Source: Escherichia phage RB32 | Direction: 5' to 3' (one strand) | Length of the DNA stretch: 64,000 bases | Sequence record: NC_008515.1 | Shown: in pieces, positions 1 through 64,000 of the stretch | How the letters are laid out: the number at the start of each line of letters is the position of its first letter | How positions within the stretch are numbered: position 1 is the stretch's first letter | Notes under the pieces: model-generated | The model's input: only the letters and a program-made list of their open reading frames with translations | What the model was told of the DNA's origin: nothing | The model's database searches: none | Translations under genes and position numbers: made by a program

Positions 1-1297
1 GCTTATTAAATAATGGAATGTACTTTTTAATAATAGCACCTTTAATACCAGAATCTTTGAGCATATCAGTCAAAATTCCTCGGTGGTATTTTTCCATTAC
101 TAAATTAGTTTTTGTCTTAACAATTTTATCAAGTTCTTCTTGAAGCAGTGCTATTTCATCAGCATGGTCAATAAATTCAGAAGATGCTTTTTCTATAGCC
201 GCTTTAACTTTTTTAGCTTTATCTACCGTCGTGATTAGAGATTGCTTTTTATTGCGAATATCATTTGCCAACGTCTGCTGGGTTTTAATATTATCTCGGT
301 ATTCATCAACAAGAACTTTTAAATTATCACGATGTGTTGAAAGCTGTTCAAATGAATGTGTGCATTCAGAAACTTTATCTTTAATTTTAGAAACAACTTT
401 ATCACCGGAACTTAATTGTGACAAACAGGTTGGACATAATCCACCTTCGTGATACATATTAATGACTTTATTATACGAGTCAATTTTTGATTTAATTAAA
501 ACTGCTTCTTGACCGATTTTATTAAATGCATCAGTAGGGTCTTCATCCAAAACAATATTAACTAATCTTTCATTAGCTTCTTCTATTTCCGATTTTAGCG
601 TTCTAGCTTCTTTTGCCAAATCATCATACATATTTTGCAGACGAGTAAGGTTGTCACCCGTTAATTTTTTCTGGCGTTCAACGTTATCATTATATATTTT
701 AATTTGTTGGATAATACTATCTTTTTTAACATCAAGCACTTGGTTTTGTGAATTTAATTCACGTATTAGTGCTTTATTAAGCTTATCCATTTCAGCTAAT
801 GTTCCTACCTCAAGCAGGTCTTCCACAAGCTTTCTTCGCGCAGGGGTCGACAAACCCATGAAAGGGGTATACCCTGCTGTACCAAGGACAACAATCTGCT
901 TGAAACTGGCATATGACATTCCGATAAGCTGTTCAAATTCTGCTTGGAAATCTTTACTGCTGGCAGATTCATTAAGACGTGTACCGTTAATGGTGATTTC
1001 AAAAACGTTCGGTTTTTGTCCTCTTTTGATATAGTACTTTTTCTCATCATATTCCATCCACAGTTCAACTAAAAGTTCTTTCTTATTTGTGCTGTTTATT
1101 AATTGACCTTTCTTTACATCACGAAATGGCTTACCAAAAAGCCCAAATGTGATGGCTTCTAACATAGTAGACTTACCACCGCCATTTCGTCCAGTAATAA
1201 GAGTTTTTTGAACCTTATCTAATTGAATGTCAATAGGATTTCCACCTACTGACATTATATTTTGATACCTAACTCGGTTTAGTTTAAAATTCTTCAC
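1..1297 (-). CDS. 46: Recombination endonuclease subunit gp46 (SbcC/Rad50-like ATPase), partial; C-terminus lies beyond window start
   Basis: Uninterrupted minus-strand frame; translation matches T4 gp46 as recalled (VKNFKLNRVRYQNIMSVGGNPIDIQL..GRNGGGKSTMLEAITFGLFG Walker A). Apparent GTG start at 1297, so absent from the ATG-only ORF track. Confidence 0.9.
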   Translation of the reverse strand, partial: MKNFKLNRVRYQNIMSVGGNPIDIQLDKVQKTLITGRNGGGKSTMLEAITFGLFGKPFRDVKKGQLINSTNKKELLVELWMEYDEKKYYIKRGQKPNVFEITINGTRLNESASSKDFQAEFEQLIGMSYASFKQIVVLGTAGYTPFMGLSTPARRKLVEDLLEVGTLAEMDKLNKALIRELNSQNQVLDVKKDSIIQQIKIYNDNVERQKKLTGDNLTRLQNMYDDLAKEARTLKSEIEEANERLVNIVLDEDPTDAFNKIGQEAVLIKSKIDSYNKVINMYHEGGLCPTCLSQLSSGDKVVSKIKDKVSECTHSFEQLSTHRDNLKVLVDEYRDNIKTQQTLANDIRNKKQSLITTVDKAKKVKAAIEKASSEFIDHADEIALLQEELDKIVKTKTNLVMEKYHRGILTDMLKDSGIKGAIIKKYIPLFNK

Positions 1298-1557
1298 AAA
1301 AGATTCCTTTTAATGTATCTTTTAGACCATTCTATCATATCATCATAATCTAAAAAGTATTCATCAAATTCAGCCATGCAAACAACACCTTGTGCTGTTT
1401 TTGATGTAATATAAATTATTCCAACATATCTAGAATCTTCTTCGGTATAATCAATGTTTGCTATGAATTCATCATTAATGTCAAATGTCGAAAACTTCAC
1501 AGTATGCATCCTTAATACAAGATACGGCCATATCTCGCAATGATTTAGGTGTGTCAT
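1294..1557 (-). CDS. Hypothetical small protein (between genes 46 and 47); true start may be the internal Met at 1509
   Basis: 87-aa ORF in track, stop abuts gp46 start; overlaps next ORF by 77 nt, so the shorter start is likely. Confidence 0.5.
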   Translation of the reverse strand: MTHLNHCEIWPYLVLRMHTVKFSTFDINDEFIANIDYTEEDSRYVGIIYITSKTAQGVVCMAEFDEYFLDYDDMIEWSKRYIKRNLL

Positions 1558-1744
1558 TATCTAAAATGTTGAAGTTAAAAGATACAGCCCAGTCAGTGCA
1601 GACCGTGACCTTTTTAATACAATTATCTTCAACCTCTAGCGGTTCAAACCAATATTCAATAATTTCTTTATGACCAATATCATCTTTTACTTCGCATTCA
1701 AAATGCTGACTCATCATAACATTTTTAAATTCATCAAAAGTCAT
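1481..1744 (-). CDS. Hypothetical small protein (between genes 46 and 47)
   Basis: 87-aa ORF; start codon overlaps gp47 stop (ATGA-type coupling). Confidence 0.6.
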   Translation of the reverse strand: MTFDEFKNVMMSQHFECEVKDDIGHKEIIEYWFEPLEVEDNCIKKVTVCTDWAVSFNFNILDNDTPKSLRDMAVSCIKDAYCEVFDI

Positions 1745-2760
1745 TGTGTTGCCTCTACATATAGCTGATTTGCATATTGAATAAGTGCTTCACGGTCAGA
1801 ATCAGTGATGTCTGGAATTGCATTAATGTATTCTTCCATCAACGTCTGAAGAGATTGAACTTCAACTTCTTCACTGTCATCTGACTCGACAGAGTTATCA
1901 ATTTTTGACACAACTCGTAATGAATGCACAACTTTTTCTAGTTCAGATTCGAACTTCGTTAGATTTTTGTCTACCTCAATTACTATAACACGTACTGATA
2001 GATTTGTAAAATCTTTATAGTCAATTTTTCCTTTAAATGGATAATGAATTCTACGATGCCAGGTAGTATTGTTTGGAATAAATTCCATTCGTTCTGTTTC
2101 TGTATCAAACATCCAGAACCCGCGAGGGTCATTCTCGTCACCTGCAGTTAGTGTCCATGGTGTCCCAATATATCTGACGTTTGCAGCCTCAGAAATAGTA
2201 TGGAAGTGACCAGACCACACTTCTTTATAAGTCTTAAGGAAATCAGGTTCAAGACCGTGAGATTTCATTCCTTTATAAAAATAAAATCCATTCAGTTCCC
2301 AGTGACCGACGCAAAAAGAAGCAGATGAAGTTTTGATGTGCTCAAGAATTTCACCAGTATTTTCTTCACACATCCAAGGAATTAAATCAATTAAACATCC
2401 GTCAAAATCTACTGTAGTAGGCTTATCATATACTTTAACATTAGGATATTTAGCCAAAAGCTCAGTAGAGGCATTTGGAGTTAAAGTATTTTTAAAGTGC
2501 ATATCATGGTTTCCTACAACAGTATGTAGGGTAATACCAGCATCATCAAGCATTTGAACTATTTCACGAGCGAACTCCATAGTTTTATGCGTGATTGCTT
2601 TTCGCACATCAAAAATATCGCCATATTGAATCCAGGTAGTAATTCCATTTTTCTTAGAATATTCTATGGCTTGTTTAATTCCATCCAACTGAATGGATTG
2701 AACCCACTCATCATCGGCTTTAACGCCTAAATGCCAATCACCTAAATTTAAAATTTTCAT
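1741..2760 (-). CDS. 47: Recombination endonuclease subunit gp47 (Mre11/SbcD-like phosphoesterase)
   Basis: 339 aa; MKILNLGDWHLG..GNHD calcineurin-like phosphoesterase motifs; matches T4 gp47 length and sequence as recalled. Confidence 0.95.
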   Translation of the reverse strand: MKILNLGDWHLGVKADDEWVQSIQLDGIKQAIEYSKKNGITTWIQYGDIFDVRKAITHKTMEFAREIVQMLDDAGITLHTVVGNHDMHFKNTLTPNASTELLAKYPNVKVYDKPTTVDFDGCLIDLIPWMCEENTGEILEHIKTSSASFCVGHWELNGFYFYKGMKSHGLEPDFLKTYKEVWSGHFHTISEAANVRYIGTPWTLTAGDENDPRGFWMFDTETERMEFIPNNTTWHRRIHYPFKGKIDYKDFTNLSVRVIVIEVDKNLTKFESELEKVVHSLRVVSKIDNSVESDDSEEVEVQSLQTLMEEYINAIPDITDSDREALIQYANQLYVEATQ

Positions 2761-2897
2761 ATATCAAGAACCGTCATTGAAATGCAAAATAAAATTATTG
2801 AAATAAATCCATCTGGAGTGCTAAAGAACCCAATCCAACATGCTCTAGTGAATAGATAAAATGCAAGAAAAAGTATCACATATCCAAGAAATATCAT
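2757..2897 (-). CDS. Small hydrophobic (membrane) protein, 46 aa
   Basis: Own translation MIFLGYVILFLAFYLFTRACWIGFFSTPDGFISIILFCISMTVLDI; stop overlaps gp47 start; below ORF-track size cutoff. Confidence 0.45.
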   Translation of the reverse strand: MIFLGYVILFLAFYLFTRACWIGFFSTPDGFISIILFCISMTVLDI

Positions 2898-2920
2898 TAT
2901 ATCAAACTCCGTATAAAGCT

Positions 2921-2938
2921 AAAGGGCCGAAGCCCTTT
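2921..2938 (-). terminator. Stem-loop terminator (UUCG tetraloop on transcript) at a-gt 3' end
   Basis: AAAGGGC-CGAA-GCCCTTT inverted repeat on plus strand, overlapping a-gt stop codon. Confidence 0.55.
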
Positions 2939-4139
2939 ATTTTGTAATAATGTCAAATTGCTCTTTAAAGCAGAAGCTTGAATCTTGATGCTGATACAAA
3001 AATTCATATGCTTTTTCTCGCTCACGGTCATAAAGAGCTCGGTCAGATGACAGTTCTTTAATACGCTCGAATGTTGATTCCATGTCATTTTCATCAAACC
3101 AAATGATACCGCTATCATGCGAGGTCAAAGGAGTATTATCAACACGGAATTTCAAATTATCACCCGTTGATTTCCAGAAAACAGGAATTGTACCGCAAGC
3201 ACCAAGCTCGAGATGAGTATATTCTAAAGAACGTTGTAGATATTTTTTGTCCAACTTACTCAACTGATAACCAAATCCGGATTTACTCATGCGTTCAAGC
3301 ATTTCGCTATTTACATAACGGTCAAGAATTTGCGTTGGCAAATTAGGAGCAATTTTAATTTGGTCTACTTGATGAAGACGATAATACTCGTATGGAATTC
3401 CTTTTTCTTTAATAGGAATGAACGCTGGAGAACGTTCCAGACCTTCCATAATAGTACTTAGTCCTGCAGGTTTAAGATGTTTTTCATGAAAATCAAACAT
3501 CTGATAAAAACCTTTCCATGTAGTCGTACGACCAATCCAACGGTTGATATTCATGTTAATTTCAGAAACATCTTTCCAGTAGGTTGATCTAACCTTCGCA
3601 ATATCCATAGGAGGCTGAAAGTTATATACTGTCGGCGCTTCTTCAATATCATCAAACAAAGAAACTGTTTCAGGATACCATTCTTTCATCAGAACTTTAT
3701 TAAAATCGCCATTATCAGAATGACTAAAAATAACATCAGCTCGACGAACAGTTTCTTCTAATCCCAAATTTCGACGCAAAGAAAGAGAAGAATGGTCATG
3801 TTGATAAACTACAACACGAACCGAAGGTTTAATGTTATCAATAATTTTTTTATAGTTATTAATTGTGTCTTCTTCAACTGAAGTAGCAGGAACTGAATTG
3901 ATAATTAGAATATCACAATCATTTACCAGCTTAAGCGTTTTATCGTATTCTTTTGCCAATAAAACCGGAATTGAAAATGATTTATAATCATGCGCACAGT
4001 TACGAGTAAATGATTTATCTTTAGCATAAACCAAAGTTACTTCATGACCATTTTTAATAAACCAATCACGCTGCTCAAGAGAAAATTTAGTTACACCGCA
4101 ACCTTCAAGACCTCGAGCCATAAAAATACATACTTTCAT
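2937..4139 (-). CDS. a-gt: DNA alpha-glucosyltransferase
   Basis: 400 aa; near-identical to T4 alpha-glucosyltransferase as recalled (MKVCIFMARGLEGCGVTKFSLEQRDWFIKNGHEVTLVYAKDKSF..). Confidence 0.95.
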   Translation of the reverse strand: MKVCIFMARGLEGCGVTKFSLEQRDWFIKNGHEVTLVYAKDKSFTRNCAHDYKSFSIPVLLAKEYDKTLKLVNDCDILIINSVPATSVEEDTINNYKKIIDNIKPSVRVVVYQHDHSSLSLRRNLGLEETVRRADVIFSHSDNGDFNKVLMKEWYPETVSLFDDIEEAPTVYNFQPPMDIAKVRSTYWKDVSEINMNINRWIGRTTTWKGFYQMFDFHEKHLKPAGLSTIMEGLERSPAFIPIKEKGIPYEYYRLHQVDQIKIAPNLPTQILDRYVNSEMLERMSKSGFGYQLSKLDKKYLQRSLEYTHLELGACGTIPVFWKSTGDNLKFRVDNTPLTSHDSGIIWFDENDMESTFERIKELSSDRALYDREREKAYEFLYQHQDSSFCFKEQFDIITK

Positions 4140-4189
4140 TTAATATCCTCATTGTTTTGGTTTATTTTACCAAAAATTTATAAAGCAAT

Positions 4190-4209
4190 ATAGGAGCCGA
4201 AGCTCCTAT
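4190..4209 (-). terminator. Stem-loop terminator (UUCG tetraloop)
   Basis: TAGGAGC-CGAA-GCTCCTA inverted repeat. Confidence 0.55.
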
Positions 4210-4379
4210 CCGCATAATACGCCATACAAAGGCTCGTTAGAGCTTCTAAATTTTATACGCTTATATGTTATAGTTCCTTCTGCTTTAGCTTTATCATGAG
4301 ACTCTTTAAAGCGTCTCATCATTTCTACTTTAGAGGAACGAATTTTATTATAATCTATTTCAGAAGTCTGGGTGTTCAT
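4206..4379 (-). CDS. Hypothetical small protein, 57 aa
   Basis: Own translation MNTQTSEIDYNKIRSSKVEMMRRFKESHDKAKAEGTITYKRIKFRSSNEPLYGVLCG; fills the gap between a-gt and the next ORF. Confidence 0.4.
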   Translation of the reverse strand: MNTQTSEIDYNKIRSSKVEMMRRFKESHDKAKAEGTITYKRIKFRSSNEPLYGVLCG

Positions 4380-4382
4380 CTT

Positions 4383-4589
4383 TCACAGTTGCCACCATTT
4401 TTTGACTTGATAAGAATCAACCCACACTTTCATATTAGGGTCTGCTCTTACAATAGGAGGATTAACTTCTTTAATTGAACTATCATGGTATTCTTTTTCA
4501 GAAATTTTCACACAAAGATGACCATTCAAAGATTCAGTAAATCCTGCATTAATTTTAAGACGCTTGAATTTTACGTGTGTAAGCATCAA
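4383..4589 (-). CDS. Hypothetical small protein
   Basis: 68-aa ORF in the compact minus-strand early gene array. Confidence 0.5.
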   Translation of the reverse strand: MMLTHVKFKRLKINAGFTESLNGHLCVKISEKEYHDSSIKEVNPPIVRADPNMKVWVDSYQVKKWWQL

Positions 4590-4872
4590 TCATATCCTCA
4601 ATCTGCGATCTAGTAGTCTTCCAAAGAATACTGATGAGTTCATCGTTATATGGCTGTTTTAGAATATCCCGACTTTTCTTGATAGCATATTCGTATTGAG
4701 CAAAATTATTATTTTCAGCTGCAATCTGAGCGTGCTTATAAAGACGATTCAGTTCGCGTTTGTTTTTAGACAATAACTTATTTGCTTTTCTTTCTGCTTC
4801 AAGACGGTTCTTTTCTTCAATAGAAGAAATAAGCTTTTCCACTTCATCATTAATTTCGGGTTTATCAGTCAT
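4555..4872 (-). CDS. Hypothetical protein, helical/charged
   Basis: 105-aa ORF, tightly packed with neighbours. Confidence 0.6.
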   Translation of the reverse strand: MTDKPEINDEVEKLISSIEEKNRLEAERKANKLLSKNKRELNRLYKHAQIAAENNNFAQYEYAIKKSRDILKQPYNDELISILWKTTRSQIEDMIDAYTRKIQAS

Positions 4873-4873
4873 A

Positions 4874-5092
4874 TTATTTCTCTAATATAAAATAAAAATC
4901 ATCATCTGTTAAATGATACCGATAGTTTAATTCTACACCATTAGATTTAAAAGCGGTATCATACGGATTTTCTGGATCAATATCAATGTCAAGAGCTAAA
5001 ACTTCCCTGAGATACATTTTAAGTAAATAGGGAATAGCTTCAACTTCAGGTATTTCTTCCAAGAATCCGGAGAGGTTAATCGTTAGCCTCAT
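4874..5092 (-). CDS. Hypothetical small acidic protein
   Basis: 72-aa ORF immediately downstream of gene 55. Confidence 0.55.
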
Positions 5093-5633
5093 ATAAAAAA
5101 TCCAAACTAGGAGAATCGTCTACAACACTTTTCTTTTCAGCCCCCGGTGTTCTATAGGTTGATTCTTCGTAATGCGTCATTTTATCGTAGATGTCTTGAA
5201 TAAAAGTTTCATCTACTAACGCAACCATATCGTCGTCACGGCTGTCATAGACATTGTGAACGAAGTAACTATATTTCTTTGCAACTTCCTTACGTTCTTT
5301 TTTAATACGTTGGACGAATGCATTAAAACAAGCTTGAGTTATATACGCATGTGGGTTTTTATATTTCGTTTCATCAAAATTATGAAGCCCCTTAATAGAA
5401 GCTTCTATACCATCTGCAATCATTTCTTGTTTCCAAGACTGGGTGTATCCTGAAAAGTTGAAACGTTTAGATAAGCCTTCTGCAATAAGCATAATGGCTA
5501 ATCCGATAGTATCATTCTGACGAACTACTTTATTTGGGTCTTTATTATTTGCTAATTCTGTTTTCCAATCAATAATAGCTTGTAAAAGCTCTTTATTGTT
5601 TACGTAATTATATTTAGGCTTAGTTTCTGACAT
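5076..5633 (-). CDS. 55: Late-transcription sigma factor gp55
   Basis: 185 aa from [24 protein letters not shown]..; matches T4 gp55 as recalled (ORF track gives a 2-codon longer start at 5639). Confidence 0.95.
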
Positions 5634-5715
5634 TTTCACCTCTTAGCTCAATTCATAGATCTATTATATCATAATATTTGAAGATCTATCTTAAAGCACA
5701 GAGGATGAATCAATT

Positions 5716-5937
5716 TCAAGCATTCATCAGCTTAGCTGCTCCAAGAGCTGCATCTAGTGAATCAAATTGGTCAACATATTCAATCAATTCGCCGTAATTA
5801 GCATATAACCACCATTGGCTAAATTCATACTCAAGGATGAATCCATTTCCTTCAATTTGAGTTAAACCAATGCCATTTGTATTTACTTCATATCCGGCAA
5901 GACGCAAATCGTTAATAAGAGCTTCGTTCATATTCAT
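5716..5937 (-). CDS. Hypothetical small protein
   Basis: 73-aa ORF. Confidence 0.55.
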   Translation of the reverse strand: MNMNEALINDLRLAGYEVNTNGIGLTQIEGNGFILEYEFSQWWLYANYGELIEYVDQFDSLDAALGAAKLMNA

Positions 5938-6260
5938 ACCTTAGCAATTTTCAGGTCTGTAAATTTTTTCTTGCGTTGATTTTTCATGCGACGAATAGTC
6001 TTATCGGAAATTTCATGCTTTTGATAAGCTTTAGATTCTACACCAAAAGCTTTAACATCAAATTCTGACAAGATATATTGAACCAGCAATTCACGGACAG
6101 TATTGCGTCCAATCTTCTGATCATTTTGTTTCATCGTCTGATGAAGCTCTTTTTCCCATTTATCCAAAATTTGAGGAGTTACAATATCGCCTTTTTCTAG
6201 CAAAGAAACTACTTTATCATATGCGTAAGAATTAATGACGTTTTTAATTTGAATAGTCAC
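5934..6260 (-). CDS. Hypothetical protein
   Basis: 108-aa ORF, start overlapped by the downstream gene stop. Confidence 0.6.
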   Translation of the reverse strand: MTIQIKNVINSYAYDKVVSLLEKGDIVTPQILDKWEKELHQTMKQNDQKIGRNTVRELLVQYILSEFDVKAFGVESKAYQKHEISDKTIRRMKNQRKKKFTDLKIAKV

Positions 6261-6299
6261 ACATTATCCTCAATTACGTTAAAAATTTTATTATCCAAA

Positions 6300-6315
6300 A
6301 AGGGCCGAAGCCCTT
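6300..6315 (-). terminator. Stem-loop terminator (UUCG tetraloop)
   Basis: AAGGGC-CGAA-GCCCTT inverted repeat overlapping the stop of the 6314..6514 ORF. Confidence 0.5.
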
Positions 6316-6514
6316 AGCTAAACTTTTTGGCACCCTTCCAGCCTTCATACATCATTGCGGCTGATATTAATATTGCTCCTGAGCAACTTGAATATTTGTG
6401 ATTCCAAAACCAGTTTAGAAAAACTTCATCATCAATACCTTGGGCTATCATATTTTCAAAGAACTGACGACGAGCTTCGGCAATTCGCTGCGATAATTTA
6501 GATTCAGGATTCAT
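6314..6514 (-). CDS. Hypothetical small protein
   Basis: 66-aa ORF. Confidence 0.5.
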   Translation of the reverse strand: MNPESKLSQRIAEARRQFFENMIAQGIDDEVFLNWFWNHKYSSCSGAILISAAMMYEGWKGAKKFS

Positions 6515-6646
6515 TTAAATTTCCCAATTGCCATTTTCATCAATAAATTTAATCCAGTCATTTACTGACCACTTGGTCGTATCGCCTTTTGGAGTAACAT
6601 TTAAAGTGTATAGCCCTTGCTTAAAAAGCATTCGTTTGATATTCAT
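6515..6646 (-). CDS. Hypothetical small protein (43 aa from internal Met)
   Basis: Non-overlapping part of the 71-aa track ORF 6515..6730. Confidence 0.35.
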   Translation of the reverse strand: MNIKRMLFKQGLYTLNVTPKGDTTKWSVNDWIKFIDENGNWEI

Positions 6647-6653
6647 AATTTCC

Positions 6654-6947
6654 TCAGCTATAACGATAACACTCGTTTGATTTACGTTTAGCAACTCGTT
6701 GAGAAGTATTATAATCAAAATCATCGTCAATGTAAACTGATTTTTTCAACTTTCTTACTTCACCGCGTAATTGACGATTTAGCTCATCTTTAACTTCTGA
6801 ATCAATGCCTTTCATTCTACGCCATTTATCTGAGCGAAAAATGTTTTCAACCATATCTTTATGACTTACACCATCAGGAGCTTTACGCTTTCCGAAATAG
6901 TCATAATCACGCACTTTTAAGTCTTTACGACGATACGTTTTACCCAT
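6654..6947 (-). CDS. Hypothetical basic protein (97 aa from MGKTYRRKDLK..)
   Basis: Trimmed from 112-aa track ORF to avoid overlap; Lys/Arg-rich. Confidence 0.5.
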   Translation of the reverse strand: MGKTYRRKDLKVRDYDYFGKRKAPDGVSHKDMVENIFRSDKWRRMKGIDSEVKDELNRQLRGEVRKLKKSVYIDDDFDYNTSQRVAKRKSNECYRYS

Positions 6948-7122
6948 GGAGTTTAATTTCCTTAGCAACTGAACTAAATACAGCACGGTCACAAATCATG
7001 TGTTTATGTAACTTAAGTATAAGATAATAAACATCATAACCATTTACGTAAGTAACGCGAACAGCATTACCATTAATAAGATAATACTGTCCCTTTTTAA
7101 TTTCTTTATCAATCATAACCAT
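6940..7122 (-). CDS. Hypothetical small protein
   Basis: 60-aa ORF downstream of an early promoter. Confidence 0.45.
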   Translation of the reverse strand: MVMIDKEIKKGQYYLINGNAVRVTYVNGYDVYYLILKLHKHMICDRAVFSSVAKEIKLHG

Positions 7123-7152
7123 ATCAATTCCTCAAAGGCAATTCATGTGTTA

Positions 7153-7182
7153 ATAATACCGCAGTTTGAGCTCGTTGTAAAC
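7153..7182 (-). promoter_or_regulatory. T4-type early promoter (-35 GTTTAC, 18-nt spacer, -10 TATTAT)
   Basis: Minus-strand reading AAAATAATTTTCGCAAAGTTGTTTACAACGAGCTCAAACTGCGGTATTATTAACA with A-rich upstream region. Confidence 0.6.
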
Positions 7183-7262
7183 AACTTTGCGAAAATTATT
7201 TTAGGGAATGATAAGAAAGGAACGATAGCTTAGAATGGTAATATACAGAATGTGAGAAAGAA

Positions 7263-7275
7263 AGGCCCAGAGGGC
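7263..7275 (-). terminator. Stem-loop downstream of nrdH
   Basis: GGCCC-AGA-GGGCC hairpin followed on the transcript by a U-rich run. Confidence 0.45.
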
Positions 7276-7280
7276 CCGTC

Positions 7281-7589
7281 TTAATCTTCTATGATATCTC
7301 TATCATATCCAAGTGAAATGAGAGTTTCTTTGAAGTGTTTAATGTTCTTTTGTCTAGAATCATTAATGAAAATGACTGGATAACGAATGTTAAGAGATGT
7401 GAATCCAGCGCGTTTAGCAAGAGATACAATCAGTGGACGATCATACTCAATCTTACCGTTATTTGTAAGAACTTTATAGAAAGTAAAAGGAGCATTAAGC
7501 TCCTTTAGAAGTTTTGTAACTGATTGACATCCAGGACAACGACCTACTTCATCTGGAATTCCATAGACTTCAATCTTATTTTGTTTCAC
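7281..7589 (-). CDS. nrdH: Glutaredoxin-like protein NrdH
   Basis: 102 aa with CPGC redox motif (GRCPGCQSV); position next to nrdG/nrdD as in T4. Confidence 0.85.
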   Translation of the reverse strand: MKQNKIEVYGIPDEVGRCPGCQSVTKLLKELNAPFTFYKVLTNNGKIEYDRPLIVSLAKRAGFTSLNIRYPVIFINDSRQKNIKHFKETLISLGYDRDIIED

Positions 7590-7591
7590 AA

Positions 7592-7804
7592 CTATTCCTT
7601 ACTAAGAGCAGCATTCAGCTTGTTAGTAATTTTATCCAGACGCTCATTAAACTCACTAGAAGATAAGCCCTTTTCTGGAGAAATCAAACTAATCACGAAA
7701 AATATAGCAATAAAAGGAATAAGGAAAATAGCTCCAACTGCCATAAACAGAAAGAATGTTACAGTTGTAAGAAAATCAGCTAAACCTTTACGAAATTTAT
7801 ACAT
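7592..7804 (-). CDS. Small membrane protein
   Basis: 70-aa ORF with a long hydrophobic stretch (VTFFLFMAVGAIFLIPFIAIFFVISLI). Confidence 0.6.
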   Translation of the reverse strand: MYKFRKGLADFLTTVTFFLFMAVGAIFLIPFIAIFFVISLISPEKGLSSSEFNERLDKITNKLNAALSKE

Positions 7805-7919
7805 ATTTTACCCTTAATTAATTAACCAAGCATTGATAAGCACTAAACTATATTGGGAATAAAATTCTGGACCAAAATGAAAAATCATATCATTTATAGT
7901 ATCCATAATGTAATTCAAT

Positions 7920-8390
7920 TTAATCATGTTTCCACACCCCATCGGTATTTGACCAAAGCCGCTGATTATCTGATCCTCGCCACAGCTTTTTGGTCGGAAG
8001 ATTTTTCTCATACTTCCCATCAATAATAACATCAACATATTTAAGCATTTCTAGTTGTTTAATATCTTCAAACTTATATCCTGTCCACAACCAAATGCTT
8101 TTATTGGGATAAAGATTTTTTACTGTTTGAACAATGCAATGAATAACATCTCGGTTATCAGGATAGAGAGGGTCACCTCCAGTTATAGTCAATCCTTCTA
8201 TATAATCATTATTCAAACATTCAATTAATTGCTCTAGTGTTTCACCAGTGAATGGAATACCATTTCTAGCATTCCATGTTGATTTATTATAACACCCTTC
8301 ACATTTATGCAAACAACCTGTAACGAAAAGAACGGTCCTGCAGCCAGGACCATTAATAAAATCGCAAGGATAAAATCTATCATAATTCAT
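7920..8390 (-). CDS. nrdG: Anaerobic ribonucleotide reductase activating protein (radical SAM)
   Basis: 156 aa; CxxxCxxC motif (GCLHKCEGCYN); matches T4 NrdG length and sequence as recalled. Confidence 0.95.
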   Translation of the reverse strand: MNYDRFYPCDFINGPGCRTVLFVTGCLHKCEGCYNKSTWNARNGIPFTGETLEQLIECLNNDYIEGLTITGGDPLYPDNRDVIHCIVQTVKNLYPNKSIWLWTGYKFEDIKQLEMLKYVDVIIDGKYEKNLPTKKLWRGSDNQRLWSNTDGVWKHD

Positions 8391-10204
8391 TGGTGTTTAA
8401 CCCTATGCATGATTTCTTTATTTTTGCCGAGATTAAATCCGCGTTCGTTCGGATTTCCCAAATAACCACACGTTCTTCTTATTGTGTTCATCTTTTTAGG
8501 ATCAGTTTCTCCACAAATAGAACAAACAAATCCGTTTTCAGTAGGAGTCATTTCATGGGTACTTCCGCATGTAAAACACTTATCTACTGGCATATTAACA
8601 CCAAAATAATCTAAATGTTGTGCAGCATAATCCCATACAGCCTCAAGACCTTTTAGGTTATTTTTCATATCAGGAAGTTCAACATAAGAAATGTGACCAC
8701 CTGTCGCAATGAAATGATATGGCGCTTCACGAGAAATCTTTTCAAACGGAGTAACATTTTCTTCTACTGAAACGTGGAAACTGTTAGTGTACCAGCCTTT
8801 ATCGGTAACATCTTTTACGCTTCCATATTTTTCTGTATCAAGTTTACAGAAGCGATAACAAAGGTTTTCAGCAGGAGTCGAATACAAACTAAAAGCAAAC
8901 CCAGTTCTTTCAGTCCACTGTTTAAGATGAGCATTCATTTTAGTTAAAATTTCTCGTCCAATATCACGACCGACAAGAATATTCAATTCGTGAATACCAA
9001 TGTATCCTAGGGACACTGAACTTCTACCGTTTTTAAATAACTCAATTATGTCGTCATCAGGTTTAAGACGAACCCCGAATGCACCTTCTTGGTAAAGAAT
9101 AGGAGCAACAGTAGCTTTAACTCCTTTTAAGGAACTAATTCTACACATCAAAGCTTCAAAACACAAATCCATACGTTCATTGAATAATTCAACAAATTTC
9201 TGTTCGTTAAATTGTGTTCCAATATAAGAATCTAATGCAATGCGAGGAAGATTCAGTGTTACAACACCAAGATTATTACGTCCATCAAGAATTTCATTAC
9301 CAGTCGAATCTTTCCATACGCTCAAGAAACTACGGCAACCCATTGGAGAAACAGGAATAGATGAACCGGTGATAGCTTTATTATTCTTAACTGAAATAAT
9401 ATCAGGATACATCCTTTTGCTTGCACACTCTAGAGCAAGCTGCTTAATATCATAGTTCGGATCGTCTTTATAAAGATTAACGCCTTCTTCAACGAACATA
9501 ACAAGTTTAGGAAAAATAGGAGTTATCCCATCACGACCAAGACCTTTAATACGATTTTTCAAAATTGCTTTCTGAATCATTCGTTCAGTCCAGTCAGTTC
9601 CCGTACCAAATGTAATTGTTACAAAAGGAGTCTGTCCGTTTGAACTAAAGAGAGTATTTACTTCATATTCATAAGCTTGGAATGCATCGTATACGTCTTT
9701 TTCTGTTTTAGATTGGGCATAATTCAGTGCATCGGCGATTTGCCATTTTTCTGCGTCCTCGATATGTTTTGCATAGGTGCGTTTAACATAAGGAGAAAGT
9801 ACTTTATCTACATTCGCAAAAGTCGTTCCGCCGTATTGGTGAGAAGCAACCTGTGCGGTAATTTGTGCCATAATTGCAGTAGCAACGCCAATTGATTTAG
9901 GAGTTTCAATCTGCGCATTACCAAGCTTAAATCCGTTCTCAAGCATTCCTTTTAAATCTACTAAACAACAATTAGTAAATGGAAGAGCAGGGGAATAATC
10001 AATATCATGAAAATGAATAATTCCGCTTTCATGCGCTTTCATAATAAAAGACGGGACCTTATTTTTGGCAATGTGTTTAGACACAATACCAGCCATAAGG
10101 TCCCGTTGAGTTGGAAAAACACGAGAATCTTTATTAGCATTCTCGTTTAAAAGGTCTTTATTAGTTTTATGAATCAATCCTTCAATTTCTTTTTCAATTG
10201 TCAT
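8387..10204 (-). CDS. nrdD: Anaerobic ribonucleoside-triphosphate reductase (glycyl radical enzyme), uninterrupted
   Basis: 605 aa; C-terminal zinc ribbon CFTCGSTHE..CSICGE and glycyl-radical region (RRTCGYLG); single ORF without intron. Confidence 0.95.
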   Translation of the reverse strand: MTIEKEIEGLIHKTNKDLLNENANKDSRVFPTQRDLMAGIVSKHIAKNKVPSFIMKAHESGIIHFHDIDYSPALPFTNCCLVDLKGMLENGFKLGNAQIETPKSIGVATAIMAQITAQVASHQYGGTTFANVDKVLSPYVKRTYAKHIEDAEKWQIADALNYAQSKTEKDVYDAFQAYEYEVNTLFSSNGQTPFVTITFGTGTDWTERMIQKAILKNRIKGLGRDGITPIFPKLVMFVEEGVNLYKDDPNYDIKQLALECASKRMYPDIISVKNNKAITGSSIPVSPMGCRSFLSVWKDSTGNEILDGRNNLGVVTLNLPRIALDSYIGTQFNEQKFVELFNERMDLCFEALMCRISSLKGVKATVAPILYQEGAFGVRLKPDDDIIELFKNGRSSVSLGYIGIHELNILVGRDIGREILTKMNAHLKQWTERTGFAFSLYSTPAENLCYRFCKLDTEKYGSVKDVTDKGWYTNSFHVSVEENVTPFEKISREAPYHFIATGGHISYVELPDMKNNLKGLEAVWDYAAQHLDYFGVNMPVDKCFTCGSTHEMTPTENGFVCSICGETDPKKMNTIRRTCGYLGNPNERGFNLGKNKEIMHRVKHQ

Positions 10205-10674
10205 TTTAAACTCTTTCTAAGCTGCTTCTTAAATGAAGCTATTAATTGTGTTTTGGTGTCAGATTCATTATATTCAAATCCTCTTTGAAGCATCTCGGCC
10301 ATCATTTCCTCTTTTCCTAAACGAGAAAATTCCTTTGATTTATCTCCAACAAAGTTAGGGTGAATATTATTTTGGGTGTAATCGGATTTTAAATAAGTAA
10401 GTAAATTTTCTAACCATTCAAGATAATCAACACCTTGTCCCTTTAAGCCAGAACGATTAAATTTATGCTTCATTTGACCTTCTGCGGCATTGCATAGATT
10501 ACAAAGCAATCCACGTACCTTTCCTGCTTTTGGTCCATTTAATTCATGGTCATGATCAAGATGATTAGCTTGAACATCAGGATTTAGTTCTCGTTGGCAA
10601 ATTAAGCATTTACCGTTTTGTGCATTATAAAATTTCTGTTTTTCTTCTTTGTATAATTTGCCAGTCAATAACAT
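10201..10674 (-). CDS. 49: Endonuclease VII (Holliday junction resolvase) gp49
   Basis: 157 aa; near-identical to T4 EndoVII as recalled (MLLTGKLYKEEKQKFY..CLICQREL..HLDHDHE). Confidence 0.95.
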   Translation of the reverse strand: MLLTGKLYKEEKQKFYNAQNGKCLICQRELNPDVQANHLDHDHELNGPKAGKVRGLLCNLCNAAEGQMKHKFNRSGLKGQGVDYLEWLENLLTYLKSDYTQNNIHPNFVGDKSKEFSRLGKEEMMAEMLQRGFEYNESDTKTQLIASFKKQLRKSLK

Positions 10675-10680
10675 AATAAA

Positions 10681-10705
10681 ACCCTTACCTTAAATAGATA
10701 AGGGT
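10681..10705 (-). terminator. Possible stem-loop terminator upstream of gene 49
   Basis: ACCCTTA..(11-nt loop)..TAAGGGT followed by a T-rich run on the transcript; large loop, weak. Confidence 0.3.
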
Positions 10706-10716
10706 ATTTATTATTT

Positions 10717-10893
10717 TTAAGTATTGTAAAACATTCGATGCAATCGTTTATACTGTCGAATCATCTTTTTAGTAGGACGAGAATAGGTTCCTACGCAAGT
10801 GGTCATATGAGGGTCCGTAGAATGTCCTTTAATAAAAAGTTTCCAAACCTTACCGCCATTTAACTTTTCAGTATAAACCAATTCGGTTTTCAT
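10717..10893 (-). CDS. Chimeric small ORF (58 aa) whose last 15 codons duplicate the 3' end of the adjacent upstream gene
   Basis: Own translation MKTELVYTEKLNGGKVWKLFIKGHSTDPHMTTCVGTYSRPTKKMIRQYKRLHRMFYNT; C-terminus MIRQYKRLHRMFYNT vs MIRQYKRLHQMFYNT in the 10930..11415 gene; AGGA 8 nt upstream of ATG. Confidence 0.4.
   Translation of the reverse strand: MKTELVYTEKLNGGKVWKLFIKGHSTDPHMTTCVGTYSRPTKKMIRQYKRLHRMFYNT
10719..10765. repeat. Imperfect direct repeat (about 41/46 nt identical) of 10930..10976; a second short repeat pairs 10903..10928 with 10980..11003
   Basis: aagtattgtaaaacattcgatgcaatcgtttatactgtcgaatcat vs aagtattataaaacatttgatgcaatcgcttatattgccgaatcat. Confidence 0.7.
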
Positions 10894-10929
10894 TAAAATG
10901 TCCTGTCAGAAAAAGAATTTTGAGTTTTT

Positions 10930-11415
10930 TCAAGTATTATAAAACATTTGATGCAATCGCTTATATTGCCGAATCATTTGGTCAGAAAAAGAATTTTGAG
11001 TTTCAAGCCATTCAATATATTCTGCCGCAGCTTGCATCAGGTTACCTTCATAGCCATCGTTATTTTCTTGCGCAGCTAATTTAGCTAATGCGTATGAAAT
11101 ACGTTCACCTTGAAAAGAGGCTTCAGGCTTCTGAACAACTTGATTAGTTCGCTCTACAACTTCTTCAATTTCGCCATTTTCAACGGATTCAGTATTCCAC
11201 AAGCACCAATACGTAATTGGCTTATCATAGATATTAATAATCTTTCCACCAGAAAGTTCAATTTCAATAATTCCAGTATCAGGCTCTATATCATCTTCAC
11301 ATTCTTTTGTAAGTTCACGAACTTTAAAGACAGTACCTGCACTAAGTTCCGGCCAGTAATTACACAGCCCTGTATCAGCACGATTAATTCTAAACCACTT
11401 ATCTACTGTAATCAT
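10930..11415 (-). CDS. Hypothetical protein at the T4 pin (protease inhibitor) position; 161 aa from MITVDKW
   Basis: 167-aa track ORF; internal Met gives 161 aa; the pin assignment is by position and length only. Confidence 0.6.
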   Translation of the reverse strand: MITVDKWFRINRADTGLCNYWPELSAGTVFKVRELTKECEDDIEPDTGIIEIELSGGKIINIYDKPITYWCLWNTESVENGEIEEVVERTNQVVQKPEASFQGERISYALAKLAAQENNDGYEGNLMQAAAEYIEWLETQNSFSDQMIRQYKRLHQMFYNT

Positions 11416-11455
11416 GTCCCATCTCCATATCAATTAAGTCATTTATCGTTGGTTC

Positions 11456-11485
11456 ATTATATACTGTTTCTTCATCAGTGTAAAC
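11456..11485 (-). promoter_or_regulatory. T4-type early promoter (-35 GTTTAC, 18-nt spacer, -10 TATAAT)
   Basis: Minus-strand GTTTACACTGATGAAGAAACAGTATATAAT upstream of the 10930..11415 gene. Confidence 0.5.
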
Positions 11486-11710
11486 CGGTTCTTCCGGCTC
11501 TGGCTCTACAGTTTCCCATCTAGCCGCCCACCAGGGTTTAACCCCGAAGCTTATTAAGTTCTTCATAATCAATCCAGGATTCTAGTCCTGATGGCAAATC
11601 AGATTCAATTTCCCAAAGAAGTTCTTCAATTTTCTGAAGACGATCTAATTCTTCAGCTGGAATAGTAACCATTGATGGAGTTCTTGATACACTAATATCG
11701 TAAATCATAT

Positions 11711-11926
11711 TTACCCCAGTTTAACCATGCAATCGCCGTATTTCCACTTAGAAATAGACTTTTCGCCATTAGAATAATAAACTTCGAGTTTAGCACGGTT
11801 ATTTTTAATTTGAATAATCTTTGCTGTCATCAAAGTTCCATACCCATAGTAAACTGCAACTTCATCACCTACATATACCGCGCTTCCGCGGTAATCATGG
11901 ATATAATCAGTTCCTTCGAGCATCAT
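11711..11926 (-). CDS. Hypothetical small protein
   Basis: 71-aa ORF; start overlaps nrdC stop. Confidence 0.5.
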   Translation of the reverse strand: MMLEGTDYIHDYRGSAVYVGDEVAVYYGYGTLMTAKIIQIKNNRAKLEVYYSNGEKSISKWKYGDCMVKLG

Positions 11927-12186
11927 TTAAAGTATTCCCGCAATTGGTCAAATCCACCAATATAACTTCCATCAGGAGCAAATACCTGAGGCATTGTCAA
12001 GCCGATTTGAGTATCACGACCTAGTTTCGTCAGAAGCTCAGCAATTTTCTCATCATCAAAAACACCTTTTTCCGGCATAATGTTGATAAATTCAAACGGC
12101 TGTTTCTTCACGGTCAAAAGACGTTTTGCATTATCACAATACACGCATTTATGAATGTTGCTATCATAACCATATACTTTAAACAT
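11923..12186 (-). CDS. nrdC: Thioredoxin/glutaredoxin NrdC
   Basis: 87 aa with CVYC redox motif (MFKVYGYDSNIHKCVYCDNAKRLL); matches T4 NrdC as recalled. Confidence 0.9.
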   Translation of the reverse strand: MFKVYGYDSNIHKCVYCDNAKRLLTVKKQPFEFINIMPEKGVFDDEKIAELLTKLGRDTQIGLTMPQVFAPDGSYIGGFDQLREYFK

Positions 12187-12187
12187 A

Positions 12188-12430
12188 TTATTCCTTAATT
12201 CCTAGTACTTGTTTAAAAGTCTCGTCGTAATCAAGACTTTGGCCCGTTTGTTCTTTATATTTGTATATAATATCACTTACTTCTGATAGCATATTTTTAT
12301 ATGAACGAGTTAAAGCAGATTTAAGCACGCTGTATCTATCAGGAAATTTACCATGTTCATTATAATAAGCTATTGTTAATTCACGGACTGCCTTTTCAGC
12401 AGTCTCCATATATTCTTTACGCTTGGTCAT
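12188..12430 (-). CDS. Hypothetical small protein (80 aa from [13 protein letters not shown])
   Basis: Non-overlapping part of 127-aa track ORF. Confidence 0.45.
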
Positions 12431-12731
12431 TTTCTTCTCGGTCAAATCGGTGTTTACAATGACGACATTTATAACGAAGATTACTAGTCTGCCAATGGAC
12501 CAATTGCACCTGTTCAGTTCCACATTCAGGGCAATTAGGAACGTTTTTAGAAGCCCTTTCGCGACGTTCAACCATGACCATTACAGAATCCCAATTAACA
12601 GGAGGGCTATAATCATCACAACCATGAATCTTTCCACGCATTTCCAGATCGTCTTCTTCACCAGCCATAATAATTTTAATTAGACTAGAATTACTTGAAG
12701 CTGCAATGTCTTCTAATAGACGCTTTTTCAT
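12417..12731 (-). CDS. Zinc-ribbon protein
   Basis: 104 aa with CPECG..(20)..CRHCKH four-Cys arrangement. Confidence 0.6.
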
Positions 12732-13654
12732 TTCAATACCTCAATAGCATTGCGTAAACCATTTGCTTTGGCGGTTAAAGCCTTAAGAACTTTAGTATGC
12801 TCTTCAATTTGTTTTTCAACTTCAATCAAACGAGCATTGAGATATTCGCGTTCTTCTTTCATAGTATCATTCCCATGATTGGATTTTGGTGTAGGTTTAA
12901 ATTCACTAGGGTCCTTTAATTTAATAACAAATTTAGTTTCAAACAGCGAAAGACCATAATTCGTATTATCATCAAAGGATTTGACTACATCCATATCAGA
13001 TAATAACACGCGTAAATTATAAGCCAAAGAACTAATAGTTTCATTGTGTTTATTAGCTTCGCGTGGTTTCATATACGGAAGATTTTTATATATCTCGTGC
13101 GGAGCACAAATGATAATTGACAATTCAAATTGCCCATTCTGGGACGATGGAGTGAATTTAGCCGTAACCCAGTCTTTTACATTCACATTAATAGTACGGT
13201 TATCACCATGACAAAACAGTCTACGAGAATGCTTAAAAAGCATATTCACGTTATTATTGAATTCGTGTGAAAATTCACTAGCAAATTTTTCTTTACTATC
13301 TTTAGAAAACCATTCTTCTAAATAAGTTCTTTTCACGTCGTTAATAATATTAAATGTAACAACACTAGCATTTGATACATTAGTCTCAATGTAGCTTGGA
13401 TACATAAATTTTTTAACATTATTAACAGCTATCACAGAAGATAGTAATCGGGAACGTTTGAACCACTCGAGCAAAGAACCAAGAGAATGTGAATACGCAT
13501 TTTGTGTATCTTTACAAATATGGTTTTCCCATCCAATATAGTCTAAAAAATCACGAAGAATATTATTGATTACTGCTCTGTGCCCGATCTGATAATTACG
13601 GTGTTTAGTAATAAGACTGTCAAAATAATCAATATAATGTTTACGAGTTTTCAT
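12728..13654 (-). CDS. Coiled-coil-tailed hypothetical protein, paralog family member 1 (308 aa)
   Basis: Long ORF; C-terminal amphipathic helix [31 protein letters not shown]; N-terminal YIDYFDSLI resembles member 2. Confidence 0.75.
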   Translation of the reverse strand: MKTRKHYIDYFDSLITKHRNYQIGHRAVINNILRDFLDYIGWENHICKDTQNAYSHSLGSLLEWFKRSRLLSSVIAVNNVKKFMYPSYIETNVSNASVVTFNIINDVKRTYLEEWFSKDSKEKFASEFSHEFNNNVNMLFKHSRRLFCHGDNRTINVNVKDWVTAKFTPSSQNGQFELSIIICAPHEIYKNLPYMKPREANKHNETISSLAYNLRVLLSDMDVVKSFDDNTNYGLSLFETKFVIKLKDPSEFKPTPKSNHGNDTMKEEREYLNARLIEVEKQIEEHTKVLKALTAKANGLRNAIEVLK

Positions 13655-13706
13655 ATTCTTCTCACTTGGTTAATGGTTTATACTCCGAGCCATCCTTGGC
13701 TTTAAA

Positions 13707-14708
13707 TTACTTAATTAACTGTAAAGCTTGTTCAAGACGATCAAGACGATTAACGGATTCTTCCCAAATCTTTTTAGCCTGCTCATATTCTTTCTGCGCT
13801 TTATTAGAAATTTCTAGAACTTCTTTATAAGCTTTTTCTAGTGCAATAACTTCTGGACGAATTTCTATCGGTTCAGGTGAATCATCAAGACATTCCATTA
13901 GTTCCTCAAGGGTAGTTTCTTCTTTAGGAGTATTCACAATTTCATCACATTTTTGTTGGTAAATTTCTTTATCAGTAGGTGAATAAGCACATTTCACTTC
14001 ACGAAGGCTAATTATAATTTTATATCCTTCCCAACCACACATATTTTTGAAAGGATATGTATGAATACTTTTTACAGTTTCCATACAGCCCAAAACCGCC
14101 TCTAATTGATAAGTTATAGTGCTAGCAATTGAGAAAAATTTATTAATGCTCTTTTGGTTAGCTTCTGGTGTAAAAAATCCATAATTCACAAAAATAGATA
14201 CTTTATTTTTATCAAGTTCATATTCTTTTATGATAATCATATCAGAAGCCAAAGGATGAATTTGACGATAATCGCCATAACATAATTTAGAAGCTGATTT
14301 TAGAATTTGTCCTTTGAAAAGTCTGAAATTACTAATCCAACGACGAGTAAAAATATTCTCAGGGTCTTCTTTATTATTGAGATGATAAGAATTAACATCA
14401 CCGAACCAATTATATCCTACTACATCTTTAGTTCGTTTAATTTCTTTCCCAAAATTACCAAGAATATCCCGATTAACCAAATATGAAAGAAGACGAGACT
14501 CTTTAAAGGTTTTCTTGATAACATCTTTATCTACACGGCTAGAAATTTTACGAACTTCATGAATAAATTTGCCGGAAGAAACAATACCTGCATCAACACT
14601 ATTGAGCCATTGATTGATAATAGAAAGAACGCTATTTTGGCCAAACATCGGTATAGCTTTATCATCAATAACGCTATTGAATGATTTGATATATTCGTTA
14701 CGAGTCAT
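13707..14708 (-). CDS. Coiled-coil-tailed hypothetical protein, paralog family member 2 (333 aa from MTRNEY)
   Basis: Start chosen at Met with GAGGAG Shine-Dalgarno; C-terminal helix KEYEQAKKIWEESVNRLDRLEQALQLIK. Confidence 0.75.
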   Translation of the reverse strand: MTRNEYIKSFNSVIDDKAIPMFGQNSVLSIINQWLNSVDAGIVSSGKFIHEVRKISSRVDKDVIKKTFKESRLLSYLVNRDILGNFGKEIKRTKDVVGYNWFGDVNSYHLNNKEDPENIFTRRWISNFRLFKGQILKSASKLCYGDYRQIHPLASDMIIIKEYELDKNKVSIFVNYGFFTPEANQKSINKFFSIASTITYQLEAVLGCMETVKSIHTYPFKNMCGWEGYKIIISLREVKCAYSPTDKEIYQQKCDEIVNTPKEETTLEELMECLDDSPEPIEIRPEVIALEKAYKEVLEISNKAQKEYEQAKKIWEESVNRLDRLEQALQLIK

Positions 14709-14736
14709 ATTAATCTCCTCAGTAGAAAGTAAGAAC

Positions 14737-14766
14737 ATTATACCACATCCTTGTGGCAAAGTAAAC
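14737..14766 (-). promoter_or_regulatory. T4-type early promoter (-35 GTTTAC, 18-nt spacer, -10 TATAAT)
   Basis: Minus-strand GTTTACTTTGCCACAAGGATGTGGTATAAT between family members 3 and 2. Confidence 0.6.
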
Positions 14767-15788
14767 TAGTTCAGTGCATTTAGTGCATTGTTCAGTTTAG
14801 AACGTTGCTTTGTCAGATTTTGAACCCTTGACTGAGCTTGTTCTAACGCCTTTTCAGCTTCTAGCACTTCATTGGTAGCTTTAACGAGTTCATCATCTAC
14901 TGCCTTAAGAGACTTCTCAATCGCGTCAGCGTGCCATTTTTCTACAGGTTTAAAATTTGAATTTTCAGTAGGAAGAAAACTCACTTTATTAAGTTTACAT
15001 GCATCTATATTGCTTGAGCTATACATCCAAAATTTAGGATCGTTTGATAAGTAATTGGATAAATTTAAGTTATCTTGCACTTCCTGCTTTTTCTCTTGCG
15101 GGACTTCGTCCTTTCTCAAAAAATCGTATTTAAATGAAACGATCATATCAAGTTCATATGTTGTTGTATGTTCCCAATTTCGCTCAAAACGAGGTAAAAT
15201 CTTAGATTGAACAGCAGCAACAACATCCATATACTTAAATGCTTCTGTCAGCTGTGATTTAAGACATTCACAAATTGAAAGAGAATTTTTAGTATTAGGC
15301 TTAAAGCTAATTCGTGCAGTTCTATTATTTTCTTTTAACGGTCTTACTTCCATCTGAAGAGTATAACCATCAAATTTCAGATTCTTTAAGTTAATATCAG
15401 AGCCTTTTAATCGACTAGCAGTAGACAAAATTTGCTTTAATTGTCTACGGAACAGAGCAATAAATCTCCATTCAATACGATAATGATTTGGATTGAAAAA
15501 TCCAGATGATAAATCGACCTTACTTTGACCAACGCCTTGAACAATCAAAGGATTTTTATAATCAATAGTTTTACAGAAATCGGTGAGCTGTTCACGAGCA
15601 GTCATTTGTGTAATATACCCTGCTTTACTAAAATTACGCACCCATTCACTGCTATTCGTATACTTAAAGTGATGAATAACACGATTAACTTTATCAGGGT
15701 CTAAATTATTTTGGCACAAAAATGTCATAACATCACGAGTATAACTGGCATTACGAACCATATCTTCAATTTGAGAACGAGTTTTCAT
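14766..15788 (-). CDS. Coiled-coil-tailed hypothetical protein, paralog family member 3 (340 aa)
   Basis: C-terminal helix EAEKALEQAQSRVQNLTKQRSKLNNALNALN; N-terminal DPDKVNRVIHHF resembles member 4. Confidence 0.75.
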   Translation of the reverse strand: MKTRSQIEDMVRNASYTRDVMTFLCQNNLDPDKVNRVIHHFKYTNSSEWVRNFSKAGYITQMTAREQLTDFCKTIDYKNPLIVQGVGQSKVDLSSGFFNPNHYRIEWRFIALFRRQLKQILSTASRLKGSDINLKNLKFDGYTLQMEVRPLKENNRTARISFKPNTKNSLSICECLKSQLTEAFKYMDVVAAVQSKILPRFERNWEHTTTYELDMIVSFKYDFLRKDEVPQEKKQEVQDNLNLSNYLSNDPKFWMYSSSNIDACKLNKVSFLPTENSNFKPVEKWHADAIEKSLKAVDDELVKATNEVLEAEKALEQAQSRVQNLTKQRSKLNNALNALN

Positions 15789-15796
15789 AGTGTTCC

Positions 15797-16708
15797 TTAA
15801 GATTTAAGTAAATCAACAATTTTAATTAACTTTTCACGCTCAGATTTAGCTTTACTACTCAGTCCAGATAGTCTGAAAATTTCATCATCATATTGTTGAA
15901 TAGAAATATTCAGCTCTTCAATTTGCTTATTAAAATAATCAATTTGCTCAGAATGTTTTTCGTTACTACGAACTGGTACAGGGTTTGTAGGCAATTTAGT
16001 TAAACTGGATTCATCCGGGCGATAAATTAAAATGCAATTTGAACCAATCGGGCATTTAGCACCAGATGAATATTCTAATGTTCCAGATTCTTTTAAAACT
16101 TCAAAAGCTAAACAGAGATGATGCCCCATATTGACATAATCTGTAGAGTGAGCTCTGATATAATAATCATCGCCGCGAATACTAAATTTAAAGCATTTAA
16201 GGTCTTCTGTATTATTGGTCTTAAAAATCATTTGTTTATCTAGACCTTTAGCTAATCGAGCGCCTAATGCTAATAATCGTCGTTGATTTTCCCACAAATC
16301 TGCGATCATTTGACCAAATGATAATTTCGGCATTAGTCGACCATAAAGGTCATATCCTTTATTATAATTGCGAAGGATTTCACTCGCATTAATACGAGAC
16401 AATGCTCCAATTTTATTAAGGGCTTTCATGATGCGATTAGATAAACTCATTCCAGACCCGTTTGTTCGCTGTAAATGTTTTTCTAATCCAAATCCAATAT
16501 CAACTTTAAATTTATCTAAAATTTCAGCATGAACATCTCTGTCAATAACATTCAAATCCAAAGTTGGGTTAAATCTATGAAAAAATTTATCTGGCTCTCC
16601 ACGACGAAATACAGTCCATTCATTCATCATTTTTTTATTAACTAAAGATTTAATTACTGCATTGACATTATTAATTACGACTGACATATTTTCCTCACTC
16701 AATTTCAA
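15797..16708 (-). CDS. Coiled-coil-tailed hypothetical protein, paralog family member 4 (303 aa)
   Basis: C-terminal helix QIEELNISIQQYDDEIFRLSGLSSKAKSEREKLIKIVDLLKS. Confidence 0.75.
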   Translation of the reverse strand: MKLSEENMSVVINNVNAVIKSLVNKKMMNEWTVFRRGEPDKFFHRFNPTLDLNVIDRDVHAEILDKFKVDIGFGLEKHLQRTNGSGMSLSNRIMKALNKIGALSRINASEILRNYNKGYDLYGRLMPKLSFGQMIADLWENQRRLLALGARLAKGLDKQMIFKTNNTEDLKCFKFSIRGDDYYIRAHSTDYVNMGHHLCLAFEVLKESGTLEYSSGAKCPIGSNCILIYRPDESSLTKLPTNPVPVRSNEKHSEQIDYFNKQIEELNISIQQYDDEIFRLSGLSSKAKSEREKLIKIVDLLKS

Positions 16709-17102
16709 TTTTACTAAATATACAGAATAAGATGGAACAGACTATATAAGCACCACACACAGATTGAACTAATACCATTCCAAAGAACCAAACAATATTA
16801 TCAAACAATGTCTGTTTTACGTCGAAAGGACGTAAACTTACAGTAATATTATCACCTTTTTCTATTGAAGAATACATCTCTGGGGAAATATATTCACTAA
16901 ATCTATAACCGTCTTTGAGTTCATATACAGCAATAAACGATAAACTAGACCCCTTTCCTTGAGTTCCTGTAAGGGTATTAACTACAGTAACATCATAATC
17001 TTTATAATGCATATAATCATTAATTGCGTAATAACCATATGCAATTACTATACATAAACAACATATCAATAAATTCAATCTTTTAATTATCAACTGTTTC
17101 AT
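16695..17102 (-). CDS. Membrane protein (N- and C-terminal hydrophobic helices)
   Basis: 135 aa; LLICCLCIVIAYGYYAI and VWFFGMVLVQSVCGAYIVCSILFCIF segments. Confidence 0.65.
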   Translation of the reverse strand: MKQLIIKRLNLLICCLCIVIAYGYYAINDYMHYKDYDVTVVNTLTGTQGKGSSLSFIAVYELKDGYRFSEYISPEMYSSIEKGDNITVSLRPFDVKQTLFDNIVWFFGMVLVQSVCGAYIVCSILFCIFSKIEIE

Positions 17103-17157
17103 AATAATCTCAATTAAAAGGGCTTAGAACCATTATACCATCCTTGGTATAAAGCGG

Positions 17158-17685
17158 TTATGCGAGTACCGTCTTTAACCGTTCTTCAAACTTCCGAAGA
17201 GTATTCTGGCGTTCAGCTCTTTGCTTTTTGTAAGTTTCAATACGCTCTGAAATGAGAGTGTATCGTTCATTTACTGATTCTTTCATAAAATCAGGAATTT
17301 CACGAGAAGCTTTAATCTCATCAAATTTATCAATAACAACTTGCTCTTCAGCAATTAAGTTATCATACATTAAAATATCTTTCTTGATGAACTCAATATC
17401 TTCTTGAGTTACACGAGATAATTTAGATGCTTTATCCTTTTTGTACTGTTCATTAGTATCACGAGACCAGTGTAATGTACGATTTTTATTCGTATTCTTG
17501 TAAATTTCTACAATACCAATCTCATCGATAATAACGATCCAATTCCAACGGGATTTGTAAATTTGTCCTCCATCAACCGTGATTTCACCTCCAATTGAGA
17601 TGTCATTAAAGAACTTGCTTTGTGCTTCAGATTTAAATTTACCATCGTTGTAATTTACCAGGTTGAAAATATCTTTAGCGTTCAT
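17158..17685 (-). CDS. Hypothetical protein with C-terminal charged helix
   Basis: 175-aa ORF immediately downstream of an early promoter. Confidence 0.65.
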   Translation of the reverse strand: MNAKDIFNLVNYNDGKFKSEAQSKFFNDISIGGEITVDGGQIYKSRWNWIVIIDEIGIVEIYKNTNKNRTLHWSRDTNEQYKKDKASKLSRVTQEDIEFIKKDILMYDNLIAEEQVVIDKFDEIKASREIPDFMKESVNERYTLISERIETYKKQRAERQNTLRKFEERLKTVLA

Positions 17686-17713
17686 TTTGTGTTCCTCCGT
17701 AGTTGATAGTTGT

Positions 17714-17743
17714 ATAGTACCACAGAGGAACAGTCTTGTAAAC
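17714..17743 (-). promoter_or_regulatory. T4-type early promoter (-35 GTTTAC, 18-nt spacer, -10 TACTAT)
   Basis: Minus-strand GTTTACAAGACTGTTCCTCTGTGGTACTATACAACTATCAACT. Confidence 0.6.
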
Positions 17744-17745
17744 CA

Positions 17746-18060
17746 CTAAAAGAAACTTCTTTTACAATTTTTTCCACTGAACCATGCGCTCACTGCTTTC
17801 TTAGTCTCAGGAGCAGTGTTATCCATAAACCATTCAAAGGCAGCCTTTTTATGATTCTGGAGGGCTTCTCGGGCTTTAATCTGCTCACGGTCTATTAACA
17901 CTAACATATGAGCCTTTCTTGTCACCAAGGGCTTCTTATGATTTTTTGAATACTCCCAATCATTTGTCCATCGCATCGTTGTTGCGAATTGAAGTACAGC
18001 TTCTTTAATTTTAGTTTCGTAAATTTCACGAGCCTTTGAGTATAACATCATTACCTCCAT
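17746..18060 (-). CDS. Hypothetical protein
   Basis: 104-aa ORF; 3' end abuts the promoter. Confidence 0.5.
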   Translation of the reverse strand: MEVMMLYSKAREIYETKIKEAVLQFATTMRWTNDWEYSKNHKKPLVTRKAHMLVLIDREQIKAREALQNHKKAAFEWFMDNTAPETKKAVSAWFSGKNCKRSFF

Positions 18061-18130
18061 TTACCAGTTTAATTCTAGTCATCTTTTTGATGGCAGTCCA
18101 TATAATCTATTTCTGAACTGCCTTTTTGTC

Positions 18131-18850
18131 TTAGGATTCTTCTAAATGTCTTTTCTGAAAAGTTGATACCATACTACGATACGGTTCATTTGGATATCCG
18201 TGTTTTATAGCTTCCTTTGTAAATTTTCTCCATCCATATTTAGTTTCTTTCCAAAGCTCGAATAATTCATCTTCATACTGCCATATAGTTAAATGAGAAC
18301 GCTTTGCAGCTTTAATTCCATTAATATGCTTTTCTTTTACTGCAGGATTGTTTAGTTTCTTTTTAATAATATTACTAACTTTTCTAACAAAAACTGGGTC
18401 CTTATATCGTTGCGAAGTTTTTATTGAAGTGTTTAATTTAGCTTCCGGCGTGGATGTGACCTCTTTCATCTTTTTCTTCATATGCTGTATATGATTAGGA
18501 TTTTTCCATAAATTTATAGAATGCTTTTTGCATTTTATCCTAGTTTCATCTGCAACCTTTCCTCCTTCACCCCCGTATGACAGGTTAACACAGTTTTTTC
18601 CATATTTCAATTTACCTGCCATGATATATAATATTTCAGCTTGTACCATTTTATCATAATTATCAAAAACTTCTAAAACCGTTTTTGATAATATGTGGTC
18701 ATTTGACACTTTTACACGTTCTATATAATTTCCACTACCAACATACGAATCATTGATGTTATTAGTTATATGTCGACCATAATAGTATTTCTTAATACCT
18801 GTCTTTAAATTTAATATTTCAGTTTTATAGATAGTAAAATATTTTTTCAT
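18131..18850 (-). CDS. GIY-YIG homing endonuclease (seg-like), free-standing
   Basis: 239 aa; YFTIYKTEILNLKTGIKKYYYGRH..YVGSG GIY-YIG motifs; start overlaps upstream gene stop. Confidence 0.8.
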   Translation of the reverse strand: MKKYFTIYKTEILNLKTGIKKYYYGRHITNNINDSYVGSGNYIERVKVSNDHILSKTVLEVFDNYDKMVQAEILYIMAGKLKYGKNCVNLSYGGEGGKVADETRIKCKKHSINLWKNPNHIQHMKKKMKEVTSTPEAKLNTSIKTSQRYKDPVFVRKVSNIIKKKLNNPAVKEKHINGIKAAKRSHLTIWQYEDELFELWKETKYGWRKFTKEAIKHGYPNEPYRSMVSTFQKRHLEES

Positions 18851-19827
18851 TTTAATAATACCGTTTCAGCGATTTCTTCCCAACCGTTTTTGTCGGTCAT
18901 AATAAAGTCAGCAAGATAAAGAGCAGTACGCAGTGAAACATTGCGTAAACGATTAACATTGACTTTCATCCATGATAATGCTTTATAAGTTTCTTCATCA
19001 GAAAGACCGCGCTTTTGCATCATGTCGGTTGAAAGAATAACATCTTCAACCCTGACCATAATTTCTTCATTAGTGTGAACACCCAAATCCAAATAAACCG
19101 AGCGGGACACTAATGCTTGTAAATGTGGAGCAAGTTTAGTACCACGGTCTAATTCGCGGTCAATGTCAACGTTTGTGATAAAAACAATCGTTCCTTTAAA
19201 TTCAAACTCACGCTCAATGCCTTTTTCTTCTAAGTAAGAAGATGCAGTGCTCCAGCAGACTTTACGGGTCTCTCCAGTGTCCAGAGCAGCTTTCAGAAGA
19301 TTAAGAATGTCCATATCAGAGAAAACATCCACATCATCAATCAAAAGGACAGAATTCTCTTCACGATTATTCCAAAGCTGCTCATAAAGACCAATACCAG
19401 AGATTTTACCATTAATGCTTTTATATTCAATGTATCCAATATCATTTGCTTTATTTAAAGCTTTATCTAAAGAATATGTTTTACCTATACCTGCCGCACC
19501 AGAGATAATTAATGAACGAATGTTTCCGTTAATAATACCATTCGTCATCATTCCCATAACATTAAATCTTTTATTAATGCGGGTTTTCATATCTTCATAT
19601 GATTCTTTAACTTCTTCAACTTTTACACCATCATATGAAATGTCTGATTTGTAAACCCAAACACCGCGACGCTTACCGTCAATTTCAACAAAAACTTTAC
19701 CATCTCCTTGTGCATCTACCGGAGCATTATCTGGGAACCATTCACCTAAGAGCTCAAAAGTTCCAGAGATTTCTTTACCAAAGTAGATACCCTTATTGAT
19801 AGTTACAGTTTTCATTTTATTCTCCAA
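18847..19827 (-). CDS. P-loop NTPase (AAA-like ATPase) with N-terminal extra domain
   Basis: 326 aa; Walker A ISGAAGIGKTYS, Walker B VLLIDDVD, candidate sensor FITN. Confidence 0.8.
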   Translation of the reverse strand: MENKMKTVTINKGIYFGKEISGTFELLGEWFPDNAPVDAQGDGKVFVEIDGKRRGVWVYKSDISYDGVKVEEVKESYEDMKTRINKRFNVMGMMTNGIINGNIRSLIISGAAGIGKTYSLDKALNKANDIGYIEYKSINGKISGIGLYEQLWNNREENSVLLIDDVDVFSDMDILNLLKAALDTGETRKVCWSTASSYLEEKGIEREFEFKGTIVFITNVDIDRELDRGTKLAPHLQALVSRSVYLDLGVHTNEEIMVRVEDVILSTDMMQKRGLSDEETYKALSWMKVNVNRLRNVSLRTALYLADFIMTDKNGWEEIAETVLLK

Positions 19828-19849
19828 ATCCGTATCAGTTGATAGTTGT

Positions 19850-19879
19850 ATAGTACCATAAAGCTTTATGCTTGTAAAC
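19850..19879 (-). promoter_or_regulatory. T4-type early promoter (-35 GTTTAC, 18-nt spacer, -10 TACTAT)
   Basis: Minus-strand GTTTACAAGCATAAAGCTTTATGGTACTATACAACTATCAACTGATACGG. Confidence 0.6.
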
Positions 19880-19909
19880 CGTTTTGTGAAAAATTTTTGA
19901 AATAAAAAA

Positions 19910-19927
19910 GGGAGCCCGAAGGCTCCC
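19910..19927 (-). terminator. Stem-loop terminator (UUCG tetraloop) followed by U-run
   Basis: GGGAGCC-CGAA-GGCTCCC; transcript continues UUUUUUAUUUC. Confidence 0.7.
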
Positions 19928-19929
19928 TA

Positions 19930-20943
19930 TCATTTATAATAACTTCGGTGGTTTTCAAGATAGACCTTCTCAAGGAAGTCATCCCAGAAACCCATGTCTA
20001 CTTTTTGCTGCATACCGTTCTTAGAAGCTTCAGTAGATGCTGCTTCTACTTGATCGACCACATCTTCCAAAAACTCTTGAACTGTTTTAAATGGATGTTT
20101 ACCCAACTTCACGTCGAGAATAAATGGAGCATCTTGGAGTGGATAAACCAAGTCACCAGTTTTGTAAATTTCCAATAGTTGAAGTCCACCACGACAAGCA
20201 TGACTCAGAGCTTTCCAGTCAATGCCTTCATTGGCTTCGGCCTTACGAGCGCGTTCACCATATTCAGCATCTAATTTGTTCAGTGACTGCTTAAGCTCAA
20301 TAAGAGAAAGAGTTGTCTGATATTTACGACCCAACACAGTGTAGAACGTTTGTGGGCCTGTTTTCTCATGATTATGGAACACCCATTCACAGAATTCGTT
20401 TTCTGGAAGACGATGCTTAATATCTTCAACTTTAGTACGACGCTGCTTAATGGAACCGTCTTCTTGGTAATCAACCCATTGCTCAGGGATTTGATTAACT
20501 ACTTTCAATACATCGCGTAATGCAGCCAAACGAGAACCCTTGACGCCATATTTAGAAGCTTGCTTACGGACATATCCTAAATAGGATTTCATGTTAGTCG
20601 TATAAAAACGAGAACGGTTGTCTTGAATAAACTTCCACACATCAGGCAAATCAGATTTAACCACTAATTCAGGTGGAGTGTGAAGCATATCCAATGCTAC
20701 AGTTTCACCATCTGCTGCTAATTTAAAGAAATATTTAAGACTATATAGTTCATGGTCAATATCATCTTTAGTGTTTTTAGATGATGTGTTGTTGGTATTT
20801 TTACTCATATGCTCTTTAACATTTCCGATAAGAATATCGCGAGCAGGAGGAACAAAAATTTCTTTAAAATCTACATCAGATTCTGGGGTAGAAGTTCCAT
20901 AAAGATGACTACCAAAATAGCTTTTCATTACTGTTTTCATCAT
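19930..20943 (-). CDS. Nucleotidyltransferase-fold protein (Pol-beta superfamily signature)
   Basis: 337 aa; N-terminal YFGSHLYGTSTPESDVDFKEIF fits the GS-x(9-13)-DxD motif; further acidic residues downstream. Confidence 0.7.
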   Translation of the reverse strand: MMKTVMKSYFGSHLYGTSTPESDVDFKEIFVPPARDILIGNVKEHMSKNTNNTSSKNTKDDIDHELYSLKYFFKLAADGETVALDMLHTPPELVVKSDLPDVWKFIQDNRSRFYTTNMKSYLGYVRKQASKYGVKGSRLAALRDVLKVVNQIPEQWVDYQEDGSIKQRRTKVEDIKHRLPENEFCEWVFHNHEKTGPQTFYTVLGRKYQTTLSLIELKQSLNKLDAEYGERARKAEANEGIDWKALSHACRGGLQLLEIYKTGDLVYPLQDAPFILDVKLGKHPFKTVQEFLEDVVDQVEAASTEASKNGMQQKVDMGFWDDFLEKVYLENHRSYYK

Positions 20944-21401
20944 TCAGCCTTATATTCAATAACAGGACATACTTTAGCTTTACGAGCTTTTAAAAATTCA
21001 ACGATAATCGATTTCTTGGGTTGAATAGGAGGTAAACCTTTATACGCCCTATCAATATTTTCTACGTGTAAAGCATAATCCTTTTTCCATTTATAATCTT
21101 TATATTTTTCACGCAAATGTACAGGAATAACAAATGAACCAATAATAAGTAAAACAACCAAAAGCGCAAGTATAAATGCTGATGGAAGCAAAGTCCATAA
21201 ACTACCAAAAATAAGCCAACGCTGTAGGCTTTCTGCACAAATAATTGTTAGCCCTACGAGTATAGCACATCCAAAAATAGAAACGAAAAATGTAGGAATG
21301 GCAATAGACCAAAAATATGCGCATAGTGTCTTAGGTCGTTGCCATTCATCGTTAAACATTTTGAATAATTTATAGTGCCAAGAGTTTTCATTAATAATCA
21401 T
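20940..21401 (-). CDS. Membrane protein (multiple TM helices)
   Basis: 153 aa; YFWSIAIPTFFVSIFGCAILVGLTIICA and LPSAFILALLVVLLIIGSFVIPV segments. Confidence 0.65.
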   Translation of the reverse strand: MIINENSWHYKLFKMFNDEWQRPKTLCAYFWSIAIPTFFVSIFGCAILVGLTIICAESLQRWLIFGSLWTLLPSAFILALLVVLLIIGSFVIPVHLREKYKDYKWKKDYALHVENIDRAYKGLPPIQPKKSIIVEFLKARKAKVCPVIEYKAE

Positions 21402-21403
21402 AA

Positions 21404-21925
21404 TTATCCTTTCATTGAAGGCGTAACGGTTGTTAAATACTTAATCATAGCTTCAGCTTCTGATTTTGATAATGAAATTTCTCCATTGTTTTGACGAATA
21501 GAAATAAAATCCGGATGACGGTCACCACCAGCTTTTAAAACACACATATAAGTATCAGTTTCATCTTCAATATTTGAAATGATTGAAGCAGTTCCACATG
21601 AATGCGGTTTTTGATAAATCAATACAGCTTTTCTTCCGCCATTTGACTGTTCATAGGCTTTTAATACATCAAACAAATCAGTTCTTTTATCAATAGCTAA
21701 AATGTTATTTTCATCTTCAATGTTAAATCCTTCGGATACTTCATAAAGCGTTACCCATAAATCACCGATGTCAATAACAGCATTTACTTTTCCACGGCTT
21801 TCAAGAATATGACAAATTTTCTTGATTTCGTCATAGCTCATTTTAATAATATCATCTCCTTGACTAAGAAAGATGTCATTTTTAAATTCAACGCGAATTA
21901 AACCGCTTCCACTTGAAATAAACAT
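21404..21925 (-). CDS. Hypothetical protein, paralog of 21932..22489
   Basis: 173 aa; C-terminus ISLSKSEAEAMIKYLTTVTPSM resembles ITLNKDEAIALKTYLDSVIPTM in the neighbour. Confidence 0.65.
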   Translation of the reverse strand: MFISSGSGLIRVEFKNDIFLSQGDDIIKMSYDEIKKICHILESRGKVNAVIDIGDLWVTLYEVSEGFNIEDENNILAIDKRTDLFDVLKAYEQSNGGRKAVLIYQKPHSCGTASIISNIEDETDTYMCVLKAGGDRHPDFISIRQNNGEISLSKSEAEAMIKYLTTVTPSMKG

Positions 21926-21931
21926 ATTTCC

Positions 21932-22489
21932 TCACTTTGAAATCATAGTTGGAATGACAGAATCAAGATAAGTCTTTAGTGCAATAGCTTCGTCTTTGTT
22001 TAATGTAATGATATGTGATCGAAAATCGTCAATTTGACGAATAGATACTACATCTCCCTCTTCATAGCATTTTGAAACATTTAAAATAGTTTCATCATTC
22101 TGATTACAGGAGTTAGTAATAATAGCATTACAATTTTTGAGCCATTTTAAACTATGTTTTCTTTCATTAGAATAATAAAAATATTTAATCTTAGCTATAA
22201 AACTATCCCAATGGATAACTGATAAACACATTGACTCACTTTTAATATTAAATCCTGGGCATGAAGAATAAAAATGAATTTTGTGCTCATCATTGATGCT
22301 TACTATTTTATCAGTATAAGGATATTCAATTTGGGTTAAATGAATGATTTCACTAGGCGTAAAATATAGCATATCGTCTTCTTGCGTCAAACGATACATG
22401 TTATTTACTTTTTCTATAGCCAATTCACCAAAAAGCGGACTAACTTCTAATACTAATCGTTTCATATTGATTCTCTTCGACTCACTCAC
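21932..22489 (-). CDS. Hypothetical protein, paralog of 21404..21925
   Basis: 185 aa; shared C-terminal motif with the neighbour. Confidence 0.65.
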   Translation of the reverse strand: MSESKRINMKRLVLEVSPLFGELAIEKVNNMYRLTQEDDMLYFTPSEIIHLTQIEYPYTDKIVSINDEHKIHFYSSCPGFNIKSESMCLSVIHWDSFIAKIKYFYYSNERKHSLKWLKNCNAIITNSCNQNDETILNVSKCYEEGDVVSIRQIDDFRSHIITLNKDEAIALKTYLDSVIPTMISK

Positions 22490-22624
22490 AATTACATACT
22501 CCTTTGAATAATATCAATAATGTTGTTCACCAGATTATAAGTAAACATTGGGTAATTATATTGAATCATTACATACACAACAAACAAAACTTTCATTCTC
22601 TTCTCCTTGACAGTTGACAAGATT

Positions 22625-22654
22625 ACTATACCATAACCTTGCCAACTTGTAAAC
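22625..22654 (-). promoter_or_regulatory. T4-type early promoter (-35 GTTTAC, 18-nt spacer, -10 TATAGT)
   Basis: Minus-strand GTTTACAAGTTGGCAAGGTTATGGTATAGTAATC. Confidence 0.55.
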
Positions 22655-22656
22655 CG

Positions 22657-22830
22657 TTAAATGTTGTTTTCAATAAAATTTTGAAGCTTTGTGTGAGCAT
22701 CAACCATGATTTTCATTTCTTCTTTGGCGAAAGCTGTACCTCTTTCCCGAGCAGAATACTCATAGTCAGAAACTGCATTAGCATATTCTTCAATTAGCTT
22801 CATTAAAAACATCTGCTTTTCAGTTTTCAT
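22657..22830 (-). CDS. Hypothetical small protein, 57 aa
   Basis: Own translation MKTEKQMFLMKLIEEYANAVSDYEYSARERGTAFAKEEMKIMVDAHTKLQNFIENNI. Confidence 0.4.
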   Translation of the reverse strand: MKTEKQMFLMKLIEEYANAVSDYEYSARERGTAFAKEEMKIMVDAHTKLQNFIENNI

Positions 22831-23014
22831 TATTCCACCTAATCATTTCAAGATATTGAACTAACTTAGCTTTAGATTTATCCAAATCCCTTTTAGCTGA
22901 TTCTATACCATCGTATGAATATCCTTCACAATGCTCAACTGCTAATTGGTATGAATCTATTTCAATATCATGCGCTAATTTAATGATTTTTTCAAACTGT
23001 TCGCGTGTTAGCAT
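22820..23014 (-). CDS. Hypothetical small acidic protein
   Basis: 64-aa ORF; similar start (MLTREQFEKII) to the 25031..25219 ORF (MITREQKNEILF). Confidence 0.5.
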   Translation of the reverse strand: MLTREQFEKIIKLAHDIEIDSYQLAVEHCEGYSYDGIESAKRDLDKSKAKLVQYLEMIRWNNEN

Positions 23015-23016
23015 AA

Positions 23017-23256
23017 TTAAACTCTCGTATTATGATCGATAATTTCATCAAGAAACATATCTAACGCTTCTAAAGCATTATCAACTTTAGCTTCAAGTTC
23101 ATCAATGCCTTTATTTGCAATGCCTGACGAAAACCAAGCAAAGTCACTAAGTTCCTCGTCTGCTTTACGAATTAAAGCTACCAATTCCTTAATTTTATCC
23201 GCTTGTTCGATACTAATCATTATTCCACCACATATGAAAGAGAGAATATTGCACAC
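23017..23256 (-). CDS. Hypothetical small protein
   Basis: 79-aa ORF. Confidence 0.5.
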
Positions 23257-23453
23257 GCCATGTGAGTTGCAACTTCATCACACATATTATAACGTTTCTT
23301 AAGAAGTTCTACAAGTTCTTCACTAGTAACTTCATCCATGTCGACGAAAAAATCACCATTAATGATGACGTAGATATTTCCTTCTTGATTAAGTGCTTCA
23401 ATTTTCATGATGTTCTCCTCTTTATCCGATGGTTGTATAGTATCACAGCTCAA
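23220..23453 (-). CDS. Hypothetical small acidic protein
   Basis: 77-aa ORF just downstream of an early promoter. Confidence 0.5.
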
Positions 23454-23466
23454 ATGGAAAGTAAAC
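23437..23466 (-). promoter_or_regulatory. T4-type early promoter (-35 GTTTAC, 18-nt spacer, -10 TACTAT)
   Basis: Minus-strand GTTTACTTTCCATTTGAGCTGTGATACTATACAACC. Confidence 0.6.
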
Positions 23467-23481
23467 CGTTTAAATGAAAAA

Positions 23482-23499
23482 AGTCTCCCGAAGGAGACT
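23482..23499 (-). terminator. Stem-loop terminator (UUCG tetraloop) followed by U-run
   Basis: AGTCTCC-CGAA-GGAGACT. Confidence 0.7.
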
Positions 23500-23503
23500 A
23501 ACG

Positions 23504-23890
23504 TTATTCGAGGGAAAGAAGATATTTACTCTGGTAAAACATTCCAGTAATATCATCTATCGTGCTTTGAATGGCTGGAGGCATTTCTTTGTAAATGCTG
23601 TTAGATTGGTCTAGTATGCGATCAATCATTTTAATTGTGTCGGTAGGAAGTTTACTGGCATCTGGAATTGAAGGTGTGTATTTTCTACCAGAATACCCCA
23701 AATATTGCTCACCAAATTTATCAATCAAATCTGGCAACTCGGAGAAAATAAAATCGTATGCTTTGTGTCTAGCATAATTTTTAGTTTCAAAATGTGCAGA
23801 ATGAAAATAAGCTTGTGCAGCCATTAATAAACCTAAGTATTCATCTGCCTTTGAAGGTTTTCCACTTTGTGAAAAGTCGCTGAATTTCAT
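23504..23890 (-). CDS. Hypothetical protein immediately downstream of rI (T4 rI.-1 position)
   Basis: 128-aa ORF; start overlaps rI stop. Confidence 0.65.
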
Positions 23891-24180
23891 TCAGTCTCCA
23901 ATTTAATGTTCATAATTCTAGCGTATGATTGTGCCATCTCCGCGCCTCGCTCTATACATTCAAAATCAGAAGAGCACGGGTCATTTTTATAGGTCGTTCT
24001 CATAAAACTATAGAATTGTTCAGACGATTCTACGCTTTTATTTTCAAAAAGTGTATAAACGTGCCTAATACCAGATTCCATAAATTTATCAAAATGAGGA
24101 TCGACATTCGCTTCAATCGATGGAGATAAAACAAATGACAATCCTAGCATGGCAAAAAGTGCCGTTGCTTTTAAGGCCAT
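23887..24180 (-). CDS. rI: Lysis-inhibition regulator rI (periplasmic antiholin)
   Basis: 97 aa; MALKATALFAMLGLSFVLSPSIEANVDPHF..; near-identical to T4 RI as recalled. Confidence 0.9.
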   Translation of the reverse strand: MALKATALFAMLGLSFVLSPSIEANVDPHFDKFMESGIRHVYTLFENKSVESSEQFYSFMRTTYKNDPCSSDFECIERGAEMAQSYARIMNIKLETE

Positions 24181-24192
24181 AAAGGCCTCCTA

Positions 24193-24405
24193 TCATTTTT
24201 GTCCTGTATTTACTTTATGCCGGTGCACGGCCTTAACTTTATCAAGGTATTTTTCAAAATTTCGCAATCTAGTATAGTCTGCCGGAGATTGGTTGAGCGA
24301 TACTTCTCGACGCAAAGCTGAAATGATATTTCCAACTTCCCTACGAATTTCATCTAATTGAAGCACAGTAAGATTGCGAAGTTGCTTTTCAGTTAATTGT
24401 AGCAT
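24193..24405 (-). CDS. Hypothetical small protein (T4 rI.1 position)
   Basis: 70-aa ORF between rI and tk. Confidence 0.6.
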
Positions 24406-24447
24406 ATATACCCCTTTAGTTAGATAAACCTATTTATAACTTTTGCA

Positions 24448-25029
24448 CTAACCGAGTTTTTTAGTTAATTCATTCCAATGTTTTCTACACAAAGAAACAT
24501 AAATTTCATCACCAATACAGATTTGATTACCTTCTTTAACGGGTGTTCCATCTTCCATTAATCGAGCTGTCATAATAGCTTTTTTACCACAATGACAAAC
24601 TGCCTTTAGTTCAATAAGTTTATCTGCAATCGCCAAAAGTTCTTTAGAACCTTCAAACAATTTTCCAGCGAAATCAGTCCTTAATCCATAAGCCATAACA
24701 GGAACATTATATGTATCAACAATTCGGCTCAATTGATGCACCTGTTCAGTTTTTAAAAACTGGGCTTCATCTACAAATACGCAATGAATATCTTTTTGTG
24801 CTTCAGCCCATTTATAGAACTCGAAAATATCCATATCATCTGTAATAATATTCGCTTCCTGCTTAATTCCAATGCGAGAAACGACTTCACAGACAGAATC
24901 ACGAGTATCAATAGCAGGCTTAAGAACTAATACACTCATTCCACGTTCTTTATAATTGTGTGCAGCAGTCAAAAGAGAAGCAGATTTTCCAGCATTCATT
25001 GCTGCATAAGTAAAAATTAAACTCGCCAT
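24448..25029 (-). CDS. tk: Thymidine kinase
   Basis: 193 aa; P-loop MNAGKSASLL; C-terminal zinc-binding Cys pairs; matches T4 Tk as recalled. Confidence 0.95.
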   Translation of the reverse strand: MASLIFTYAAMNAGKSASLLTAAHNYKERGMSVLVLKPAIDTRDSVCEVVSRIGIKQEANIITDDMDIFEFYKWAEAQKDIHCVFVDEAQFLKTEQVHQLSRIVDTYNVPVMAYGLRTDFAGKLFEGSKELLAIADKLIELKAVCHCGKKAIMTARLMEDGTPVKEGNQICIGDEIYVSLCRKHWNELTKKLG

Positions 25030-25030
25030 C

Positions 25031-25219
25031 TTAGTCCTTAGTTAAATTTTCTAAATATGTTTCTAAATCATTTTCAGCTTTATCGATAGATTTTACTAAT
25101 TCATAATATGTTTCGGCATCTCCATAATCAGAAGATAATTCAAAAGACAAATCCTTTTCTAAACTAATAATTTCACCAACTAAAAATAATATTTCGTTCT
25201 TTTGTTCGCGAGTAATCAT
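25031..25219 (-). CDS. Hypothetical small acidic protein (tk-downstream)
   Basis: 62-aa ORF; paralog-like to the 25216..25401 and 22820..23014 ORFs. Confidence 0.55.
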   Translation of the reverse strand: MITREQKNEILFLVGEIISLEKDLSFELSSDYGDAETYYELVKSIDKAENDLETYLENLTKD

Positions 25220-25401
25220 AAGGAATTTATATAATTAATAAGTTCTTGTTCTTTATTATCGAATTCTTTAGAAAGTTCTTCGTACTCGTTTGCACTAAAA
25301 GGACCGCATTCATTACAAACTTTTTCCAATTCACTATTTTTATCCATAACTTCATGGATAAGAGAAAAGAGTTTGTCTTTTTGTTCTTTGCTTAGGCTCA
25401 T
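25216..25401 (-). CDS. Hypothetical small acidic protein with CNEC motif
   Basis: 61-aa ORF. Confidence 0.55.
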   Translation of the reverse strand: MSLSKEQKDKLFSLIHEVMDKNSELEKVCNECGPFSANEYEELSKEFDNKEQELINYINSL

Positions 25402-25571
25402 ATATTAATTTCCAGAAGTTTTAAAATAATTCGCTTTTGCTTAAATATTTCCATAGTTAAATGATCAGTATCTTTTTGACCAATTCCAATAGCAAAACCT
25501 TTATTAGCAACGAGTTCAATTAAATTATCAAGTTCACGTGACACTTCATATTGTAACTCAGAACTATTCAT
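25398..25571 (-). CDS. Hypothetical small protein, 57 aa
   Basis: Own translation MNSSELQYEVSRELDNLIELVANKGFAIGIGQKDTDHLTMEIFKQKRIILKLLEINI; stop overlaps the next gene's start. Confidence 0.4.
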   Translation of the reverse strand: MNSSELQYEVSRELDNLIELVANKGFAIGIGQKDTDHLTMEIFKQKRIILKLLEINI

Positions 25572-25795
25572 TTCGGTTTACCTTCTTTAACGAAATCTGG
25601 ATAAGGATAAAATCCCGAATAAAATCCTTCACCTTTATGATTGATGCATCCTTTATTAGAACAATAGCACCAATAATCGAAATCACAAGCCATTTCATCA
25701 TTACATAAAGCAAAAACAACCGGCCATTTACACTTTTCACAATGGGCATTTTTAAGAATACTAGTTTGGCTCATAACCATGTAACCTTTAAGCAA
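25568..25795 (-). CDS. Cysteine-rich small protein (probable zinc binding)
   Basis: 75 aa; HCEKCKW..CNDEMACDFDYWCYCSNKGCINH. Confidence 0.55.
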   Translation of the reverse strand: MLKGYMVMSQTSILKNAHCEKCKWPVVFALCNDEMACDFDYWCYCSNKGCINHKGEGFYSGFYPYPDFVKEGKPK

Positions 25796-25998
25796 TATTC
25801 TTCTACATGTTGTTTACGACCTTTCTTATCAATAAAGGTATATTCAACGAATGTTCCAATGTAGTCTTTATCTACATCATGTGGACTATTAATTGGACAT
25901 TTAGTACGACAAATGCGTTCCCATTGACGAATAATTACTGTCTTATTCTTTGGGTCATATGGATGTGGATAATGTATATTCATAATAATGGTTCCCAA
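25771..25998 (-). CDS. Hypothetical small protein
   Basis: 75-aa ORF; overlaps neighbours at both ends so the start is uncertain. Confidence 0.45.
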   Translation of the reverse strand: MGTIIMNIHYPHPYDPKNKTVIIRQWERICRTKCPINSPHDVDKDYIGTFVEYTFIDKKGRKQHVEEYCLKVTWL

Positions 25999-26447
25999 TC
26001 AACAATCACAATTTCTAATTTAGAGGAATATGTATCTAAAATCCCCTCAATAATATCCCAGTTCCCTTTACCTATGCCTGCACCAATCCTAGGCATATAG
26101 ATTGTAGGTTTAGTCAGTTTATTTTCACCAAACTCATTTAATTCTAACATACAATTCATTAAAGCGGAATACTCAAAATTTGGCCCTGGTTGAAATTGAG
26201 TATAAAGATTAAAGCAATACGCTTTATGAGTCCTAAAGTATTTTTCATAGACTGAGTAAGAACCGAGTTTAGTTACATCACCACATTCAGTCTGTAATTT
26301 ATCAGCTTCCAAAATTTTAGGGAAAGCTTTGGTTAATTGACCCGCTACACCTGAACCCATAGTATGAAAACAATTGCATCCATGCGCAATATTTTTACCT
26401 TCAGCGAAAAGGGCGACAATATCGCCCTTGATATATTTTACAATCAT
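25980..26447 (-). CDS. Macro-domain protein (ADP-ribose binding/processing fold)
   Basis: 155 aa; GDIVALFAEGKNIAHGCNCFHTMGSGVAGQL aligns with the macro N-x(6)-G-x-G-V-x-G motif; IYMPRIGAGIGKGNWDI aligns with the P-x-I-[SG]-x-G-x-[YG] diphosphate-binding loop. Confidence 0.65.
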   Translation of the reverse strand: MIVKYIKGDIVALFAEGKNIAHGCNCFHTMGSGVAGQLTKAFPKILEADKLQTECGDVTKLGSYSVYEKYFRTHKAYCFNLYTQFQPGPNFEYSALMNCMLELNEFGENKLTKPTIYMPRIGAGIGKGNWDIIEGILDTYSSKLEIVIVDWEPLL

Positions 26448-26791
26448 CTAGTACTCAATCCTCGATTATAAGAATCTACCAAACGGTCAACCATTGAATG
26501 ACAAGCGGCTTTATCTTTCTCCTCCGCAACTGAACATTCTAAGGTATTCCACTTTTTAGCATATCGTTTTAATAATGTATCGTTTTTGTATCTGCTTGAT
26601 TTATCTCTTTCTCCGTCTTTATATGCATATATTAATTTCTGTGCAAATTCAGCTTGGCATGCTTTATTTTTCCCACAATAATCTGCCGCAGTGCGGTTTA
26701 CATATTCTCTAATTTCAGTATATGATGTATCTGCTGACGCAGAAGCAGAAAATGAAATTAATCCTATACATAAAACCAAAATTTTAGTCAT
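26444..26791 (-). CDS. Secreted/periplasmic Cys-containing protein (signal peptide)
   Basis: 115 aa; N-terminal MTKILVLCIGLISFSASASAD signal-like sequence. Confidence 0.6.
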   Translation of the reverse strand: MTKILVLCIGLISFSASASADTSYTEIREYVNRTAADYCGKNKACQAEFAQKLIYAYKDGERDKSSRYKNDTLLKRYAKKWNTLECSVAEEKDKAACHSMVDRLVDSYNRGLSTR

Positions 26792-27329
26792 TTACTATTT
26801 CCAAAAGTTTATTATTTTTAAGGTAATTAGCCTTTTCTAGGACTTCAGAAGCATATTTAGAACCTGCTTTAACATTCCATCCCGAATTATAAGAGGATAT
26901 TGCTTTTCTTATATCGCCCTTATGTATATTTAACCAATAAGAAAGTTCAATGTACGCCCAGGAAGCTGAATTGGATCGTTTATTCAACATTCTTTTTATT
27001 TCAGCATCGGTCATATTATAACCAAGTTCCTTAACTCTTGCTCGCATAGTAGGCAAATAATTTTGGAACATTCCGTAGGCATGATGCTTTGGTTTAGATT
27101 TTAAATTAACTCCGCCAGAGCTTTCTTGCCATAAAATAGCAGCCATTATATGACCTAATCCGCTCTTGTGGATATTTTTATGTGTTTTATATTTTCCATC
27201 CTTAGAAAATTGTTCCCCGAATTGATACGCGTAACGCATGTTATCGAGTTGGACATTACTGAAAGTATGCTCGGAGCTATGTGCCATCATTGAAATGGCC
27301 AATAGACCAGCGAGTAGTGCTTTTCTCAT
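26784..27329 (-). CDS. Soluble lytic transglycosylase-like protein with signal peptide
   Basis: 181 aa; MRKALLAGLLAISMMAHS signal; AILWQESSGG..AYGMFQ resembles the SLT catalytic E-S / GLMQ motifs. Confidence 0.65.
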   Translation of the reverse strand: MRKALLAGLLAISMMAHSSEHTFSNVQLDNMRYAYQFGEQFSKDGKYKTHKNIHKSGLGHIMAAILWQESSGGVNLKSKPKHHAYGMFQNYLPTMRARVKELGYNMTDAEIKRMLNKRSNSASWAYIELSYWLNIHKGDIRKAISSYNSGWNVKAGSKYASEVLEKANYLKNNKLLEIVND

Positions 27330-27336
27330 GCTTACC

Positions 27337-27798
27337 TCATTGAGTTTTAATTACTGCTTTAGAAGCCTTTCCTGGTAAACGACGACTATTGATAATTGCC
27401 ATCCTGCACTGAAGTGACGGGTCTTTGAACTTCGCATTAGGTTTACAAACTGTAAATCCAAGCCAAAGATTTCCATCTGTGATTTCTAAACGTCCAGGAC
27501 GATATTCAACCCCATCAATAAAATCCTCGTCAATGTCAGGACGCGGAGGCATACTCAGGAATTCATTAACTTCTAAAACATGGTCTTTTATTTTATGGAA
27601 TAATTCAAAAACGTATGTCTCATCAATCTCCCGTTGAATTGCGCGATCAAGAAGATGCTGAGAATATTTTAGATGAAACGATGAGACCCCTGCTGCTTTT
27701 GATGCCTCACGAATCTCATTGTTAATTTGACGAAACTCCGACTCAAAGTGACGACGAAGCTTATTTCGACGGATAAAAACTTCTGTATTGATAGTCAT
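27337..27798 (-). CDS. regB: Sequence-specific endoribonuclease RegB
   Basis: 153 aa; MTINTEVFIRRNKLRRHFESEFRQINNEIREASKAAG..; near-identical to T4 RegB as recalled. Confidence 0.9.
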   Translation of the reverse strand: MTINTEVFIRRNKLRRHFESEFRQINNEIREASKAAGVSSFHLKYSQHLLDRAIQREIDETYVFELFHKIKDHVLEVNEFLSMPPRPDIDEDFIDGVEYRPGRLEITDGNLWLGFTVCKPNAKFKDPSLQCRMAIINSRRLPGKASKAVIKTQ

Positions 27799-27823
27799 GT
27801 TATTCTCCTCTTAACTGATAGAA

Positions 27824-27853
27824 AAATTATACCACAGTCAAGAGGAAAAGTAA
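27824..27853 (-). promoter_or_regulatory. T4-type early promoter (-35 GTTTAC, 18-nt spacer, -10 TATAAT) for regB
   Basis: Minus-strand GTTTACTTTTCCTCTTGACTGTGGTATAATTTTTC. Confidence 0.65.
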
Positions 27854-27857
27854 ACAA

Positions 27858-28136
27858 TTATTCTTTAAATCTAATCAATTTATTCATAGACTTTGAAACT
27901 TCTGCACGAACCTCATGTAGATTTTTGAGCTGTTCAAGACGCTGCGTATAGTAAGCAATTTCATCTTCTTCGAGACAGTCCTGTGAATCTTCTTTAAGAT
28001 AACGTGTATAGTCCTGAAAAGCGTTACGAACTACTTCCTGGAAATCATCAAGACTTTGAATTTTCTTAGTAGCAGCAGATACATGACGAGGGGCAGTATA
28101 ATACTCATAACCAAACCCTGCGCTTAATTGAGCCAT
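27858..28136 (-). CDS. Hypothetical protein (92 aa from MAQLSAG; T4 vs.3 position)
   Basis: Trimmed from 106-aa track ORF so that it abuts the upstream gene. Confidence 0.55.
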
Positions 28137-28402
28137 TAGTATTTTTCCTCTGGTTGGAACACTGCACGACAAGCCCACATACTGGCTTCTTTGAGTTTCG
28201 TTTTAGCAATAGTTAACTGATCGAGGCTTTCGGCGTAATTCTTCACGAGTTCATCATCTTCACAATTATCTAGTGCTTCCCAGAATTCATCATACAAAGC
28301 ATCAAAGATAAGTCCTAAACGAACTTCAGCATCTTTGATAGCATTCACTTTACTGATTTTATCGTCAGTATGTGGCTTATAACCTTTAATGTCTTCAATC
28401 AT
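28136..28402 (-). CDS. Hypothetical small protein at T4 vs.4 position; possible Acb2-family cyclic-oligonucleotide sponge (positional inference only)
   Basis: 88-100 aa ORF, second gene upstream of regB; I cannot confirm sequence similarity from memory. Confidence 0.5.
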
Positions 28403-28616
28403 ATTTGACTTCCTCACCAGTACATAAATCGTATTCAACTAAACGAATAGGTTCATGAATGCCATATCCCTGAACAGAAATTTCTGTCGTAGGATAAATT
28501 CCGTCAATATCACCCATATTCCACGCTTCATTAAATTGCTGTTCGCCTGAATTACTAAACCACTCGGCGAAAGCATTTAGAACATCTTTAGAACCTTCAA
28601 TAATTATCTTTGCCAT
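28395..28616 (-). CDS. Hypothetical small protein (T4 vs.5 position)
   Basis: 73-aa ORF. Confidence 0.55.
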   Translation of the reverse strand: MAKIIIEGSKDVLNAFAEWFSNSGEQQFNEAWNMGDIDGIYPTTEISVQGYGIHEPIRLVEYDLCTGEEVKYD

Positions 28617-28978
28617 TACAAACTCTCGGTGAAGGTACGAGCGATAACGTCGCGCTGCTGTTCCGGAGTCAGAGAGTTAAAGCGAACTGCATAACCGGAT
28701 ACACGGATGGTCAGCTGCGGATATTTTTCCGGATGCTTAACTGCATCTTCCAGAGTTTCACGACGCAGAACGTTAACGTTCAGGTGTTGACCACCTTCAA
28801 TTTTAACTGTAGGCTGTGGCTCAATTTCAATTTCACGGGCATGCAAACCATAGAAAATTTCTGGGTCTACAAAAGAGTCCTCTTTAAAGGTTTTAGAAAC
28901 GATAATTCGTGCTTGAATACCATCTTCAAAATAAATAGTACCTTTATGTGTGCCTTCAAGAATTTGATATGCTTTCAT
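28616..28978 (-). CDS. Autonomous glycyl-radical cofactor (GrcA/YfiD-like)
   Basis: 120 aa; C-terminal [25 protein letters not shown] glycyl-radical motif. Confidence 0.8.
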
Positions 28979-28985
28979 ATAAACC

Positions 28986-29315
28986 TCAATTAGAAAATAA
29001 ATTTATCCAAGATTGTTCTTTAATTAAAAATGGCTCAGAATCATATGCCATTAAACTTTGCGTAATTAATCCTTTAAAAGGTCCATCAATAAATTCCATG
29101 GTAAAATATGGAATTTTATTCATTAGCCGTGCATTAGGAGCCGTGCACAAAACTCTGCATCCTTTGAATACACCTTTTTGTAATTTGTATTGCTTGGGAT
29201 AAAATTCGCTCAAAATGTTATTATTTGCTAAAATTTCAAAATGATTCACCAATTTATTTTTAATAGTTTTTGGCGAAAAATAAAGATATTCGAAAAGCTG
29301 AGTGTCTGTCATCAT
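28986..29315 (-). CDS. Hypothetical protein (109 aa from MMTDTQ)
   Basis: Trimmed from 126-aa track ORF. Confidence 0.5.
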
Positions 29316-29851
29316 TGCATTCCGATTACGAAAAACTGTGGACGAGTAATACCACCAATACAACATTTAATATTACAGCAGCAGTGTACAGTGTCAATAT
29401 GGACACTATAAATCTTATCCATATCAGGAGATTTGACGGGCTCATCAATTATATACAAAATTCGCGAAAGCGATAAACCTCTGAACTTGCTTCCTTTATT
29501 ACCAATAAAACTGCGCACAGAATCAGTAAATAAACGAAAACGTATATCATCATTAGAATAACGCGAAAATTCCTTTTTAATGTTATTTGCAGAAATTTTA
29601 GCGTAAGCTGAAGTATTAGAAAGAACAATAACTGTTCCGCCATCATACAACCAATTAGCAGCAAAGTTAGTCACAGCAATTGATTTACCGGATTGACGTC
29701 CACCATCTAGTCGAAGTGTGCAATACTGTTTAAGTAAGTCTTCAAATGGTGGAATATAATCGTTTTTACAAATTTCTTCTACTCTAGCATCAGAATGGTG
29801 TGTAAAAGCATTCATCAGGGATAGATAAGGACCAGTTAAAAATGTTCTCAT
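29312..29851 (-). CDS. Small P-loop NTPase (179 aa from MRTFLTGPY)
   Basis: Walker A DGGRQSGKS, Walker B-like ILYIIDEP; start chosen at the Met with GAGAGA Shine-Dalgarno (track start 29899 has none). Confidence 0.6.
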   Translation of the reverse strand: MRTFLTGPYLSLMNAFTHHSDARVEEICKNDYIPPFEDLLKQYCTLRLDGGRQSGKSIAVTNFAANWLYDGGTVIVLSNTSAYAKISANNIKKEFSRYSNDDIRFRLFTDSVRSFIGNKGSKFRGLSLSRILYIIDEPVKSPDMDKIYSVHIDTVHCCCNIKCCIGGITRPQFFVIGMQ

Positions 29852-30004
29852 TTTATTCTCTCTAGGTTTGGGCCATTCCATGGCGCATGAATTGTCCATT
29901 TCTGTATTTACCCATTACCGCACTTGGGCTCGACCTTATTACAGGTTGGCGGGAATCCCTCACAGAATCATGAGGTCCAGCTTGTTCCCATATTTCTTAT
30001 TTGC

Positions 30005-30478
30005 TTATTTGAATGATTTAACGTACTGAATAGAACCTTTACTATTCACGAAAGCGATTTTACCATTTTTATTATACATTGTAGCAGTACGTTGATAGCC
30101 ATAAGTTTGTTTACCAGATTGATAACCAACTAATGCGAAATTATCTTCACCCATTTTATTCTGTTTAGCGCGAATACGTTCATGACCATGTGCCATAAGA
30201 ACCTTAGCATCACCGGTTGCAATGGATCGACGAGTTTTTTCATCTTCAACTGTATTAACAAAGTCGTCAAATGAATCAAATTTAGCATGAGATTTATTAT
30301 ACAGTTTTCCATCTACTGCATAATTATATCCCTGTACATCCATCTCAACTTCTGTACCATCATCCAGTACAGCAGTGATTTTCTGTCCTTTTTTAAATTT
30401 CAAAAGATCAGTAAAAGATTCAGCAATAATTTGAGAATTAATAGCTGCTTCAGTAATAAATTCTTGATATGTTTTCAT
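30005..30478 (-). CDS. Internal head protein (IP family) with capsid-targeting N-terminus
   Basis: 157 aa; starts MKTYQEFITEAA, the T4 IP capsid-targeting sequence with the protease-type site after Glu; own early promoter upstream. Confidence 0.75.
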   Translation of the reverse strand: MKTYQEFITEAAINSQIIAESFTDLLKFKKGQKITAVLDDGTEVEMDVQGYNYAVDGKLYNKSHAKFDSFDDFVNTVEDEKTRRSIATGDAKVLMAHGHERIRAKQNKMGEDNFALVGYQSGKQTYGYQRTATMYNKNGKIAFVNSKGSIQYVKSFK

Positions 30479-30538
30479 GTGTATCCTTTAAATGTAAATA
30501 TTTTAATTAATAATTTATCTCTTCAAGTAACTGTGAAT

Positions 30539-30568
30539 ATACTATCACAATTCTAGAAGAAAGTAAAC
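30539..30568 (-). promoter_or_regulatory. T4-type early promoter (-35 GTTTAC, 18-nt spacer, -10 TAGTAT)
   Basis: Minus-strand GTTTACTTTCTTCTAGAATTGTGATAGTATATTCAC. Confidence 0.6.
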
Positions 30569-30572
30569 AACT

Positions 30573-31545
<973 letters not shown>

Positions 31546-31611
31546 TTTAATTTCCTACAATCACTCACAAACTCTTTCATTGATTCATTTTCAATATAAG
31601 ACATGTAGCTA

Positions 31612-31908
31612 TTATATTCTTTTAATTGTATTTTGTAATCTTTTTTTTTTTCTTTGCCAATTTATTTTAAAATTATCATAATGAAAATATAACATGGTAC
31701 CAAAGAATGAAAATAATGAAATAATTTTAGTATAGTGAAGTTCACTCCAAACTTCTATTATATTTACTGTGCCGTCGATGTTTAAAATAAGACAGTCAAT
31801 TAACAATCCAAAAAGACTACCCGCAAGAGCTGCAGCCAACGCCACAGCAAAAATTAAAAATGACTCAGGAAGCGAATATTTGACTTTATTTAGTTTTGGC
31901 TTTTGCAT
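31612..31908 (-). CDS. Membrane protein
   Basis: 98 aa; FLIFAVALAAALAGSLFGLLIDCLIL hydrophobic segment. Confidence 0.55.
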   Translation of the reverse strand: MQKPKLNKVKYSLPESFLIFAVALAAALAGSLFGLLIDCLILNIDGTVNIIEVWSELHYTKIISLFSFFGTMLYFHYDNFKINWQRKKKRLQNTIKRI

Positions 31909-32303
31909 CGTGATTCCTTAACAAATTTCATAATTTCATCAAATTCATACGCAGCAAGTTTAAGCTGGTGTTCCTTTTTAATCTTTTTACACTGTGCTTT
32001 CCAATCACGTACGCGTTTACGATAATGTCTTCCTTGATACCAGTATCCTACCCAATTTACAGGTACTAATAAAAATGGAACTATTAATGGAAGAATTAGC
32101 ATTAACACAAGTATTTCGCTAGAATCAATATCAGTCATAACATCTAAAACACCTCCAATAATCAATAGAATTACAAATGATATGAGTATAACAGGACCTA
32201 TTAATACATCAGTAGAAATTAGCTGACGCTTTAGTTCATACTTCAAAGGTTTACTTGGAAGGTATAGTGATGGCTTTGACATATTCTCTACATTCCTTAA
32301 CAA
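31890..32303 (-). CDS. Membrane protein
   Basis: 137 aa; two hydrophobic helices (LIGPVILISFVILLIIGGVL; LVLMLILPLIVPFLLV). Confidence 0.6.
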   Translation of the reverse strand: MLRNVENMSKPSLYLPSKPLKYELKRQLISTDVLIGPVILISFVILLIIGGVLDVMTDIDSSEILVLMLILPLIVPFLLVPVNWVGYWYQGRHYRKRVRDWKAQCKKIKKEHQLKLAAYEFDEIMKFVKESRCKSQN

Positions 32304-32859
32304 ATTTTTCTAATAATAAATCACTTTCAAAATTAGGATTTTCTACGAATTTATCAAAAAGATCATCAATAATAGTAAAGATATTCTTTTTACTAAGAAT
32401 ACGTTTATTTTCATGCTTCGTTTCAGAATCAACTATAAGAGTAAAGAAATATTTCTTGCCCTGAAATTTTACCGTAGTATCAATATAGAATAAATTTGAC
32501 TTTTGTAAATTACGTTTAAACCATGCGTCACTTAAACTATAAACACCGAGATAATCATAATCGTCGTTTAAATAACATACTGTCCATTCAGGAGAAATGA
32601 AATCAGTAAATTCAACATCAAAATCACACGTCAATAAATGAATTGATTCAATACTGTTAATAAGTATTCCAGGACGTATTAAAGACTTTTTACCTCTGGA
32701 AAATCTTCCAGAAAGACTTTCATCAGTTTCATATGAAGAACCCCAATAATAATTACGTCCTTCTGCCATACGTTTAAGAGCATTTAGTAATTGGTCTGGA
32801 ACATCAACTTGTCTTTGGAATTCTTCAAACATTGAATTGAAATCACTTTGCATTTTCAT
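32251..32859 (-). CDS. Hypothetical protein
   Basis: 202-aa ORF downstream of a terminator hairpin. Confidence 0.6.
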   Translation of the reverse strand: MKMQSDFNSMFEEFQRQVDVPDQLLNALKRMAEGRNYYWGSSYETDESLSGRFSRGKKSLIRPGILINSIESIHLLTCDFDVEFTDFISPEWTVCYLNDDYDYLGVYSLSDAWFKRNLQKSNLFYIDTTVKFQGKKYFFTLIVDSETKHENKRILSKKNIFTIIDDLFDKFVENPNFESDLLLEKFVKECREYVKAITIPSK

Positions 32860-32880
32860 TCCTATTTACTCCAAGTAATA

Positions 32881-32896
32881 GGGGCCGAAGCCCCTT
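32881..32896 (-). terminator. Stem-loop terminator (UUCG tetraloop)
   Basis: AGGGGC-CGAA-GCCCCT. Confidence 0.6.
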
Positions 32897-32900
32897 ATCA

Positions 32901-33494
32901 TTATTTCAGAGAATTAATATATTCCTGAACATCGGCAGAGGTAGTTTCAACCCCAGAAATATTGCCATTAAAGGTTTCAACTCGAGCAAGAGTATCTTCA
33001 ATATCAACCTTAGTCAGTGCTGCAATTTCAACTACATCATCGGCAGTACTAATTCCAAGTGCATTCGCTGCTCGAGTTTCACGGATATATTCCAATTTAA
33101 CTGCAAGTTCTTGGCGAGCATCATCCAATTCAACTACTTTCTTGGCGATTTCAATTCGCATTTCAGCATACCCATCAGCTTTAGTAGTTAACTGTTCAGC
33201 TGTTCGACGATATAGCAAGCCGAGTTTAGCATGCATTGTTACATCTTGACCTTCGGAAAGAAGCTTGCGAATTTCACGCTCTTTTGATTCGGCCTGCTTA
33301 TTCTTTTCGACAATAAGTTCACGAATACGCTTTTCTTCATTAATAGATTTAACAGAAGCAGTTTTTAGATCTTTAATTTTATCAAGCAATTTTGCTGCTG
33401 CGGCAGTATACTGCTCTTCAACAGATAGATTTTTAGCCATAGCAGAACCAAGTTTAGTGCGAATAAACTCAACAATTTTCTTCAGTGTGTTCAT
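32901..33494 (-). CDS. All-helical coiled-coil protein (PspA/IM30-like architecture, speculative)
   Basis: 197 aa rich in Ala/Glu/Lys/Arg heptad-like repeats; no catalytic motif seen. Confidence 0.6.
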
Positions 33495-33537
33495 AGTATT
33501 TCCTTAGGTTGATTAGAAATTAAAATCTGCAGAAGAA

Positions 33538-34071
33538 TTATATCATGCTACTTAAGAGATGTAAACTATTTTTAATTTTACAAATTCGTTCAGCTTCTTC
33601 AACAGCGGCAGTGATAATGCTTTTAGCTATAGGAGTACTAATATTAGTAGCTTTTACACTTAACACGATTTCTTTATCTTTACCAGGCCAACCCCACGAT
33701 TTTTCACCATGAGTGCCTTTAATTACAGCAGACACCTCAAGTGAGCATCCATTATCGCATGTTTTTACATTAACAACCCAAGTGTCACTTTTCTCAACCG
33801 GTTTATCCCAGTAAATATTAAGAATACGTGGGACATCAAATTTAGCAGGGCAAATCTTAACCGTAAGACCTTCGCTTTCTAGCCAATTAATAAGAGGGCG
33901 TTCATACATGCGGCGATGTGGGCTTTGAACTCGACAAGCTTTGTACCCATTGCTTGCGGCTTCACTAAGCTCTTCTAATACATGCTTTTGCATTATTGAT
34001 AAGATACCATCAAAAGATTTTTCGGAAGTTTCATTCAGTTCGGTATAAAGAGACATAACAGTTTTCCTCAA
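33538..34071 (-). CDS. Hypothetical protein
   Basis: 177-aa ORF. Confidence 0.6.
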   Translation of the reverse strand: MRKTVMSLYTELNETSEKSFDGILSIMQKHVLEELSEAASNGYKACRVQSPHRRMYERPLINWLESEGLTVKICPAKFDVPRILNIYWDKPVEKSDTWVVNVKTCDNGCSLEVSAVIKGTHGEKSWGWPGKDKEIVLSVKATNISTPIAKSIITAAVEEAERICKIKNSLHLLSSMI

Positions 34072-34112
34072 ATTATAGGCTCATAATATCTCAATCATGA
34101 GCCTATGTAAAC

Positions 34113-34388
34113 TTATTTCATATTATTGAAATATTCTTCTGCGATTTCGTCGTTATCATGGTAAACTTTAGAAGACAGTTTAACATAACCTTCAGCAGTG
34201 AACATGTTAATCACAACCTTTACAGTATACCACTGACCATCTTCATTACCCATTACTGCGTAAGTTTCAAACATCGGATGATCAGGACCGATAACTTTAA
34301 TATCATTCACTGTACGACCGAAATCTTCTGAAACACATTTCATAAAGAAGTTGAACAGTTCGCCGTAATTATCCATTTCATTCTCCAA
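34113..34388 (-). CDS. Hypothetical small acidic protein
   Basis: 91-aa ORF immediately downstream of an early promoter. Confidence 0.6.
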   Translation of the reverse strand: MENEMDNYGELFNFFMKCVSEDFGRTVNDIKVIGPDHPMFETYAVMGNEDGQWYTVKVVINMFTAEGYVKLSSKVYHDNDEIAEEYFNNMK

Positions 34389-34419
34389 ATTGTTTTCTGT
34401 ATCAGTAGTTGATAGTTGT

Positions 34420-34449
34420 ATAGTACCATGGAAGAACAGGGATGTAAAC
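34420..34449 (-). promoter_or_regulatory. T4-type early promoter (-35 GTTTAC, 18-nt spacer, -10 TACTAT)
   Basis: Minus-strand GTTTACATCCCTGTTCTTCCATGGTACTATACAACTATCAACTACTGATAC. Confidence 0.6.
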
Positions 34450-34586
34450 AGTTTTGTGAAAAAATTTTTAAAAAGTTTTATGGAATTCTAGGGTCAGGAG
34501 GGACAATTAAAAGGTAGGATAATATATTATAAAGGGTATAAACTAAATGATGCCTAGAGAGACAAGGAAAGGCCTAGATACCAAAA

Positions 34587-34610
34587 AGCCCCAACCTTTC
34601 GGCTGGGGCT
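34587..34610 (-). terminator. Stem-loop terminator downstream of an IP gene; near-identical copy at 35142..35165
   Basis: AGCCCCA(a)CC-TTTC-GG(c)TGGGGCT hairpin. Confidence 0.55.
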
Positions 34611-34617
34611 AAGAATG

Positions 34618-35091
34618 TTATTTGATTTGTTTAGCAGACCAAATGCGGTCTTTAATAATTTTTTGGATGTCTTCAACATACTCAAGAGAGTGAGCATGTG
34701 GGTTATCTTTGAAACTATAAGCACGAGCTAACTTTTGACCTTCAGTTTTGATTACTAAAAGCTCTTTAAGGATAGCTTCATATCTGGAGATAATTCCTTT
34801 AACGATATTTTTCTCTTGTGTGACTTTAGGATCTGCTTTAGGAGCAGGTTTACCTGAAGCCTTTGCAAAAGCAGCTCCAGTAGCAACTAAACTTTTCCAA
34901 GCCATACTAACTGCATTCCCTGTAAATCCTTCGGCTTTCATATCACGAGCAAATTGGAATCGTGATTCATCGGAAGCATCTTTATAGGAATATTTACCCG
35001 CGGCAATGGCTGCTTTTGCGACAGCTTGAATTTCGGTGCTAGATGCTTCATTTAACACCGCTTCATTTAAAAATTGAGCATATGATTTCAT
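34618..35091 (-). CDS. Internal head protein (IP family) with capsid-targeting N-terminus
   Basis: 157 aa; starts MKSYAQFLNEAV; Ala/Lys-rich; flanked by repeated terminator hairpins. Confidence 0.7.
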   Translation of the reverse strand: MKSYAQFLNEAVLNEASSTEIQAVAKAAIAAGKYSYKDASDESRFQFARDMKAEGFTGNAVSMAWKSLVATGAAFAKASGKPAPKADPKVTQEKNIVKGIISRYEAILKELLVIKTEGQKLARAYSFKDNPHAHSLEYVEDIQKIIKDRIWSAKQIK

Positions 35092-35141
35092 CTTATTTCC
35101 TGTTTTAATTCGGGGTTTTAATATACTTATTTATACTAAAA

Positions 35142-35165
35142 AGCCCCAACCTTTCGGTCGGGGCT
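35142..35165 (-). terminator. Stem-loop terminator ending the tRNA-Arg/stable-RNA transcript; repeat of 34587..34610
   Basis: AGCCCCAACC-TTTC-GGTCGGGGCT hairpin. Confidence 0.55.
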
Positions 35166-35169
35166 AAGC

Positions 35170-35481
35170 CTTGCGGCAACCTTGTCGGGGTTCCACCTGC
35201 TAAGGCAAGTGTTTGTACGAAACGCCGGGATTCGAACCCGGTTATTAAGCAGTTGACGCTACTCAATATTTTTAAAAGGCCATATCTCGACCATATCCGA
35301 ACGTTCCGTCAAAAACGCTACTCGGCTTACGGCAAAGATATTTCCTCGAATCGATAATTCGGTGCGCCGTTTCTGCTGTGATGTAAGAGGGCATCAACAA
35401 ATCATAAAGATTTATTAACACAATTCCTTACTCAGGGAACATCAGTCCGACGACTTACCGGTAGCGACCCGGTTTCTTGTT
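35170..35481 (-). ncRNA. Non-coding region with a tRNA-like T-arm; candidate small stable RNA(s) as in the T4 tRNA region
   Basis: No credible ORF; CCGGGTTCGAATCCCGG T-arm-like element and flanking stems; bounded by tRNA-Arg and a terminator. Confidence 0.35.
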
Positions 35482-35558
<77 letters not shown>

Positions 35559-35561
35559 TAA

Positions 35562-36227
35562 TTAAAATTTCATTTTTCGACCTTTAAACCATCCTTCTGG
35601 AATTGGGTCAGTTTTCTTAATACGTTTAGAAACTTTTTCATCTAATGAATGAATCCACATCATACCAAATTGGGAATTCTTTTCGCCCTGTTGGTGTTTA
35701 TTTCTGGCGTGAGATTCTTTCATTTTATTAATAGTTTCAGGAGTATGATGCTTATTTAAAAATCTGCTATTATTTAAAAATTTTTCCCTGTATTCAGGAG
35801 TTGACCACAAGCGTTTAAATACATTTGAACCATGTTTACGATATTTTTCTTGAAGTAAAATATCATTTTTAAAACGTGACTTAAACGATTTAGCTCCTTT
35901 TAAACTAGCGTCTTTCTTCTGGTTTAGCATCCTAGGAATATTTATATGGTCCCATCCACCTTCACCACCAAGTTTTAAATTATACACATCTGGTCTATTT
36001 AAAAACTCTTCTGTGACAATATTTTTCTCGGCTTCAAGCATAGATTCTTTATCATCAAAATACTCTAATATTTCTTTAGAAAAATTTTCTATACCATATT
36101 TATCTTGGGCTCTTTTTAATAATTTACCAGAACCCATATATCCATCATCTAAATTTTCGGTAGAATGCACACCAATATAAATTTTATTATTAATTTTATT
36201 TGTTATTTTATAAGTGTAATGGAACAT
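35562..36227 (-). CDS. segB: GIY-YIG homing endonuclease SegB
   Basis: 221 aa; YTYKITNKINNKIYIGVHST..YMGSG GIY-YIG motifs; located inside the tRNA cluster as in T4. Confidence 0.85.
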   Translation of the reverse strand: MFHYTYKITNKINNKIYIGVHSTENLDDGYMGSGKLLKRAQDKYGIENFSKEILEYFDDKESMLEAEKNIVTEEFLNRPDVYNLKLGGEGGWDHINIPRMLNQKKDASLKGAKSFKSRFKNDILLQEKYRKHGSNVFKRLWSTPEYREKFLNNSRFLNKHHTPETINKMKESHARNKHQQGEKNSQFGMMWIHSLDEKVSKRIKKTDPIPEGWFKGRKMKF

Positions 36228-36268
36228 AAATATCTCCTATTTCTAAGAGTATTTATGTTCCCAAAATA

Positions 36269-36340
36269 TGGCCCTGGGTGGAATTGAACCACCATCTGGC
36301 GATTATGAGTCGCTTGCTTGAACCTTCCAGCTACAGGGCC
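36269..36340 (-). tRNA. tRNA-Ile: tRNA with CAU anticodon (Ile2-type or Met)
   Basis: Cloverleaf: acceptor GGCCCTG/CAGGGCC, anticodon loop CTCATAA, T arm GGTGG-TTCAATT-CCACC; T4 carries a CAU tRNA-Ile at this position. Confidence 0.7.
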
Positions 36341-36341
36341 T

Positions 36342-36417
36342 TGGTGCTGATTGACGGAATCGAACCGCCGACCTTCTCATTACAAGTGAGTTGCTCTACC
36401 TACTGAGCTAAATCAGC
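36342..36417 (-). tRNA. tRNA-Thr: tRNA-Thr (anticodon UGU)
   Basis: Acceptor GCTGATT/AATCAGC, D arm GCTC..GAGC, anticodon loop CTTGTAA, encoded ACCA. Confidence 0.8.
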
Positions 36418-36419
36418 AA

Positions 36420-36506
36420 CGGAGGCGATAGGATTTGAACCTATGAGTCGCCGGAGCGACTGCCGGTTTTCAAGACCGGTGCATTAAACCACTCTGCCAC
36501 GCCTCC
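36420..36506 (-). tRNA. tRNA-Ser: tRNA-Ser (anticodon UGA), long variable arm
   Basis: Acceptor GGAGGCG/CGCCTCC, anticodon stem-loop CCGGT-CTTGAAA-ACCGG, long extra arm, T loop TTCAAAT. Confidence 0.8.
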
Positions 36507-36508
36507 AG

Positions 36509-36582
36509 TCTCCATACAAGGATTTGAACCTTGGACCTCCTGATCCCAAATCAGGCGCTCTACCAAACTGAGCTACACGGAG
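36509..36582 (-). tRNA. tRNA-Pro: tRNA-Pro (anticodon UGG)
   Basis: Anticodon stem-loop CCTGA-TTTGGGA-TCAGG, D arm TAGCTCAGTTTGGTAGAGC, T arm CAAGG-TTCAAAT-CCTTG. Confidence 0.8.
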
Positions 36583-36592
36583 TAAATTAAAT

Positions 36593-36666
<74 letters not shown>

Positions 36667-36671
36667 AAATT

Positions 36672-36758
36672 TGGTGCGAGAAGTGGGACTCGAACCCACA
36701 AGGAAATCATTCCGCAGCATTTTAAGTGCTGTGCCTTTACCAATTTGACCATTCTCGC
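36672..36758 (-). tRNA. tRNA-Leu: tRNA-Leu (anticodon UAA), long variable arm
   Basis: Acceptor GCGAGAA/TTCTCGC, anticodon stem-loop CAGCA-CTTAAAA-TGCTG, encoded ACCA. Confidence 0.8.
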
Positions 36759-36759
36759 G

Positions 36760-36832
36760 CTGGGAATAAAGGACTCGAACCTTTGCATCTAGCAGTCAAA
36801 GTGCTATGCCTTACCAACTTGGCTAATTCCCA
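36760..36832 (-). tRNA. tRNA-Gln: tRNA-Gln (anticodon UUG)
   Basis: TGGGAATTAGCCAAGTTGGTAAGGCATAGCACTTTGACTGCTAGATGCAAAGGTTCGAGTCCTTTATTCCCA; matches T4 tRNA-Gln as recalled. Confidence 0.85.
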
Positions 36833-36918
36833 ATTATTAACAAAGGCTCTCAAGCAAGAACCCTTGATGATAGAGGGTATTAATCAGTGCGGTATGAGTT
36901 AATAATAACAAATAATTC

Positions 36919-37434
36919 TTAAAGCAAATTAAACATTTTAACAGTCGGCAAAACAATTTCTTTTTCTATATAAGAGTATTTAACACTCTCAACTACACGC
37001 AGAAAATCATAATCATAATATTCAGAAGCACTGCCTAAAATATTAATAAGTCCTTCAAACACTTTATTACCATTCACAAAGAATAAATCAAATACACGTT
37101 CTTCATCTTCTTCGGATTTATTACCAAGGTCAACTTCTATATCAAAGACCTTTTTAATGAATTCTGGATAAAGTTGGTCTGAGAACAGTCCTTCAACCAA
37201 GTATTCATAAATAAAAAGCGATTGCTCGCTGAACAAGCCATTACCACAATAACGTTCAGCTTTAGTACTAGAATGTCTGCTTTTAAACTTCTTTAAAAGA
37301 TATTGAAATTGTAAGATTTCATGCTCTTCTACGCCAAACAGTGTTTTAGTTTTATAGTTGTCACCATCATTTTCCCAGGTAGTGACATCAATTACGTAAC
37401 CCTGCGGAATTGTAGTACCTAAACAAATATTCAT
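36919..37434 (-). CDS. Hypothetical acidic protein
   Basis: 171-aa ORF upstream of the tRNA cluster. Confidence 0.6.
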   Translation of the reverse strand: MNICLGTTIPQGYVIDVTTWENDGDNYKTKTLFGVEEHEILQFQYLLKKFKSRHSSTKAERYCGNGLFSEQSLFIYEYLVEGLFSDQLYPEFIKKVFDIEVDLGNKSEEDEERVFDLFFVNGNKVFEGLINILGSASEYYDYDFLRVVESVKYSYIEKEIVLPTVKMFNLL

Positions 37435-37727
37435 TTGCTCACCATATTAATGTAAGTATATTCAATACATTCAAGACCCAAAGGATTTTTGAAAATATCA
37501 TATTCAAGAGGACCTTTTTCCGTTTCAATAAAGAAATCAAAATTTACTGTATTAAATTTACGGTCTTCCTTCACTAATTTAACCTGAGAAGATGAACGAT
37601 CAATGTAAACCTTTTCAACCTCAAAACATGTTAAAACACCATAATCATCAATCAAGGCTTTGGCTGCTTCTTGATCATATTTATATCCATTTTCAACGGA
37701 TGATACTTTCGCATAAAGAATCATCAT
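37431..37727 (-). CDS. Hypothetical protein
   Basis: 98-aa ORF, translationally coupled to neighbours. Confidence 0.6.
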   Translation of the reverse strand: MMILYAKVSSVENGYKYDQEAAKALIDDYGVLTCFEVEKVYIDRSSSQVKLVKEDRKFNTVNFDFFIETEKGPLEYDIFKNPLGLECIEYTYINMVSK

Positions 37728-38137
37728 TAACCTCTATCAACAATAGCATGAGTATGGGCATTTACAATTTGCCACCAGTCGAAACGATTAGAACCATATT
37801 CTGGTTTATTTTCATTTTCTTTAATGATATCACGCAGTTTATCTTCTGTTTCAGCATACGCAATTAAATCATCATACCCACCACAAGGATAATAATTATC
37901 ACCTGCGAATAAAAGAAAATTTACCTTAGATGGATTTACGTAATAATGGTCTTTAGGATATTTAGTTCCTCTCCAATCAGTTACTTCAACATAACGGTAA
38001 GAAAATCCATTTTTACTTTCAATCCAACTCCACGCTTCAAAAGGAGTATTAAAAACTCTATCAGGTATTAAATTACCTTCAAAATGAGAAGGATTTGCAT
38101 AATCCCCGGCATAAACATAATATTCGTTAATACTCAT
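37727..38137 (-). CDS. Hypothetical Tyr/Trp-rich protein
   Basis: 136-aa ORF. Confidence 0.6.
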   Translation of the reverse strand: MSINEYYVYAGDYANPSHFEGNLIPDRVFNTPFEAWSWIESKNGFSYRYVEVTDWRGTKYPKDHYYVNPSKVNFLLFAGDNYYPCGGYDDLIAYAETEDKLRDIIKENENKPEYGSNRFDWWQIVNAHTHAIVDRG

Positions 38138-38323
38138 TTATTCACCTTTAGAAATTTTATCCATAACGATAGCAATTAAACCAATTAAAAATGCTACTAC
38201 AAGTGAAAACACATTTTCTGCTGTAGTTAATAATCCGCATATAAATCCAACAAACATTGAAAAACTAAAAGCAGAAGCAGAAATTGCAATAGCAACATTT
38301 CGAATTAATTCACAACGTTTCAT
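38138..38323 (-). CDS. Small membrane protein
   Basis: 61 aa; two hydrophobic helices; early promoter directly upstream. Confidence 0.55.
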   Translation of the reverse strand: MKRCELIRNVAIAISASAFSFSMFVGFICGLLTTAENVFSLVVAFLIGLIAIVMDKISKGE

Positions 38324-38351
38324 TTTATTCTCCTCAGTAGTTGATAGGGTA

Positions 38352-38381
38352 ATAGTATCACTACCCCATCTAAAAGTAAAC
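38352..38381 (-). promoter_or_regulatory. T4-type early promoter (-35 GTTTAC, 18-nt spacer, -10 TACTAT)
   Basis: Minus-strand GTTTACTTTTAGATGGGGTAGTGATACTATTACCCTATCAACTACTGAGGAGAATAAAATG. Confidence 0.6.
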
Positions 38382-38391
38382 GGTTTATAAA

Positions 38392-38700
38392 CTATTTTAT
38401 TCCGCGTGATGCAATTGTGTTCTGCCGTTTAGCACCAGTTTGTTTAAAATCATGATTGTCGATTTGATCGGTACGAGCAACTCCGAATGATGATTTGATT
38501 TTAGCTTTAGATCCTTTAGTTATAGAAATAAACATCTCGGAAGCCCCTTTCTTAAAGTCCGAGGCGATTACTTCAACGCCGTTCTTAGCAAGTGACTTCA
38601 GAATTGCCTCAGCATACTCATCGTCAAGACTCGCCTGAGTATTAATAACGAATGTCTTTGGCGCAGCCGCTTCATTGATAAATTCTTTAAATGTTTTCAT
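38392..38700 (-). CDS. Internal head protein (IP family) with capsid-targeting N-terminus
   Basis: 102 aa; starts MKTFKEFINEAAAP; own promoter. Confidence 0.7.
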   Translation of the reverse strand: MKTFKEFINEAAAPKTFVINTQASLDDEYAEAILKSLAKNGVEVIASDFKKGASEMFISITKGSKAKIKSSFGVARTDQIDNHDFKQTGAKRQNTIASRGIK

Positions 38701-38731
38701 TTTATTTTCCTAATTAATTTTTGATGAGATA

Positions 38732-38761
38732 ATAGTATCACTACCCTATTTAAAAGTAAAC
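38732..38761 (-). promoter_or_regulatory. T4-type early promoter (-35 GTTTAC, 18-nt spacer, -10 TACTAT)
   Basis: Minus-strand GTTTACTTTTAAATAGGGTAGTGATACTATTATCTCATC. Confidence 0.6.
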
Positions 38762-39034
38762 TCATTTTAAATAAATTGCGTATTTTTTATAACCCGCTGA
38801 CTCATGACGAAGACCCTTATCATTAGCAAAACGCTCAATGTTGTTAATTTGATTCTGATCAAGTTCAGAGATGTCAAACACGAAAAAGTTACGTTTGTTA
38901 CCAACTGTTATATAGTCAGTTAAATCAATATCATATAGGTAATTGATGTCAGCAATCAAAGTCTTGACAGCTTTGCTAATTTTTACTTTTTCGTTAAAAG
39001 CAGCTTCAGAAATAAATTCTTGATACGTTTTCAT
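38762..39034 (-). CDS. Internal head protein (IP family) with capsid-targeting N-terminus
   Basis: 90 aa; starts MKTYQEFISEAAF; own promoter. Confidence 0.7.
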   Translation of the reverse strand: MKTYQEFISEAAFNEKVKISKAVKTLIADINYLYDIDLTDYITVGNKRNFFVFDISELDQNQINNIERFANDKGLRHESAGYKKYAIYLK

Positions 39035-39062
39035 TTTATTCTCCTCAGTAGTTGATAGGGTA

Positions 39063-39092
39063 ATAGTATCACAGCTAAAACCCTATGTAAAC
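39063..39092 (-). promoter_or_regulatory. T4-type early promoter (-35 GTTTAC, 18-nt spacer, -10 TACTAT)
   Basis: Minus-strand GTTTACATAGGGTTTTAGCTGTGATACTATTACCCTATCAACTACTGAGGAG. Confidence 0.6.
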
Positions 39093-39104
39093 AACTTTGT
39101 GAAA

Positions 39105-39362
39105 TTACTTTAAATCTTCTAATCGTTTCTTCATCTTAGAACCATTTTTAGCGATTTCTCCTGCATCGGAGCATAATGCTAAAAGCGCTTTAACTTTAGT
39201 TTGGTCTCCTTTAAAAGATGAAGGATCGACTGCAGCAGCAAGTTCTTTAATACGAGAGAAAAGACGCTCAGCTTCAGCTAAAGCCATTCCAAGCTTTACT
39301 TCCATACCGTGGGAAGATTCAGTGATAGTAGTTTTTGTAGCAAACTCTTTGAAAGTTTTCAT
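39105..39362 (-). CDS. Internal head protein (IP family) with capsid-targeting-like N-terminus
   Basis: 85 aa; starts MKTFKEFATKTTITE; own promoter. Confidence 0.65.
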   Translation of the reverse strand: MKTFKEFATKTTITESSHGMEVKLGMALAEAERLFSRIKELAAAVDPSSFKGDQTKVKALLALCSDAGEIAKNGSKMKKRLEDLK

Positions 39363-39393
39363 TTTATTTTCCTAATTAATTTTGATGAGGTAA

Positions 39394-39423
39394 TAGTATC
39401 ACTACCTCATCAGCATGTAAACA
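39394..39423 (-). promoter_or_regulatory. T4-type early promoter (-35 GTTTAC, 18-nt spacer, -10 TACTAT)
   Basis: Minus-strand GTTTACATGCTGATGAGGTAGTGATACTATTACCTCATC. Confidence 0.6.
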
Positions 39424-39434
39424 ACTTTGTGAAA

Positions 39435-40119
<685 letters not shown>

Positions 40120-40120
<1 letters not shown>

Positions 40121-40845
40121 TATAGTACCTTTAGTGTATTTTTAATTTTAGAAAAAAGTTCTTCAAGAGAACCATCGTTTGTAATTACTAAATCGCCATC
40201 ACGAATTGGCAATCCAGCTTCTGTAATATGTGTATCATTGGATTTTTGACCAGGACGAACTACATGAATTACTGTAGCACCCATCGCCCTAGCCGCATCC
40301 ATTTCATGATCTTGACGGGTATCAGGAACGATATAATAATCATAACCTGAGTTAAATTTATCAAGATAATCTAAAGCAAATAATTTTACCCAGTACATGC
40401 GGTCGAAGTTATTAACAATCAAATCCGTACCTAGGGCTTGCATCAGACGACGGACTGACCATTGATCTTCAATATTATTTATAACGTCAATAATCTTGTT
40501 AAATGCTACGGAATTAACTGATTCTTTTCCTTCGTCATCAAAAACAAACACACCTTTAATTGGGCTTTTACCATTAAGATAGCAAAATGCTTGTTCCATA
40601 ATCGTGATTACTTCTAATTTAGTCAGATTTAAATTAGTCTCACGATCATAGTCAATTCCTTCAAACTCTTTACGAGTTAAGCAAGGATAGTCAGTGTTTG
40701 CTGCAAATACTCCCCATGCATAAGCCAATGCATCCTTAATAGGACCAGCAAGTTGGTATTTAACTGCAGAATAATTGCTCATGATAAAATCAGCAGTAGT
40801 ATCTTTTCCACTACGCTTTACACCGCTTAAAAAGATTAGTTTCAT
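40120..40845 (-). CDS. 1: Deoxynucleoside monophosphate kinase gp1
   Basis: 241 aa from MKLIFLSGVKRSGKDT (P-loop), GAGGAG Shine-Dalgarno; matches T4 gp1 as recalled; track start 40884 is an upstream in-frame Met. Confidence 0.93.
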
Positions 40846-40894
40846 GTGTTTCTCCTCAAATTTAATTAAGATTATAACACACAAAACTGAAGCA

Positions 40895-41425
40895 TTAAAC
40901 TTCTGCTATAATTTTTCCATCTTTTTCTACTTGAAAATAGGTGTAAGGAATCGTTGCAGTACATACTAAAGCCGGGTCTGAATCTTCTGTGTAGCTAAAT
41001 TCTACTTCAGATAGGTCAGAAACCCAAGGCTTATAAAAATTTATTGACATCACTATTTCAGTTTTGCTATTATCTAAGATGTAAAGCGTAATGTACTCAG
41101 GACCTGTTTTTTGGGCAGTATTTTCACCTGTAAGATAGTTGCTAGTTCCTAGCATCCATTCATACATTCCTATCCACGACTTAAGTTCTTCATCAACTAT
41201 AAATCTCACAATGAGTGGATCATACTCAAATGTAACACCTGGACGTTGTGCTCGGCCCAGTCCAAACGGCCCAGTCACGGTATCAGTAACAGGTATTCTA
41301 ATTCCTGGAATAGGAACTGACTGAGCATTTAAAGTAAAAGCAGATGTAGTATTACTATGTGGTATTGATACTACAAAGTTAGTTGTATTTGCTTGGTTAA
41401 AAATTTGTTGCAGAGCTTGCGACAT
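40895..41425 (-). CDS. 3: Tail sheath stabiliser / tail tube terminator gp3
   Basis: 176 aa from MSQALQQIFNQANTTNF.. with GAGGA Shine-Dalgarno; matches T4 gp3 as recalled. Confidence 0.93.
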   Translation of the reverse strand: MSQALQQIFNQANTTNFVVSIPHSNTTSAFTLNAQSVPIPGIRIPVTDTVTGPFGLGRAQRPGVTFEYDPLIVRFIVDEELKSWIGMYEWMLGTSNYLTGENTAQKTGPEYITLYILDNSKTEIVMSINFYKPWVSDLSEVEFSYTEDSDPALVCTATIPYTYFQVEKDGKIIAEV

Positions 41426-41531
41426 ATATTCCTCATAATGCTTTATAACTGTTGGTGGTATAATGGGTCTAAGTCCCTTCCATTCAATTCCATTTAGAAC
41501 AAACAATAGAAAAGAATGGAAGATAATAGAA

Positions 41532-42191
41532 TTAATTTATTAGACTTCTTAAACGAGCAGAAGTCATAAATGGAAATTTTTCTAAAGTTGGCTTTCGCCA
41601 ATATCTTGGATGACAAGTTGATTTAAAATCAAGAACAATTTTCTTTGCTTCATCAATAGTGTTAACTCCAAAGTTATCTAACATTATTTTCTTTTCTTTT
41701 TCCCACCGTTTATTAGCTAAAGCAGATTGAAGCTTTTTGTTTTTAAATGTGTCATTTTTTCTAGAATGAGTTGTTCCTTGTGTCGGACTCCATCCTCTTC
41801 CTAAAATAAATCCCTCAGGAATTATATCTCCATCATGCAATTTTATACATCTTTTACCATTATTATAATATTTTCGTCCAGTTTGTGTATTTGAAATATT
41901 ATTTGCATGTTTTCTTTTTAACCAACCATAAACTTTATTATTTCTCCTAACATATTTAGTTGAAACCGTCATTTTTATGGCTGCATAAGATAATTTTAAA
42001 GAATTTGGGTGTATTTTTACTAATAGCTGATGTGCAACATAATGCTCTTCTGGAGTTAAATCAACCAAGTTAGAAGCATCATTACTACCGCCTAAACATT
42101 TCGGAATAATATGATGTCTTTCTTTATATCCAGTAAGGGCTCTATTGCGAGCCCTATCAATTAGTGAATTATAAATTTTTTCATAATTCAT
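41532..42191 (-). CDS. HNH homing endonuclease, free-standing, inserted between genes 3 and 2
   Basis: 219 aa from MNYEKIYNS; HNH motif [30 protein letters not shown]; basic C-terminal DNA-binding-like region. Confidence 0.8.
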
Positions 42192-43015
42192 CGTACATTG
42201 CTCCAAACTTTGTTTGCAGAGAAACGTTTTCCTTTGGAGTAGAAGCTTTGGAGTGGCATTAACACAACGTTCGCCCAGTCTTTCGGGGCGATTTCAACAA
42301 GGCTACCCATAATATTACCAGGTATATATGCCTTAATCATTTGGTCTGCACCCCTAAATCCTTTCACTTGACTCCAATCAATTTTTAATTTCGTTTTATT
42401 AGTAATAGTAGGTGTATTTGCATATTGCTTTAAAAGCTCTTCTAGAAACTGTTGACGAGCTTTAGGTGGAATATAGTGCAAGTTTAATCCATACATTAAA
42501 TTATGCTTACCTAAACCAAGGTAAATTATTAAAGGAAATTTATCCCAGTAAGGAAGAGTTTCCTTGTGTTTAGCATCATAAGCAAAAGCATATATTCGTC
42601 CCGGCTGCGGGCGAACAACTTTATGTCCTTTTACTTGCTTAATAGTTTCAGCAAACCATTTTCTGGTTTTATTATTAATTGCTGCACCTTCATTACGAAT
42701 TTTATCGCGCAATGTTTGTCTGAATGAATTTATCATAAGCAGTTGTCTTTCTTGCTTATTGAGCTTATTCATTGGTTTTGATTCAAGCTTTTGAATCTTT
42801 TCAGCCGTTTTAATTCCCGAAGCATATTTTGACATTGCCGAAGTAAACGTAGAGTATTTGATTCCTCTTTCTTCAGCAAATTGCTTTCCTGTCATTCCTT
42901 TTGCTTTGGCCTTTTTATATTCAAGACCTATCTGAATCCATTTCTTTTCGTTTAATGATTGCTTAACCTTTGGAACTTGGGGTGTGCTTTCATTAATTAT
43001 TTGAAAAATAGCCAT
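42188..43015 (-). CDS. 2: DNA end-protector protein gp2
   Basis: 275-aa ORF in the T4 gp2 position between genes 3 and 4; length matches T4 gp2. Confidence 0.85.
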
Positions 43016-43467
43016 TATGCCCCCTTAAAGCCAAGAGCTCGTAATCCATCTTCTGTTAGAATTCTAAATTTTATTCCACGCTTTTCAGCTAAAGCTTGCG
43101 CTGCTTTCCATTTGTCAGTATTAACAGAATATGTATAAATTTCATTCATAAATCTTTTCTTCGCTGCGGTTGTTAGATGTGCTGGTTTAACTGGTGGTTG
43201 TGTTTCTTTTTTAGGCTTTATTTCAATAAAAAATTCTTGTCCAGAAGAATCTTTCATCCAAATATCCATGAAGTATCTACGTTTTTTCCCTTCTGCATTA
43301 CAAAAATAAGGAATTACTGCTGTTTCACTACCCCATGCAATAATTTCTGGATTTTTATCTAACCATTCAAAAAAGAATTTTTCCCAATTTGATCTATACG
43401 TAATTTTTTTAGGGTCACCTCTATATTTTGATATATTTTTAGGAACCCATTTTCCAGAATATGCCAT
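43015..43467 (-). CDS. 4: Head completion protein gp4
   Basis: 150-aa ORF in the T4 gp4 position; length matches. Confidence 0.85.
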
Positions 43468-43478
43468 TGGATTCTCCT

Positions 43479-43486
43479 TATAAATA
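43479..43486 (+). promoter_or_regulatory. T4 late promoter TATAAATA for gene 53
   Basis: Plus-strand TATAAATA 29 nt upstream of the gene 53 ATG in the divergent 4/53 intergenic region. Confidence 0.65.
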
Positions 43487-43493
43487 GATAATA

Positions 43494-43501
43494 TATTTAT
43501 A
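43494..43501 (-). promoter_or_regulatory. T4 late promoter TATAAATA for gene 4
   Basis: Minus-strand TATAAATA upstream of the gene 4 start. Confidence 0.6.
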
Positions 43502-43514
43502 AACAGGAGGGCCC

Positions 43515-44105
43515 ATGCTCTTTACATTTTTTGATCCGATTGAATATGCGGCCAAAACGGTGAATAAAAACGCGCCGACTATTCCTATGACAGATATTTT
43601 TAGAAACTATAAAGACTATTTTAAACGCGCTCTTGCGGGATACCGCTTACGTACTTATTATATTAAAGGTTCACCACGCCCGGAAGAATTAGCAAATACT
43701 ATATATGGAAATCCACAGTTGTATTGGGTTTTATTGATGTGTAATGATAATTATGATCCATATTATGGATGGATTACTTCGCAAGAAGCAGCTTATCAAG
43801 CATCTATACAAAAATACAAAAATGTAGGTGGAGACCAAATAGTATATCATGTGAACGAGAACGGTGAAAAATTTTATAATTTAATATCATACGATGATGA
43901 TCCATATGTTTGGTATGACAAAGGCGATAAAGCTAGAAAATATCCTCAATATGAAGGAGCACTTGCTGCTGTTGATACGTATGAAGCGGCTGTTCTTGAA
44001 AATGAAAAACTTCGTCAAATAAAAATAATAGCAAAATCAGACATCAATTCATTTATGAACGACCTTATACGTATAATGGAGAAATCTTATGGAAATGATA
44101 AGTAA
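43515..44105 (+). CDS. 53: Baseplate wedge protein gp53
   Basis: 196-aa ORF at the head of the plus-strand baseplate operon; length matches T4 gp53. Confidence 0.85.
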   Translation: MLFTFFDPIEYAAKTVNKNAPTIPMTDIFRNYKDYFKRALAGYRLRTYYIKGSPRPEELANTIYGNPQLYWVLLMCNDNYDPYYGWITSQEAAYQASIQKYKNVGGDQIVYHVNENGEKFYNLISYDDDPYVWYDKGDKARKYPQYEGALAAVDTYEAAVLENEKLRQIKIIAKSDINSFMNDLIRIMEKSYGNDK

Positions 44106-45816
44106 TAACCTTAATTGGTTTGTTGGTGTTGTTGAAGATAGAATGGACCCATTAAAATTAGGTCGTGTTCGTGTTCGTGTGGTTGGTCTGCATCCACCTC
44201 AAAGAGCACAAGGTGATGTAATGGGTATTCCAACTGAAAAATTACCATGGATGTCAGTTATTCAACCTATAACTTCTGCAGCAATGTCAGGAATTGGAGG
44301 TTCTGTTACAGGGCCAGTAGAAGGAACTAGAGTTTATGGTCATTTTTTAGACAAATGGAAAACTAACGGAATTGTCCTTGGCACGTATGGTGGAATAGTT
44401 CGCGAAAAACCGAATAGACTTGAAGGATTTTCTGACCCAACTGGGCAATATCCTAGACGTTTAGGAAATGATACTAACGTACTAAACCAAGGCGGAGAAG
44501 TAGGATATGATTCCTCTTCTAACATTATTCAAGATAGTAACTTAGACACTGCAATAAATCCCGATGATAGACCACTATCAGAGATTCCAACCGATGATAA
44601 TCCAAATATGTCAATGGCTGAAATGCTTCGCCGTGATGAAGGATTAAGATTAAAAGTTTATTGGGATACCGAAGGATATCCGACAATTGGTATTGGTCAT
44701 CTTATCATGAAGCAGCCAGTTCGTGATATGGCTCAAATTAATAAAGTTTTATCAAAACAAGTTGGTCGTGAAATTACAGGAAATCCAGGTTCTATTACAA
44801 TGGAAGAGGCGACGACTTTATTTGAGCGTGATTTGGCTGATATGCAACGTGACATTAAATCGCATTCTAAAGTAGGACCAGTCTGGCAAGCTGTCAACCG
44901 TTCTCGTCAAATGGCATTAGAAAATATGGCATTTCAGATGGGTGTTGGTGGTGTAGCTAAATTTAACACAATGTTAACTGCTATGTTAGCAGGAGATTGG
45001 GAAAAAGCGTATAAAGCCGGTCGTGATTCATTATGGTATCAACAAACAAAAGGCCGTGCATCCCGTGTTACCATGATTATTCTTACGGGAAATTTAGAAT
45101 CATATGGCGTTGAAGTGAAAACCCCAGCTAGGTCTCTATCAGCAATGGCTGCTACTGTAGCTAAATCTTCTGACCCTGCTGACCCTCCTATTCCAAATGA
45201 CTCGAGAATTTTATTCAAAGAACCAGTTTCTTCATATAAAGGTGAATATCCTTATGTGCATACAATGGAAACTGAAAGTGGACATATTCAGGAATTTGAT
45301 GATACCCCTGGGCAAGAACGATACAGATTAGTTCATCCAACTGGAACTTATGAAGAAGTATCACCGTCAGGAAGAAGAACAAGAAAAACTGTTGATAATT
45401 TGTATGATATAACCAACGCTGATGGTAATTTTTTGGTAGCCGGTGATAAAAAGACTAACGTCGGTGGATCAGAAATTTATTACAACATGGATAATCGTCT
45501 TCACCAGATAGATGGAAGCAATACAATATTTGTACGTGGCGACGAAACGAAAACTGTTGAAGGTAATGGAACTATCCTAGTTAAAGGTAATGTTACTATT
45601 GTAGTTGAAGGCAATGCTGACATTACAGTTAAAGGAGATGCTACCACTTTAGTTGAAGGAAATCAAACTAATACAGTAAATGGAAATCTTTCTTGGAAAG
45701 TTGCTGGGACAGTTGATTGGGACGTTGGTGGTGATTGGACAGAAAAAATGGCATCTATGAGTTCTATTTCATCTGGTCAATACACAATTGATGGATCGAG
45801 GATTGACATTGGCTAA
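44089..45816 (+). CDS. 5: Baseplate hub and tail lysozyme gp5
   Basis: 575 aa; central lysozyme domain resembling the e protein (MAEMLRRDEGLRLKVYWDTEGYPTIGIGHL) and C-terminal VxGxxxxx beta-helix repeats. Confidence 0.95.
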   Translation: MEMISNNLNWFVGVVEDRMDPLKLGRVRVRVVGLHPPQRAQGDVMGIPTEKLPWMSVIQPITSAAMSGIGGSVTGPVEGTRVYGHFLDKWKTNGIVLGTYGGIVREKPNRLEGFSDPTGQYPRRLGNDTNVLNQGGEVGYDSSSNIIQDSNLDTAINPDDRPLSEIPTDDNPNMSMAEMLRRDEGLRLKVYWDTEGYPTIGIGHLIMKQPVRDMAQINKVLSKQVGREITGNPGSITMEEATTLFERDLADMQRDIKSHSKVGPVWQAVNRSRQMALENMAFQMGVGGVAKFNTMLTAMLAGDWEKAYKAGRDSLWYQQTKGRASRVTMIILTGNLESYGVEVKTPARSLSAMAATVAKSSDPADPPIPNDSRILFKEPVSSYKGEYPYVHTMETESGHIQEFDDTPGQERYRLVHPTGTYEEVSPSGRRTRKTVDNLYDITNADGNFLVAGDKKTNVGGSEIYYNMDNRLHQIDGSNTIFVRGDETKTVEGNGTILVKGNVTIVVEGNADITVKGDATTLVEGNQTNTVNGNLSWKVAGTVDWDVGGDWTEKMASMSSISSGQYTIDGSRIDIG

Positions 45817-45850
45817 TATACTTCCAATGAGCGCTGATTTAGGAGAATCC

Positions 45851-46345
45851 ATGGAAGGTTCTTCTATCGACGTCACCTTTACCGCTCAATTAGAAACGGG
45901 TGAAACGTTAGTATCTATAAATATAACTAGTTACGAAGAAACTCCTGGGGTTTTAGTAGAAGAAAATCGCTTATATGGAACATATGAATCTGTATTTGGT
46001 TTCGGAAATGACGCGTTGAAATATCGTTTAGGCGATGAATTTAAAACTGCTGCTTCATGGGAAGAACTTCCTACTGATTCTGATACTCAGTTGTATTTGT
46101 GGAAAGCTCCTCAAAATCTCCAGAAGACATTCACTTACGAAGTAACATTAATATATGACTACCAAGAACAAAGTGAATCTGGGGGTTCTGGCAGTAATTC
46201 TAGGTCATCTTCTGATACTACTGAACCGACGGATCCTCCTGCTCCAGTAAGAAAAACTCTCGTTAAAAATTATACTAAAACTATAGTTGGAAATTGGAGT
46301 CGTTGGGCTAATAAATTGAGAAGCTATGTGTATGAGAGGCCATAA
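45851..46345 (+). CDS. Baseplate-associated protein gp5.1
   Basis: 164 aa from MEGSSIDV with AGGAG Shine-Dalgarno; track ORF starts inside gene 5. Confidence 0.6.
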
Positions 46346-46639
46346 ATGTCAGGATTAAGTTATGATAAGTGTGTTACTGCTGGCCATGAAGCGTGGCCTC
46401 CAACAGTTGTGAATGCTACACAAAGCAAAGTATTCACTGGAGGAATTGCTGTTCTAGTAGCAGGCGATCCAATTACAGAACATACAGAAATTAAAAAGCC
46501 ATATGAAACACATGGCGGAGTGACACAACCTAGAACTTCTAAGGTATATGTCACTGGAAAGAAAGCTGTTCAAATGGCTGATCCAATATCATGCGGTGAT
46601 ACTGTGGCTCAGGCATCATCTAAAGTATTCATTAAATAG
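46346..46639 (+). CDS. 5.4: PAAR-repeat spike-tip protein gp5.4
   Basis: 97 aa; matches T4 gp5.4 size and position between genes 5 and 6. Confidence 0.8.
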
Positions 46640-46647
46640 GATTTAAA

Positions 46648-48630
46648 ATGGCAAATACCCCTGTAAATTATCAATTAACAAGAACAGCAAATGCTATTCC
46701 CGAGATATTCGTCGGGGGTACATTTGCTGAAATAAAACAAAACCTCATTGAATGGCTTAATGGCCAAAATGAATTTTTGGATTATGATTTTGAAGGCTCA
46801 AGATTAAACGTTCTGTGTGACCTTTTGGCTTATAATACGCTGTACATTCAACAGTTTGGTAATGCTGCTGTGTATGAAAGCTTTATGCGTACTGCTAACT
46901 TACGAAGTTCAGTTGTTCAAGCTGCACAAGATAACGGATATTTACCTACTTCAAAATCCGCTGCACAGACCGAAATTATGTTAACGTGTACAGACGCATT
47001 GAATAGAAATTACATTACTATTCCTCGTGGTACTCGCTTTTTAGCATATGCAAAAGATACTTCTGTTAATCCATATAACTTCGTTTCTACCGAAGACGTT
47101 ATTGCTATTCGTGATAAAAATAACCAATATTTTCCACGTTTAAAACTTGCTCAAGGACGTATCGTAAGAACTGAAATCATTTATGATAAATTGACACCTA
47201 TTATCATTTATGATAAAAATATTGATAGAAACCAGGTTAAATTATACGTTGATGGAGCGGAATGGATTAACTGGACAAGAAAGTCAATGGTTCATGCTGG
47301 TTCTACATCAACAATTTACTACATGCGTGAAACTATTGATGGAAATACTGAATTTTATTTTGGTGAAGGTGAGATTTCCGTTAATGCGGCAGAAGGAGCA
47401 TTGACCGCTAATTATATTGGAGGTCTTAAACCTACCCAGAACTCTACAATTGTTATTGAGTACATCAGTACTAACGGTGCAGATGCGAACGGCGCAGTCG
47501 GATTTTCGTATGCAGATACATTAACAAATATAACTGTCATCAATATTAATGAAAATCCAAACGACGACCCAGATTTTGTCGGAGCAGATGGCGGCGGTGA
47601 TCCAGAAGATATTGAGCGTATTCGCGAATTAGGTACTATTAAACGCGAAACCCAGCAACGCTGCGTAACCGCAACTGATTATGATACATTTGTCTCAGAA
47701 AGATTTGGTTCTATTATTCAAGCTGTTCAGACTTTCACTGATTCTACTAAACCTGGGTATGCATTTATTGCTGCTAAACCTAAATCAGGATTGTATTTAA
47801 CTACTGTACAGCGTGAAGATATTAAAAATTATCTCAAAGATTATAATTTAGCGCCTATTACACCGTCAATTATTTCTCCTAATTATCTTTTTATTAAGAC
47901 TAATTTAAAAGTCACATATGCTTTAAATAAACTACAAGAATCCGAACAGTGGCTTGAAGGTCAAATAATTGATAAAATTGATCGTTATTATACCGAAGAT
48001 GTAGAAATTTTTAACTCATCTTTTGCCAAGTCTAAGATGTTAACTTACGTAGATGATGCAGATCATTCTATCATTGGTTCATCAGCGACTATTCAAATTG
48101 TTCGTGAAGTACAAAACTTCTATAAAACACCTGAAGCGGGTATTAAATATAATAATCAAATAAAAGACCGTTCTATGGAATCTAATACGTTTTCATTTAA
48201 TTCTGGACGAAAAGTTGTAAATCCTGATACTGGTTTAGAAGAAGATGTATTATATGACGTTCGTATAGTATCAACAGACCGAGATTCTAAAGGAATTGGC
48301 AAAGTTATTATTGGTCCATTTGCTTCTGGCGATGTTACAGAAAATGAAAACATTCAACCATATACAGGCAACGATTTTAACAAATTAGCAAATTCTGATG
48401 GACGTGACAAATACTATGTTATCGGTGAAATAAATTATCCAGCTGACATGATTTATTGGAATATCGCTAAAATTAATTTAACATCTGAAAAATTTGAAGT
48501 CCAGACTATTGAATTATATTCTGACCCGACCGATGATGTTATCTTTACTCGCGATGGTTCACTGATTGTATTTGAAAATGACTTACGTCCACAATACTTA
48601 ACTATCGATTTGGAGCCTATATCACAATGA
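46648..48630 (+). CDS. 6: Baseplate wedge protein gp6
   Basis: 660-aa ORF; length and order match T4. Confidence 0.9.
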   Translation: MANTPVNYQLTRTANAIPEIFVGGTFAEIKQNLIEWLNGQNEFLDYDFEGSRLNVLCDLLAYNTLYIQQFGNAAVYESFMRTANLRSSVVQAAQDNGYLPTSKSAAQTEIMLTCTDALNRNYITIPRGTRFLAYAKDTSVNPYNFVSTEDVIAIRDKNNQYFPRLKLAQGRIVRTEIIYDKLTPIIIYDKNIDRNQVKLYVDGAEWINWTRKSMVHAGSTSTIYYMRETIDGNTEFYFGEGEISVNAAEGALTANYIGGLKPTQNSTIVIEYISTNGADANGAVGFSYADTLTNITVININENPNDDPDFVGADGGGDPEDIERIRELGTIKRETQQRCVTATDYDTFVSERFGSIIQAVQTFTDSTKPGYAFIAAKPKSGLYLTTVQREDIKNYLKDYNLAPITPSIISPNYLFIKTNLKVTYALNKLQESEQWLEGQIIDKIDRYYTEDVEIFNSSFAKSKMLTYVDDADHSIIGSSATIQIVREVQNFYKTPEAGIKYNNQIKDRSMESNTFSFNSGRKVVNPDTGLEEDVLYDVRIVSTDRDSKGIGKVIIGPFASGDVTENENIQPYTGNDFNKLANSDGRDKYYVIGEINYPADMIYWNIAKINLTSEKFEVQTIELYSDPTDDVIFTRDGSLIVFENDLRPQYLTIDLEPISQ

Positions 48631-51600
48631 CAGTAAAAGCACCTTCAGTCACTAGTCTCAGAATTTCCAAGTTATCCGCTAATCAGGTGCAAGTACGCTG
48701 GGATGACGTTGGTGCTAATTTCTACTACTTTGTAGAAATCGCTGAGACAAAATCAAACTCGGGAGAAAATCTCCCGAGTAATCAATATCGTTGGATTAAT
48801 TTAGGATATACAGCAAATAATAGTTTCTTTTTTGATGATGCTGATCCATTGACATCATACATTATCAGAGTAGCTACAGCTGCGCAAGATTTTGAGCAGT
48901 CTGATTGGATTTATACAGAAGAGTTTGAAACTTTTGCTACAAATGCTTATACATTTCAAAACATGATTGAAATGCAATTAGCCAATAAATTCATTCAGGA
49001 AAAATTTACTCTTAATAATTCTGATTATGTTAATTTTAATAATGACACTATAATGGCTGCATTGATGAATGAATCATTTCAATTCAGCCCATCGTATGTT
49101 GATGTCTCATCAATCAGTAATTTTATTATTGGTGAAAACGAGTATCATGAAATACAAGGTTCTATTCAGCAAGTATGTAAGGATATTAACCGAGTTTATT
49201 TGATGGAATCAGAAGGAATTCTATATCTTTTTGAGCGCTATCAACCTGTAGTTAAAGTGTCCAATGATAAAGGACAAACCTGGAAAGCTGTAAAGCTCTT
49301 CAATGACCGTGTAGGATATCCTTTATCTAAGACTGTATATTACCAATCTGCAAACACAACATACGTTCTAGGATACGATAAGATTTTCTATGGCCGTAAA
49401 TCGACTGACGTTAGATGGTCAGCAGATGATGTCAGATTCAGTTCGCAGGATATAACATTTGCTAAATTAGGAGACCAACTTCATTTAGGATTCGATGTTG
49501 AAATCTTCGCTACTTATGCGACTTTACCAGCGAATGTATACCGCATTGCAGAAGCTATTACTTGCACCGATGATTACATCTATGTTGTCGCCAGAGACAA
49601 AGTTAGATACATAAAAACTAGTAATGCACCTATAGATTCTGATCCATTATCTCCAACATATTCGGAAAGACTTTTTGAACCTGATACAATGACTATAACT
49701 GGAAATCCTAAAGCAGTATGCTATAAAATGGATTCTATCGGTGATAAAGTTTTTGCTCTTATTATTGGTGAAGTTGAAACATTAAATGCCAATCCGAGAA
49801 CTTCAAAAATAATTGATTCTGCCGATAAAGGAATATATGTTTTAAATCATGCCACGAAAACATGGAAAAGAGTTTTTGGCAACACTGAAGAAGAAAGAAG
49901 ACGTATTCAACCTGGATATGCGAATATGTCAACTGACGGTAAATTAGTTTCTCTATCTTCGAGTAATTTTAAATTTTTAAGTGATAACATTGTTAATGAC
50001 CCTGAAACTGCAGCGAAATATCAGTTAATTGGTGCTGTTAAATATGAATTTCCTCGTGAATGGCTAGCTGATAAGCATTATCATATGATGGCATTTATAG
50101 CAGATGAAAAATCTGATTGGGAAACTTTTACGCCTCAGCCGATGAAATACTATGCAGAACCATTCTTTAACTGGTCTAAAAAATCTAACACACGCTGTTG
50201 GATAAACAACTCTGACAGAGCTGTAGTAGTTTATGCTGATTTAAAATACACCAAAGTTATAGAAAATATTCCGGAAACATCACCAGATAGATTAGTTCAT
50301 GAATACTGGGATGATGGTGATTGTACGATAGTAATGCCAAATGTTAAATTCACGGGATTTAAAAAATACGCGTCTGGGATGCTTTTTTATAAGTCTTCTG
50401 GTGAAATAATTTCTTACTATGATTTTAACTATCGAGTGAGAGACACAGTTGAAATAATTTGGAAGCCAACTGGAATATTTTTAAAAGCATTTTTACAAAA
50501 CCAAGAGCGTGAAACTCCTTGGTCCCCGGAAGAAGAGCATGGATTAGCTGATCCTGATTTAAGACCATTGATTGGCACAATGATGCCTGATTCTTATTTG
50601 CTACAGGATTCTAATTTTGAGGCATTCTGCGAAGCATATATTCAGTATCTTTCCGATGGATATGGAACTCAGTATAATAATTTACGAAATTTAATTCGTA
50701 ACCAATATCCGCGAGAAGAGCACGCGTGGGAATATTTGTGGTCAGAGATATATAAAAGAAACATTTATTTAAATGCTGATAAACGTGATGCTGTTGCAAG
50801 ATTTTTTGAATCACGTAGCTATGATTTTTATTCTACTAAAGGAATTGAAGCATCATACAAATTTCTTTTTAAAGTTCTTTATAATGAAGAAGTTGAAATT
50901 GAAATTGAATCTGGGGCTGGTACTGAATATGATATAATCGTTCAATCTGATTCTTTGACCGAAGACTTAGTAGGACAAACGATTTATACAGCCACAGGAA
51001 GATGTAATGTTACTTATATAGAAAGAAGTTATTCTAATGGTAAATTGCAATGGACCGTAACTATTCATAATCTTTTGGGAAGATTAATTGCCGGTCAAGA
51101 AGTTAAAGCAGAAAGACTCCCTAGTTTCGAAGGCGAAATTATTCGCGGGGTTAAAGGAAAGGATTTGCTTCAAAATAATATAGACTATATTAATAGAAGT
51201 AGATCATATTATGTAATGAAAATTAAATCCAATTTACCTTCTTCCCGCTGGAAATCTGACGTTATTCGTTTTATTCATCCAGTAGGATTTGGATTTATAG
51301 CAATTACCCTTTTAACGATGTTTATTAATGTTGGTTTAACTCTTAAACACACAGAGACTATAATTAATAAATACAAAAACTATAAATGGGATTCTGGATT
51401 GCCTACTGAATATGCTGATAGAGTAGCTAAATTGACTCCAACTGGTGAAATTGAGCATGATTCGGTAACAGGCGAAGCAATTTATGAGCCTGGCCCAATG
51501 GCTGGTGTAGAATATCCTCTTCCTGATGACTATAATGCTGAAAATAACAATTCAATATTTCAAGGTCAATTGCCGTCTGAACGACGTAAATTAATGAGTC

Positions 51601-51725
51601 CTTTATTTGATGCATCTGGAACAACATTTGCGCAATTTAGAGATTTAGTTAATAAACGTCTAAAAGACAATATAGGAAATCCAAGAGACCCTGAAAATCC
51701 AACACAGGTTAAAATAGATGAATGA
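48627..51725 (+). CDS. 7: Baseplate wedge protein gp7
   Basis: 1032-aa ORF; length and order match T4. Confidence 0.9.
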   Translation: MTVKAPSVTSLRISKLSANQVQVRWDDVGANFYYFVEIAETKSNSGENLPSNQYRWINLGYTANNSFFFDDADPLTSYIIRVATAAQDFEQSDWIYTEEFETFATNAYTFQNMIEMQLANKFIQEKFTLNNSDYVNFNNDTIMAALMNESFQFSPSYVDVSSISNFIIGENEYHEIQGSIQQVCKDINRVYLMESEGILYLFERYQPVVKVSNDKGQTWKAVKLFNDRVGYPLSKTVYYQSANTTYVLGYDKIFYGRKSTDVRWSADDVRFSSQDITFAKLGDQLHLGFDVEIFATYATLPANVYRIAEAITCTDDYIYVVARDKVRYIKTSNAPIDSDPLSPTYSERLFEPDTMTITGNPKAVCYKMDSIGDKVFALIIGEVETLNANPRTSKIIDSADKGIYVLNHATKTWKRVFGNTEEERRRIQPGYANMSTDGKLVSLSSSNFKFLSDNIVNDPETAAKYQLIGAVKYEFPREWLADKHYHMMAFIADEKSDWETFTPQPMKYYAEPFFNWSKKSNTRCWINNSDRAVVVYADLKYTKVIENIPETSPDRLVHEYWDDGDCTIVMPNVKFTGFKKYASGMLFYKSSGEIISYYDFNYRVRDTVEIIWKPTGIFLKAFLQNQERETPWSPEEEHGLADPDLRPLIGTMMPDSYLLQDSNFEAFCEAYIQYLSDGYGTQYNNLRNLIRNQYPREEHAWEYLWSEIYKRNIYLNADKRDAVARFFESRSYDFYSTKGIEASYKFLFKVLYNEEVEIEIESGAGTEYDIIVQSDSLTEDLVGQTIYTATGRCNVTYIERSYSNGKLQWTVTIHNLLGRLIAGQEVKAERLPSFEGEIIRGVKGKDLLQNNIDYINRSRSYYVMKIKSNLPSSRWKSDVIRFIHPVGFGFIAITLLTMFINVGLTLKHTETIINKYKNYKWDSGLPTEYADRVAKLTPTGEIEHDSVTGEAIYEPGPMAGVEYPLPDDYNAENNNSIFQGQLPSERRKLMSPLFDASGTTFAQFRDLVNKRLKDNIGNPRDPENPTQVKIDE

Positions 51726-52722
51726 TTCAAGTGTTATCTATCGTGCGATAGTTACTTCAAAATTTAGAACAGAAAAAATGTTGAATTTTTATAATTCAAT
51801 TGGAAGTGGTCCGGATAAAAACACTATCTTTATCACATTTGGAAGATCAGAACCGTGGTCATCAAATGAAAATGAGGTGGGCTTTGCCCCACCTTATCCT
51901 ACCGATTCTGTATTAGGTGTAACTGACATGTGGACTCATATGATGGGAACAGTAAAAGTTCTTCCATCTATGCTTGATGCAGTTATTCCTCGTCGAGATT
52001 GGGGAGATACTAGATATCCGGATCCATACACATTTAGAATTAATGATATTGTAGTGTGCAACTCAGCTCCTTACAACGCTACTGAATCAGGCGCGGGATG
52101 GTTAGTGTATCGCTGTTTAGATGTTCCTGATACTGGAATGTGCTCAATAGCATCTTTAACTAATAAGGATGAATGCCTTAAATTAGGTGGAAAATGGACT
52201 CCTTCTGCTAGGTCAATGACTCCTCCTGAAGGCCGAGGAGATGCTGAAGGAACAATTGAACCCGGCGATGGATATGTATGGGAATATCTTTTTGAGATTC
52301 CGCCTGATGTATCTATAAATAGATGCACGAATGAGTATATTGTAGTTCCTTGGCCTGAGGAATTAAAAGAAGACCCGACTAGATGGGGGTATGAAGATAA
52401 TCTCACTTGGCAGCAAGATGATTTTGGGTTAATTTATCGTGTTAAAGCTAATACAATTCGTTTTAAAGCATATTTAGATTCAGTTTATTTTCCTGAAGCT
52501 GCATTGCCGGGAAATAAAGGATTTAGACAAATATCGATAATTACAAATCCTCTTGAAGCTAAAGTTCATCCAAATGATCCAAACGTTAAAGCTGAAAAGG
52601 ATTATTATGATCCTGAAGATTTAATGAGGCATTCGGGTGAAATGATTTATATGGAAAATAGGCCACCTATTATTATGGCAATGGATCAGACAGAAGAAAT
52701 CAATATTCTGTTTACATTTTAA
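51718..52722 (+). CDS. 8: Baseplate wedge protein gp8
   Basis: 334-aa ORF; length and order match T4. Confidence 0.9.
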   Translation: MNDSSVIYRAIVTSKFRTEKMLNFYNSIGSGPDKNTIFITFGRSEPWSSNENEVGFAPPYPTDSVLGVTDMWTHMMGTVKVLPSMLDAVIPRRDWGDTRYPDPYTFRINDIVVCNSAPYNATESGAGWLVYRCLDVPDTGMCSIASLTNKDECLKLGGKWTPSARSMTPPEGRGDAEGTIEPGDGYVWEYLFEIPPDVSINRCTNEYIVVPWPEELKEDPTRWGYEDNLTWQQDDFGLIYRVKANTIRFKAYLDSVYFPEAALPGNKGFRQISIITNPLEAKVHPNDPNVKAEKDYYDPEDLMRHSGEMIYMENRPPIIMAMDQTEEINILFTF

Positions 52723-52727
52723 ATTAA

Positions 52728-52745
52728 GGGAGCCCATGGGCTCCC
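52728..52745 (+). terminator. Stem-loop terminator after gene 8
   Basis: GGGAGCC-CATG-GGCTCCC followed by TTTTTCTTT. Confidence 0.65.
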
Positions 52746-52753
52746 TTTTTCTT

Positions 52754-52761
52754 TATAAATA
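52754..52761 (+). promoter_or_regulatory. T4 late promoter TATAAATA for gene 9
   Basis: Plus-strand TATAAATACTATAAACTCATAAGGAAACCGCT-ATG. Confidence 0.65.
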
Positions 52762-52785
52762 CTATAAACTCATAAGGAAACCGCT

Positions 52786-53652
52786 ATGTTCATTCAAGAA
52801 CCAAAGAAATTGATTGATACCGGCGAAATTGGTAACGCTTCTACTGGTGATATCTTATTCGACGGTGGTAATAAAATTAATAGTGATTTTAACGCAATTT
52901 ATAACGCGTTTGGCGATCAACGTAAAATGGCAGTAGCAAATGGCACTGGAGCTGATGGTCAAATTATCCATGCTACTGGATATTATCAAAAACACTCTAT
53001 CGCGGAGTACGCAACTCCAGTAAAAGTTGGCACTAGACATGATATTGATACTTCTACCGTAGGTGTTAAAGTTATCATTGAAAGAGGCGAACTTGGCGAC
53101 TGCGTTGAATTTATTAACTCGAATGGATCAATATCAGTTACTAATCCTTTAACGATTCAAGCTATTGATTCAATTAAAGGCGTTTCAGGTAATTTAGTAG
53201 TAACTAGTCCATATAGTAAAGTTACTTTACGTTGTATTTCATCTGATAATTCTACGTCAGTTTGGAATTATTCTATTGAAAGTATGTTTGGGCAAAAGGA
53301 ATCACCAGCTGAAGGTACACGGAATATTTCTACATCTGGATCAGTTGACATTCCACTATTTCATCGCACTGAATACAATATGGCTAAATTGCTAGTTACG
53401 TGCCAATCAGTAGATGGAAGAAAAATTAAAACAGCAGAAATAAATATTCTTGTGGATACTGTTAATTCAGAGGTCATTTCTTCTGAATATGCTGTCATGC
53501 GAGTTGGGAATGAAACCGAAGAAGACGAAATCGCTAATATTGCATTTAGTATTAAAGAAAATTACGTAACGGCGACTATAAGTTCTTCAACTGTCGGTAT
53601 GAGAGCAGCAGTTAAAGTTATCGCTACGCAGAAAATCGGGGTGGCTCAATAA
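52786..53652 (+). CDS. 9: Baseplate protein gp9 (long tail fibre socket)
   Basis: 288-aa ORF; length and order match T4. Confidence 0.9.
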   Translation: MFIQEPKKLIDTGEIGNASTGDILFDGGNKINSDFNAIYNAFGDQRKMAVANGTGADGQIIHATGYYQKHSIAEYATPVKVGTRHDIDTSTVGVKVIIERGELGDCVEFINSNGSISVTNPLTIQAIDSIKGVSGNLVVTSPYSKVTLRCISSDNSTSVWNYSIESMFGQKESPAEGTRNISTSGSVDIPLFHRTEYNMAKLLVTCQSVDGRKIKTAEINILVDTVNSEVISSEYAVMRVGNETEEDEIANIAFSIKENYVTATISSSTVGMRAAVKVIATQKIGVAQ

Positions 53653-55457
53653 TGAAACAAAATATTAATATCGGTAATGTTGTAGATGATGGTACAGGTG
53701 ACTACCTGCGTAAAGGTGGTATAAAAATAAATGAAAACTTTGATGAGCTTTATTATGAACTCGGTGATGGTAATGTTCCATATTCAGCCGGTGCTTGGAA
53801 AACTTATAATGCTTCATCTGGGCAAACATTAAAAGCTGAATGGGGAAAATCATACACTATTAATACTTCGTCTGGAAGAGTAACACTGCAACTTCCTAAA
53901 GGAACTGTTAATGATTATAATAAAGTAATTAGAGCTAGGGATGTATTTGCAACATGGAATGTTAATCCAGTTACTTTAGTAGCCGCTTCTGGTGATACTA
54001 TCAAAGGATCATCGTCATCGGTTGAAATTAACGTTCAATTTAGTGATTTAGAGCTAGTTTATTGCGCTCCGGGCCGTTGGGAATATGTCAAAAATAAACA
54101 AATTGACAAAATTATTAGTTCAGACATTAGCAATGTAGCTCGTAAAGAATTTTTAGTCGAAGTTCAAGGACAAACAGACTTTTTAGATATTTTCCGTGGA
54201 ACTAGTTATAATGTTAATAACATCAGAGTAAAACACCGCGGTAATGAATTGTATTACGGCGATGTTTTTAGCGAAAACAGTGACTTTGGCTCTCCAGGGG
54301 AAAATGAAGGAGAATTGGTTCCTCTTGATGGATTTAATATTAGATTAAGACAGCCTTGTAATGTTGGTGACACTGTTCAAATTGAAACATTTATGGATGG
54401 TGTATCGCAGTGGAGAAGTTCATACACAAGACGTCAAATAAAAATATTAGATTCAAAATTAACATCAAAAACTTCTTTGGAAGGAAGTATTTACGTTACT
54501 GATTTATCGGCAATGAAATCAATTCCATTCTCCGCATTTGGATTAATTCCAGGAGAACCTATTAATCCTAATTCTCTTGAAGTTCGTTTTAATGGAATTT
54601 TACAACAACAAGCTGGAACAGCCGGATATCCTCTGTTTTTATGTGAAGGTGCTAATTCAGATACGCAAGAAGGATGTATATCTCTTGGCGGTGAATGGAA
54701 AGAATCAAACACAGATTATTCTATAGAATATGAAGATGGAAAACCGATCAGTCTTTTATTTGATAGAAAATTTGAATCAGGCGATATAATCGTTATAACG
54801 TGGTTCAATAATGATTTAGGAACTCTTTTGGAAAAAGATGACATTATTGAATTAACTGATGAACGCTATGTTAGCAAAGGATCATCTACTGAAGTTACTG
54901 GTGATGTAGCCTTAACTGATTTTGATAAAATCGGTTGGCCAAATGTTGAAAAAGTTGATTCTTATACTAGAACGTATAATTCAATATCATCTATTTTCGA
55001 TAGCATTTATCCCATTGGTTCAATTTATGAAAATGCTATAAACCCAAATAATCCAGTAACTTATATGGGATTTGGTTCATGGAAATTATTTGGTAAAGGG
55101 CAGGTTTTAGTAGGATGGAATGATGATGTCACAGATCCAAACTTTGCATTAAACAATAATGATTTAGATTTTAGCGGAAATCCTTCACATACCGCCGGTG
55201 GAACAGTTGGTACAACATCAGTAACGCTTGAAAACGCAAATCTTCCTGCGACTAAAACTGATGAAAGAGTTTTAATTGAAGACGAAAATGGATCAGTTAT
55301 TATTGGAGGATGTCAATATGACCCAGACGAAACTGGTCCTATATATACAAAATATCGTGAAGACTACGCAACAACAAACTCTTCACATACTCCTCCTGCT
55401 AATATTAGTAATATTCAACCGTCTATTACTGTATACCGTTGGATAAGGATTGCATAA
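53652..55457 (+). CDS. 10: Baseplate wedge protein gp10
   Basis: 601-aa ORF; length and order match T4. Confidence 0.9.
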
Positions 55458-56116
55458 TGAGTTTACTTAATAATAAAGCGGGAGTTATTTCCCGCTTAGC
55501 AGATTTTCTTGGTTTTAGAACTAAGAAAAATGATATTTCGGTTATGAATAATCAGCCAGTAGGTGCTGTAACAATTTCACAAATAGCAAAAGGTTTTTAT
55601 GACCCAAATGTAGAATCTGCTATCAATGATGTTAGAAATATGGCAGAGCAACAGGTTGGAGCTGTATTAGTTAATATAAGTGGCGTATCTCCTACTGGCG
55701 TGCAGCAAACAGACTATTGGTCATTTGAAGGAACTGTTACTGATACTTCAGCCAAACCAGGTGACCCAGTTATTGTTAATATGTTTGGCATTCCTGTTAA
55801 AGCTACTAATGGAATGACTTCAATCGAATTTACCAGTGCCGTTAGAATAGCTCTACAGGAAATGGTTGCAAAATTTATTGCAATTGATTCATTTGAAGAC
55901 CATCCTACCATAGGAAATAAAATACAAGTTAAGTATTTAGATAACCAAGAACATATCTTAGAACAATACTCTGATAAAGGAATTACTTTCAAACAAGAAA
56001 TAATTTCTCCTTCTAAACCTGGATACGGAACTTGGCAATTATTAGGTGCGCAAACTGTCACGCTAGATAGTCACACACAACCTACAGTATTTTATTATTT
56101 TGAGAGAATAGCATGA
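55457..56116 (+). CDS. 11: Baseplate wedge protein gp11 (short tail fibre attachment)
   Basis: 219 aa from MSLLNNKAG with AAGGA Shine-Dalgarno; track ORF has a 6-codon extension. Confidence 0.9.
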
Positions 56117-57663
56117 GTAATAATACATATCAGCACGTATCAAATGAATCAAAATATGTTAAATTCGATCCAGTAGGATCGAATTTTCCTGACACTGTTA
56201 CGACAGTGCAGTCTGCATTATCAAAAATAAGTAATATTGGCGTAAATGGTATTCCTGATGCAACTATGGAAGTTAAAGGAATAGCAATGATTGCGTCAGA
56301 GCAAGAGGTTTTAGATGGAACTAATAATTCTAAAATCGTTACACCCGCTACATTAGCAACAAGATTATTGTATCCAAATGCTACTGAAACTAAATATGGT
56401 TTAACACGCTATTCAACAAATGAAGAAACGTTAGAAGGCTCAGATAATAATTCATCAATAACACCACAAAAACTGAAATACCACACTGACGATGTGTTCC
56501 AAAATAGATATTCGTCTGAGTCGTCAAACGGGGTTATTAAAATATCATCTACACCTGCAGCTTTGGCTGGAGTTGATGATACTACGGCAATGACTCCATT
56601 AAAAACCCAAAAACTTGCAATAAAATTAATTTCACAAATAGCTCCTTCCGAAGATACTGCATCAGAATCTGTGAGAGGTGTAGTTCAATTATCTACTGTT
56701 GCGCAAACTCGTCAAGGAACTCTCCGCGAAGGATATGCAATTTCTCCGTATACCTTTATGAATTCTGTTGCAACACAAGAATATAAGGGTGTTATACGTT
56801 TAGGAACACAATCGGAAATTAACAGTAATTTAGGAGATGTTGCAGTAACAGGTGAAACATTAAATGGTCGAGGAGCTACTAGTTCTATGCGTGGAGTAGT
56901 TAAATTAACGACGCAAGCCGGTATTGCCCCCGAAGGTGATGGCTCTGGAGCATTAGCATGGAACGCAGATGTAATTAATACTCGCGGTGGACAAACTATT
57001 AACGGTTCTTTAAATTTAGACCATCTTACAGCAAATGGAATTTGGTCACGCGGCGGTATGTGGAAAAATGGCGATCAACCTGTTGCCACTGAAAGATATG
57101 CGTCCGAAAGGGTTCCAGTTGGAACTATTATGATGTTTGCGGGTGATTCTGCACCTCCAGGTTGGATTATGTGTCATGGTGGAACTGTGTCAGGAGACCA
57201 ATATCCTGATTATAGAAACACAGTTGGAGCAAGATTTGGTGGTGATTGGAATAACCCCGGCATTCCTGATATGAGAGGTCTTTTCGTTAGAGGAGCTGGA
57301 ACAGGCGGTCATATTTTAAATCAACGAGGACAAGATGGTTACGGGAAGGATAGACTTGGCGTAGGATGTGACGGAATGCATGTTGGTGGTGTCCAGGCAC
57401 AACAAATGTCATACCATAAACACGCTGGTGGATGGGGAGAATACCAAAGACATGAAGCTCCATTTGGCGCGTCCGTTTATCAAGGATATCTTGGAACTAG
57501 AAAATATTCCGACTGGGATAATGCTTCATACTTCACTAATGATGGATTTGAATTAGGTGGACCGAGAGATGCCCTTGGTACACTTAATCGTGAAGGATTA
57601 ATTGGTTATGAAACTAGACCATGGAATATATCATTAAACTATATTATTAAAATTCATTACTAA
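56113..57663 (+). CDS. 12: Short tail fibre protein gp12
   Basis: 516-aa ORF in the T4 gp12 position; repetitive beta-rich sequence. Confidence 0.9.
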
Positions 57664-57672
57664 GGATTACAA

Positions 57673-59130
57673 ATGATTGAATTAAAAGATTTACCTTTTG
57701 TTGATAGCGTTCCTGGCGAAGGTCAGGAACGTATTTCATGGATTAAAAATGGTGAAGAAATACTAGGAGCTAGTACTAAGTATGGAAACGATGGATCAAT
57801 GAATAGACCAACTGTTTCTGTGTTTAAAAACGTCGAGGTTCTTGATGAAAATGTGGGAATTCTTAAAACTGCCATTGAAACATCACAGAAAGATATTAAA
57901 ACAATTCAAGGAGTTTTAGATGTATCAGGAGATATAGAAGCACTATCGCAGATCAGTGTTAATAAAAATGACATATCAAATTTAAAGACACTTACTAATG
58001 AACACACTGATATATTAACTGGAACTAATAATACAGTTGACAAAATTATTGCTGATATAGGTCCATTTAATGATGAAGAAAATTCTGTTTATAGAACAAT
58101 TAGAAATGATTTATTGTGGATTAAACAGGAATTAGGACAATATTCTGGCCAAGATATTAACGGTCTTCCTGTTGTTGGTAATGCTAGCACAGGAATGAAA
58201 CACAGAATAATAACAAATAGTACATTATTATCTTCACAAGGCATTCGTTTAAGCGAATTAGAAAATAAATTTACTGAATCTGACGTAGGATCATTAACTG
58301 TTGAAGTTGGTAAATTACGTGATGAACTTGGTAATAAACCGGTAGATTTTGGACCAAATATTTATAATAGATTAAACACTATAGATGATAAACAAACTTT
58401 AATAAATTCTGATATAGCAGAAATTAAATCTTCTATTGGATACCCAGAAAATGTTTCTATAATAACAGAAATTAATAATAACAAAAGTAGCATTGAATCT
58501 ATTAATAATGAATTAAATCAGAGTGAAGGTGTTAAACAGCGCTTAACGGCTATTGAAACTTCTATAGGTTCAGATGATATTCCTTCTAGTATTAAAGGAA
58601 AAATTAAAAATCACACAACTTCTATTGAGTCTTTAAACGGAATTGTTGGTGAAAACACTTCGTCTGGTTTAAGAGCGAATGTTTCGTGGTTAAATCAAAT
58701 TGTTGGAACTGACTCCAGCGGAGGACAACCGTCTCCTTCTGGATCTCTATTAAATAAAGTTTCAGTGCTTGAAGGAGAAGTTTCAGTTTTAAACAATAAT
58801 GTTCAAAATATACAAGTTGAAATAGGAAATAATAGAACAGGAATTAAAGGTCAAGTTATTGAACTTACTTCACTTATAAATGGAAATAATCCTGACGGAT
58901 CAACTGTTGAAGAACGAGGATTAACTAATTCTGTAAAAACGAATGAAACCAACATTGCGGCAGTCACACATGAAGTAAATACAGCTAAAGACAATATATC
59001 CTCTTTACAGAGCAGCGTTCAAGCTCTACAAGAAGCAGGTTATATTCCTGAAGCTCCAAAAGATGGCCAAGCTTACGTTCGTAAAGACGGCGAATGGGTA
59101 CTACTTTCTACCTTTTTATCACCAGCATAA
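57673..59130 (+). CDS. wac: Fibritin (whisker, neck) Wac
   Basis: 485 aa; heptad coiled-coil body; C-terminal foldon [27 protein letters not shown]. Confidence 0.95.
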
Positions 59131-59134
59131 CATG

Positions 59135-59150
59135 GGGGCCGCAAGGCCCC
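59135..59150 (+). terminator. Stem-loop (GNRA tetraloop) after wac
   Basis: GGGGCC-GCAA-GGCCCC; no strong U-run, so may act as a processing or stability element. Confidence 0.45.
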
Positions 59151-59162
59151 AAAGGATTTTAA

Positions 59163-60864
<1,702 letters not shown>

Positions 60865-60905
60865 TAAATATTATAAACTAATTAAAGCCCAGATTAGGAG
60901 AAATC

Positions 60906-64000
<3,095 letters not shown>

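Follow-up and report, generated by a model that had tools for sequence, protein, structure and literature searches.

The window analysed here, a stretch of 64,000 nucleotides from Escherichia phage RB32 (NC_008515.1), is 100% identical between positions 10100 and 11600 to Enterobacteria phage RB33 (KM607001), and the RB33 names are used below for the genes of this region. The locus is organized on the minus strand and comprises, in the order of the coordinates, the genes nrdD (8387-10204) and 49, a small ORF of 58 amino acids, the Lon protease inhibitor gene pin, and 49.1 followed by further genes (Table 1). Gene 49 is the downstream neighbour of the small ORF and remains unaltered in all four arrangements of the locus described below. 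The hairpin located directly upstream of its start is similarly kept in all arrangements, behind whichever gene precedes gene 49, and is annotated as a terminator in the phages Aplg8 and SP1. With respect to the more remote neighbours, nrdD of RB33 consists of a single uninterrupted ORF of 605 amino acids, while nrdD of T4 is split by a group I intron carrying I-TevII. In place of the T4 genes 49.2 and 49.3, RB33 carries two different genes, 11538-11708 (-) and 11711-11926 (-), one of which encodes a 56-aa protein assigned to phrog_3402 ('antitoxin') that also matches, below the threshold, PF25708, the T7 gp5.9 RecBCD-inhibitor family (E = 5e-4), and the other a 71-aa DUF7205 protein.

Table 1. 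Features occurring at the pin-gene 49 locus, with their positions in the window and the basis of their assignment.
Feature	Position	Strand	Basis
Gene 49, recombination endonuclease VII	10201..10674	-	ORF and RB33 annotation; identity with other T-evens at 466-471 of 474 nt
Hairpin followed by a T-run, directly upstream of the gene 49 start	10681..10705	-	10 pairs, 4 GC; alignment columns invariant
58-aa DUF7279/phrog_3272 gene (RB33_080; RB69ORF087c orthologue), intact	10717..10893	-	ORF, profile matches, conservation
Repeat A: codons 44-58 and stop of the DUF7279 gene, native tail	10717..10764	-	Repeat, alignments, predicted helix 42-56
Remnant 3' end of an unfused pin (relic), with repeat B (10905-10927)	10893..10927	-	Sequence reading; identical to the live SP1 pin 3' end
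Putative illegitimate junction between fused pin and relic module	10928..10932	-	pin stop TGA followed by an A-run; coding strand ACTTGAAAAAACTC
Repeat A': last 15 codons and stop of pin, putatively captured DUF7279 tail	10930..10977	-	Repeat; absent from 148-aa and 136-144-aa pins
Repeat B': pin codons ..ETQNSFSD, immediately before the fusion point	10981..11003	-	23/23 identical to B
pin, 161 aa, fused (T4-type) Lon protease inhibitor	10930..11415	-	PF10465, 159 bits; phrog_2167; annotation

Two pairs of direct repeats occur in this region. Repeat A (10719-10765) and repeat A' (10932-10978), spaced by 213 nt, are identical without any gap at 41 of their 47 positions; in a control performed on the 900-nt region (200 shuffles), the highest identity reached by a 47-mer was 30, with a mean of 27. 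Repeats B and B' are spaced by 76 nt, and their perfect match grows to take in the heptamer CTTGAAA once a 3-nt indel is allowed in an A-run. The earlier note was essentially correct regarding the coordinates and the identities of both repeats, as well as the existence of the 58-aa ORF and the resemblance of its C-terminus (MIRQYKRLHRMFYNT) to that of Pin (MIRQYKRLHQMFYNT), 14 of the 15 residues being shared. The gap separating gene 49 from pin measures 41 nt in T4 and exactly 213 bases more in RB33, namely those located between A and A'. Read along the coding strand, the RB33 locus is organized as pin..B'-CAA-A'(TGA)-AA-B-AGGACATTTTA-ATG..small gene..A-hairpin-gene 49, in which the segment containing B reads ..TQNSFSDRTF-stop, is detached from any pin gene, and overlaps the ATG of the small gene by its stop (TAATG).

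The 58-aa ORF, which is recorded as a 'hypothetical protein' in GenBank, belongs to a Pfam domain family, DUF7279 (PF23945), and its residues 7-56 span positions 1-53 of the 53-position profile with a score of 62.7 bits (cutoff 24.5). It is covered over residues 1-58 by phrog_3272 (E = 3e-34), and full-length copies of the gene were identified by tblastn in 411 phage records. Orthologues located between pin and gene 49 occur in Tequatrovirus (Aplg8, HMD-9 and SP1), in Dhakavirus (FB and IME281), where a protein of 61 amino acids follows pin or a pin remnant, and in Mosigvirus (SF and RB69), where a protein of 59 amino acids is encoded between a 136-aa pin and gene 49. A 56-aa paralogue of about 41% identity is found upstream of pin, or in phages devoid of pin at this locus. 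The proteins of RB33 and SP1 share 100% amino-acid identity. The tail motif RPTK(K/R)..R..KR.HR.FY is the best-conserved part of the family: R46, K49, R50, R53 and F55 are invariant among 8 sequences, down to 38% identity and including the upstream-of-pin paralogue, and the tail is kept in orthologues and paralogues to 38-42% identity, even where pin is tailless or missing at the locus. Pairwise dN/dS values of 0.07-0.22 among the Tequatrovirus, Dhakavirus and Mosigvirus copies show that the small gene is under purifying selection. The earlier note had named a conserved, clearly functional small gene in related phages as an argument against its own reading, and this is borne out in part, as regards the conservation and the purifying selection.

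According to AlphaFold, the 58-aa protein would consist of three beta strands followed by a C-terminal helix (residues 42-56) which corresponds to the tail, the best of the five models reaching a pLDDT of 81.6 and the other four 54-61. When this model was compared with the structures of the PDB, nothing scored below E = 0.2, and the highest-ranking entries were scattered beta-alpha fragments considered uninformative. A sequence search of the solved structures retrieved only a designed helical repeat in the case of Pin and no match in that of the small protein. Searches of NCBIfam and PADLOC returned nothing relevant. An exhaustive profile search gave only 8 matches at E < 1e-3, and three long proteins in this search, each with 6-7 short stretches, were discarded as spurious. 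No sigma-70-like promoter was found inside 10700-10930. Most likely, the small gene encodes an accessory protein of the early or middle class which the phage can dispense with and which is putatively made together with Pin.

Several other features of the family and of its surroundings were observed. In E. coli O157 typing phage 13 (locus L008), the annotation splits the downstream DUF7279 orthologue into two small CDS (2096-2274), as a 1-nt frameshift would do, whether it reflects a pseudogene or an error of sequencing. In Mosigvirus, a second DUF7279 paralogue occurs directly upstream of pin (L008 1501-1671; L025 1029-1199). In a distant T4-like contig (L026), the place of DUF7279 between pin and gene 49 is occupied by an acidic ORF of 94 amino acids (1946-2230), which was considered as a possible relative of DUF7279 and rejected as unrelated; the slot between pin and gene 49 thus takes different small genes.

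The Pin protein of RB33 matches the PinA/Inhibitor_I24 family (PF10465; cutoff 27 bits) over residues 4-140 only, leaving the tail outside, and phrog_2167 covers its residues 1-146. Residues 147-161 accordingly fall outside the Pin family profile, and forms of 148 and 136 amino acids occur without them. In the Tequatrovirus phages Aplg8, HMD-9 and SP1, pin encodes 148 amino acids ending in ..ETQ(I/N)SFSDR(A/T)F, and its stop overlaps the ATG of the small gene (TAATG). Pins at 41-46% identity are tailless and end in ..QLEFSSKSF, ..QLEFNAKSF or ..QLAFSDRGF, whilst the Dhakavirus pin remnant ends in ..RFSDRAF and overlaps the small gene at TGATG. Taken together, these ends and overlaps suggest that the unfused end of pin and the start/stop overlap are ancestral. 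With respect to other parts of the protein, the segment QENNDGYEGNLMQAAAEYIEWLE (window 10996-11064 (-), Pin residues about 118-140) is nearly unchanged between Pins which are only about 45% identical overall; it could be a functional core or a block homogenised by recombination. In Dhakavirus IME281 (L011 729-1204), 'pin' is annotated as two CDS, the second of which is devoid of the usual Pin C-terminus, and Dhakavirus FB possesses only a 57-aa C-terminal Pin remnant before DUF7279.

Depending on the state of pin and of the small gene, four layouts are distinguished among Tequatrovirus, the record counts given for them being estimates extrapolated from evenly spaced result rows rather than a census. 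Type I, with an unfused pin and the small gene joined by the TAATG overlap, occurs in approx. 65-85 records (e.g., Aplg8, HMD-9 and SP1); type II, with a fused pin only, in approx. 230-250 records (e.g., T4, T2 and RB51); type III, with a fused pin, the relic and the small gene, in approx. 100-118 records (e.g., RB33 and YUEEL01); and type IV, with an unfused pin and a clean deletion of the small gene, in about 75 records (e.g., Sf22, with the junction TTTTAAT|ACTTGA). The IMG/VR scans yielded only 6 loci each, a number too small for a census. Alignment of the T-even phages at the 49/pin junction, as suggested in the earlier note, designates type I as the putative ancestral form. The DNA of T4 corresponds to type I minus 137 nt, these comprising the last two codons and the stop of pin together with codons 1-43 of the small gene, and T4 pin reads ..SFSDR+MIQQYKRLHQMFYNT. 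Very probably, then, the chimera is Pin rather than the small ORF, and the comparison indicates that T4 PinA is likewise chimeric, with its last 15 residues presumably derived from the neighbouring gene.

The order and the mechanism of the events are deduced from about 15 fully read sequences belonging to mosaic T-even genomes, in which allele sharing can mislead. The starting point would have been a type I genome whose pin ended in ..SFSDR(A/T)F, with a stop overlapping the ATG of the small gene. An in-frame deletion of 137 nt would have removed the last two codons and the stop of pin as well as the first 43 codons of the small gene, thereby joining pin to the last 15 codons of the latter and creating the 161-aa T4 Pin of type II. 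Later, a genome with a fused pin would have gained an SP1-like module, made of the pin 3' relic and the small gene, just past the pin stop, to give type III. The left join would have been illegitimate, in the A-run beside the shared CTTGAAA, and the right join an ordinary homologous exchange in the region of the tail, the hairpin and gene 49. The heptamer CTTGAAA adjoins the left junction in both partners, and about 100 phage records have this RB33-type junction in common; the junction nevertheless contains three A's in excess of those left by a precise crossover within CTTGAAA, which makes the mechanism of the left join uncertain. Recombination between A and A' could return the locus to type II with the loss of 213 bp, and recombination between B and B' to type I with the loss of 76 bp. 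RB51, a close relative of RB33, was considered as a recent product of such an A/A' deletion and set aside: its layout is that of type II, but with a distinct allele of the tail (..RLNQ..). The idea that the AGGA of the relic represents an improved Shine-Dalgarno sequence, evolved after the segment ceased to be coding, was also rejected, since AGGACA encodes R-T in the live pin of SP1.

Other histories of the locus were weighed against this scheme. The earlier note had interpreted the repeats as the footprint of an insertion or tandem duplication which took the 3' end of pin and made a new, chimeric 58-aa ORF. A rearrangement is indeed apparent, and set beside T4 the locus has the look of 213 bp inserted between copies of the pin tail, but the capture appears to have proceeded in the reverse direction. 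The supposedly novel N-terminus and the tail make up a single family conserved across three genera, of which the ORF is a full-length member with its native tail; the tail occurs alongside a tailless pin in SF, RB69, Aplg8 and SP1 and is lacking from distant pins, and the dN/dS values of the small gene are unlike those expected from a young chimera. The creation of a new small ORF from the pin tail is, on these grounds, extremely improbable. According to another explanation, type III is an intermediate rather than an end point: a type I genome would have duplicated the 3' end of pin together with the small gene, the first copy would have been deleted in frame, and T4 would have arisen by A/A' recombination. 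Such a course requires no cross between lineages, and it agrees with the difference of exactly one 213-bp repeat unit between T4 and RB33 and with the complete identity of B and B' within RB33. However, in other type III phages B' and the relic B are different alleles, with ATT (Ile) in the former and AAT (Asn) in the latter, and A and A' show 5-6 differences over 48 nt, yet the RB33 relic, junction and gene are essentially identical in the alignment to those of present-day SP1, a type I phage which carries the relic sequence as its live pin end. In addition, the fusion codon, CGA in T4 and CAA in types II and III, is a single step from the CGA of the Aplg8 type and three steps from the AGG of the SP1 type, which is also that of the relic. 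Type III is for these reasons a quite unlikely intermediate. The allele difference between B' and the relic, the divergence of A and A', the match to SP1 and the fusion codon together favour a cross over a recent tandem duplication within one genome, and a cross of two lineages, one with the fused pin and the other SP1-like, is considered moderately probable, the route being the one that we infer above. The overall interpretation, an intact ancestral DUF7279 gene and a pin fused by deletion, with the small gene subsequently regained by RB33 along this moderately probable route, is considered highly likely.

A second fusion was found in Mosigvirus, in a metagenome contig and in the isolate vB_EcoM-ZQ3, where a 141-aa pin ends in ..EYLERR+FHRDFYNVY with a junction at the shared CGTTT, the small gene being gone and gene 49 coming next. 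Among the records listed in the same search, the other Mosigvirus phages, RB69 included, display the unfused two-piece arrangement. This pin-tail fusion in ZQ3 is independent of the T4-type fusion. At the opposite end of the protein, a metagenomic protein of 191 amino acids (P0045) results from an upstream DUF7279 paralogue which reads through into pin as an N-terminal fusion.

The recurrence of such fusions raises the idea that the tail is a portable functional peptide, e.g., a Lon-directed or partner-binding helix, which has been kept in pin by selection on two occasions. Two independent in-frame fusions of pin with the C-terminus of the same gene speak for it, along with the conservation of the pin/small-gene start-stop overlap in Tequatrovirus and Dhakavirus and a tail whose frame and length stay constant in every fused pin that was read. 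However, the two fusions retain tails of different lengths, 15 versus 9 residues, the Pins of types I and IV are tailless, and the many phages of type IV possess a pin without either the tail or the small gene. In the model of Pin, the tail prolongs the last helix with a low confidence, the pLDDT being below 50 over residues 143-159. The substitutions are also informative: tail copies residing within the small gene show 0 nonsynonymous and 1-3 synonymous changes, whereas the fused tails of pin exhibit mainly nonsynonymous changes (M44K, R46Q, H52N), and in all of them the family-invariant R53 is replaced by Q53. These differences, though small in number, point to a relaxed or altered constraint on the fused tail, and the loss of the invariant R53 together with the mostly nonsynonymous variation does not favour the mimicry of the Pin C-terminus by the small protein which the earlier note had raised, next to competition, as something that could occur. 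A tail maintained by selection as a portable peptide is therefore deemed unlikely, and we infer that the tail in Pin is a tolerated appendage. The start/stop overlap and the recurrent fusions nonetheless offer a modest hint, of a speculative kind, at a functional link of DUF7279 to Pin and Lon. A bolder and rather doubtful version of this link would have the C-terminal helix of the small protein act on the target of Pin (Lon or a partner of Lon), the two proteins forming a co-translated pair, and Pin having captured the helix twice, independently, upon loss of the small gene; if this were true, T4 PinA would be a two-in-one inhibitor, and the two copies of the helix found in RB33-type phages could cooperate or compete.

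A search of the literature within a limited library gave nothing on DUF7279, RB69ORF087c, a pin fusion or a chimeric C-terminus of PinA, and the borrowed tail of the reference T4 PinA appears to be previously undescribed. To our knowledge, the 161-aa T4 protein was used in all the biochemistry of PinA. Many natural Pins lack the last 15 residues of this protein, which would be borrowed, and studies relating structure to function in Lon inhibition should therefore compare the forms of 161, 148 and 136 amino acids. The pin locus, with its four layouts and its second, independent fusion, also offers a clean natural series, which illustrates more generally how small genes may be created, destroyed and restored in T-even phages through short-homology deletion and recombination between lineages.

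Compared with the systems already described, the pin of RB33 has the same 161-aa fused form as PinA from T4, the inhibitor of E. coli Lon, which binds and inhibits Lon without being degraded by it (PMC8835725). The small gene resembles the DUF7279/RB69ORF087c proteins of other T-even phages in its full-length match, its size within the range of 56-61 amino acids, its position between pin and gene 49 and its motif. The protein itself is no different from DUF7279 proteins found elsewhere, and the RB33 copy is distinguished by what precedes it, a detached relic of the pin 3' end in place of a live pin with an overlapping stop. With mobile-element insertions, such as homing endonuclease genes and promoter/stem-loop cassettes, the locus has in common the extra DNA relative to T4 and the nearby direct repeats; an insertion of this type with target-site duplication was nevertheless rejected, as the repeats are arranged in the order B'-A'-B-X-A and not as symmetric flanks, and the insert contains neither an endonuclease or transposase gene nor a promoter-like site.

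Short-homology deletions and duplications occur in the plastic regions of T4-type genomes, and the mechanisms operating at the pin locus are ordinary microhomology rearrangements for such regions. The junctions similarly lie at homologies of 1-7 nt (TTTTA..AAT, CGTTT and the A-run/CTTGAAA), and the gene content similarly varies between conserved genes. The pin locus differs from these other plastic regions in that the outcome of an in-frame fusion now serves as the reference allele for a protein that has been studied, and that a later event would have restored the lost gene beside it.

Follow-up and report, generated by a model that had tools for sequence, protein, structure and literature searches.

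We found that four consecutive minus-strand genes of a T4-like phage, nrdC.3, nrdC.4, nrdC.5 and nrdC.6, encode proteins with a common predicted architecture: a helical N-terminal domain (~130 aa), a beta-beta-alpha-beta-beta domain (~80 aa), a disordered linker (15–55 aa) and, at the C-terminus, a heptad helix (45–60 aa). The AlphaFold models are of moderate confidence (pLDDT 68 for nrdC.5 and 77 for nrdC.6). We consider it fairly probable that the array arose by tandem duplication and forms a fast-evolving family of early, stoichiometric inhibitors of immune sensors, in which the body would confer specificity and the tail oligomerisation. Although no phage has been studied better than T4, these genes, each of ~300 codons, still lack proper annotation.

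Genes and features of the array

The window, that is, the whole 64,000-nucleotide stretch of DNA analysed, is 100% identical to phage RB33, in which, as in T4, the genes are annotated as nrdC.3, nrdC.4, nrdC.5 and nrdC.6. They are early accessory genes of a T4-like phage (Table 1). An earlier note made from the sequence alone had described a four-gene minus-strand array, and its gene order and lengths of 308, 333 and 340 aa agree with ours. Its fourth length does not: it had started nrdC.6 at a TTG at 16708, giving 303 aa, whereas the annotated start, which lies 5 nt downstream of a GAGG Shine-Dalgarno sequence, is the ATG at 16687 and gives 296 aa. The early promoter that the note had placed inside the array is also present, and the annotation of phage SA21RB agrees with it. 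In current annotation the four T4 genes are called hypothetical or, wrongly, "thioredoxin", and public family databases scatter them over three or four unrelated families.

Table 1. Coordinates of the genes and features of the array in the window
Feature	Position	Strand	Description and evidence
nrdC.3	12728..13654	-	308 aa; family member; ORF and annotation, PHROG 1435, hhalign to nrdC.4
nrdC.3 C-terminal heptad helix	12731..12871	-	residues ~262-308; heptad z 3.4, tail identity, tail PSSM
nrdC.4	13707..14708	-	333 aa; family member; ORF and annotation, PHROG 1435, hhalign
nrdC.4 C-terminal heptad helix	13710..13853	-	residues ~286-333; heptad z 2.4; tail more conserved than body
T4-type early promoter 5' of nrdC.4	14737..14765	-	GTTTAC N14 GTGGTATAAT; annotated at the same position in SA21RB
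nrdC.5	14766..15788	-	340 aa; Pfam DUF7235; ortholog of the T4 anti-Dsr1 factor
nrdC.5 disordered variable linker	14952..15116	-	residues 225-279; pLDDT <50
nrdC.5 C-terminal long helix	14769..14948	-	residues 281-339; AlphaFold pLDDT 74-91; heptad z 3.9
nrdC.6	15797..16687	-	296 aa; probable fourth member; start and Shine-Dalgarno sequence, AlphaFold, hhalign, Foldseek
nrdC.6 C-terminal helices	15800..15961	-	residues 243-272 and 278-295; AlphaFold; heptad z 4.0

Relationship of the four proteins

By sequence, nrdC.3 and nrdC.4 are clear homologues: they match in blastp (E 9e-5), fall together in PHROG 1435 and align over their full length in hhalign with a probability of 98.6%. Between nrdC.4 and nrdC.5 the hhalign probability was 83–88% (88% without the tails). 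Two bridging sequences (P0236 and P0237) matched nrdC.5 at 97.5% and nrdC.4 at 95.3%, and because they match both sides at 95–98% we joined nrdC.5 to the other two. Membership of the proposed superfamily was examined through the body domains, whose profile-profile similarity among nrdC.3, nrdC.4 and nrdC.5 was significant and collinear. Two short N-terminal likenesses pointed out in the earlier note fared differently: YIDYFDSLI and YIKSFNSVI were aligned as homologous positions, whereas hhalign did not pair DPDKVNRVIHHF with EPDKFFHRF, a likeness that may be coincidence.

The nrdC.5 gene of the window is, by its sequence and setting, the ortholog of T4 nrdC.5, with 94.4% protein identity over 340 aa and the same flanking genes. 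It matches Pfam DUF7235 (PF23882) over its full length (E 2.3e-122, score 408.7 bits, gathering cut-off 30). The DUF7235 HMM gave no match to nrdC.4 or nrdC.6, and for nrdC.3 the match was confined to the model's tail (E 0.15), so that by the Pfam criterion nrdC.5 is the sole member.

We regard nrdC.6 as a probable fourth member on the strength of its profile P value, its AlphaFold architecture and the Foldseek matches it has in common with nrdC.5. Its sequence similarity is weak and varies with the settings, the hhalign probability against the family profile being 90.9% (P 1.2e-6) in one run, 17% (P 1.4e-3) with the tool's own alignments and 10% (P 3e-3) with -M first; against each single family it was at most 1.5%. 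These low values, together with the separate family that both PHROGs and Pfam keep for nrdC.6, would fit an unrelated gene with a chance likeness in its helical N-terminal region, small beta domain and coiled-coil end. We think this unlikely. The same motifs were aligned, collinearly, in every run against the family profile, and when the profile was searched against the ORFs of the window nrdC.6 ranked first among those outside the family. The nrdC.5 and nrdC.6 models, made independently, have an identical order of domains and secondary-structure elements, and in Foldseek both matched the same Straboviridae proteins of ~310–330 aa with E of 6e-4 or better, including those of Klebsiella phage Mineola (E 2e-7 and 1.5e-4) and Yersinia phage fHe-Yen9-01 (E 5.5e-6 and 5.7e-4). 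Moreover, nrdC.6 adjoins the other three genes, and the motif at the end of its tail stood up to the leave-one-out test described below.

A tail completion or tail terminator origin of the central beta-beta-alpha-beta-beta domain was considered, but no significant structural or sequence match came of it. Foldseek gave only E ~1e-2 with TM 0.3–0.46, just 1 of 16 members hit Pfam PF11367, with an E of 0.006 that fell short of the cut-off, and a PDB profile search yielded nothing relevant.

Conservation of the tail and variation of the bodies

The tails of all four proteins show heptad periodicity (z 2.4–4.0 against shuffles), and AlphaFold places long helices there, a single one in nrdC.5 and two separated by one break in nrdC.6. 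Both observations bear out the coiled-coil tails predicted from the sequence in the earlier note. A PSSM of the last 21 residues, built with one family left out at a time, gave the tail of each family a higher score than the C-terminus of any of the 81 other ORFs of the window, and the families have in common an end motif of approximately R-x-K-L-x-x-A-h-x-x-L-K. In 12 of 13 comparisons conservation was higher in the tail than in the body. Between the nrdC.3 allele classes the tails are 97% identical and the bodies 59%; for nrdC.6 across genera the corresponding ranges are 58–72% and 29–53%. Tail dN was 0 in nrdC.4, nrdC.5 and nrdC.6. Profile alignments, the comparison of tail with body and the tail PSSM agree with the proposal of the note that the family has diversified while keeping a conserved helix as its C-terminal tail.

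Such conservation could also be a trace of recombination, in which cassettes were exchanged through homology at the gene ends, with no bearing on what the tail does as a protein. The divergent block of nrdC.3 indeed stops at the junction of linker and tail, and the tail DNA is 93–96% identical, as is the flanking DNA. As a replacement for tail function we nevertheless give this explanation little credence. Between genera, at a DNA divergence that leaves no room for homologous exchange, the nrdC.6 tails (58–67% identical) are still better conserved than the bodies (29–38%); the tails of both nrdC.4 and nrdC.6 combine a dN of 0 with dS above 0 (nrdC.4, RB33 against T4: dS 0.11); and the heptad pattern is retained in every family. 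The recombination and protein-function accounts of the tail are mutually compatible.

Variation is concentrated elsewhere in the genes. Within Tequatrovirus the nrdC.3 body falls into two allele classes, of >90% and ~61% identity, on a constant tail, and against SA21RB the nrdC.3 DNA is a mosaic with 45–78% identity in the body and at least 93% in the tail. In nrdC.5 the linker DNA has the lowest identity between phages within the gene. Some Tequatrovirus genomes are missing nrdC.4, with a precise absence in phage LYE-01. The bodies of nrdC.3, nrdC.4 and nrdC.5 have dN/dS of 0.18–0.34, compared with whole-gene values of mostly 0.04–0.16 for the neighbouring genes (nrdC.2 reached 0.74 on very few substitutions). 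Since dN/dS was below 1 everywhere, we do not claim positive selection. In other Straboviridae, relatives occupy the same nrdC–nrdC.10 slot at copy numbers of 1 to 4 across genera, including phages that infect Klebsiella, Acinetobacter and further hosts relevant to phage therapy. A search of 1.84 billion representatives gave just 17 matches, so the family is very narrow. Body dN/dS above that of most neighbours, the nrdC.3 alleles, the presence or absence of nrdC.4, the varying copy number and the narrow family together suggest an arms race. For studying the evolution of anti-immune specificity, the array also provides a ready-made set of bodies that have diverged while the tail stayed constant.

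Proposed counter-defence function and its alternatives

When supplied from a plasmid, T4 nrdC.5 allows the deletion mutant to plate again on Dsr1-carrying cells (Srikant et al. 2022, PMC9391042). Dsr1 is an NAD+-depleting sirtuin whose sensor domain reportedly responds to the phage's major capsid protein (bioRxiv 10.64898/2026.01.04.697583). For nrdC.5, the published T4 experiment supports the suggestion in the earlier note that the array encodes anti-defence factors; the activity was shown for the T4 protein, of which the RB33 copy is the ortholog. That paper (PMC9391042) treated nrdC.5 alone, as an uncharacterised gene, without its relationship to nrdC.3, nrdC.4 and nrdC.6, a domain architecture or a mechanism. 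The kinship and the domain map come from the present analysis, and the map (putative specificity body, linker, tail) may serve in working out how Dsr1 is silenced. Kinship with nrdC.5, an established Dsr1 antagonist, makes nrdC.3, nrdC.4 and probably nrdC.6 three concrete and promising candidates as further anti-immunity factors. We know of no Dsr1 antagonist other than nrdC.5.

In the mechanism we propose, early promoters would yield the nrdC.3–nrdC.6 proteins ahead of the late structural proteins, and the products would bind host immune sensors stoichiometrically, the target of nrdC.5 being Dsr1, whose sensor would otherwise fire on the capsid protein. The variable body would determine which target is bound, the conserved tail would give homo-oligomerisation and therefore avidity, and paralogs and divergent alleles would cover different sensors or sensor variants. 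We infer direct binding, this role of the tail and the anti-defence function of nrdC.3, nrdC.4 and nrdC.6. A mechanistic model for NrdC.5 may be found in DSAD1 of phage SPbeta, likewise encoded by a phage and directed against a defence-associated sirtuin NADase, DSR2, which it is described as inhibiting or repressing. Structures of DSAD1 reportedly show direct binding to DSR2 in competition with the activating structural protein; by analogy, NrdC.5 might bind competitively as well.

Two other readings bear on this proposal. There is a real if minor chance that nrdC.5 alone counters defence and that nrdC.3, nrdC.4 and nrdC.6 serve the phage in another accessory way, such as host takeover or metabolism, or drift as duplicates that matter little. 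All four T4 genes are non-essential and dispensable on laboratory hosts, nrdC.4 is missing from some phages, and we found no functional report on nrdC.3, nrdC.4 or nrdC.6 in the literature. Against drift, all four remain intact ORFs with dN/dS of 0.09–0.30 and strongly conserved tails, and orthologs persist in at least four genera. The locus is, moreover, rich in counter-defence genes: in the same neighbourhood gp49.2 counters OLD (PMC13096335) and nrdC.1 counters Septu (bioRxiv 2025.11.20.689424). It is quite improbable, in our view, that the action of NrdC.5 and its kin is enzymatic or indirect, for example through modification of the sensor, an altered NAD+ metabolism or a masked capsid protein. 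The published nrdC.5 phenotype is purely genetic, and there is room for an unrecognised active site because the fold has no informative match. However, like the earlier note, we found no catalytic motif, and our searches turned up no known fold either; the columns conserved across families are mostly hydrophobic, an Asp in a G-D turn being the sole invariant polar residue; and Pfam and NCBIfam HMM searches gave no significant match of the four proteins to enzyme families. The PADLOC and NCBIfam HMM libraries of defence and anti-defence proteins gave sub-threshold matches only, to the coiled-coil tail. Extreme sequence divergence with a retained architecture is typical of binding proteins.

Stoichiometric inhibition could be extended, speculatively and with a low likelihood of holding in full, to a modular anti-sensor platform. 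Here the constant tail would multimerise, and the hypervariable body would bind and silence bacterial pattern-recognition sensors of conserved virion proteins, for instance those of the Dsr1/Avs7 type, each paralog or allele addressing its own sensor variant. Phages would acquire new specificities by swapping body cassettes with one another, homology being provided by the conserved 5' end on one side and the tail on the other. In a bolder version, the tails of co-expressed paralogs might build one hetero-oligomeric, multi-specific complex.

The array resembles the T4 internal proteins IPI, IPII and IPIII, which are also a diversified, non-essential T-even set with a short common module and variable bodies, and some of which counter defence (IPI against GmrSD, IPIII against an unknown ECOR17 system). 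Their common module is a capsid-targeting sequence for packaging into the virion, whereas that of nrdC.3–nrdC.6 is a C-terminal coiled coil and the proteins would be early cytoplasmic products. Closer at hand, gp49.2 and nrdC.1 are, like the array, early, non-essential genes of the pin–nrdC–mobD accessory region without known domains, but they are small, unrelated and outside the nrdC.3–nrdC.6 family.

Gene identities and the internal early promoter

The array region has 100% sequence identity with Enterobacteria phage RB33 (Tequatrovirus) and about 96% with T4. The four minus-strand ORFs that the earlier note had read from the sequence alone matched the annotations of both phages, with one correction: the 303-aa version of nrdC.6 starts at a TTG and overlaps nrdC.7, while the true, annotated start is an ATG with a GAGG Shine-Dalgarno sequence. 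The early promoter that the note placed inside the array matched the T4 early-promoter consensus in full, and the phage SA21RB record annotates an early promoter at the equivalent position.

Features of the array, its neighbours and the compared loci
Feature	Coordinates	Strand	Description
Region compared with RB33 and T4	window 12000-17500		
nrdC.2	window 12417-12731	minus	start overlaps nrdC.3 stop
nrdC.3 to nrdC.6 array	window 12728-16687	minus	four consecutive ORFs
nrdC.3		minus	308 aa; annotated 'hypothetical' in RB33 and T4
nrdC.4		minus	333 aa; annotated 'hypothetical' in RB33 and T4
nrdC.5		minus	340 aa; annotated 'hypothetical' in RB33 and T4
nrdC.6	ATG at window 16687	minus	296 aa; annotated 'hypothetical' in RB33 and T4
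nrdC.3 divergent DNA block	window 12880-13560		45-78% identity between alleles
Early promoter	window 14765-14737		GTTTAC-N14-GTGGTATAAT
nrdC.8	window 17158-17685	minus	175 aa
Gene between nrdC.9 and nrdC.10	window 18131-18850	minus	239-aa RB33 gene; RB33 record label 'putative site-specific intron-like DNA endonuclease'; T4 without a gene there
nrdC.4 absence in phage LYE-01 (Tequatrovirus)	L012 2910-4922; window 13660-14740		nrdC.4 gone exactly, from early promoter to nrdC.3 start
P0056, found with nrdC.5	window ~13250-15350		natural in-frame fusion, nrdC.4 deleted
P0234	L013 120-641		803-bp metagenome contig
Acinetobacter phage Acj61 locus	L016 1229-3938		

Among the neighbours, nrdC.2 carries two Cys-x-x-Cys pairs (CPEC...CRHC) in its C-terminal half, where matches to several zinc-ribbon families were weak and fell below threshold. 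In GenBank phage records matching this region, homologs of nrdC.1 to nrdC.9 are widely mis-annotated as 'thioredoxin', apparently through name propagation from nrdC.

Relationships among the array proteins

Pairwise BLASTP among the array proteins gave a single link, between nrdC.3 and nrdC.4 (E 9e-5). PHROGs places these two together in phrog_1435 and nrdC.5 and nrdC.6 each in its own family, and Pfam recognises only nrdC.5 among the four, as DUF7235. Family alignments were built from database homologs and the corresponding stretch in nine further T4-like phages, and compared using hhalign. nrdC.3 aligned with nrdC.4 over the full length (98.6%, E 9e-16), nrdC.4 with nrdC.5 at 83-88%, a match that persisted with the tails removed, and nrdC.3 with nrdC.5 at 78%. 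Searched exhaustively with HMMER, the combined profile drew just 17 proteins from 1.84 billion representatives, too few to widen the family. Two of these, P0236 and P0237, bridge the subfamilies, reaching 97.5% to nrdC.5 and 95.3% to nrdC.4 by hhalign, and a 322-324 aa protein of Klebsiella Jiaodavirus phages joins at 97%. Taken together, the hhalign scores, the bridging sequences and the Jiaodavirus protein show nrdC.3, nrdC.4 and nrdC.5 to be one family, and the earlier description of these three as diverged paralogs stands.

Tail-only hhalign comparisons were too short for significance (best P 3e-4). Profile searches of PDB sequences gave no matches, and PADLOC and NCBIfam models returned nothing above threshold. 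The single match of a PDB profile search with the central domain was a designed repeat protein, which we judged an artefact, and a weak likeness of this domain to tail-completion proteins was rejected as evidence. nrdC.8 has a heptad-like helix at its C-terminus as well (z 3.4); it was left out of the family because it has no profile similarity (hhalign probability <2%). A 175-aa protein of Klebsiella phage KPV15 is a weak hit of the nrdC.5 model (E 3e-3).

The fourth protein, nrdC.6, gave no hhalign signal against the single families. Against a broadened profile it reached 90.9% (P 1.2e-6) over 184 collinear columns, but only 17% or 10% under other alignments or match-state settings; adding AlphaFold secondary structure brought no change, with the secondary-structure score still 0. 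The low scores would suit an nrdC.6 unrelated to the other three, a reading we consider unlikely, as every run against the broadened profile aligned the same three motifs (for example, nrdC.5 EWRFIALFRRQLKQILSTASRLKGSD with nrdC.6 QMIADLWENQRRLLALGARLAKGLD), and the independently made AlphaFold models have the same layout. The nrdC.5 model (pLDDT 68) has helices at 4-127, a beta-beta-alpha-beta-beta domain at 142-219, a disordered stretch at 225-279 and a helix at 281-339; that of nrdC.6 (pLDDT 77) has helices at 3-151, beta-beta-alpha-beta-beta at 166-222, disorder at 228-243 and helices at 243-272 and 278-295. In BFVD, the two models also have hits in common among other Straboviridae, uncharacterised proteins of about 310-330 aa that include one of Klebsiella phage Mineola (E 2e-7 and 1.5e-4) and one of Yersinia phage fHe-Yen9-01 (E 5.5e-6 and 5.7e-4). 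As a single sequence, nrdC.6 was the top-scoring non-family ORF among 54 in the window. nrdC.6 probably belongs to the nrdC.3/4/5 family; the claim of a fourth paralog is supported by the broadened profile, model layout and common BFVD matches and weakened by its dependence on alignment settings. The Mineola match may be the ortholog of the aligned Jiaodavirus protein. In P0121, the 378-aa nrdC.6 of Shigella phage Sf25, 82 aa are duplicated in tandem within the protein; the repeated stretch covers the latter half of the beta domain, the linker and the beginning of the tail helix.

Conserved tails and apparent rapid turnover

The common C-terminal heptad-like tail described in the earlier note was recovered in all four proteins, whose tails scored 2.4-4.0 SD over composition-matched shuffles by a simple a/d heptad score. 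In 12 of 13 gap-free comparisons within orthologous groups, the last 35 residues were conserved better than the body, with 97% versus 59% identity for nrdC.3 alleles and 58-72% versus 29-53% for nrdC.6 between genera. The extreme C-termini of the four families follow roughly the pattern R-x-K-L-x-x-A-h-x-x-L-K; in leave-one-family-out PSSM searches, no C-terminus among the window's 81 other ORFs scored as high as the left-out tails did on average, and no more than 1.4e-3 of all 21-mers did.

Bodies had dN/dS of 0.18-0.34 in nrdC.3, nrdC.4 and nrdC.5 and 0.10 in nrdC.6; whole-gene values for most neighbouring genes were 0.04-0.16, with nrdC.2 at 0.74 (RB33 vs T4) on very few substitutions. nrdC.3 falls into two allele classes among genomes otherwise 95% identical, with divergence restricted to one block, and its first codons, tail and flanks retain at least 90% DNA identity. 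Tail conservation as a by-product of recombination would fit this confined block; we rate it as quite improbable, dN between RB33 and T4 being 0 in the nrdC.4, nrdC.5 and nrdC.6 tails with dS above 0 in those of nrdC.4 and nrdC.6. LYE-01, which lacks nrdC.4, has a three-gene array. Tequatrovirus has four copies, Mosigvirus, Dhakavirus and Gaprivervirus three in differing combinations, Jiaodavirus one, and Acj61 two in tandem, the genes sitting between nrdC and nrdC.10 in every genus or phage compared. The body dN/dS values, nrdC.3 alleles, nrdC.4 absence and varying copy sets are signs of rapid turnover.

The fusion P0056 links residues 146-272 of nrdC.5 with 134-308 of an nrdC.3 allele and occurs on 3 contigs, of up to about 167 kb. 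P0234 combines an unrelated, GC-richer N-terminal 120 aa with a perfect nrdC.5 tail, followed on the contig by the early promoter and the beginning of nrdC.4. Either the body has genuinely been replaced or the assembly is chimeric, and because of the second possibility we set this single short contig with its GC-richer 5' part aside as evidence for tail swapping.

A putative counter-defence role

Neither ECOR17 nor MG1655 with the dsr1 gene of ECOR17 supports growth of a T4 deletion mutant, and plasmid-borne nrdC.5 rescues this mutant (PMC9391042). Dsr1 and Avs7 have a common sensor domain, which is set off by the major capsid protein of the phage (bioRxiv 10.64898/2026.01.04.697583). A T4 transposon screen found all four array genes to be non-essential (bioRxiv 2025.11.20.689424 supplement). 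Nearby, gp49.2 counters OLD (PMC13096335) and nrdC.1 counters Septu (bioRxiv 2025.11.20.689424).

We read the array genes as putative phage counter-defence proteins related to NrdC.5, and suggest that they form an early accessory family, expanded in tandem, whose products would neutralise host immune sensors through direct binding. The variable body would determine specificity, the conserved coiled-coil tail may drive oligomerisation, and nrdC.5 could occupy Dsr1 ahead of the late appearance of capsid protein. We infer counter-defence activity for nrdC.3, nrdC.4 and nrdC.6. That nrdC.5, the gene with the rescue phenotype, is the sole anti-defence member seems doubtful. Enzymatic or indirect action, which the plasmid rescue would accommodate, we hold to be rather improbable; the profile and defence-model searches returned no significant enzyme match.

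Neither the four genes themselves nor the nrdC.5 phenotype is new. A single four-gene family with a common body-linker-tail plan, the filling of this slot by relatives across Straboviridae, and the constancy of the tail while bodies diversify appear to be unreported in the papers and databases searched. The locus of Acj61, a distant relative, also encodes a nicotinamide phosphoribosyltransferase and a ribose-phosphate pyrophosphokinase, a pair reminiscent of NAD+-reconstitution pathways, which are reported to counteract Dsr1 and other NAD+-depleting defences.

Follow-up and report, generated by a model that had tools for sequence, protein, structure and literature searches.

What are the near-identical repeats that recur upstream of genes in the variable region of this phage, and do they act as joints at which genes are exchanged? 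The window, the whole 64-kb stretch of DNA analysed here, belongs to a Tequatrovirus and matches Enterobacteria phage RB33 at 100%. GTTTAC-N17-19-TANNAT occurs 17 times across it, against 0.94 expected, and none of 100 shuffles reached this number. Sixteen matches lie on the minus strand, every one with a spacer of exactly 18 nt; the plus-strand match at 26696 (N19) is probably due to chance. Twelve minus-strand matches fall within 17714-39422 and four outside it (6708, 7153, 11456 and 14737). The first-pass annotation had placed at least 14 minus-strand promoters between 17714 and 39423, a number that suits the window (16) but not that range (12). All matches fall within the variable region, the last at 39422, and none was found among the baseplate/tail genes that follow. 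In a repeat search performed without motif input, the promoter modules formed larger direct-repeat families than any other sequence in the window. Both longer leader repeats were recovered where they had been reported: CATGGTACTATACAACTATCAACT at 17701, 19837 and 34407 (2, 1 and 0 mismatches, respectively) and GTGATACTATTACC at 38348, 38728 (1 mismatch), 39059 and 39389. The near-identity ascribed to the repeats applies to sub-blocks, since the modules at 38352 and 39063 (P13 and P15) are identical over 44 nt and the leaders of the ACAACTATCAACT group agree at 22-24 of 24 positions; it does not extend to complete modules (55-78 nt), which are mosaic and pairwise 60-81% identical.

The modules share a fixed order: an AT-rich upstream element, the -35 box GTTTAC, a spacer ending in TGn, the -10 box TAnnAT, a leader of 26-60 nt, a GGAG-type Shine-Dalgarno (SD) sequence and the start codon. 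An SD followed by ATG was found downstream of every module, and the 30 nt upstream of the motifs have a mean AT content of 0.73, compared with 0.65 in random 30-mers. Modules at internal-protein (IP) genes also include about 10 capsid-targeting codons. Each module bears a second feature, either an upstream intrinsic terminator or a hairpin between spacer and leader that loops out the -10 box; the latter is present in about half of the modules. The T4 sequence record contains no promoter annotation, and promoter activity is here predicted from sequence. We estimate a probability of about 0.78 that the repeats are strong T4-type early promoters with their leaders and, jointly, that recombination within them caused the breakpoints described below. 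The copies probably resemble each other for two reasons, a common functional consensus for host RNA polymerase, the ribosome and prohead targeting, and the copying of sub-blocks between modules. The leader motif CCTATCAAC... is itself a consensus shared across the family, other genera included; thus, leader likeness is not solely a trace of recent movement.

Comparison with 24 relatives yielded 51 unique events with 102 ends, taken as blastn alignment ends with an accuracy of about 10-20 nt. Modules make up 6.8% of the sequence and received 44 of the 102 ends, compared with 6.9 expected under a uniform model; in 24 events one end or both fell in a module, and in 20 both did. Junctions with at least three alleles were found at 8 of 12 promoter junctions and 3 of 54 others (p=1e-5), a statistic that counts about five hot spots which are not independent of one another. 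Of the multi-allelic hot spots, modules delimit four, namely nrdC.11|nrdC.10, Ip4, the e.7 locus and Ip7/Ip9/Ip5. The rate of any event, by contrast, was not enriched at promoter junctions (8/12 versus 24/54 at the others, p=0.14), and when junctions were limited to gaps of at least 40 nt it was 8/12 versus 7/12, suggesting that viable indels may merely need roomy intergenic DNA. Four of the 12 modules, those upstream of nrdC.8, mobD.5, regB and Ip7 (P5, P7, P8 and P14), had no breakpoint in any of the 24 relatives. Among about 17 variable loci, about four are bounded by promoter modules and about 12 lie away from promoters; the loci not bounded by modules involve homing endonucleases, repeats of terminator hairpins or of translation-start regions, or plain gene junctions. 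The expected coincidence of breakpoints with modules was therefore seen for the 44 ends but not for the four silent modules or for most variable loci, and the proposal that these repeats shuffle genes is, from such alignments, partly supported.

The loss of enrichment at long gaps fits a different account, in which constraint and selection act alone and the modules do not promote recombination: the copies would be alike because every early gene needs a strong promoter, a ribosome site and, for IP genes, a targeting signal, and surviving insertions would be those that landed in roomy intergenic DNA with their own promoter. The four modules without events agree with this account, as do the consensus spanning genera, CCTATCAAC included, and the extended early-promoter consensus described in a review (PMC2988021). 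We nevertheless consider it unlikely as the whole explanation, in view of what is seen at the second IP locus, where RB33 has three IP genes, the highest number among the phages compared. There, P13 (38321..38406; all modules are on the minus strand) lies upstream of tRNA.4, with a hairpin GATGGGGTA / TACCCTATC around its -10 box and a leader, B, that matches the leader of P15 over 44 nt. P14 (38668..38786, upstream of Ip7), P15 (39002..39117, upstream of Ip9) and P16 (39330..39447, upstream of Ip5) all include capsid-targeting codons; P15 also carries leader B and shares the upstream element AATTTCACAAAGTT with P16, in which a 9-bp hairpin, GATGAGGTA / TACCTCATC, encloses the -10 box. P13 and P15 form the lower and upper edges of an Ip9-Ip7 cassette, which sits between the two copies of the exact repeat and is missing precisely between them from T4, AR1, RB51, PD112, JEP6 and wV7. 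An identity of this length exceeds any consensus and marks both ends of the cassette, and in phages without the cassette the two sides of the junction overlap by 44-47 nt. The Ip9-Ip7 block reaches 92.4% identity over 828 nt in a phage from a different lineage, whose core and flanking genes are 65-75% identical, and the patch stops at P15 and P13. P14, within the cassette, looks like a chimera, its spacer resembling P13/P15 and its leader P16, with a broken hairpin; its own duplex (-2.7 kcal/mol) is the worst among 14 cross-pairs. Inserted ORFs have a module copy on each side, and the module count equals the IP gene count plus one. The Ip5 body is swapped for ipI in T4, KAW1E185 and JEP6, the swap beginning where the targeting codons stop (39328).

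The other hot spots show related patterns. P9 (30447..30593), at the Ip4 locus, has a promoter and a leader of 60 nt, followed by the ATG and about 10 codons for capsid targeting (MKTYQEF...). Its breakpoints lie in the leader (30488-30514), into which denV is inserted in RB51, wV7 and phiD1, and where the targeting codons stop (30441-30447); the Ip4 body is swapped for other sequence in T4 and JEP6. P6 (19813..19928), upstream of nrdC.10, comprises a terminator (19909-19928), a T-rich region, GTTTAC..TACTAT, the leader ACAACTATCAACT and ATG. The leader (19809-19839) is an insertion hot spot: among the relatives, five distinct insertions have entered it, 275-722 bp long and in some cases lying between two module copies. 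A genome whose flanks are 68-74% identical matches P6 at 94% over 100 nt. The ATPase-like/NTase pair had been taken as variable; nrdC.10 and nrdC.11 are both conserved, and it is the junction between them that varies. At the e.7 locus, P10 (33492..33591) lies upstream of e.6 and P11 (34054..34137) upstream of the variable gene RB33_132. P12 (34374..34474, leader ACAACTATCAACTACTGA) lies upstream of e.8 and is kept in all relatives. The promoter part of P10 moves with the upstream variable gene, homology between phages restarting at the SD sequence AACCTAAGGAAATACTATG, and every allele of the e.7-locus gene supplies its own promoter for e.6. In P11 a 10-bp hairpin (ATAGGCTCAT..ATGAGCCTAT) encloses the -10 box, and breakpoints fall directly past this hairpin or directly 5' of the -35 box. 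Five alleles were found at the P11 locus, among them an empty site that has just one module; this e.8|e.6 site retains P11 plus a leftover -10 of P10 and is out of register, so it does not represent a clean homologous crossover and again suits an origin by constraint. Away from promoters, two copies of a 36-nt direct repeat, each a GC-rich intrinsic terminator hairpin (34578..34613 and 35133..35168, minus strand, 92% identical), flank RB33_134, and T4 has at this site no ORF and one terminator copy, with a 35-nt overlap. Short repeats of other classes, terminator hairpins and start regions, thus flank indels as well, which points to homology-driven events in general and away from constraint alone.

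The modules represent the commonest dispersed homology of 20-50 nt in the variable region, and, if recombination within them is responsible, the phage recombination system would swap, insert and delete 'leader-to-leader' cassettes, each made of a gene and the promoter of the next one. Such exchange would yield a few multi-allelic hot spots, chiefly the two internal-protein loci. Homing endonucleases could instead drive the differences in gene content by cutting the genomes of relatives and co-converting the flanks. Several variable loci are indeed endonuclease genes or their neighbours: a seg-like gene (18131-18850) is missing in 13 relatives, T4 has mobD where RB33_098/099 stand, the segB/tRNA region has many alleles, an extra endonuclease is present at 36761-36826 in four relatives and an HNH-like ORF (41532-42206) is unique to RB33. 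As the general cause this seems improbable to us, for the four module-bounded hot spots contain no annotated endonuclease gene in RB33 or the relatives inspected, and endonuclease insertions stop elsewhere than at promoter modules.

A module does not by itself identify a recently acquired gene, as had been suggested, since nrdC.8, mobD.5, regB and e.8 carry modules yet occur in every relative compared. P5 (17683..17768, upstream of nrdC.8) contains an AT-rich region, GTTTAC, N18, TACTAT, the leader ACAACTATCAACT..GGAGG and ATG; its spacer pairs with the SD sequence (TGTTCCTC / GGAGGAACA), and this duplex, at -20.8 kcal/mol, beats all cross-pairs. P7 (23406..23499, upstream of mobD.5) has a terminator (23482-23499) followed by the promoter and the leader ACAACCATCGG. 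The -35/-10 spacer of P8 (27796..27880, upstream of regB) pairs with leader and SD (TTTTCCTCTTGACTG / CAGTTAAGAGGAGAA) in a helix of -22.3 kcal/mol whose loop holds the -10 box. Outside 17714-39423, P2 (7120..7207) has an upstream element, AATTTTCGCAAAGTT, common to P15 and P16, and P4 (14700..14791) precedes nrdC.4, a gene absent in one relative with the deletion end falling in the P4 leader.

A modest additional result is that the spacer-leader hairpin covaries and is almost mutually exclusive with upstream terminators. The duplex formed by a module's own spacer and leader averaged -9.6 kcal/mol, compared with -6.3 kcal/mol for cross-pairs, a difference matched by none of 5000 permutations; among 146 non-redundant modules drawn from several genera, the difference reached z=-14. 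It may be, though we hold this at somewhat less than even odds, that the stem-loop is mainly an RNA-level insulator rather than a recombination signal. In read-through transcripts the spacer would pair with the leader, often with the SD, masking translation and the GGAG site for RegB or providing a protective 3' hairpin for the upstream message, and transcripts from the module's own promoter would be made without the 5' arm and remain open. The complementarity is specific to each module, and compensatory changes preserve the regB promoter helix in three lineages. A strong hairpin was present in 1 of 24 modules that have a terminator upstream and in 39 of 122 that do not (p=0.005), as scored with a crude terminator detector on representative modules that are not fully independent phylogenetically. 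A T-rich tail follows only 2 of the 40 strong hairpins. The SD is covered by 16 of these 40 duplexes, so more than half do not reach it, and the published interpretation, backed by a reporter test of one RB49 element, is that of a terminator/attenuator (PMC2839356). T4 genes e, soc, 49 and I-TevI are established examples of the same logic, and structure shields GGAG from RegB (PMC3014915). In those genes the promoter lies within a hairpin with the SD in its 3' arm, long transcripts being masked and internal-promoter transcripts open (Uzan and Miller 2010, PMC3014915). P5, P8 and many modules of other genera share this geometry; the T4 examples are four genes with late promoters under temporal control, whereas in RB33 the promoter is early, the arrangement widespread and the masking predicted.

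The modules match the promoter/stem-loop elements published for T4-type phages (PMC2839356, PMC4122927), as the first-pass annotation had proposed. The promoter-early stem-loops (PeSLs) of RB49/phi1 likewise combine an AT-rich region, early promoter, stem-loop, SD and start codon in intergenic, hyperplastic regions; crossovers occur between -10 and ATG, and the elements adjoin insertions, deletions and replacements, with the stem-loop mostly between -35 and -10 or overlapping -10 (PMC2839356). RB49 PeSLs come close to the perfect sigma-70 consensus, TTGACA/TATAAT, and their stems are built of G/C tracts (PMC2839356), whereas the RB33 boxes are GTTTAC/TAnnAT and the stems are weaker, richer in AT and variable in sequence; Arbiol et al. 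2010 regarded the T-even elements as analogues of RB49 PeSLs, not homologues (PMC2839356). Closer are the T4/PST PeSLs, from the same genus and with the promoter consensus TTTACW-N17-TAYWAT (Comeau, Arbiol, Krisch 2014, PMC4122927), found in hyperplastic regions beside differential ORFs, with IP genes among the differences (PMC4122927). PST stem-loops (AGNA-loop-TCNT) lie directly upstream of the promoter (PMC4122927); in RB33 the stem-loops of the upstream kind, found at P6 and P7, are true terminators, and the spacer-leader hairpin around the -10 box is more frequent. Judging by the portions of PMC2839356 and PMC4122927 that deal with the T-even IP-locus elements of Repoila et al. 1994, Ip4 and Ip7/Ip9/Ip5 of RB33 are the same two loci. 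T4 early promoters match all sigma-70 and alpha-CTD elements strongly and have further consensus regions (Hinton 2010, PMC2988021); this UP/-35/TGn/-10 consensus explains most of the shared 30-nt core and leaves unexplained the 44-nt exact identities, the mosaic leaders and upstream elements, and the module-specific hairpins. Shuffling by PeSL elements, including T4/PST and the IP loci, is thus already published and the idea is not new; with their role previously described, the finding is correct and ordinary. The repeats are real and stand at several gene-swapping hot spots, above all those of the injected internal-protein genes, a known and here partly supported relationship. Like integron gene cassettes and phage morons, the RB33 units are small, self-contained accessory elements gained and lost at defined intergenic sites; unlike integrons, they have no dedicated integrase or attC site, the promoter moves along with the cassette, and exchange seems to depend on the general recombination system working from short homology.

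The dispersed early-promoter repeats proposed in the first-pass annotation proved real. GTTTAC-N17-19-TANNAT gave 17 matches in the whole window against 0.94 expected; 16 of these (P1-P16) lie on the minus strand, every one with exactly N18, and the single plus-strand match at 26696 is doubtful as a module. Annotation was taken from KM607001.1 (Enterobacteria phage RB33, genus Tequatrovirus, species RB32), which matches window 17000-40000 at 100%; a window coordinate equals the KM607001.1 coordinate minus 32119. About 450 further T4-like genomes matched the same query at 95-99%. All 16 minus-strand matches fall between 6708 and 39422, that is, in the hyperplastic nrdC-tk-e-tRNA-IP region. P1-P4 are at 6708-14766 and the twelve others, P5-P16, within 17714-39423, the nrdC.8 to Ip5 portion of the early, minus-strand, variable region, which is followed by genes 57B, 57A, 1, 3, 2, 4 and baseplate genes. 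No minus-strand match was found in 39423-64000 (tail and baseplate genes). A generic sigma-70 scan returned no excess of promoter-like sites (94 against 84.7 expected), and only the T4-specific pattern was informative among the promoter scans. A motif-free repeat search again picked out the modules, as the window's largest direct-repeat families, and the two longer repeats described earlier are present as described. The term 'near-identical' holds for sub-blocks (44 exact nt in P13 and P15, from the -10 region through the fourth codon; 22-24 of 24 nt in P5, P6 and P12) and not for whole modules, which are 60-81% alike. Two matches, P1 (6708-6737) and P3 (11456-11485), lack the usual module context and any hairpin, and P3 lies behind GC-rich DNA (AT of 0.43 in the 30 nt upstream, not UP-like). 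Both are doubtful as modules; distant genera have similar sequences in what seem to be equivalent positions, so that P1 and P3 may be conserved internal promoters rather than chance matches.

The modules are built in a fixed order: an AT-rich region, GTTTAC, a spacer ending in TG(n), TAnnAT, a 26-60-nt leader with a GGAG-type Shine-Dalgarno (SD) sequence, and ATG. T4 early promoters are known to consist of UP, -35, TGn and -10 elements with additional regions of consensus (PMC2988021); the DksA/T4 transcriptome paper contained no information on the promoters described here. The RB33 modules share the -35 GTTTAC(A/T), the -10 TAnnAT, a 17-nt hexamer spacing and TGn before the -10 (column consensus of the 16 modules, tGTGaTAcTAT). 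UP-like composition is also present: mean AT is 0.73 in the 30 nt upstream of the -35, against 0.65 (sd 0.09) in random 30-mers, and an A or T tract of 4 nt or more occurs there in 11 of the 16 modules. These features predict early promoters. All twelve modules of the annotated stretch are intergenic, in gene junctions of 43-241 nt followed by SD and ATG, and a clear intrinsic terminator lies directly upstream of P6 and of P7. The modules are mosaic, different sub-blocks being common to different sets. Leader A (ACAACTATCAACT) occurs in P5, P6 and P12 and, less well matched, in P7; leader B in P13 and P15; leader C in P14 and P16; and an upstream element (AATTTCACAAAGTT) in P15, P16 and P2. 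Plain functional consensus accounts for part of this likeness: the leader motif CCTATCAAC is also found in other genera.

Breakpoints were surveyed against 12 complete Tequatrovirus genomes (T4, IME537, AR1, RB51, RB14, KAW1E185, PD112, JEP6, wV7, SfPhi01, phiD1 and OE5505) and 12 fragments of close metagenomic contigs, using collinear blastn chains and calling a breakpoint where at least 40 bp were unaligned on either side. A search of the contig collection with a regB anchor gave only 11 loci with few close relatives; the annotated phage collection and two more anchors were then used. The survey yielded 51 distinct events in the annotated stretch, 14881-41381. Module intervals, 6.8% of that stretch, contained 44 of the 102 event ends (6.9 expected); 24 events touched a module with one or both ends, 20 of them with both. 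At least three alleles were present at 8 of 12 promoter junctions and at 3 of 54 others (p=1e-5), which represents about five hot spots and not twelve independent sites. The occurrence of any event did not differ significantly between promoter junctions and others (8/12 versus 24/54, p=0.14), nor when the comparison was limited to junctions whose intergenic DNA spans 40 nt or more (8/12 versus 7/12), and is not counted as support. Much of the coincidence between breakpoints and modules could stem from selection for insertions that are viable and self-expressed in roomy intergenic DNA, a view favored by this gap-controlled null result and by one junction that is out of register between modules. 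It accounts poorly for the exact repeats at cassette ends, the chimeric structure of P14 and the cross-lineage patches described below.

Of some 17 variable loci, four are module-bounded and hold 24 of the 51 alleles. The internal protein (IP) locus at P13-P16 has one to three IP genes per phage, and its module count always equals the IP genes plus one. In RB33, the two 44-nt copies of leader B exactly enclose the Ip9-Ip7 pair, and phages without the pair show a 44-47-nt overlap at the junction. This direct repeat would be the evident substrate if neighboring elements recombined to form mini-circles. Ip4, Ip9, Ip7 and Ip5 start with MKTYQEF, MKTYQEF, MKTFKEF and MKTFKEF, respectively, codons known from the literature as the capsid-targeting signal of internal proteins. 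At these four genes the DNA repeat (family D1) extends over the first ~10 codons, giving otherwise unrelated small proteins a common N-terminal signal. Body replacements begin right behind the targeting codons, at 30447 and 39328. From 39328 the Ip5 body alternates with ipI; at the Ip4 locus (P9) the body gives way directly after the targeting codons to denV-ipII-ipIII in T4 and to another IP in JEP6, and denV is placed within the leader in RB51, wV7 and phiD1. The IP loci are thus multi-allelic in relatives, in agreement with the earlier description of IP genes as variable cassettes. The e.7 locus, between P11 and P10, alternates among RB33_132, e.7, RB14ncORF134c, a further allele and an empty site. 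Every allele brings its own promoter for e.6 and homology restarts at the SD of e.6; therefore the exchanged unit runs from leader to leader. At the nrdC.11/nrdC.10 junction (P6), five different insertions of 275-722 bp fall within the leader (19809-19839), and in PD112, JEP6 and one contig the inserted ORFs lie between two module copies. The ATPase/NTase pair had been listed among the variable genes, but nrdC.10 and nrdC.11 are present in every relative compared and the junction alone is the hot spot; nrdC.11 is a nucleotidyltransferase (Pfam RlaP, above cutoff), and nrdC.10 has weak AAA-type matches only.

Cassette transfer predicts patches of cross-lineage identity that end at modules, and such patches were found. 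Contig 3300045988_118042 shares 65-75% identity with RB33 in core genes 1, 57A and 57B, and in the block 39120-38298 (P15 upstream edge, Ip9, P14, Ip7 and P13 leader) identity rises to 92.4% over 828 nt. The same Ip9-Ip7 block in a 170,341-bp contig shows 84.9% identity, versus 67% for the flanks. A P6-type module comprising terminator tail, promoter and leader (window 19814-19912 versus L065:9633-9732) is 94% identical over 100 nt, next to nrdC.11 and nrdC.10 genes that are 68-74% identical, and in locus L065 it precedes an extra ORF that it apparently drives; this would reflect either very strong constraint on the 100 nt or recent exchange of the module. P14, the Ip7 promoter (38732-38761), combines a spacer of the P13/P15 type (ATAGGGTA) with a leader of the P16 type (TATCTCATCAAAA); the -10-enclosing hairpin of the parental types is broken in it, and it looks like a recombinant.

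Other variable loci are organized differently. One has a GC-rich intrinsic terminator hairpin of 36 nt (34-36 nt as a repeat) at both boundaries, the two copies (34578-34613 and 35133-35168, 92% identical) lying on either side of RB33_134; T4 lacks RB33_134 and retains one terminator copy, and other relatives have different inserts at this hairpin. RB33_134 is a terminator-bounded, not a promoter-bounded, cassette. At least three loci involve homing endonucleases, and the remainder are plain gene-boundary indels or divergent patches. Homing endonucleases account for other variable loci, and for none of the four hot spots bounded by modules. Between genes 3 and 2 lies a 224-aa ORF (41532-42206) with an HNH-like motif (Pfam HNH matches weak, below cutoff); it is a 668-bp insertion that none of the 12 complete relatives has, and probably encodes a homing endonuclease. 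A seg-like endonuclease gene between nrdC.9 and nrdC.10 (18131-18850) is found in RB33, IME537, AR1 (shorter form), RB51, RB14 and SfPhi01 and is lacking in 13 other relatives; it has clean ends that show no relation to promoter modules. Another kind of hot spot is the multi-allelic tRNA/segB region (35478-36830), where many relatives differ in their tRNA sets, in segB or segD-like genes and in an extra ORF after rnaD; no early-promoter modules were found at its breakpoints. Of the phages compared, only RB33 has lost e.2. Its deletion junction (31542-31571) falls within TGATTGyAGGAAAtTAAAATGA, a repeated translation-start region found in T4 ahead of both e.2 and nudE; the nudE start region is also similar to the IP leaders.

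The proposal that promoter modules serve as gene-shuffling sites is partly supported. It fits the IP loci, the e.7 locus and the nrdC.10/nrdC.11 junction, and does not fit most variable loci. A module is not by itself a marker of recent acquisition. No breakpoint was found at P5, P7, P8 or P14 among the 24 relatives. Nor are all indels promoter-mediated: no module lies at the ends of tk.1, RB33_112/113, RB33_136, a 441-bp insertion at 22477 or the endonuclease loci. Because other short regulatory repeats (the terminator hairpin, start regions) also flank indels, we favor a general, homology-hungry recombination system that would act on any dispersed repeats, promoter modules being the most frequent and the longest among them.

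The -35/-10 spacer of many modules can pair with the leader of the same module, placing the -10 box in a hairpin loop. Across the 16 RB33 modules, the own spacer-leader duplex averages -9.6 kcal/mol, against -6.3 kcal/mol for cross-pairings with unrelated leaders; 0 of 5000 permutations reached the value observed for own duplexes. The own duplex is better than every cross-pair at P5, P8, P9, P11, P13 and P16, where the -10-enclosing hairpins are module-specific; weaker ones occur at P2, P7 and P15, and the duplex and terminator searches found no stem-loop at P10, P12 or P14. The effect was also evident in 146 non-redundant modules from T4-like loci of several genera (z=-14), 27% of which lie beyond the 5% tail of cross-pairs. 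The helix between spacer and SD at the regB promoter is kept in three lineages as TTGACTG/CAGTTAA, TAGTTG/CAACTA and TGTAAG/CTTACA, indicating maintenance through compensatory differences; RNAalifold recovered 12 pairs, two with double changes. Published work reads the stem-loop of promoter-early stem-loops (PeSLs) as a terminator or attenuator (PMC2839356). Upstream hairpins at P6 and P7 do resemble intrinsic terminators. By sequence the -10-enclosing hairpins do not, a T-rich tail following only 2 of 40 strong ones, and the reading of them as intrinsic terminators is rejected. A strong hairpin occurs in 1 of 24 modules with an upstream intrinsic terminator versus 39 of 122 without (p=0.005).

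The 5' arm lies upstream of the transcription start, so the helix would form in read-through RNA only. In such a transcript the downstream gene's leader, SD and RegB site would be paired with the promoter spacer, and that gene would then be expressed and RegB-controlled from its own promoter alone. We tentatively propose, with a probability of roughly one in three, that the -10-enclosing hairpin of T4-type early promoters is an RNA-level insulator kept by compensatory evolution, each module using either this hairpin or an upstream intrinsic terminator and rarely both. Strong duplexes cover the SD in 16 of 40 cases and more than half of the strong hairpins do not extend to it; masking of the SD and RegB site, or protection of the 3' end of the upstream message, are both plausible roles. 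GGAG is known to be protected from RegB by structure (PMC3014915). The RB33 hairpins resemble those of T4 genes e, soc, 49 and I-TevI, in which an established SD-masking hairpin has a late promoter inside (PMC3014915). If true, insulation would extend this logic from four genes with late promoters to many early genes across T4-like genera and would explain how cassettes are shuffled without disturbing their neighbors. The covarying hairpins, rarely combined with an upstream terminator, offer a small lead, a testable hypothesis on the insulation of cassettes from upstream transcription.

The shuffling itself is already known for T-even phages, and the first-pass interpretation restates this literature. 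Arbiol et al. (2010) defined PeSLs as an early promoter with a stem-loop that usually overlaps the -10 or sits between it and the -35. These elements cluster in hyperplastic regions and adjoin indels, with crossovers between the -10 and ATG and with mini-circles shown for RB49 and phi1 (PMC2839356). Comeau et al. (2014) extended PeSLs to the T4/PST pair, with the consensus TTTACW-N17-TAYWAT (PMC4122927). Arbiol et al. also credit Repoila et al. (1994) with observing PeSL-like sequences at the two highly variable IP loci of T-even phages, elements described there as built on T4 early promoters with weaker, AT-rich stem-loops (PMC2839356). Our analysis adds little to this picture beyond confirming quantitatively, for a further T-even phage, that the most polymorphic accessory loci have early-promoter cassettes at their boundaries. 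Among these loci are the genes of the injected internal proteins, three of them known as specific inhibitors of GmrSD-type restriction enzymes, and the modules are practical landmarks for swapped anti-defense genes in T4-like genomes. RB33 has the PeSL-like combination of an early promoter with a stem-loop upstream of, within or overlapping it. PeSLs sensu stricto, those of RB49 and phi1, have a near-perfect TTGACA-N17-TATAAT and a G-tract/C-tract stem, whereas the RB33 elements have a -35 of GTTTAC, a -10 that is mostly TACTAT or TATAAT, and AT-rich, variable stems. They thus fit the T-even version of PeSLs, which Arbiol et al. regard as analogues, not homologues, of the RB49/phi1 elements (PMC2839356).

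What the first reader, a model, noticed from the sequence alone, without database searches (positions are those of the whole stretch)
25980..26447. Macro-domain protein among small early genes near tk
The 155-aa protein contains GDIVALFAEGKNIAHGCNCFHTMGSGVAGQL and IYMPRIGAGIGKGNWDI, which align position by position with the two hallmark macro-domain loops (N-x(6)-G-x-G-V-x-G-x-[IL] and the P-x-I-[SG]-x-G diphosphate-binding loop). Macro domains bind or hydrolyse ADP-ribose derivatives. In a T-even phage this could reverse host ADP-ribosylation-based defence (DarT-like DNA ADP-ribosylation), process ADP-ribose-derived immune signals, or edit the phage's own Alt/Mod ADP-ribosylation marks.
Basis: partly seen in the sequence, partly recalled or inferred. 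Interest (0 to 1): 0.55.

Follow-up and report, generated by a model that had tools for sequence, protein, structure and literature searches.

The report
Known T4-type anti-DarT macrodomain gene (tk.4/adfM)
This is the phage RB33 copy of T4 gene tk.4, a small ADP-ribose-handling (macro domain) protein long annotated as such and recently shown in T4 to protect the phage from the bacterial DarTG2 defence, so the finding is correct but not new.

Summary
Window 25980-26447, minus strand, encodes a 155-aa protein containing both quoted peptides. The window is phage RB33 (bases 32120-96119), and the gene is tk.4, 153/155 identical to T4 Tk.4.

The function is already published. Tk.4 was matched to the A1pp/macro domain in 2006, and the T4 reference record says so. 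A 2025 preprint found tk.4 as the only T4 gene needed on DarTG2 hosts and renamed it adfM.

What this analysis adds:
- Tk.4 lacks the catalytic lysine of DarG, TARG1 and PhiKZ AdfM. It has Gln84 instead, in 118 of 119 relatives.
- SCO6735, a proven thymidine-ADP-ribose DNA hydrolase, has Gln at the same position.
- So does the phage ADPR-1''-phosphate phosphatase Adpp, which is 35% identical to Tk.4.
- RB33 has no NARP1 partner genes, which argues against the Adpp role.

No biochemistry exists for Tk.4, so the hydrolase mechanism is inferred. Verdict: already known, low interest.

The parts
25980..26447 (-). tk.4 / adfM coding sequence (RB33_115), 155 aa, a single macro domain with no extra domain
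26373..26384 (-). Codons for H22-G23-C24-N25. These correspond to SCO6735 H24-V25-C26-N27 and DarG N22. In SCO6735 the Asn locks the catalytic Gln, and the backbone of the residue two positions before it places the water.
   Evidence: Alignments. In the family, N25 is present in 118/119, G23 in 117/119 and H22 in 113/119. Residue roles are taken from PMC9411070.
26334..26357 (-). Codons for G31-S-G33-V-A-G36-Q-L38, the first Gly-rich (phosphate-binding) loop of the macro fold
   Evidence: G33 is invariant (119/119) and G31 is present in 105/119. The loop aligns with the GxG loop of every reference macrodomain.
26196..26204 (-). Codons for Y82-T83-Q84. Q84 occupies the column of catalytic Lys80 (DarG), Lys84 (TARG1) and Lys78 (PhiKZ AdfM), and of Gln85 in SCO6735.
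   Evidence: hhalign probability 98.9%. Profile-to-PDB alignment. Joint alignment. Q in 118/119 relatives.
26058..26093 (-). Codons for P119-R-I-G122-A-G124-I-G-K-G128-N-W130, the second Gly-rich (diphosphate / distal-ribose) loop. G124 corresponds to SCO6735 G128. G126 occupies the TARG1 D125 column.
   Evidence: P119 and G122 are invariant; I121 and G124 are present in 118/119. Alignment.
26444..26447 (-). ATGA overlap: the vs stop codon overlaps the tk.4 start codon. A GAGGA stretch lies at 26459-26463, inside vs.
   Evidence: Read directly from the sequence and the ORF coordinates. It suggests translational coupling within one transcription unit, which is an inference.
25980..25983 (-). 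ATGA overlap: the tk.4 stop codon overlaps the tk.3 start codon
   Evidence: Sequence. Annotated tk.3 at 25771..25983.

Best explanation
The gene is the RB33 orthologue of T4 tk.4, recently renamed adfM (anti-DarT factor, macrodomain). It encodes a free-standing 155-aa macrodomain of the ALC1-like class, the group that includes TARG1, DarG, SCO6735/BT1257 and Poa1p. It is made from the leftward early gene block regB-vs.1-vs-tk.4-tk.3...tk.

Its most likely job is to act as an orphan antitoxin. When a host DarTG2 system releases DarT2, that toxin ADP-ribosylates thymidines in single-stranded phage DNA. Tk.4 binds the ADP-ribose and hydrolyses the thymine-ribose bond, which restores replication.

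The chemistry is probably not DarG's lysine-dependent mechanism. It is more likely the lysine-independent route described for SCO6735. There, Gln (Tk.4 Q84), held in place by Asn (N25), positions the distal ribose, and a backbone-held water attacks.

Shown:
- the ORF, the macro fold and the class assignment;
- orthology to T4 Tk.4;
- the Gln-for-Lys difference;
- absence of a DarT-binding domain.

Shown by others for T4: tk.4 is needed on DarTG2 hosts.

Inferred:
- that RB33's copy behaves the same way;
- that protection is enzymatic;
- the catalytic mechanism.
For: - Identity and synteny: the window is RB33 32120-96119. The gene is annotated tk.4 between vs and tk.3. It is 153/155 identical to T4 NP_049723.1; the two differences (C55W, T112I) lie outside conserved columns.
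- Function in T4: tk.4 was the single significant HIDEN-SEQ hit on DarTG2, and a clean deletion was sensitised.
- DarG is the only NCBIfam and the only PADLOC hit, covering its macro part only.
- Active site: N25 aligns with DarG N22 and SCO6735 N27. Q84 aligns with SCO6735 Q85 and is present in 118/119 relatives.
- SCO6735 has this Gln and cleaves thymidine-linked ADPr on DNA faster than DarG or TARG1. Q85A/E abolish activity and N27S nearly abolishes it, and SCO6735 rescues E. coli from DarT.
- Expression: the Tk.4 protein was detected in T2-infected cells.
Against: - No biochemistry exists for any Tk.4 protein. The T4 evidence is a preprint with a genetic phenotype plus a structural overlay. 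Searches of its text found no active-site analysis, mutants or hydrolase assays for Tk.4.
- Tk.4 lacks the lysine that DarG, TARG1 and the biochemically proven PhiKZ AdfM use.
- It also lacks the longer lysine-bearing 'mobile loop' that the SCO6735 authors consider characteristic of that subclass and important for DNA activity: 7 residues against 12-13.
- Its closest characterised relative by sequence is not a DNA hydrolase. It is Adpp, an ADPR-1''-phosphate phosphatase (35% identity, E=3e-23).
- RB33 itself has never been tested.
Confidence: 0.75

Rival explanations
1. Tk.4 is mainly an ADP-ribose-1''-phosphate phosphatase, like yeast Poa1p and phage Adpp. It would remove the 1''-phosphate from the product of RES-type NADases (aRES defence) or from RNA-repair by-products, and so act on a small molecule rather than on DNA.
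For: - The Cody homologue, which is 98% identical to the tested Gary Adpp, is 35% identical to Tk.4 (E=3e-23). It shares the Gln, H22, C24, N25 and the second Gly loop.
- Gary Adpp converts ADPR-1P to ADPR in vitro.
- The T4 record and PHROG 335 both say 'phosphatase'.
Against: - Adpp works only as part of a NARP1 operon (Adps-Adpp-Namat). RB33 has no detectable Adps or Namat anywhere in its genome (best tblastn E 0.62 and 1.3, while the positive control scores 5e-19).
- tk.4 sits between vs and tk.3, not in such an operon.
- The only phenotype reported for tk.4 is on DarTG2.
- Adpp has a 14-residue loop and YGQ, where Tk.4 has 7 residues and YTQ.
- The 'phosphatase' label is inherited from the old A1pp domain name, not from an assay.
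- This activity could still exist as a side activity.
Confidence: 0.12
2. Tk.4 protects without catalysis. It would either bind and block DarT2 directly, or bind ADP-ribosylated DNA, in the way DarG and SCO6735 can inhibit DarT by interaction alone.
For: Catalytically dead SCO6735 Q85A still inhibited DarT in vitro, more strongly than DarG K80A or TARG1 K84A. ICP1 AdfB, which is not a macrodomain, counters DarT by direct interaction. Tk.4 lacks the canonical lysine.
Against: - Near-invariance of N25, Q84 and both Gly loops across 119 relatives at 35-97% identity points to a conserved ligand-processing site.
- Tk.4 has no counterpart of DarG's C-terminal DarT-binding domain.
- A phage factor made at early-gene levels would be more effective as an enzyme; this last point is inference.
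Confidence: 0.08
3. Tk.4 edits the phage's own ADP-ribosylation marks (Alt, ModA, ModB, including ModB RNAylation), or destroys ADP-ribose-derived immune signals such as Thoeris cADPR isomers or His-ADPR.
For: RB33 encodes modA, modB and alt. SCO6735 and TARG1 also remove Glu/Asp-linked protein ADPr. A survey of viral NAD/ADPr systems argued that phage macrodomains mostly target small ADPr derivatives.
Against: - No experimental or contextual link was found. tk.4 is 46 kb from modA/B and 63 kb from alt.
- From general knowledge, Alt/Mod marks are arginine-linked, and no macrodomain is known to cleave that linkage.
- The T4 screen gave tk.4 only for DarTG2 among the systems it describes. Thoeris is not among the systems named in the passages read.
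Confidence: 0.05

Closest known systems
T4 Tk.4 / AdfM (NP_049723.1; HIDEN-SEQ preprint 10.1101/2025.11.20.689424)
   Same: 153/155 identical, the same length, and the same position between vs and tk.3. All conserved columns are identical.
   Different: Two substitutions (C55W, T112I). RB33 carries two extra small ORFs between tk.2 and tk.3. The anti-DarTG2 phenotype was shown only for T4.
SCO6735 (Streptomyces coelicolor; PDB 5E3B) and BT1257 (PDB 2FG1/2AFC): Gln-type ALC1-like macrodomains
   Different: Only 21-29% identity. Tk.4 lacks the 5-6-residue longer mobile loop carrying K89/K93 (7 against 12-13 residues). It has Gly in place of Val25 and Ser in place of Lys34. SCO6735 is a bacterial chromosomal protein, not a phage one.
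DarG antitoxin macrodomain (T. aquaticus 5M31/5M3E, M. tuberculosis 5M3I; NCBIfam NF048014)
   Different: About 20% identity. Catalytic Lys80 is replaced by Gln84. Tk.4 has no C-terminal DarT-binding domain (155 aa against a 338-position model) and no adjacent darT. It scores 29 bits against a cut-off of 250.
PhiKZ gp104 'AdfM' (chimallivirus DarG2-like antitoxin, PMC13309987)
   Same: A phage-encoded free-standing macrodomain that counters DarTG2. It was given the same name independently.
   Different: It is a different subclass. PhiKZ AdfM is Lys-type (N23/K78) and close to DarG (E 1e-24 to Mtb DarG). Against Tk.4, only 46 residues align, at 22% identity (E 0.004). PhiKZ AdfM has direct biochemical proof and is imported into the phage nucleus. 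Tk.4 has neither.
Adpp (Vibrio phage Gary/Cody; NARP1-AP pathway) and yeast Poa1p
   Same: Adpp is the closest characterised relative by sequence (35% identity, E 3e-23). It shares the Gln, H22, C24, N25 and D49. Poa1p is a top structural match.
   Different: Adpp sits between Adps and Namat, and RB33 has neither gene. Adpp has a 14-residue loop and YGQ. Its substrate is ADPR-1''-phosphate, not DNA.
Human TARG1 / OARD1 (PDB 4J5R/4J5S)
   Same: Best Foldseek hit (E 6.8e-10). Its loop length is the same as Tk.4's (7 residues). The Thr before the catalytic column is shared. TARG1 also reverses thymidine ADPr.
   Different: The TARG1 catalytic dyad K84/D125 corresponds to Q84/G126 in Tk.4, and TARG1 has Ser where Tk.4 has N25.

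Membership tests
Macro domain superfamily (Pfam PF01661) | Score at or above Pfam's gathering cut-off | tested here: met
   28 bits against a cut-off of 22, E=2.2e-6, covering profile positions 2-113 of 118.
Macro domain superfamily (Pfam PF01661) | Three-layer alpha/beta/alpha macro fold | tested here: met
Macro domain superfamily (Pfam PF01661) | Two Gly-rich ligand loops (GxG after strand 2; P-x-I-G-x-G) | tested here: met
   G33, P119 and G122 are invariant. G124 is present in 118/119 and G31 in 105/119.
ALC1-like macrodomain class (TARG1 / DarG / SCO6735 / Poa1p) | Closest structural and profile neighbours all belong to this class | tested here: met
T4 Tk.4 / AdfM orthologous group | Near-identical sequence in the syntenic vs - tk.4 - tk.3 position of a Tequatrovirus | tested here: met
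   153/155 identity. Same neighbours.
T4 Tk.4 / AdfM orthologous group | Loss of the gene sensitises the phage to DarTG2 | not testable with these tools
   Reported for T4 only. Not tested for RB33.
DarG antitoxin (NCBIfam NF048014, equivalog) | Score at or above the curated cut-off | tested here: not met
   29.4 bits against a cut-off of 250.
DarG antitoxin (NCBIfam NF048014, equivalog) | C-terminal DarT-binding domain | tested here: not met
   The protein is 155 aa and matches only model positions 2-146 of 338 and 2-145 of 329 in PADLOC.
DarG antitoxin (NCBIfam NF048014, equivalog) | Catalytic lysine (Taq K80) | tested here: not met
   Gln84 occupies that column in three independent alignments.
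DarG antitoxin (NCBIfam NF048014, equivalog) | Encoded next to a darT toxin gene | tested here: not met
   The neighbours are vs and tk.3.
DarG antitoxin (NCBIfam NF048014, equivalog) | Conserved active-site Asn (Taq N22) | tested here: met
   N25 aligns with N22 and is present in 118/119 relatives.
SCO6735 / BT1257 subclass (Gln-type thymidine-ADPr hydrolases) | Gln at the catalytic column, locked by the conserved Asn | tested here: met
   Q84 and N25 align with Q85 and N27.
SCO6735 / BT1257 subclass (Gln-type thymidine-ADPr hydrolases) | Mobile loop about five residues longer than in DarG/TARG1, carrying Lys89/Lys93 | tested here: not met
   7 residues in Tk.4 against 12 (SCO6735) and 13 (BT1257). 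The authors call this loop characteristic of the subclass.
SCO6735 / BT1257 subclass (Gln-type thymidine-ADPr hydrolases) | Hydrolysis of thymidine-linked ADP-ribose on ssDNA | not testable with these tools
   Requires an enzyme assay.
Adpp (NARP1-AP ADPR-1''-phosphate phosphatase) | Poa1p-like macrodomain sequence | tested here: met
   35% identity, E=3e-23, to Cody gp176, which is 98% identical to Gary Adpp.
Adpp (NARP1-AP ADPR-1''-phosphate phosphatase) | Encoded within a NARP1 operon (Adps and Namat) | tested here: not met
   No Adps or Namat homologue anywhere in RB33. Compare the Cody locus.
Adpp (NARP1-AP ADPR-1''-phosphate phosphatase) | ADPR-1''P phosphatase activity | not testable with these tools
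   Requires an LC-MS assay like the one.
PhiKZ-type AdfM (chimallivirus DarG2-like) | Lys-type active site (N23/K78) and close similarity to DarG2 | tested here: not met
   Gln at the Lys column. Only 22% identity over 46 residues to gp104, whereas gp104 hits Mtb DarG at 1e-24.

The most novel reading that the evidence does not exclude
Tk.4-type proteins would be a distinct third active-site design within the ALC1-like macrodomains: a SCO6735-like catalytic Gln combined with the short loop of TARG1/DarG. On this reading they act as broad ADP-ribose erasers. They would remove DarT2's thymine-ADP-ribose from phage DNA by lysine-independent chemistry, and would also dephosphorylate ADPR-1''-phosphate as their relative Adpp does. 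One small early protein would then blunt two unrelated NAD-based defences.
Probability: 0.15. Interest if true: 0.5.

Novelty: already known. Interest (0 to 1): 0.2.

Why it matters
The gene matters as part of the T-even phages' set of counter-defences against ADP-ribosylating toxins. That set includes AdfA (61.2), AdfN (30.3, against DarTG1) and Tk.4/AdfM (against DarTG2). RB33 has homologues of all three.

This was already established for T4, and the macro annotation dates back to 2006. What remains open, and what the residue analysis sharpens, is how Tk.4 works:
- It lacks the lysine on which DarG, TARG1 and PhiKZ AdfM depend.
- It shares a glutamine with both a DNA de-ADP-ribosylase (SCO6735) and a small-molecule phosphatase (Adpp).

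Its substrate range and chemistry therefore need a direct assay. The two phage proteins currently both named AdfM should not be treated as one family.

Tried and rejected
- 'Catalytically dead binder because the DarG/TARG1 lysine is missing.' I considered this. I set it aside as the main reading once SCO6735 showed that a Gln at this position supports fast thymidine-ADPr hydrolysis. It is kept as a low-probability rival.
- 'Adpp-type phosphatase feeding NARP1.' A whole-genome tblastn of RB33 with Cody Adps and Namat found nothing, while the positive control worked.
- The papers on AdfN, CmdTAC and ICP1 AdfB were checked for tk.4 or a T4 macrodomain. They contain nothing relevant, and AdfB is described as acting on DarT by direct interaction, not as a macrodomain.
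- The survey of viral NAD/ADPr systems never names Tk.4.
- A literature search for 'AdfM' was swamped by unrelated strings. Among the 15 papers listed it showed only the PhiKZ paper, which was already known.
- The promoter/terminator scan was uninformative: 23 promoter-like sites against 24.1 expected, and 4 terminator-like sites against 2.9.
- Two literature calls failed because a search term was too short.
- The large representative-protein search, the metagenome and genome locus scans, and the cluster look-ups were not used. The answer did not depend on them.

Full report
**1. Observation.** The ORF listing returns an ATG-initiated ORF of 155 aa at 25980..26447 on the minus strand. The first loop reads N25-x5-G31-S-G33-V-A-G36-Q-L38, so the typed pattern N-x(6)-G is off by one. 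The second reads P119-R-I-G122-A-G124, as stated. The ORFs on the plus strand in this interval (97 aa and 35 aa) are only mechanical ORFs and I found no support for them. No terminator-like site was found on the minus strand in the region scanned (24300-30100). The start ATG overlaps the stop of the upstream gene as ATGA (26444-26447). The stop overlaps the ATG of the downstream gene in the same way (25980-25983).

**2. What the window is.** The 468-nt gene is 100% identical to phage RB33 (KM607001.1). The whole 64-kb window is an exact substring of that genome, bases 32120-96119. RB33 is a Tequatrovirus. The gene is RB33_115, noted as 'tk.4'. It lies in the leftward block regB, vs.1, vs, tk.4, tk.3, two small ORFs, tk.2, tk.1, tk.

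The protein is 153/155 identical to reference T4 Tk.4 (NP_049723.1). The T4 record already reads 'phosphatase; Tk.4; contains A1pp phosphatase motif'. Many related GenBank records call it 'macro domain protein' or 'Poa1p-like family protein'.

**3. Is it a macro domain?** Yes, by every test.
- Pfam Macro: 28 bits against a gathering score of 22.
- PHROG 335: E=1e-65.
- Single-sequence hits to solved macrodomains: BT1257 6.5e-10, Poa1p 2e-6, TARG1 2e-4, DarG 4e-4.
- A 64-sequence family profile raises these to 7e-18 (BT1257), 3e-15 (TARG1), 4e-14 (Poa1p), 5e-14 (SCO6735) and 3e-13 (Mtb DarG).
- An AlphaFold2 model built on that alignment has mean pLDDT 96.0 and pTM 0.91.
- Foldseek against the PDB puts TARG1, Poa1p (TM 0.81), BT1257 and DarG (TM 0.76) on top.

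**4. What is already known.** Nolan et al. 2006 matched tk.4 orthologues to the A1pp domain. The HIDEN-SEQ preprint of November 2025 infected a DarTG2-expressing host with a T4 transposon library. It found tk.4 as the single significant hit, showed that a clean tk.4 deletion is sensitised to DarTG2, overlaid the predicted structure on Mtb DarG, and renamed the gene adfM. Term searches of its text found no biochemistry, point mutants or active-site discussion for Tk.4. A T2 study detected the Tk.4 protein in infected cells.

Independently, a 2026 Cell Reports paper gave the same name, AdfM, to PhiKZ gp104.

**5. Relation to DarG at residue level.** DarG is the only NCBIfam hit and the only PADLOC hit. 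The match covers only the N-terminal macro part of the model and scores 29 bits against a cut-off of 250. I recovered DarG macrodomain sequences from PDB alignments of PhiKZ gp104. I then aligned them as a profile against the Tk.4 family: hhalign probability 98.9%, E=2e-17.
- DarG N22 aligns with Tk.4 N25.
- Catalytic K80, in the motif F-P-T-K, aligns with Q84, in the motif L-Y-T-Q.
- The profile-to-PDB alignment puts TARG1 K84 in the same column.
- A nine-sequence joint alignment does the same.
- Across 119 homologues of at least 130 aa, the column is Gln in 118 and Lys in one. N25 is present in 118, G23 in 117 and H22 in 113.

Tk.4 is therefore not a DarG-type (Lys) enzyme, and it is not in the same subclass as PhiKZ AdfM. 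Against PhiKZ AdfM it aligns over only 46 residues at 22% identity.

**6. Does the missing lysine argue against DNA de-ADP-ribosylation?** No. SCO6735 from Streptomyces coelicolor is 54% identical to BT1257, Tk.4's best solved relative. It has Gln85 at exactly this position and cleaves thymidine-linked ADP-ribose from ssDNA faster than DarG or TARG1.
- It is specific for dT-ADPr over dG-ADPr, and it rescues E. coli from DarT.
- Q85A and Q85E abolish activity, and N27S nearly does.
- The authors propose that Gln positions the distal ribose while a water held by the backbone of Val25 attacks.
- A later synthetic-substrate study confirmed the activity.

In Tk.4, H22-G23-C24-N25 aligns with H24-V25-C26-N27, Q84 with Q85, and G124 with G128.

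One defining feature of the SCO6735 subclass is missing. Its mobile loop is 12-13 residues and carries Lys89/Lys93. In Tk.4 the loop is 7 residues, the same length as in TARG1, DarG and PhiKZ AdfM. Tk.4 thus combines a Gln-type site with a short loop.

**7. The main rival.** A January 2026 preprint showed that a Poa1p-like macro protein, Adpp, from Vibrio phage Gary dephosphorylates ADPR-1''-phosphate. That compound is the product of the aRES NADase, and its dephosphorylation lets the phage NARP1 pathway rebuild NAD+.
- The Cody orthologue is 98% identical to Gary's and lies between Adps and Namat.
- It is 35% identical to Tk.4 (E=3e-23) and shares the Gln.
- By sequence it is Tk.4's closest characterised relative.
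- RB33, however, has no Adps or Namat homologue (tblastn best E 0.62 and 1.3; the Adpp control finds tk.4 at 5e-19).
- tk.4 is also RB33's only macro gene.

Without NARP1 the phosphatase step has no obvious pay-off, and the reported phenotype is on DarTG2. I therefore rank this as a possible side activity, not the main function.

**8. Other readings.** Non-catalytic inhibition of DarT2 is possible, because SCO6735 Q85A still inhibits DarT. The strong conservation of the catalytic columns argues for an enzyme. Editing of Alt/ModA/ModB marks has no support. RB33 encodes these transferases far from tk.4, and from general knowledge their arginine linkage is not a known macrodomain substrate. Nothing links Tk.4 to Thoeris.

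**9. Distribution.** tblastn finds homologues in 2,749 of 50,697 phage records. These are mostly Escherichia, Klebsiella, Salmonella, Pseudomonas, Vibrio, Shigella, Acinetobacter and Aeromonas phages. In T4-like phages the gene usually sits next to vs. The protein database search gave 204 clusters at E <= 1e-3, a few of them labelled as bacterial MAG proteins.

**10. Verdict.** The feature is an already annotated gene that has been functionally assigned in T4. The added value here is:
- the subclass assignment: Gln-type with a short loop, not DarG-type, and not the same family as PhiKZ AdfM;
- the exclusion of a NARP1-linked role in RB33;
- the note that the hydrolase mechanism remains unproven.

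Interest is low, at 0.2. The most novel reading not excluded, a dual DNA and small-molecule eraser with lysine-independent chemistry, has modest probability.

Noticed in passing
window 31105-31545 (minus strand): nudE (e.1), a Nudix hydrolase gene, lies about 4.7 kb upstream of tk.4 on the same strand. From general knowledge, T4 NudE hydrolyses ADP-ribose, so it could dispose of the free ADP-ribose that Tk.4 would release. No functional link was tested.
   Followed up: no
window 26444-26791 (minus strand): The protein annotated as 'valyl-tRNA synthetase modifier' (Vs) begins MTKILVLCIGLISFSASASA-D..., which looks like a Sec signal peptide with an A-x-A cleavage site. That is odd for a protein said to bind a cytoplasmic synthetase. 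The next gene, vs.1, also has a signal-like N-terminus. The HIDEN-SEQ preprint reports vs as the most depleted T4 gene in minimal medium.
   Followed up: no
window 25398-25780 (minus strand): RB33 has two small ORFs (RB33_112, 57 aa, and RB33_113, 70 aa) between tk.2 and tk.3 that are absent from reference T4, and its tk.2 is shorter (132 nt against 186 nt). RB33_113 is Cys-rich (CEKC...C...C..C.C...C), which resembles a zinc-ribbon. The content of small ORFs right next to tk.4 varies between close relatives.
   Followed up: partly
L003:12518-13006 (PhiKZ gp104) compared with window 25980-26447: Two unrelated groups gave the name AdfM to two different macrodomain subclasses: Lys-type PhiKZ gp104 and Gln-type T4 Tk.4. 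The two align over only 46 residues at 22% identity. Annotation transfer between them would mislead.
   Followed up: yes
L002:1501-1968 (T4_ev151) compared with L009:3423-3890 (T4 reference): The record named 'T4_ev151' carries a Tk.4 that is 149/155 identical to RB33's and differs in a block at residues 15-19 (LQGNI instead of AEGKN). Reference T4 has the RB33 version. This suggests either mosaic exchange in this segment or that the isolate is not a simple T4 derivative.
   Followed up: no
window 18131-18850, 35562-36227, 41532-42191 (minus strand): Three homing-endonuclease-type genes (two annotated 'site-specific intron-like DNA endonuclease', plus segB) are scattered through the window. 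segB is inserted within the tRNA cluster.
   Followed up: no
window 35216-36832 (minus strand): A cluster of eight tRNA genes (Arg, Met, Thr, Ser, Pro, Gly, Leu, Gln) and the small RNAs rnaC and rnaD, as annotated in RB33. Not re-predicted here.
   Followed up: no
window 26409-26429 (plus strand, antisense to tk.4): An 8-bp GC-rich hairpin followed by a T-run (AAGGGCGACAATATCGCCCTT GATATATTTT) lies inside tk.4 on the opposite strand. The number of terminator-like sites in the region is not above the shuffled expectation (4 against 2.9), so it is probably chance.
   Followed up: no
RB33 genome outside the window: 17626-18246 (61.2), 126392-126850 (30.3), 11438-12660 (modA/modB), 121499-123592 (alt): RB33 also carries homologues of the other two T-even anti-DarT factors (61.2 = AdfA, 30.3 = AdfN) and all three phage ADP-ribosyltransferases. 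It therefore has the full T4 set of ADP-ribosylation writers and erasers.
   Followed up: partly
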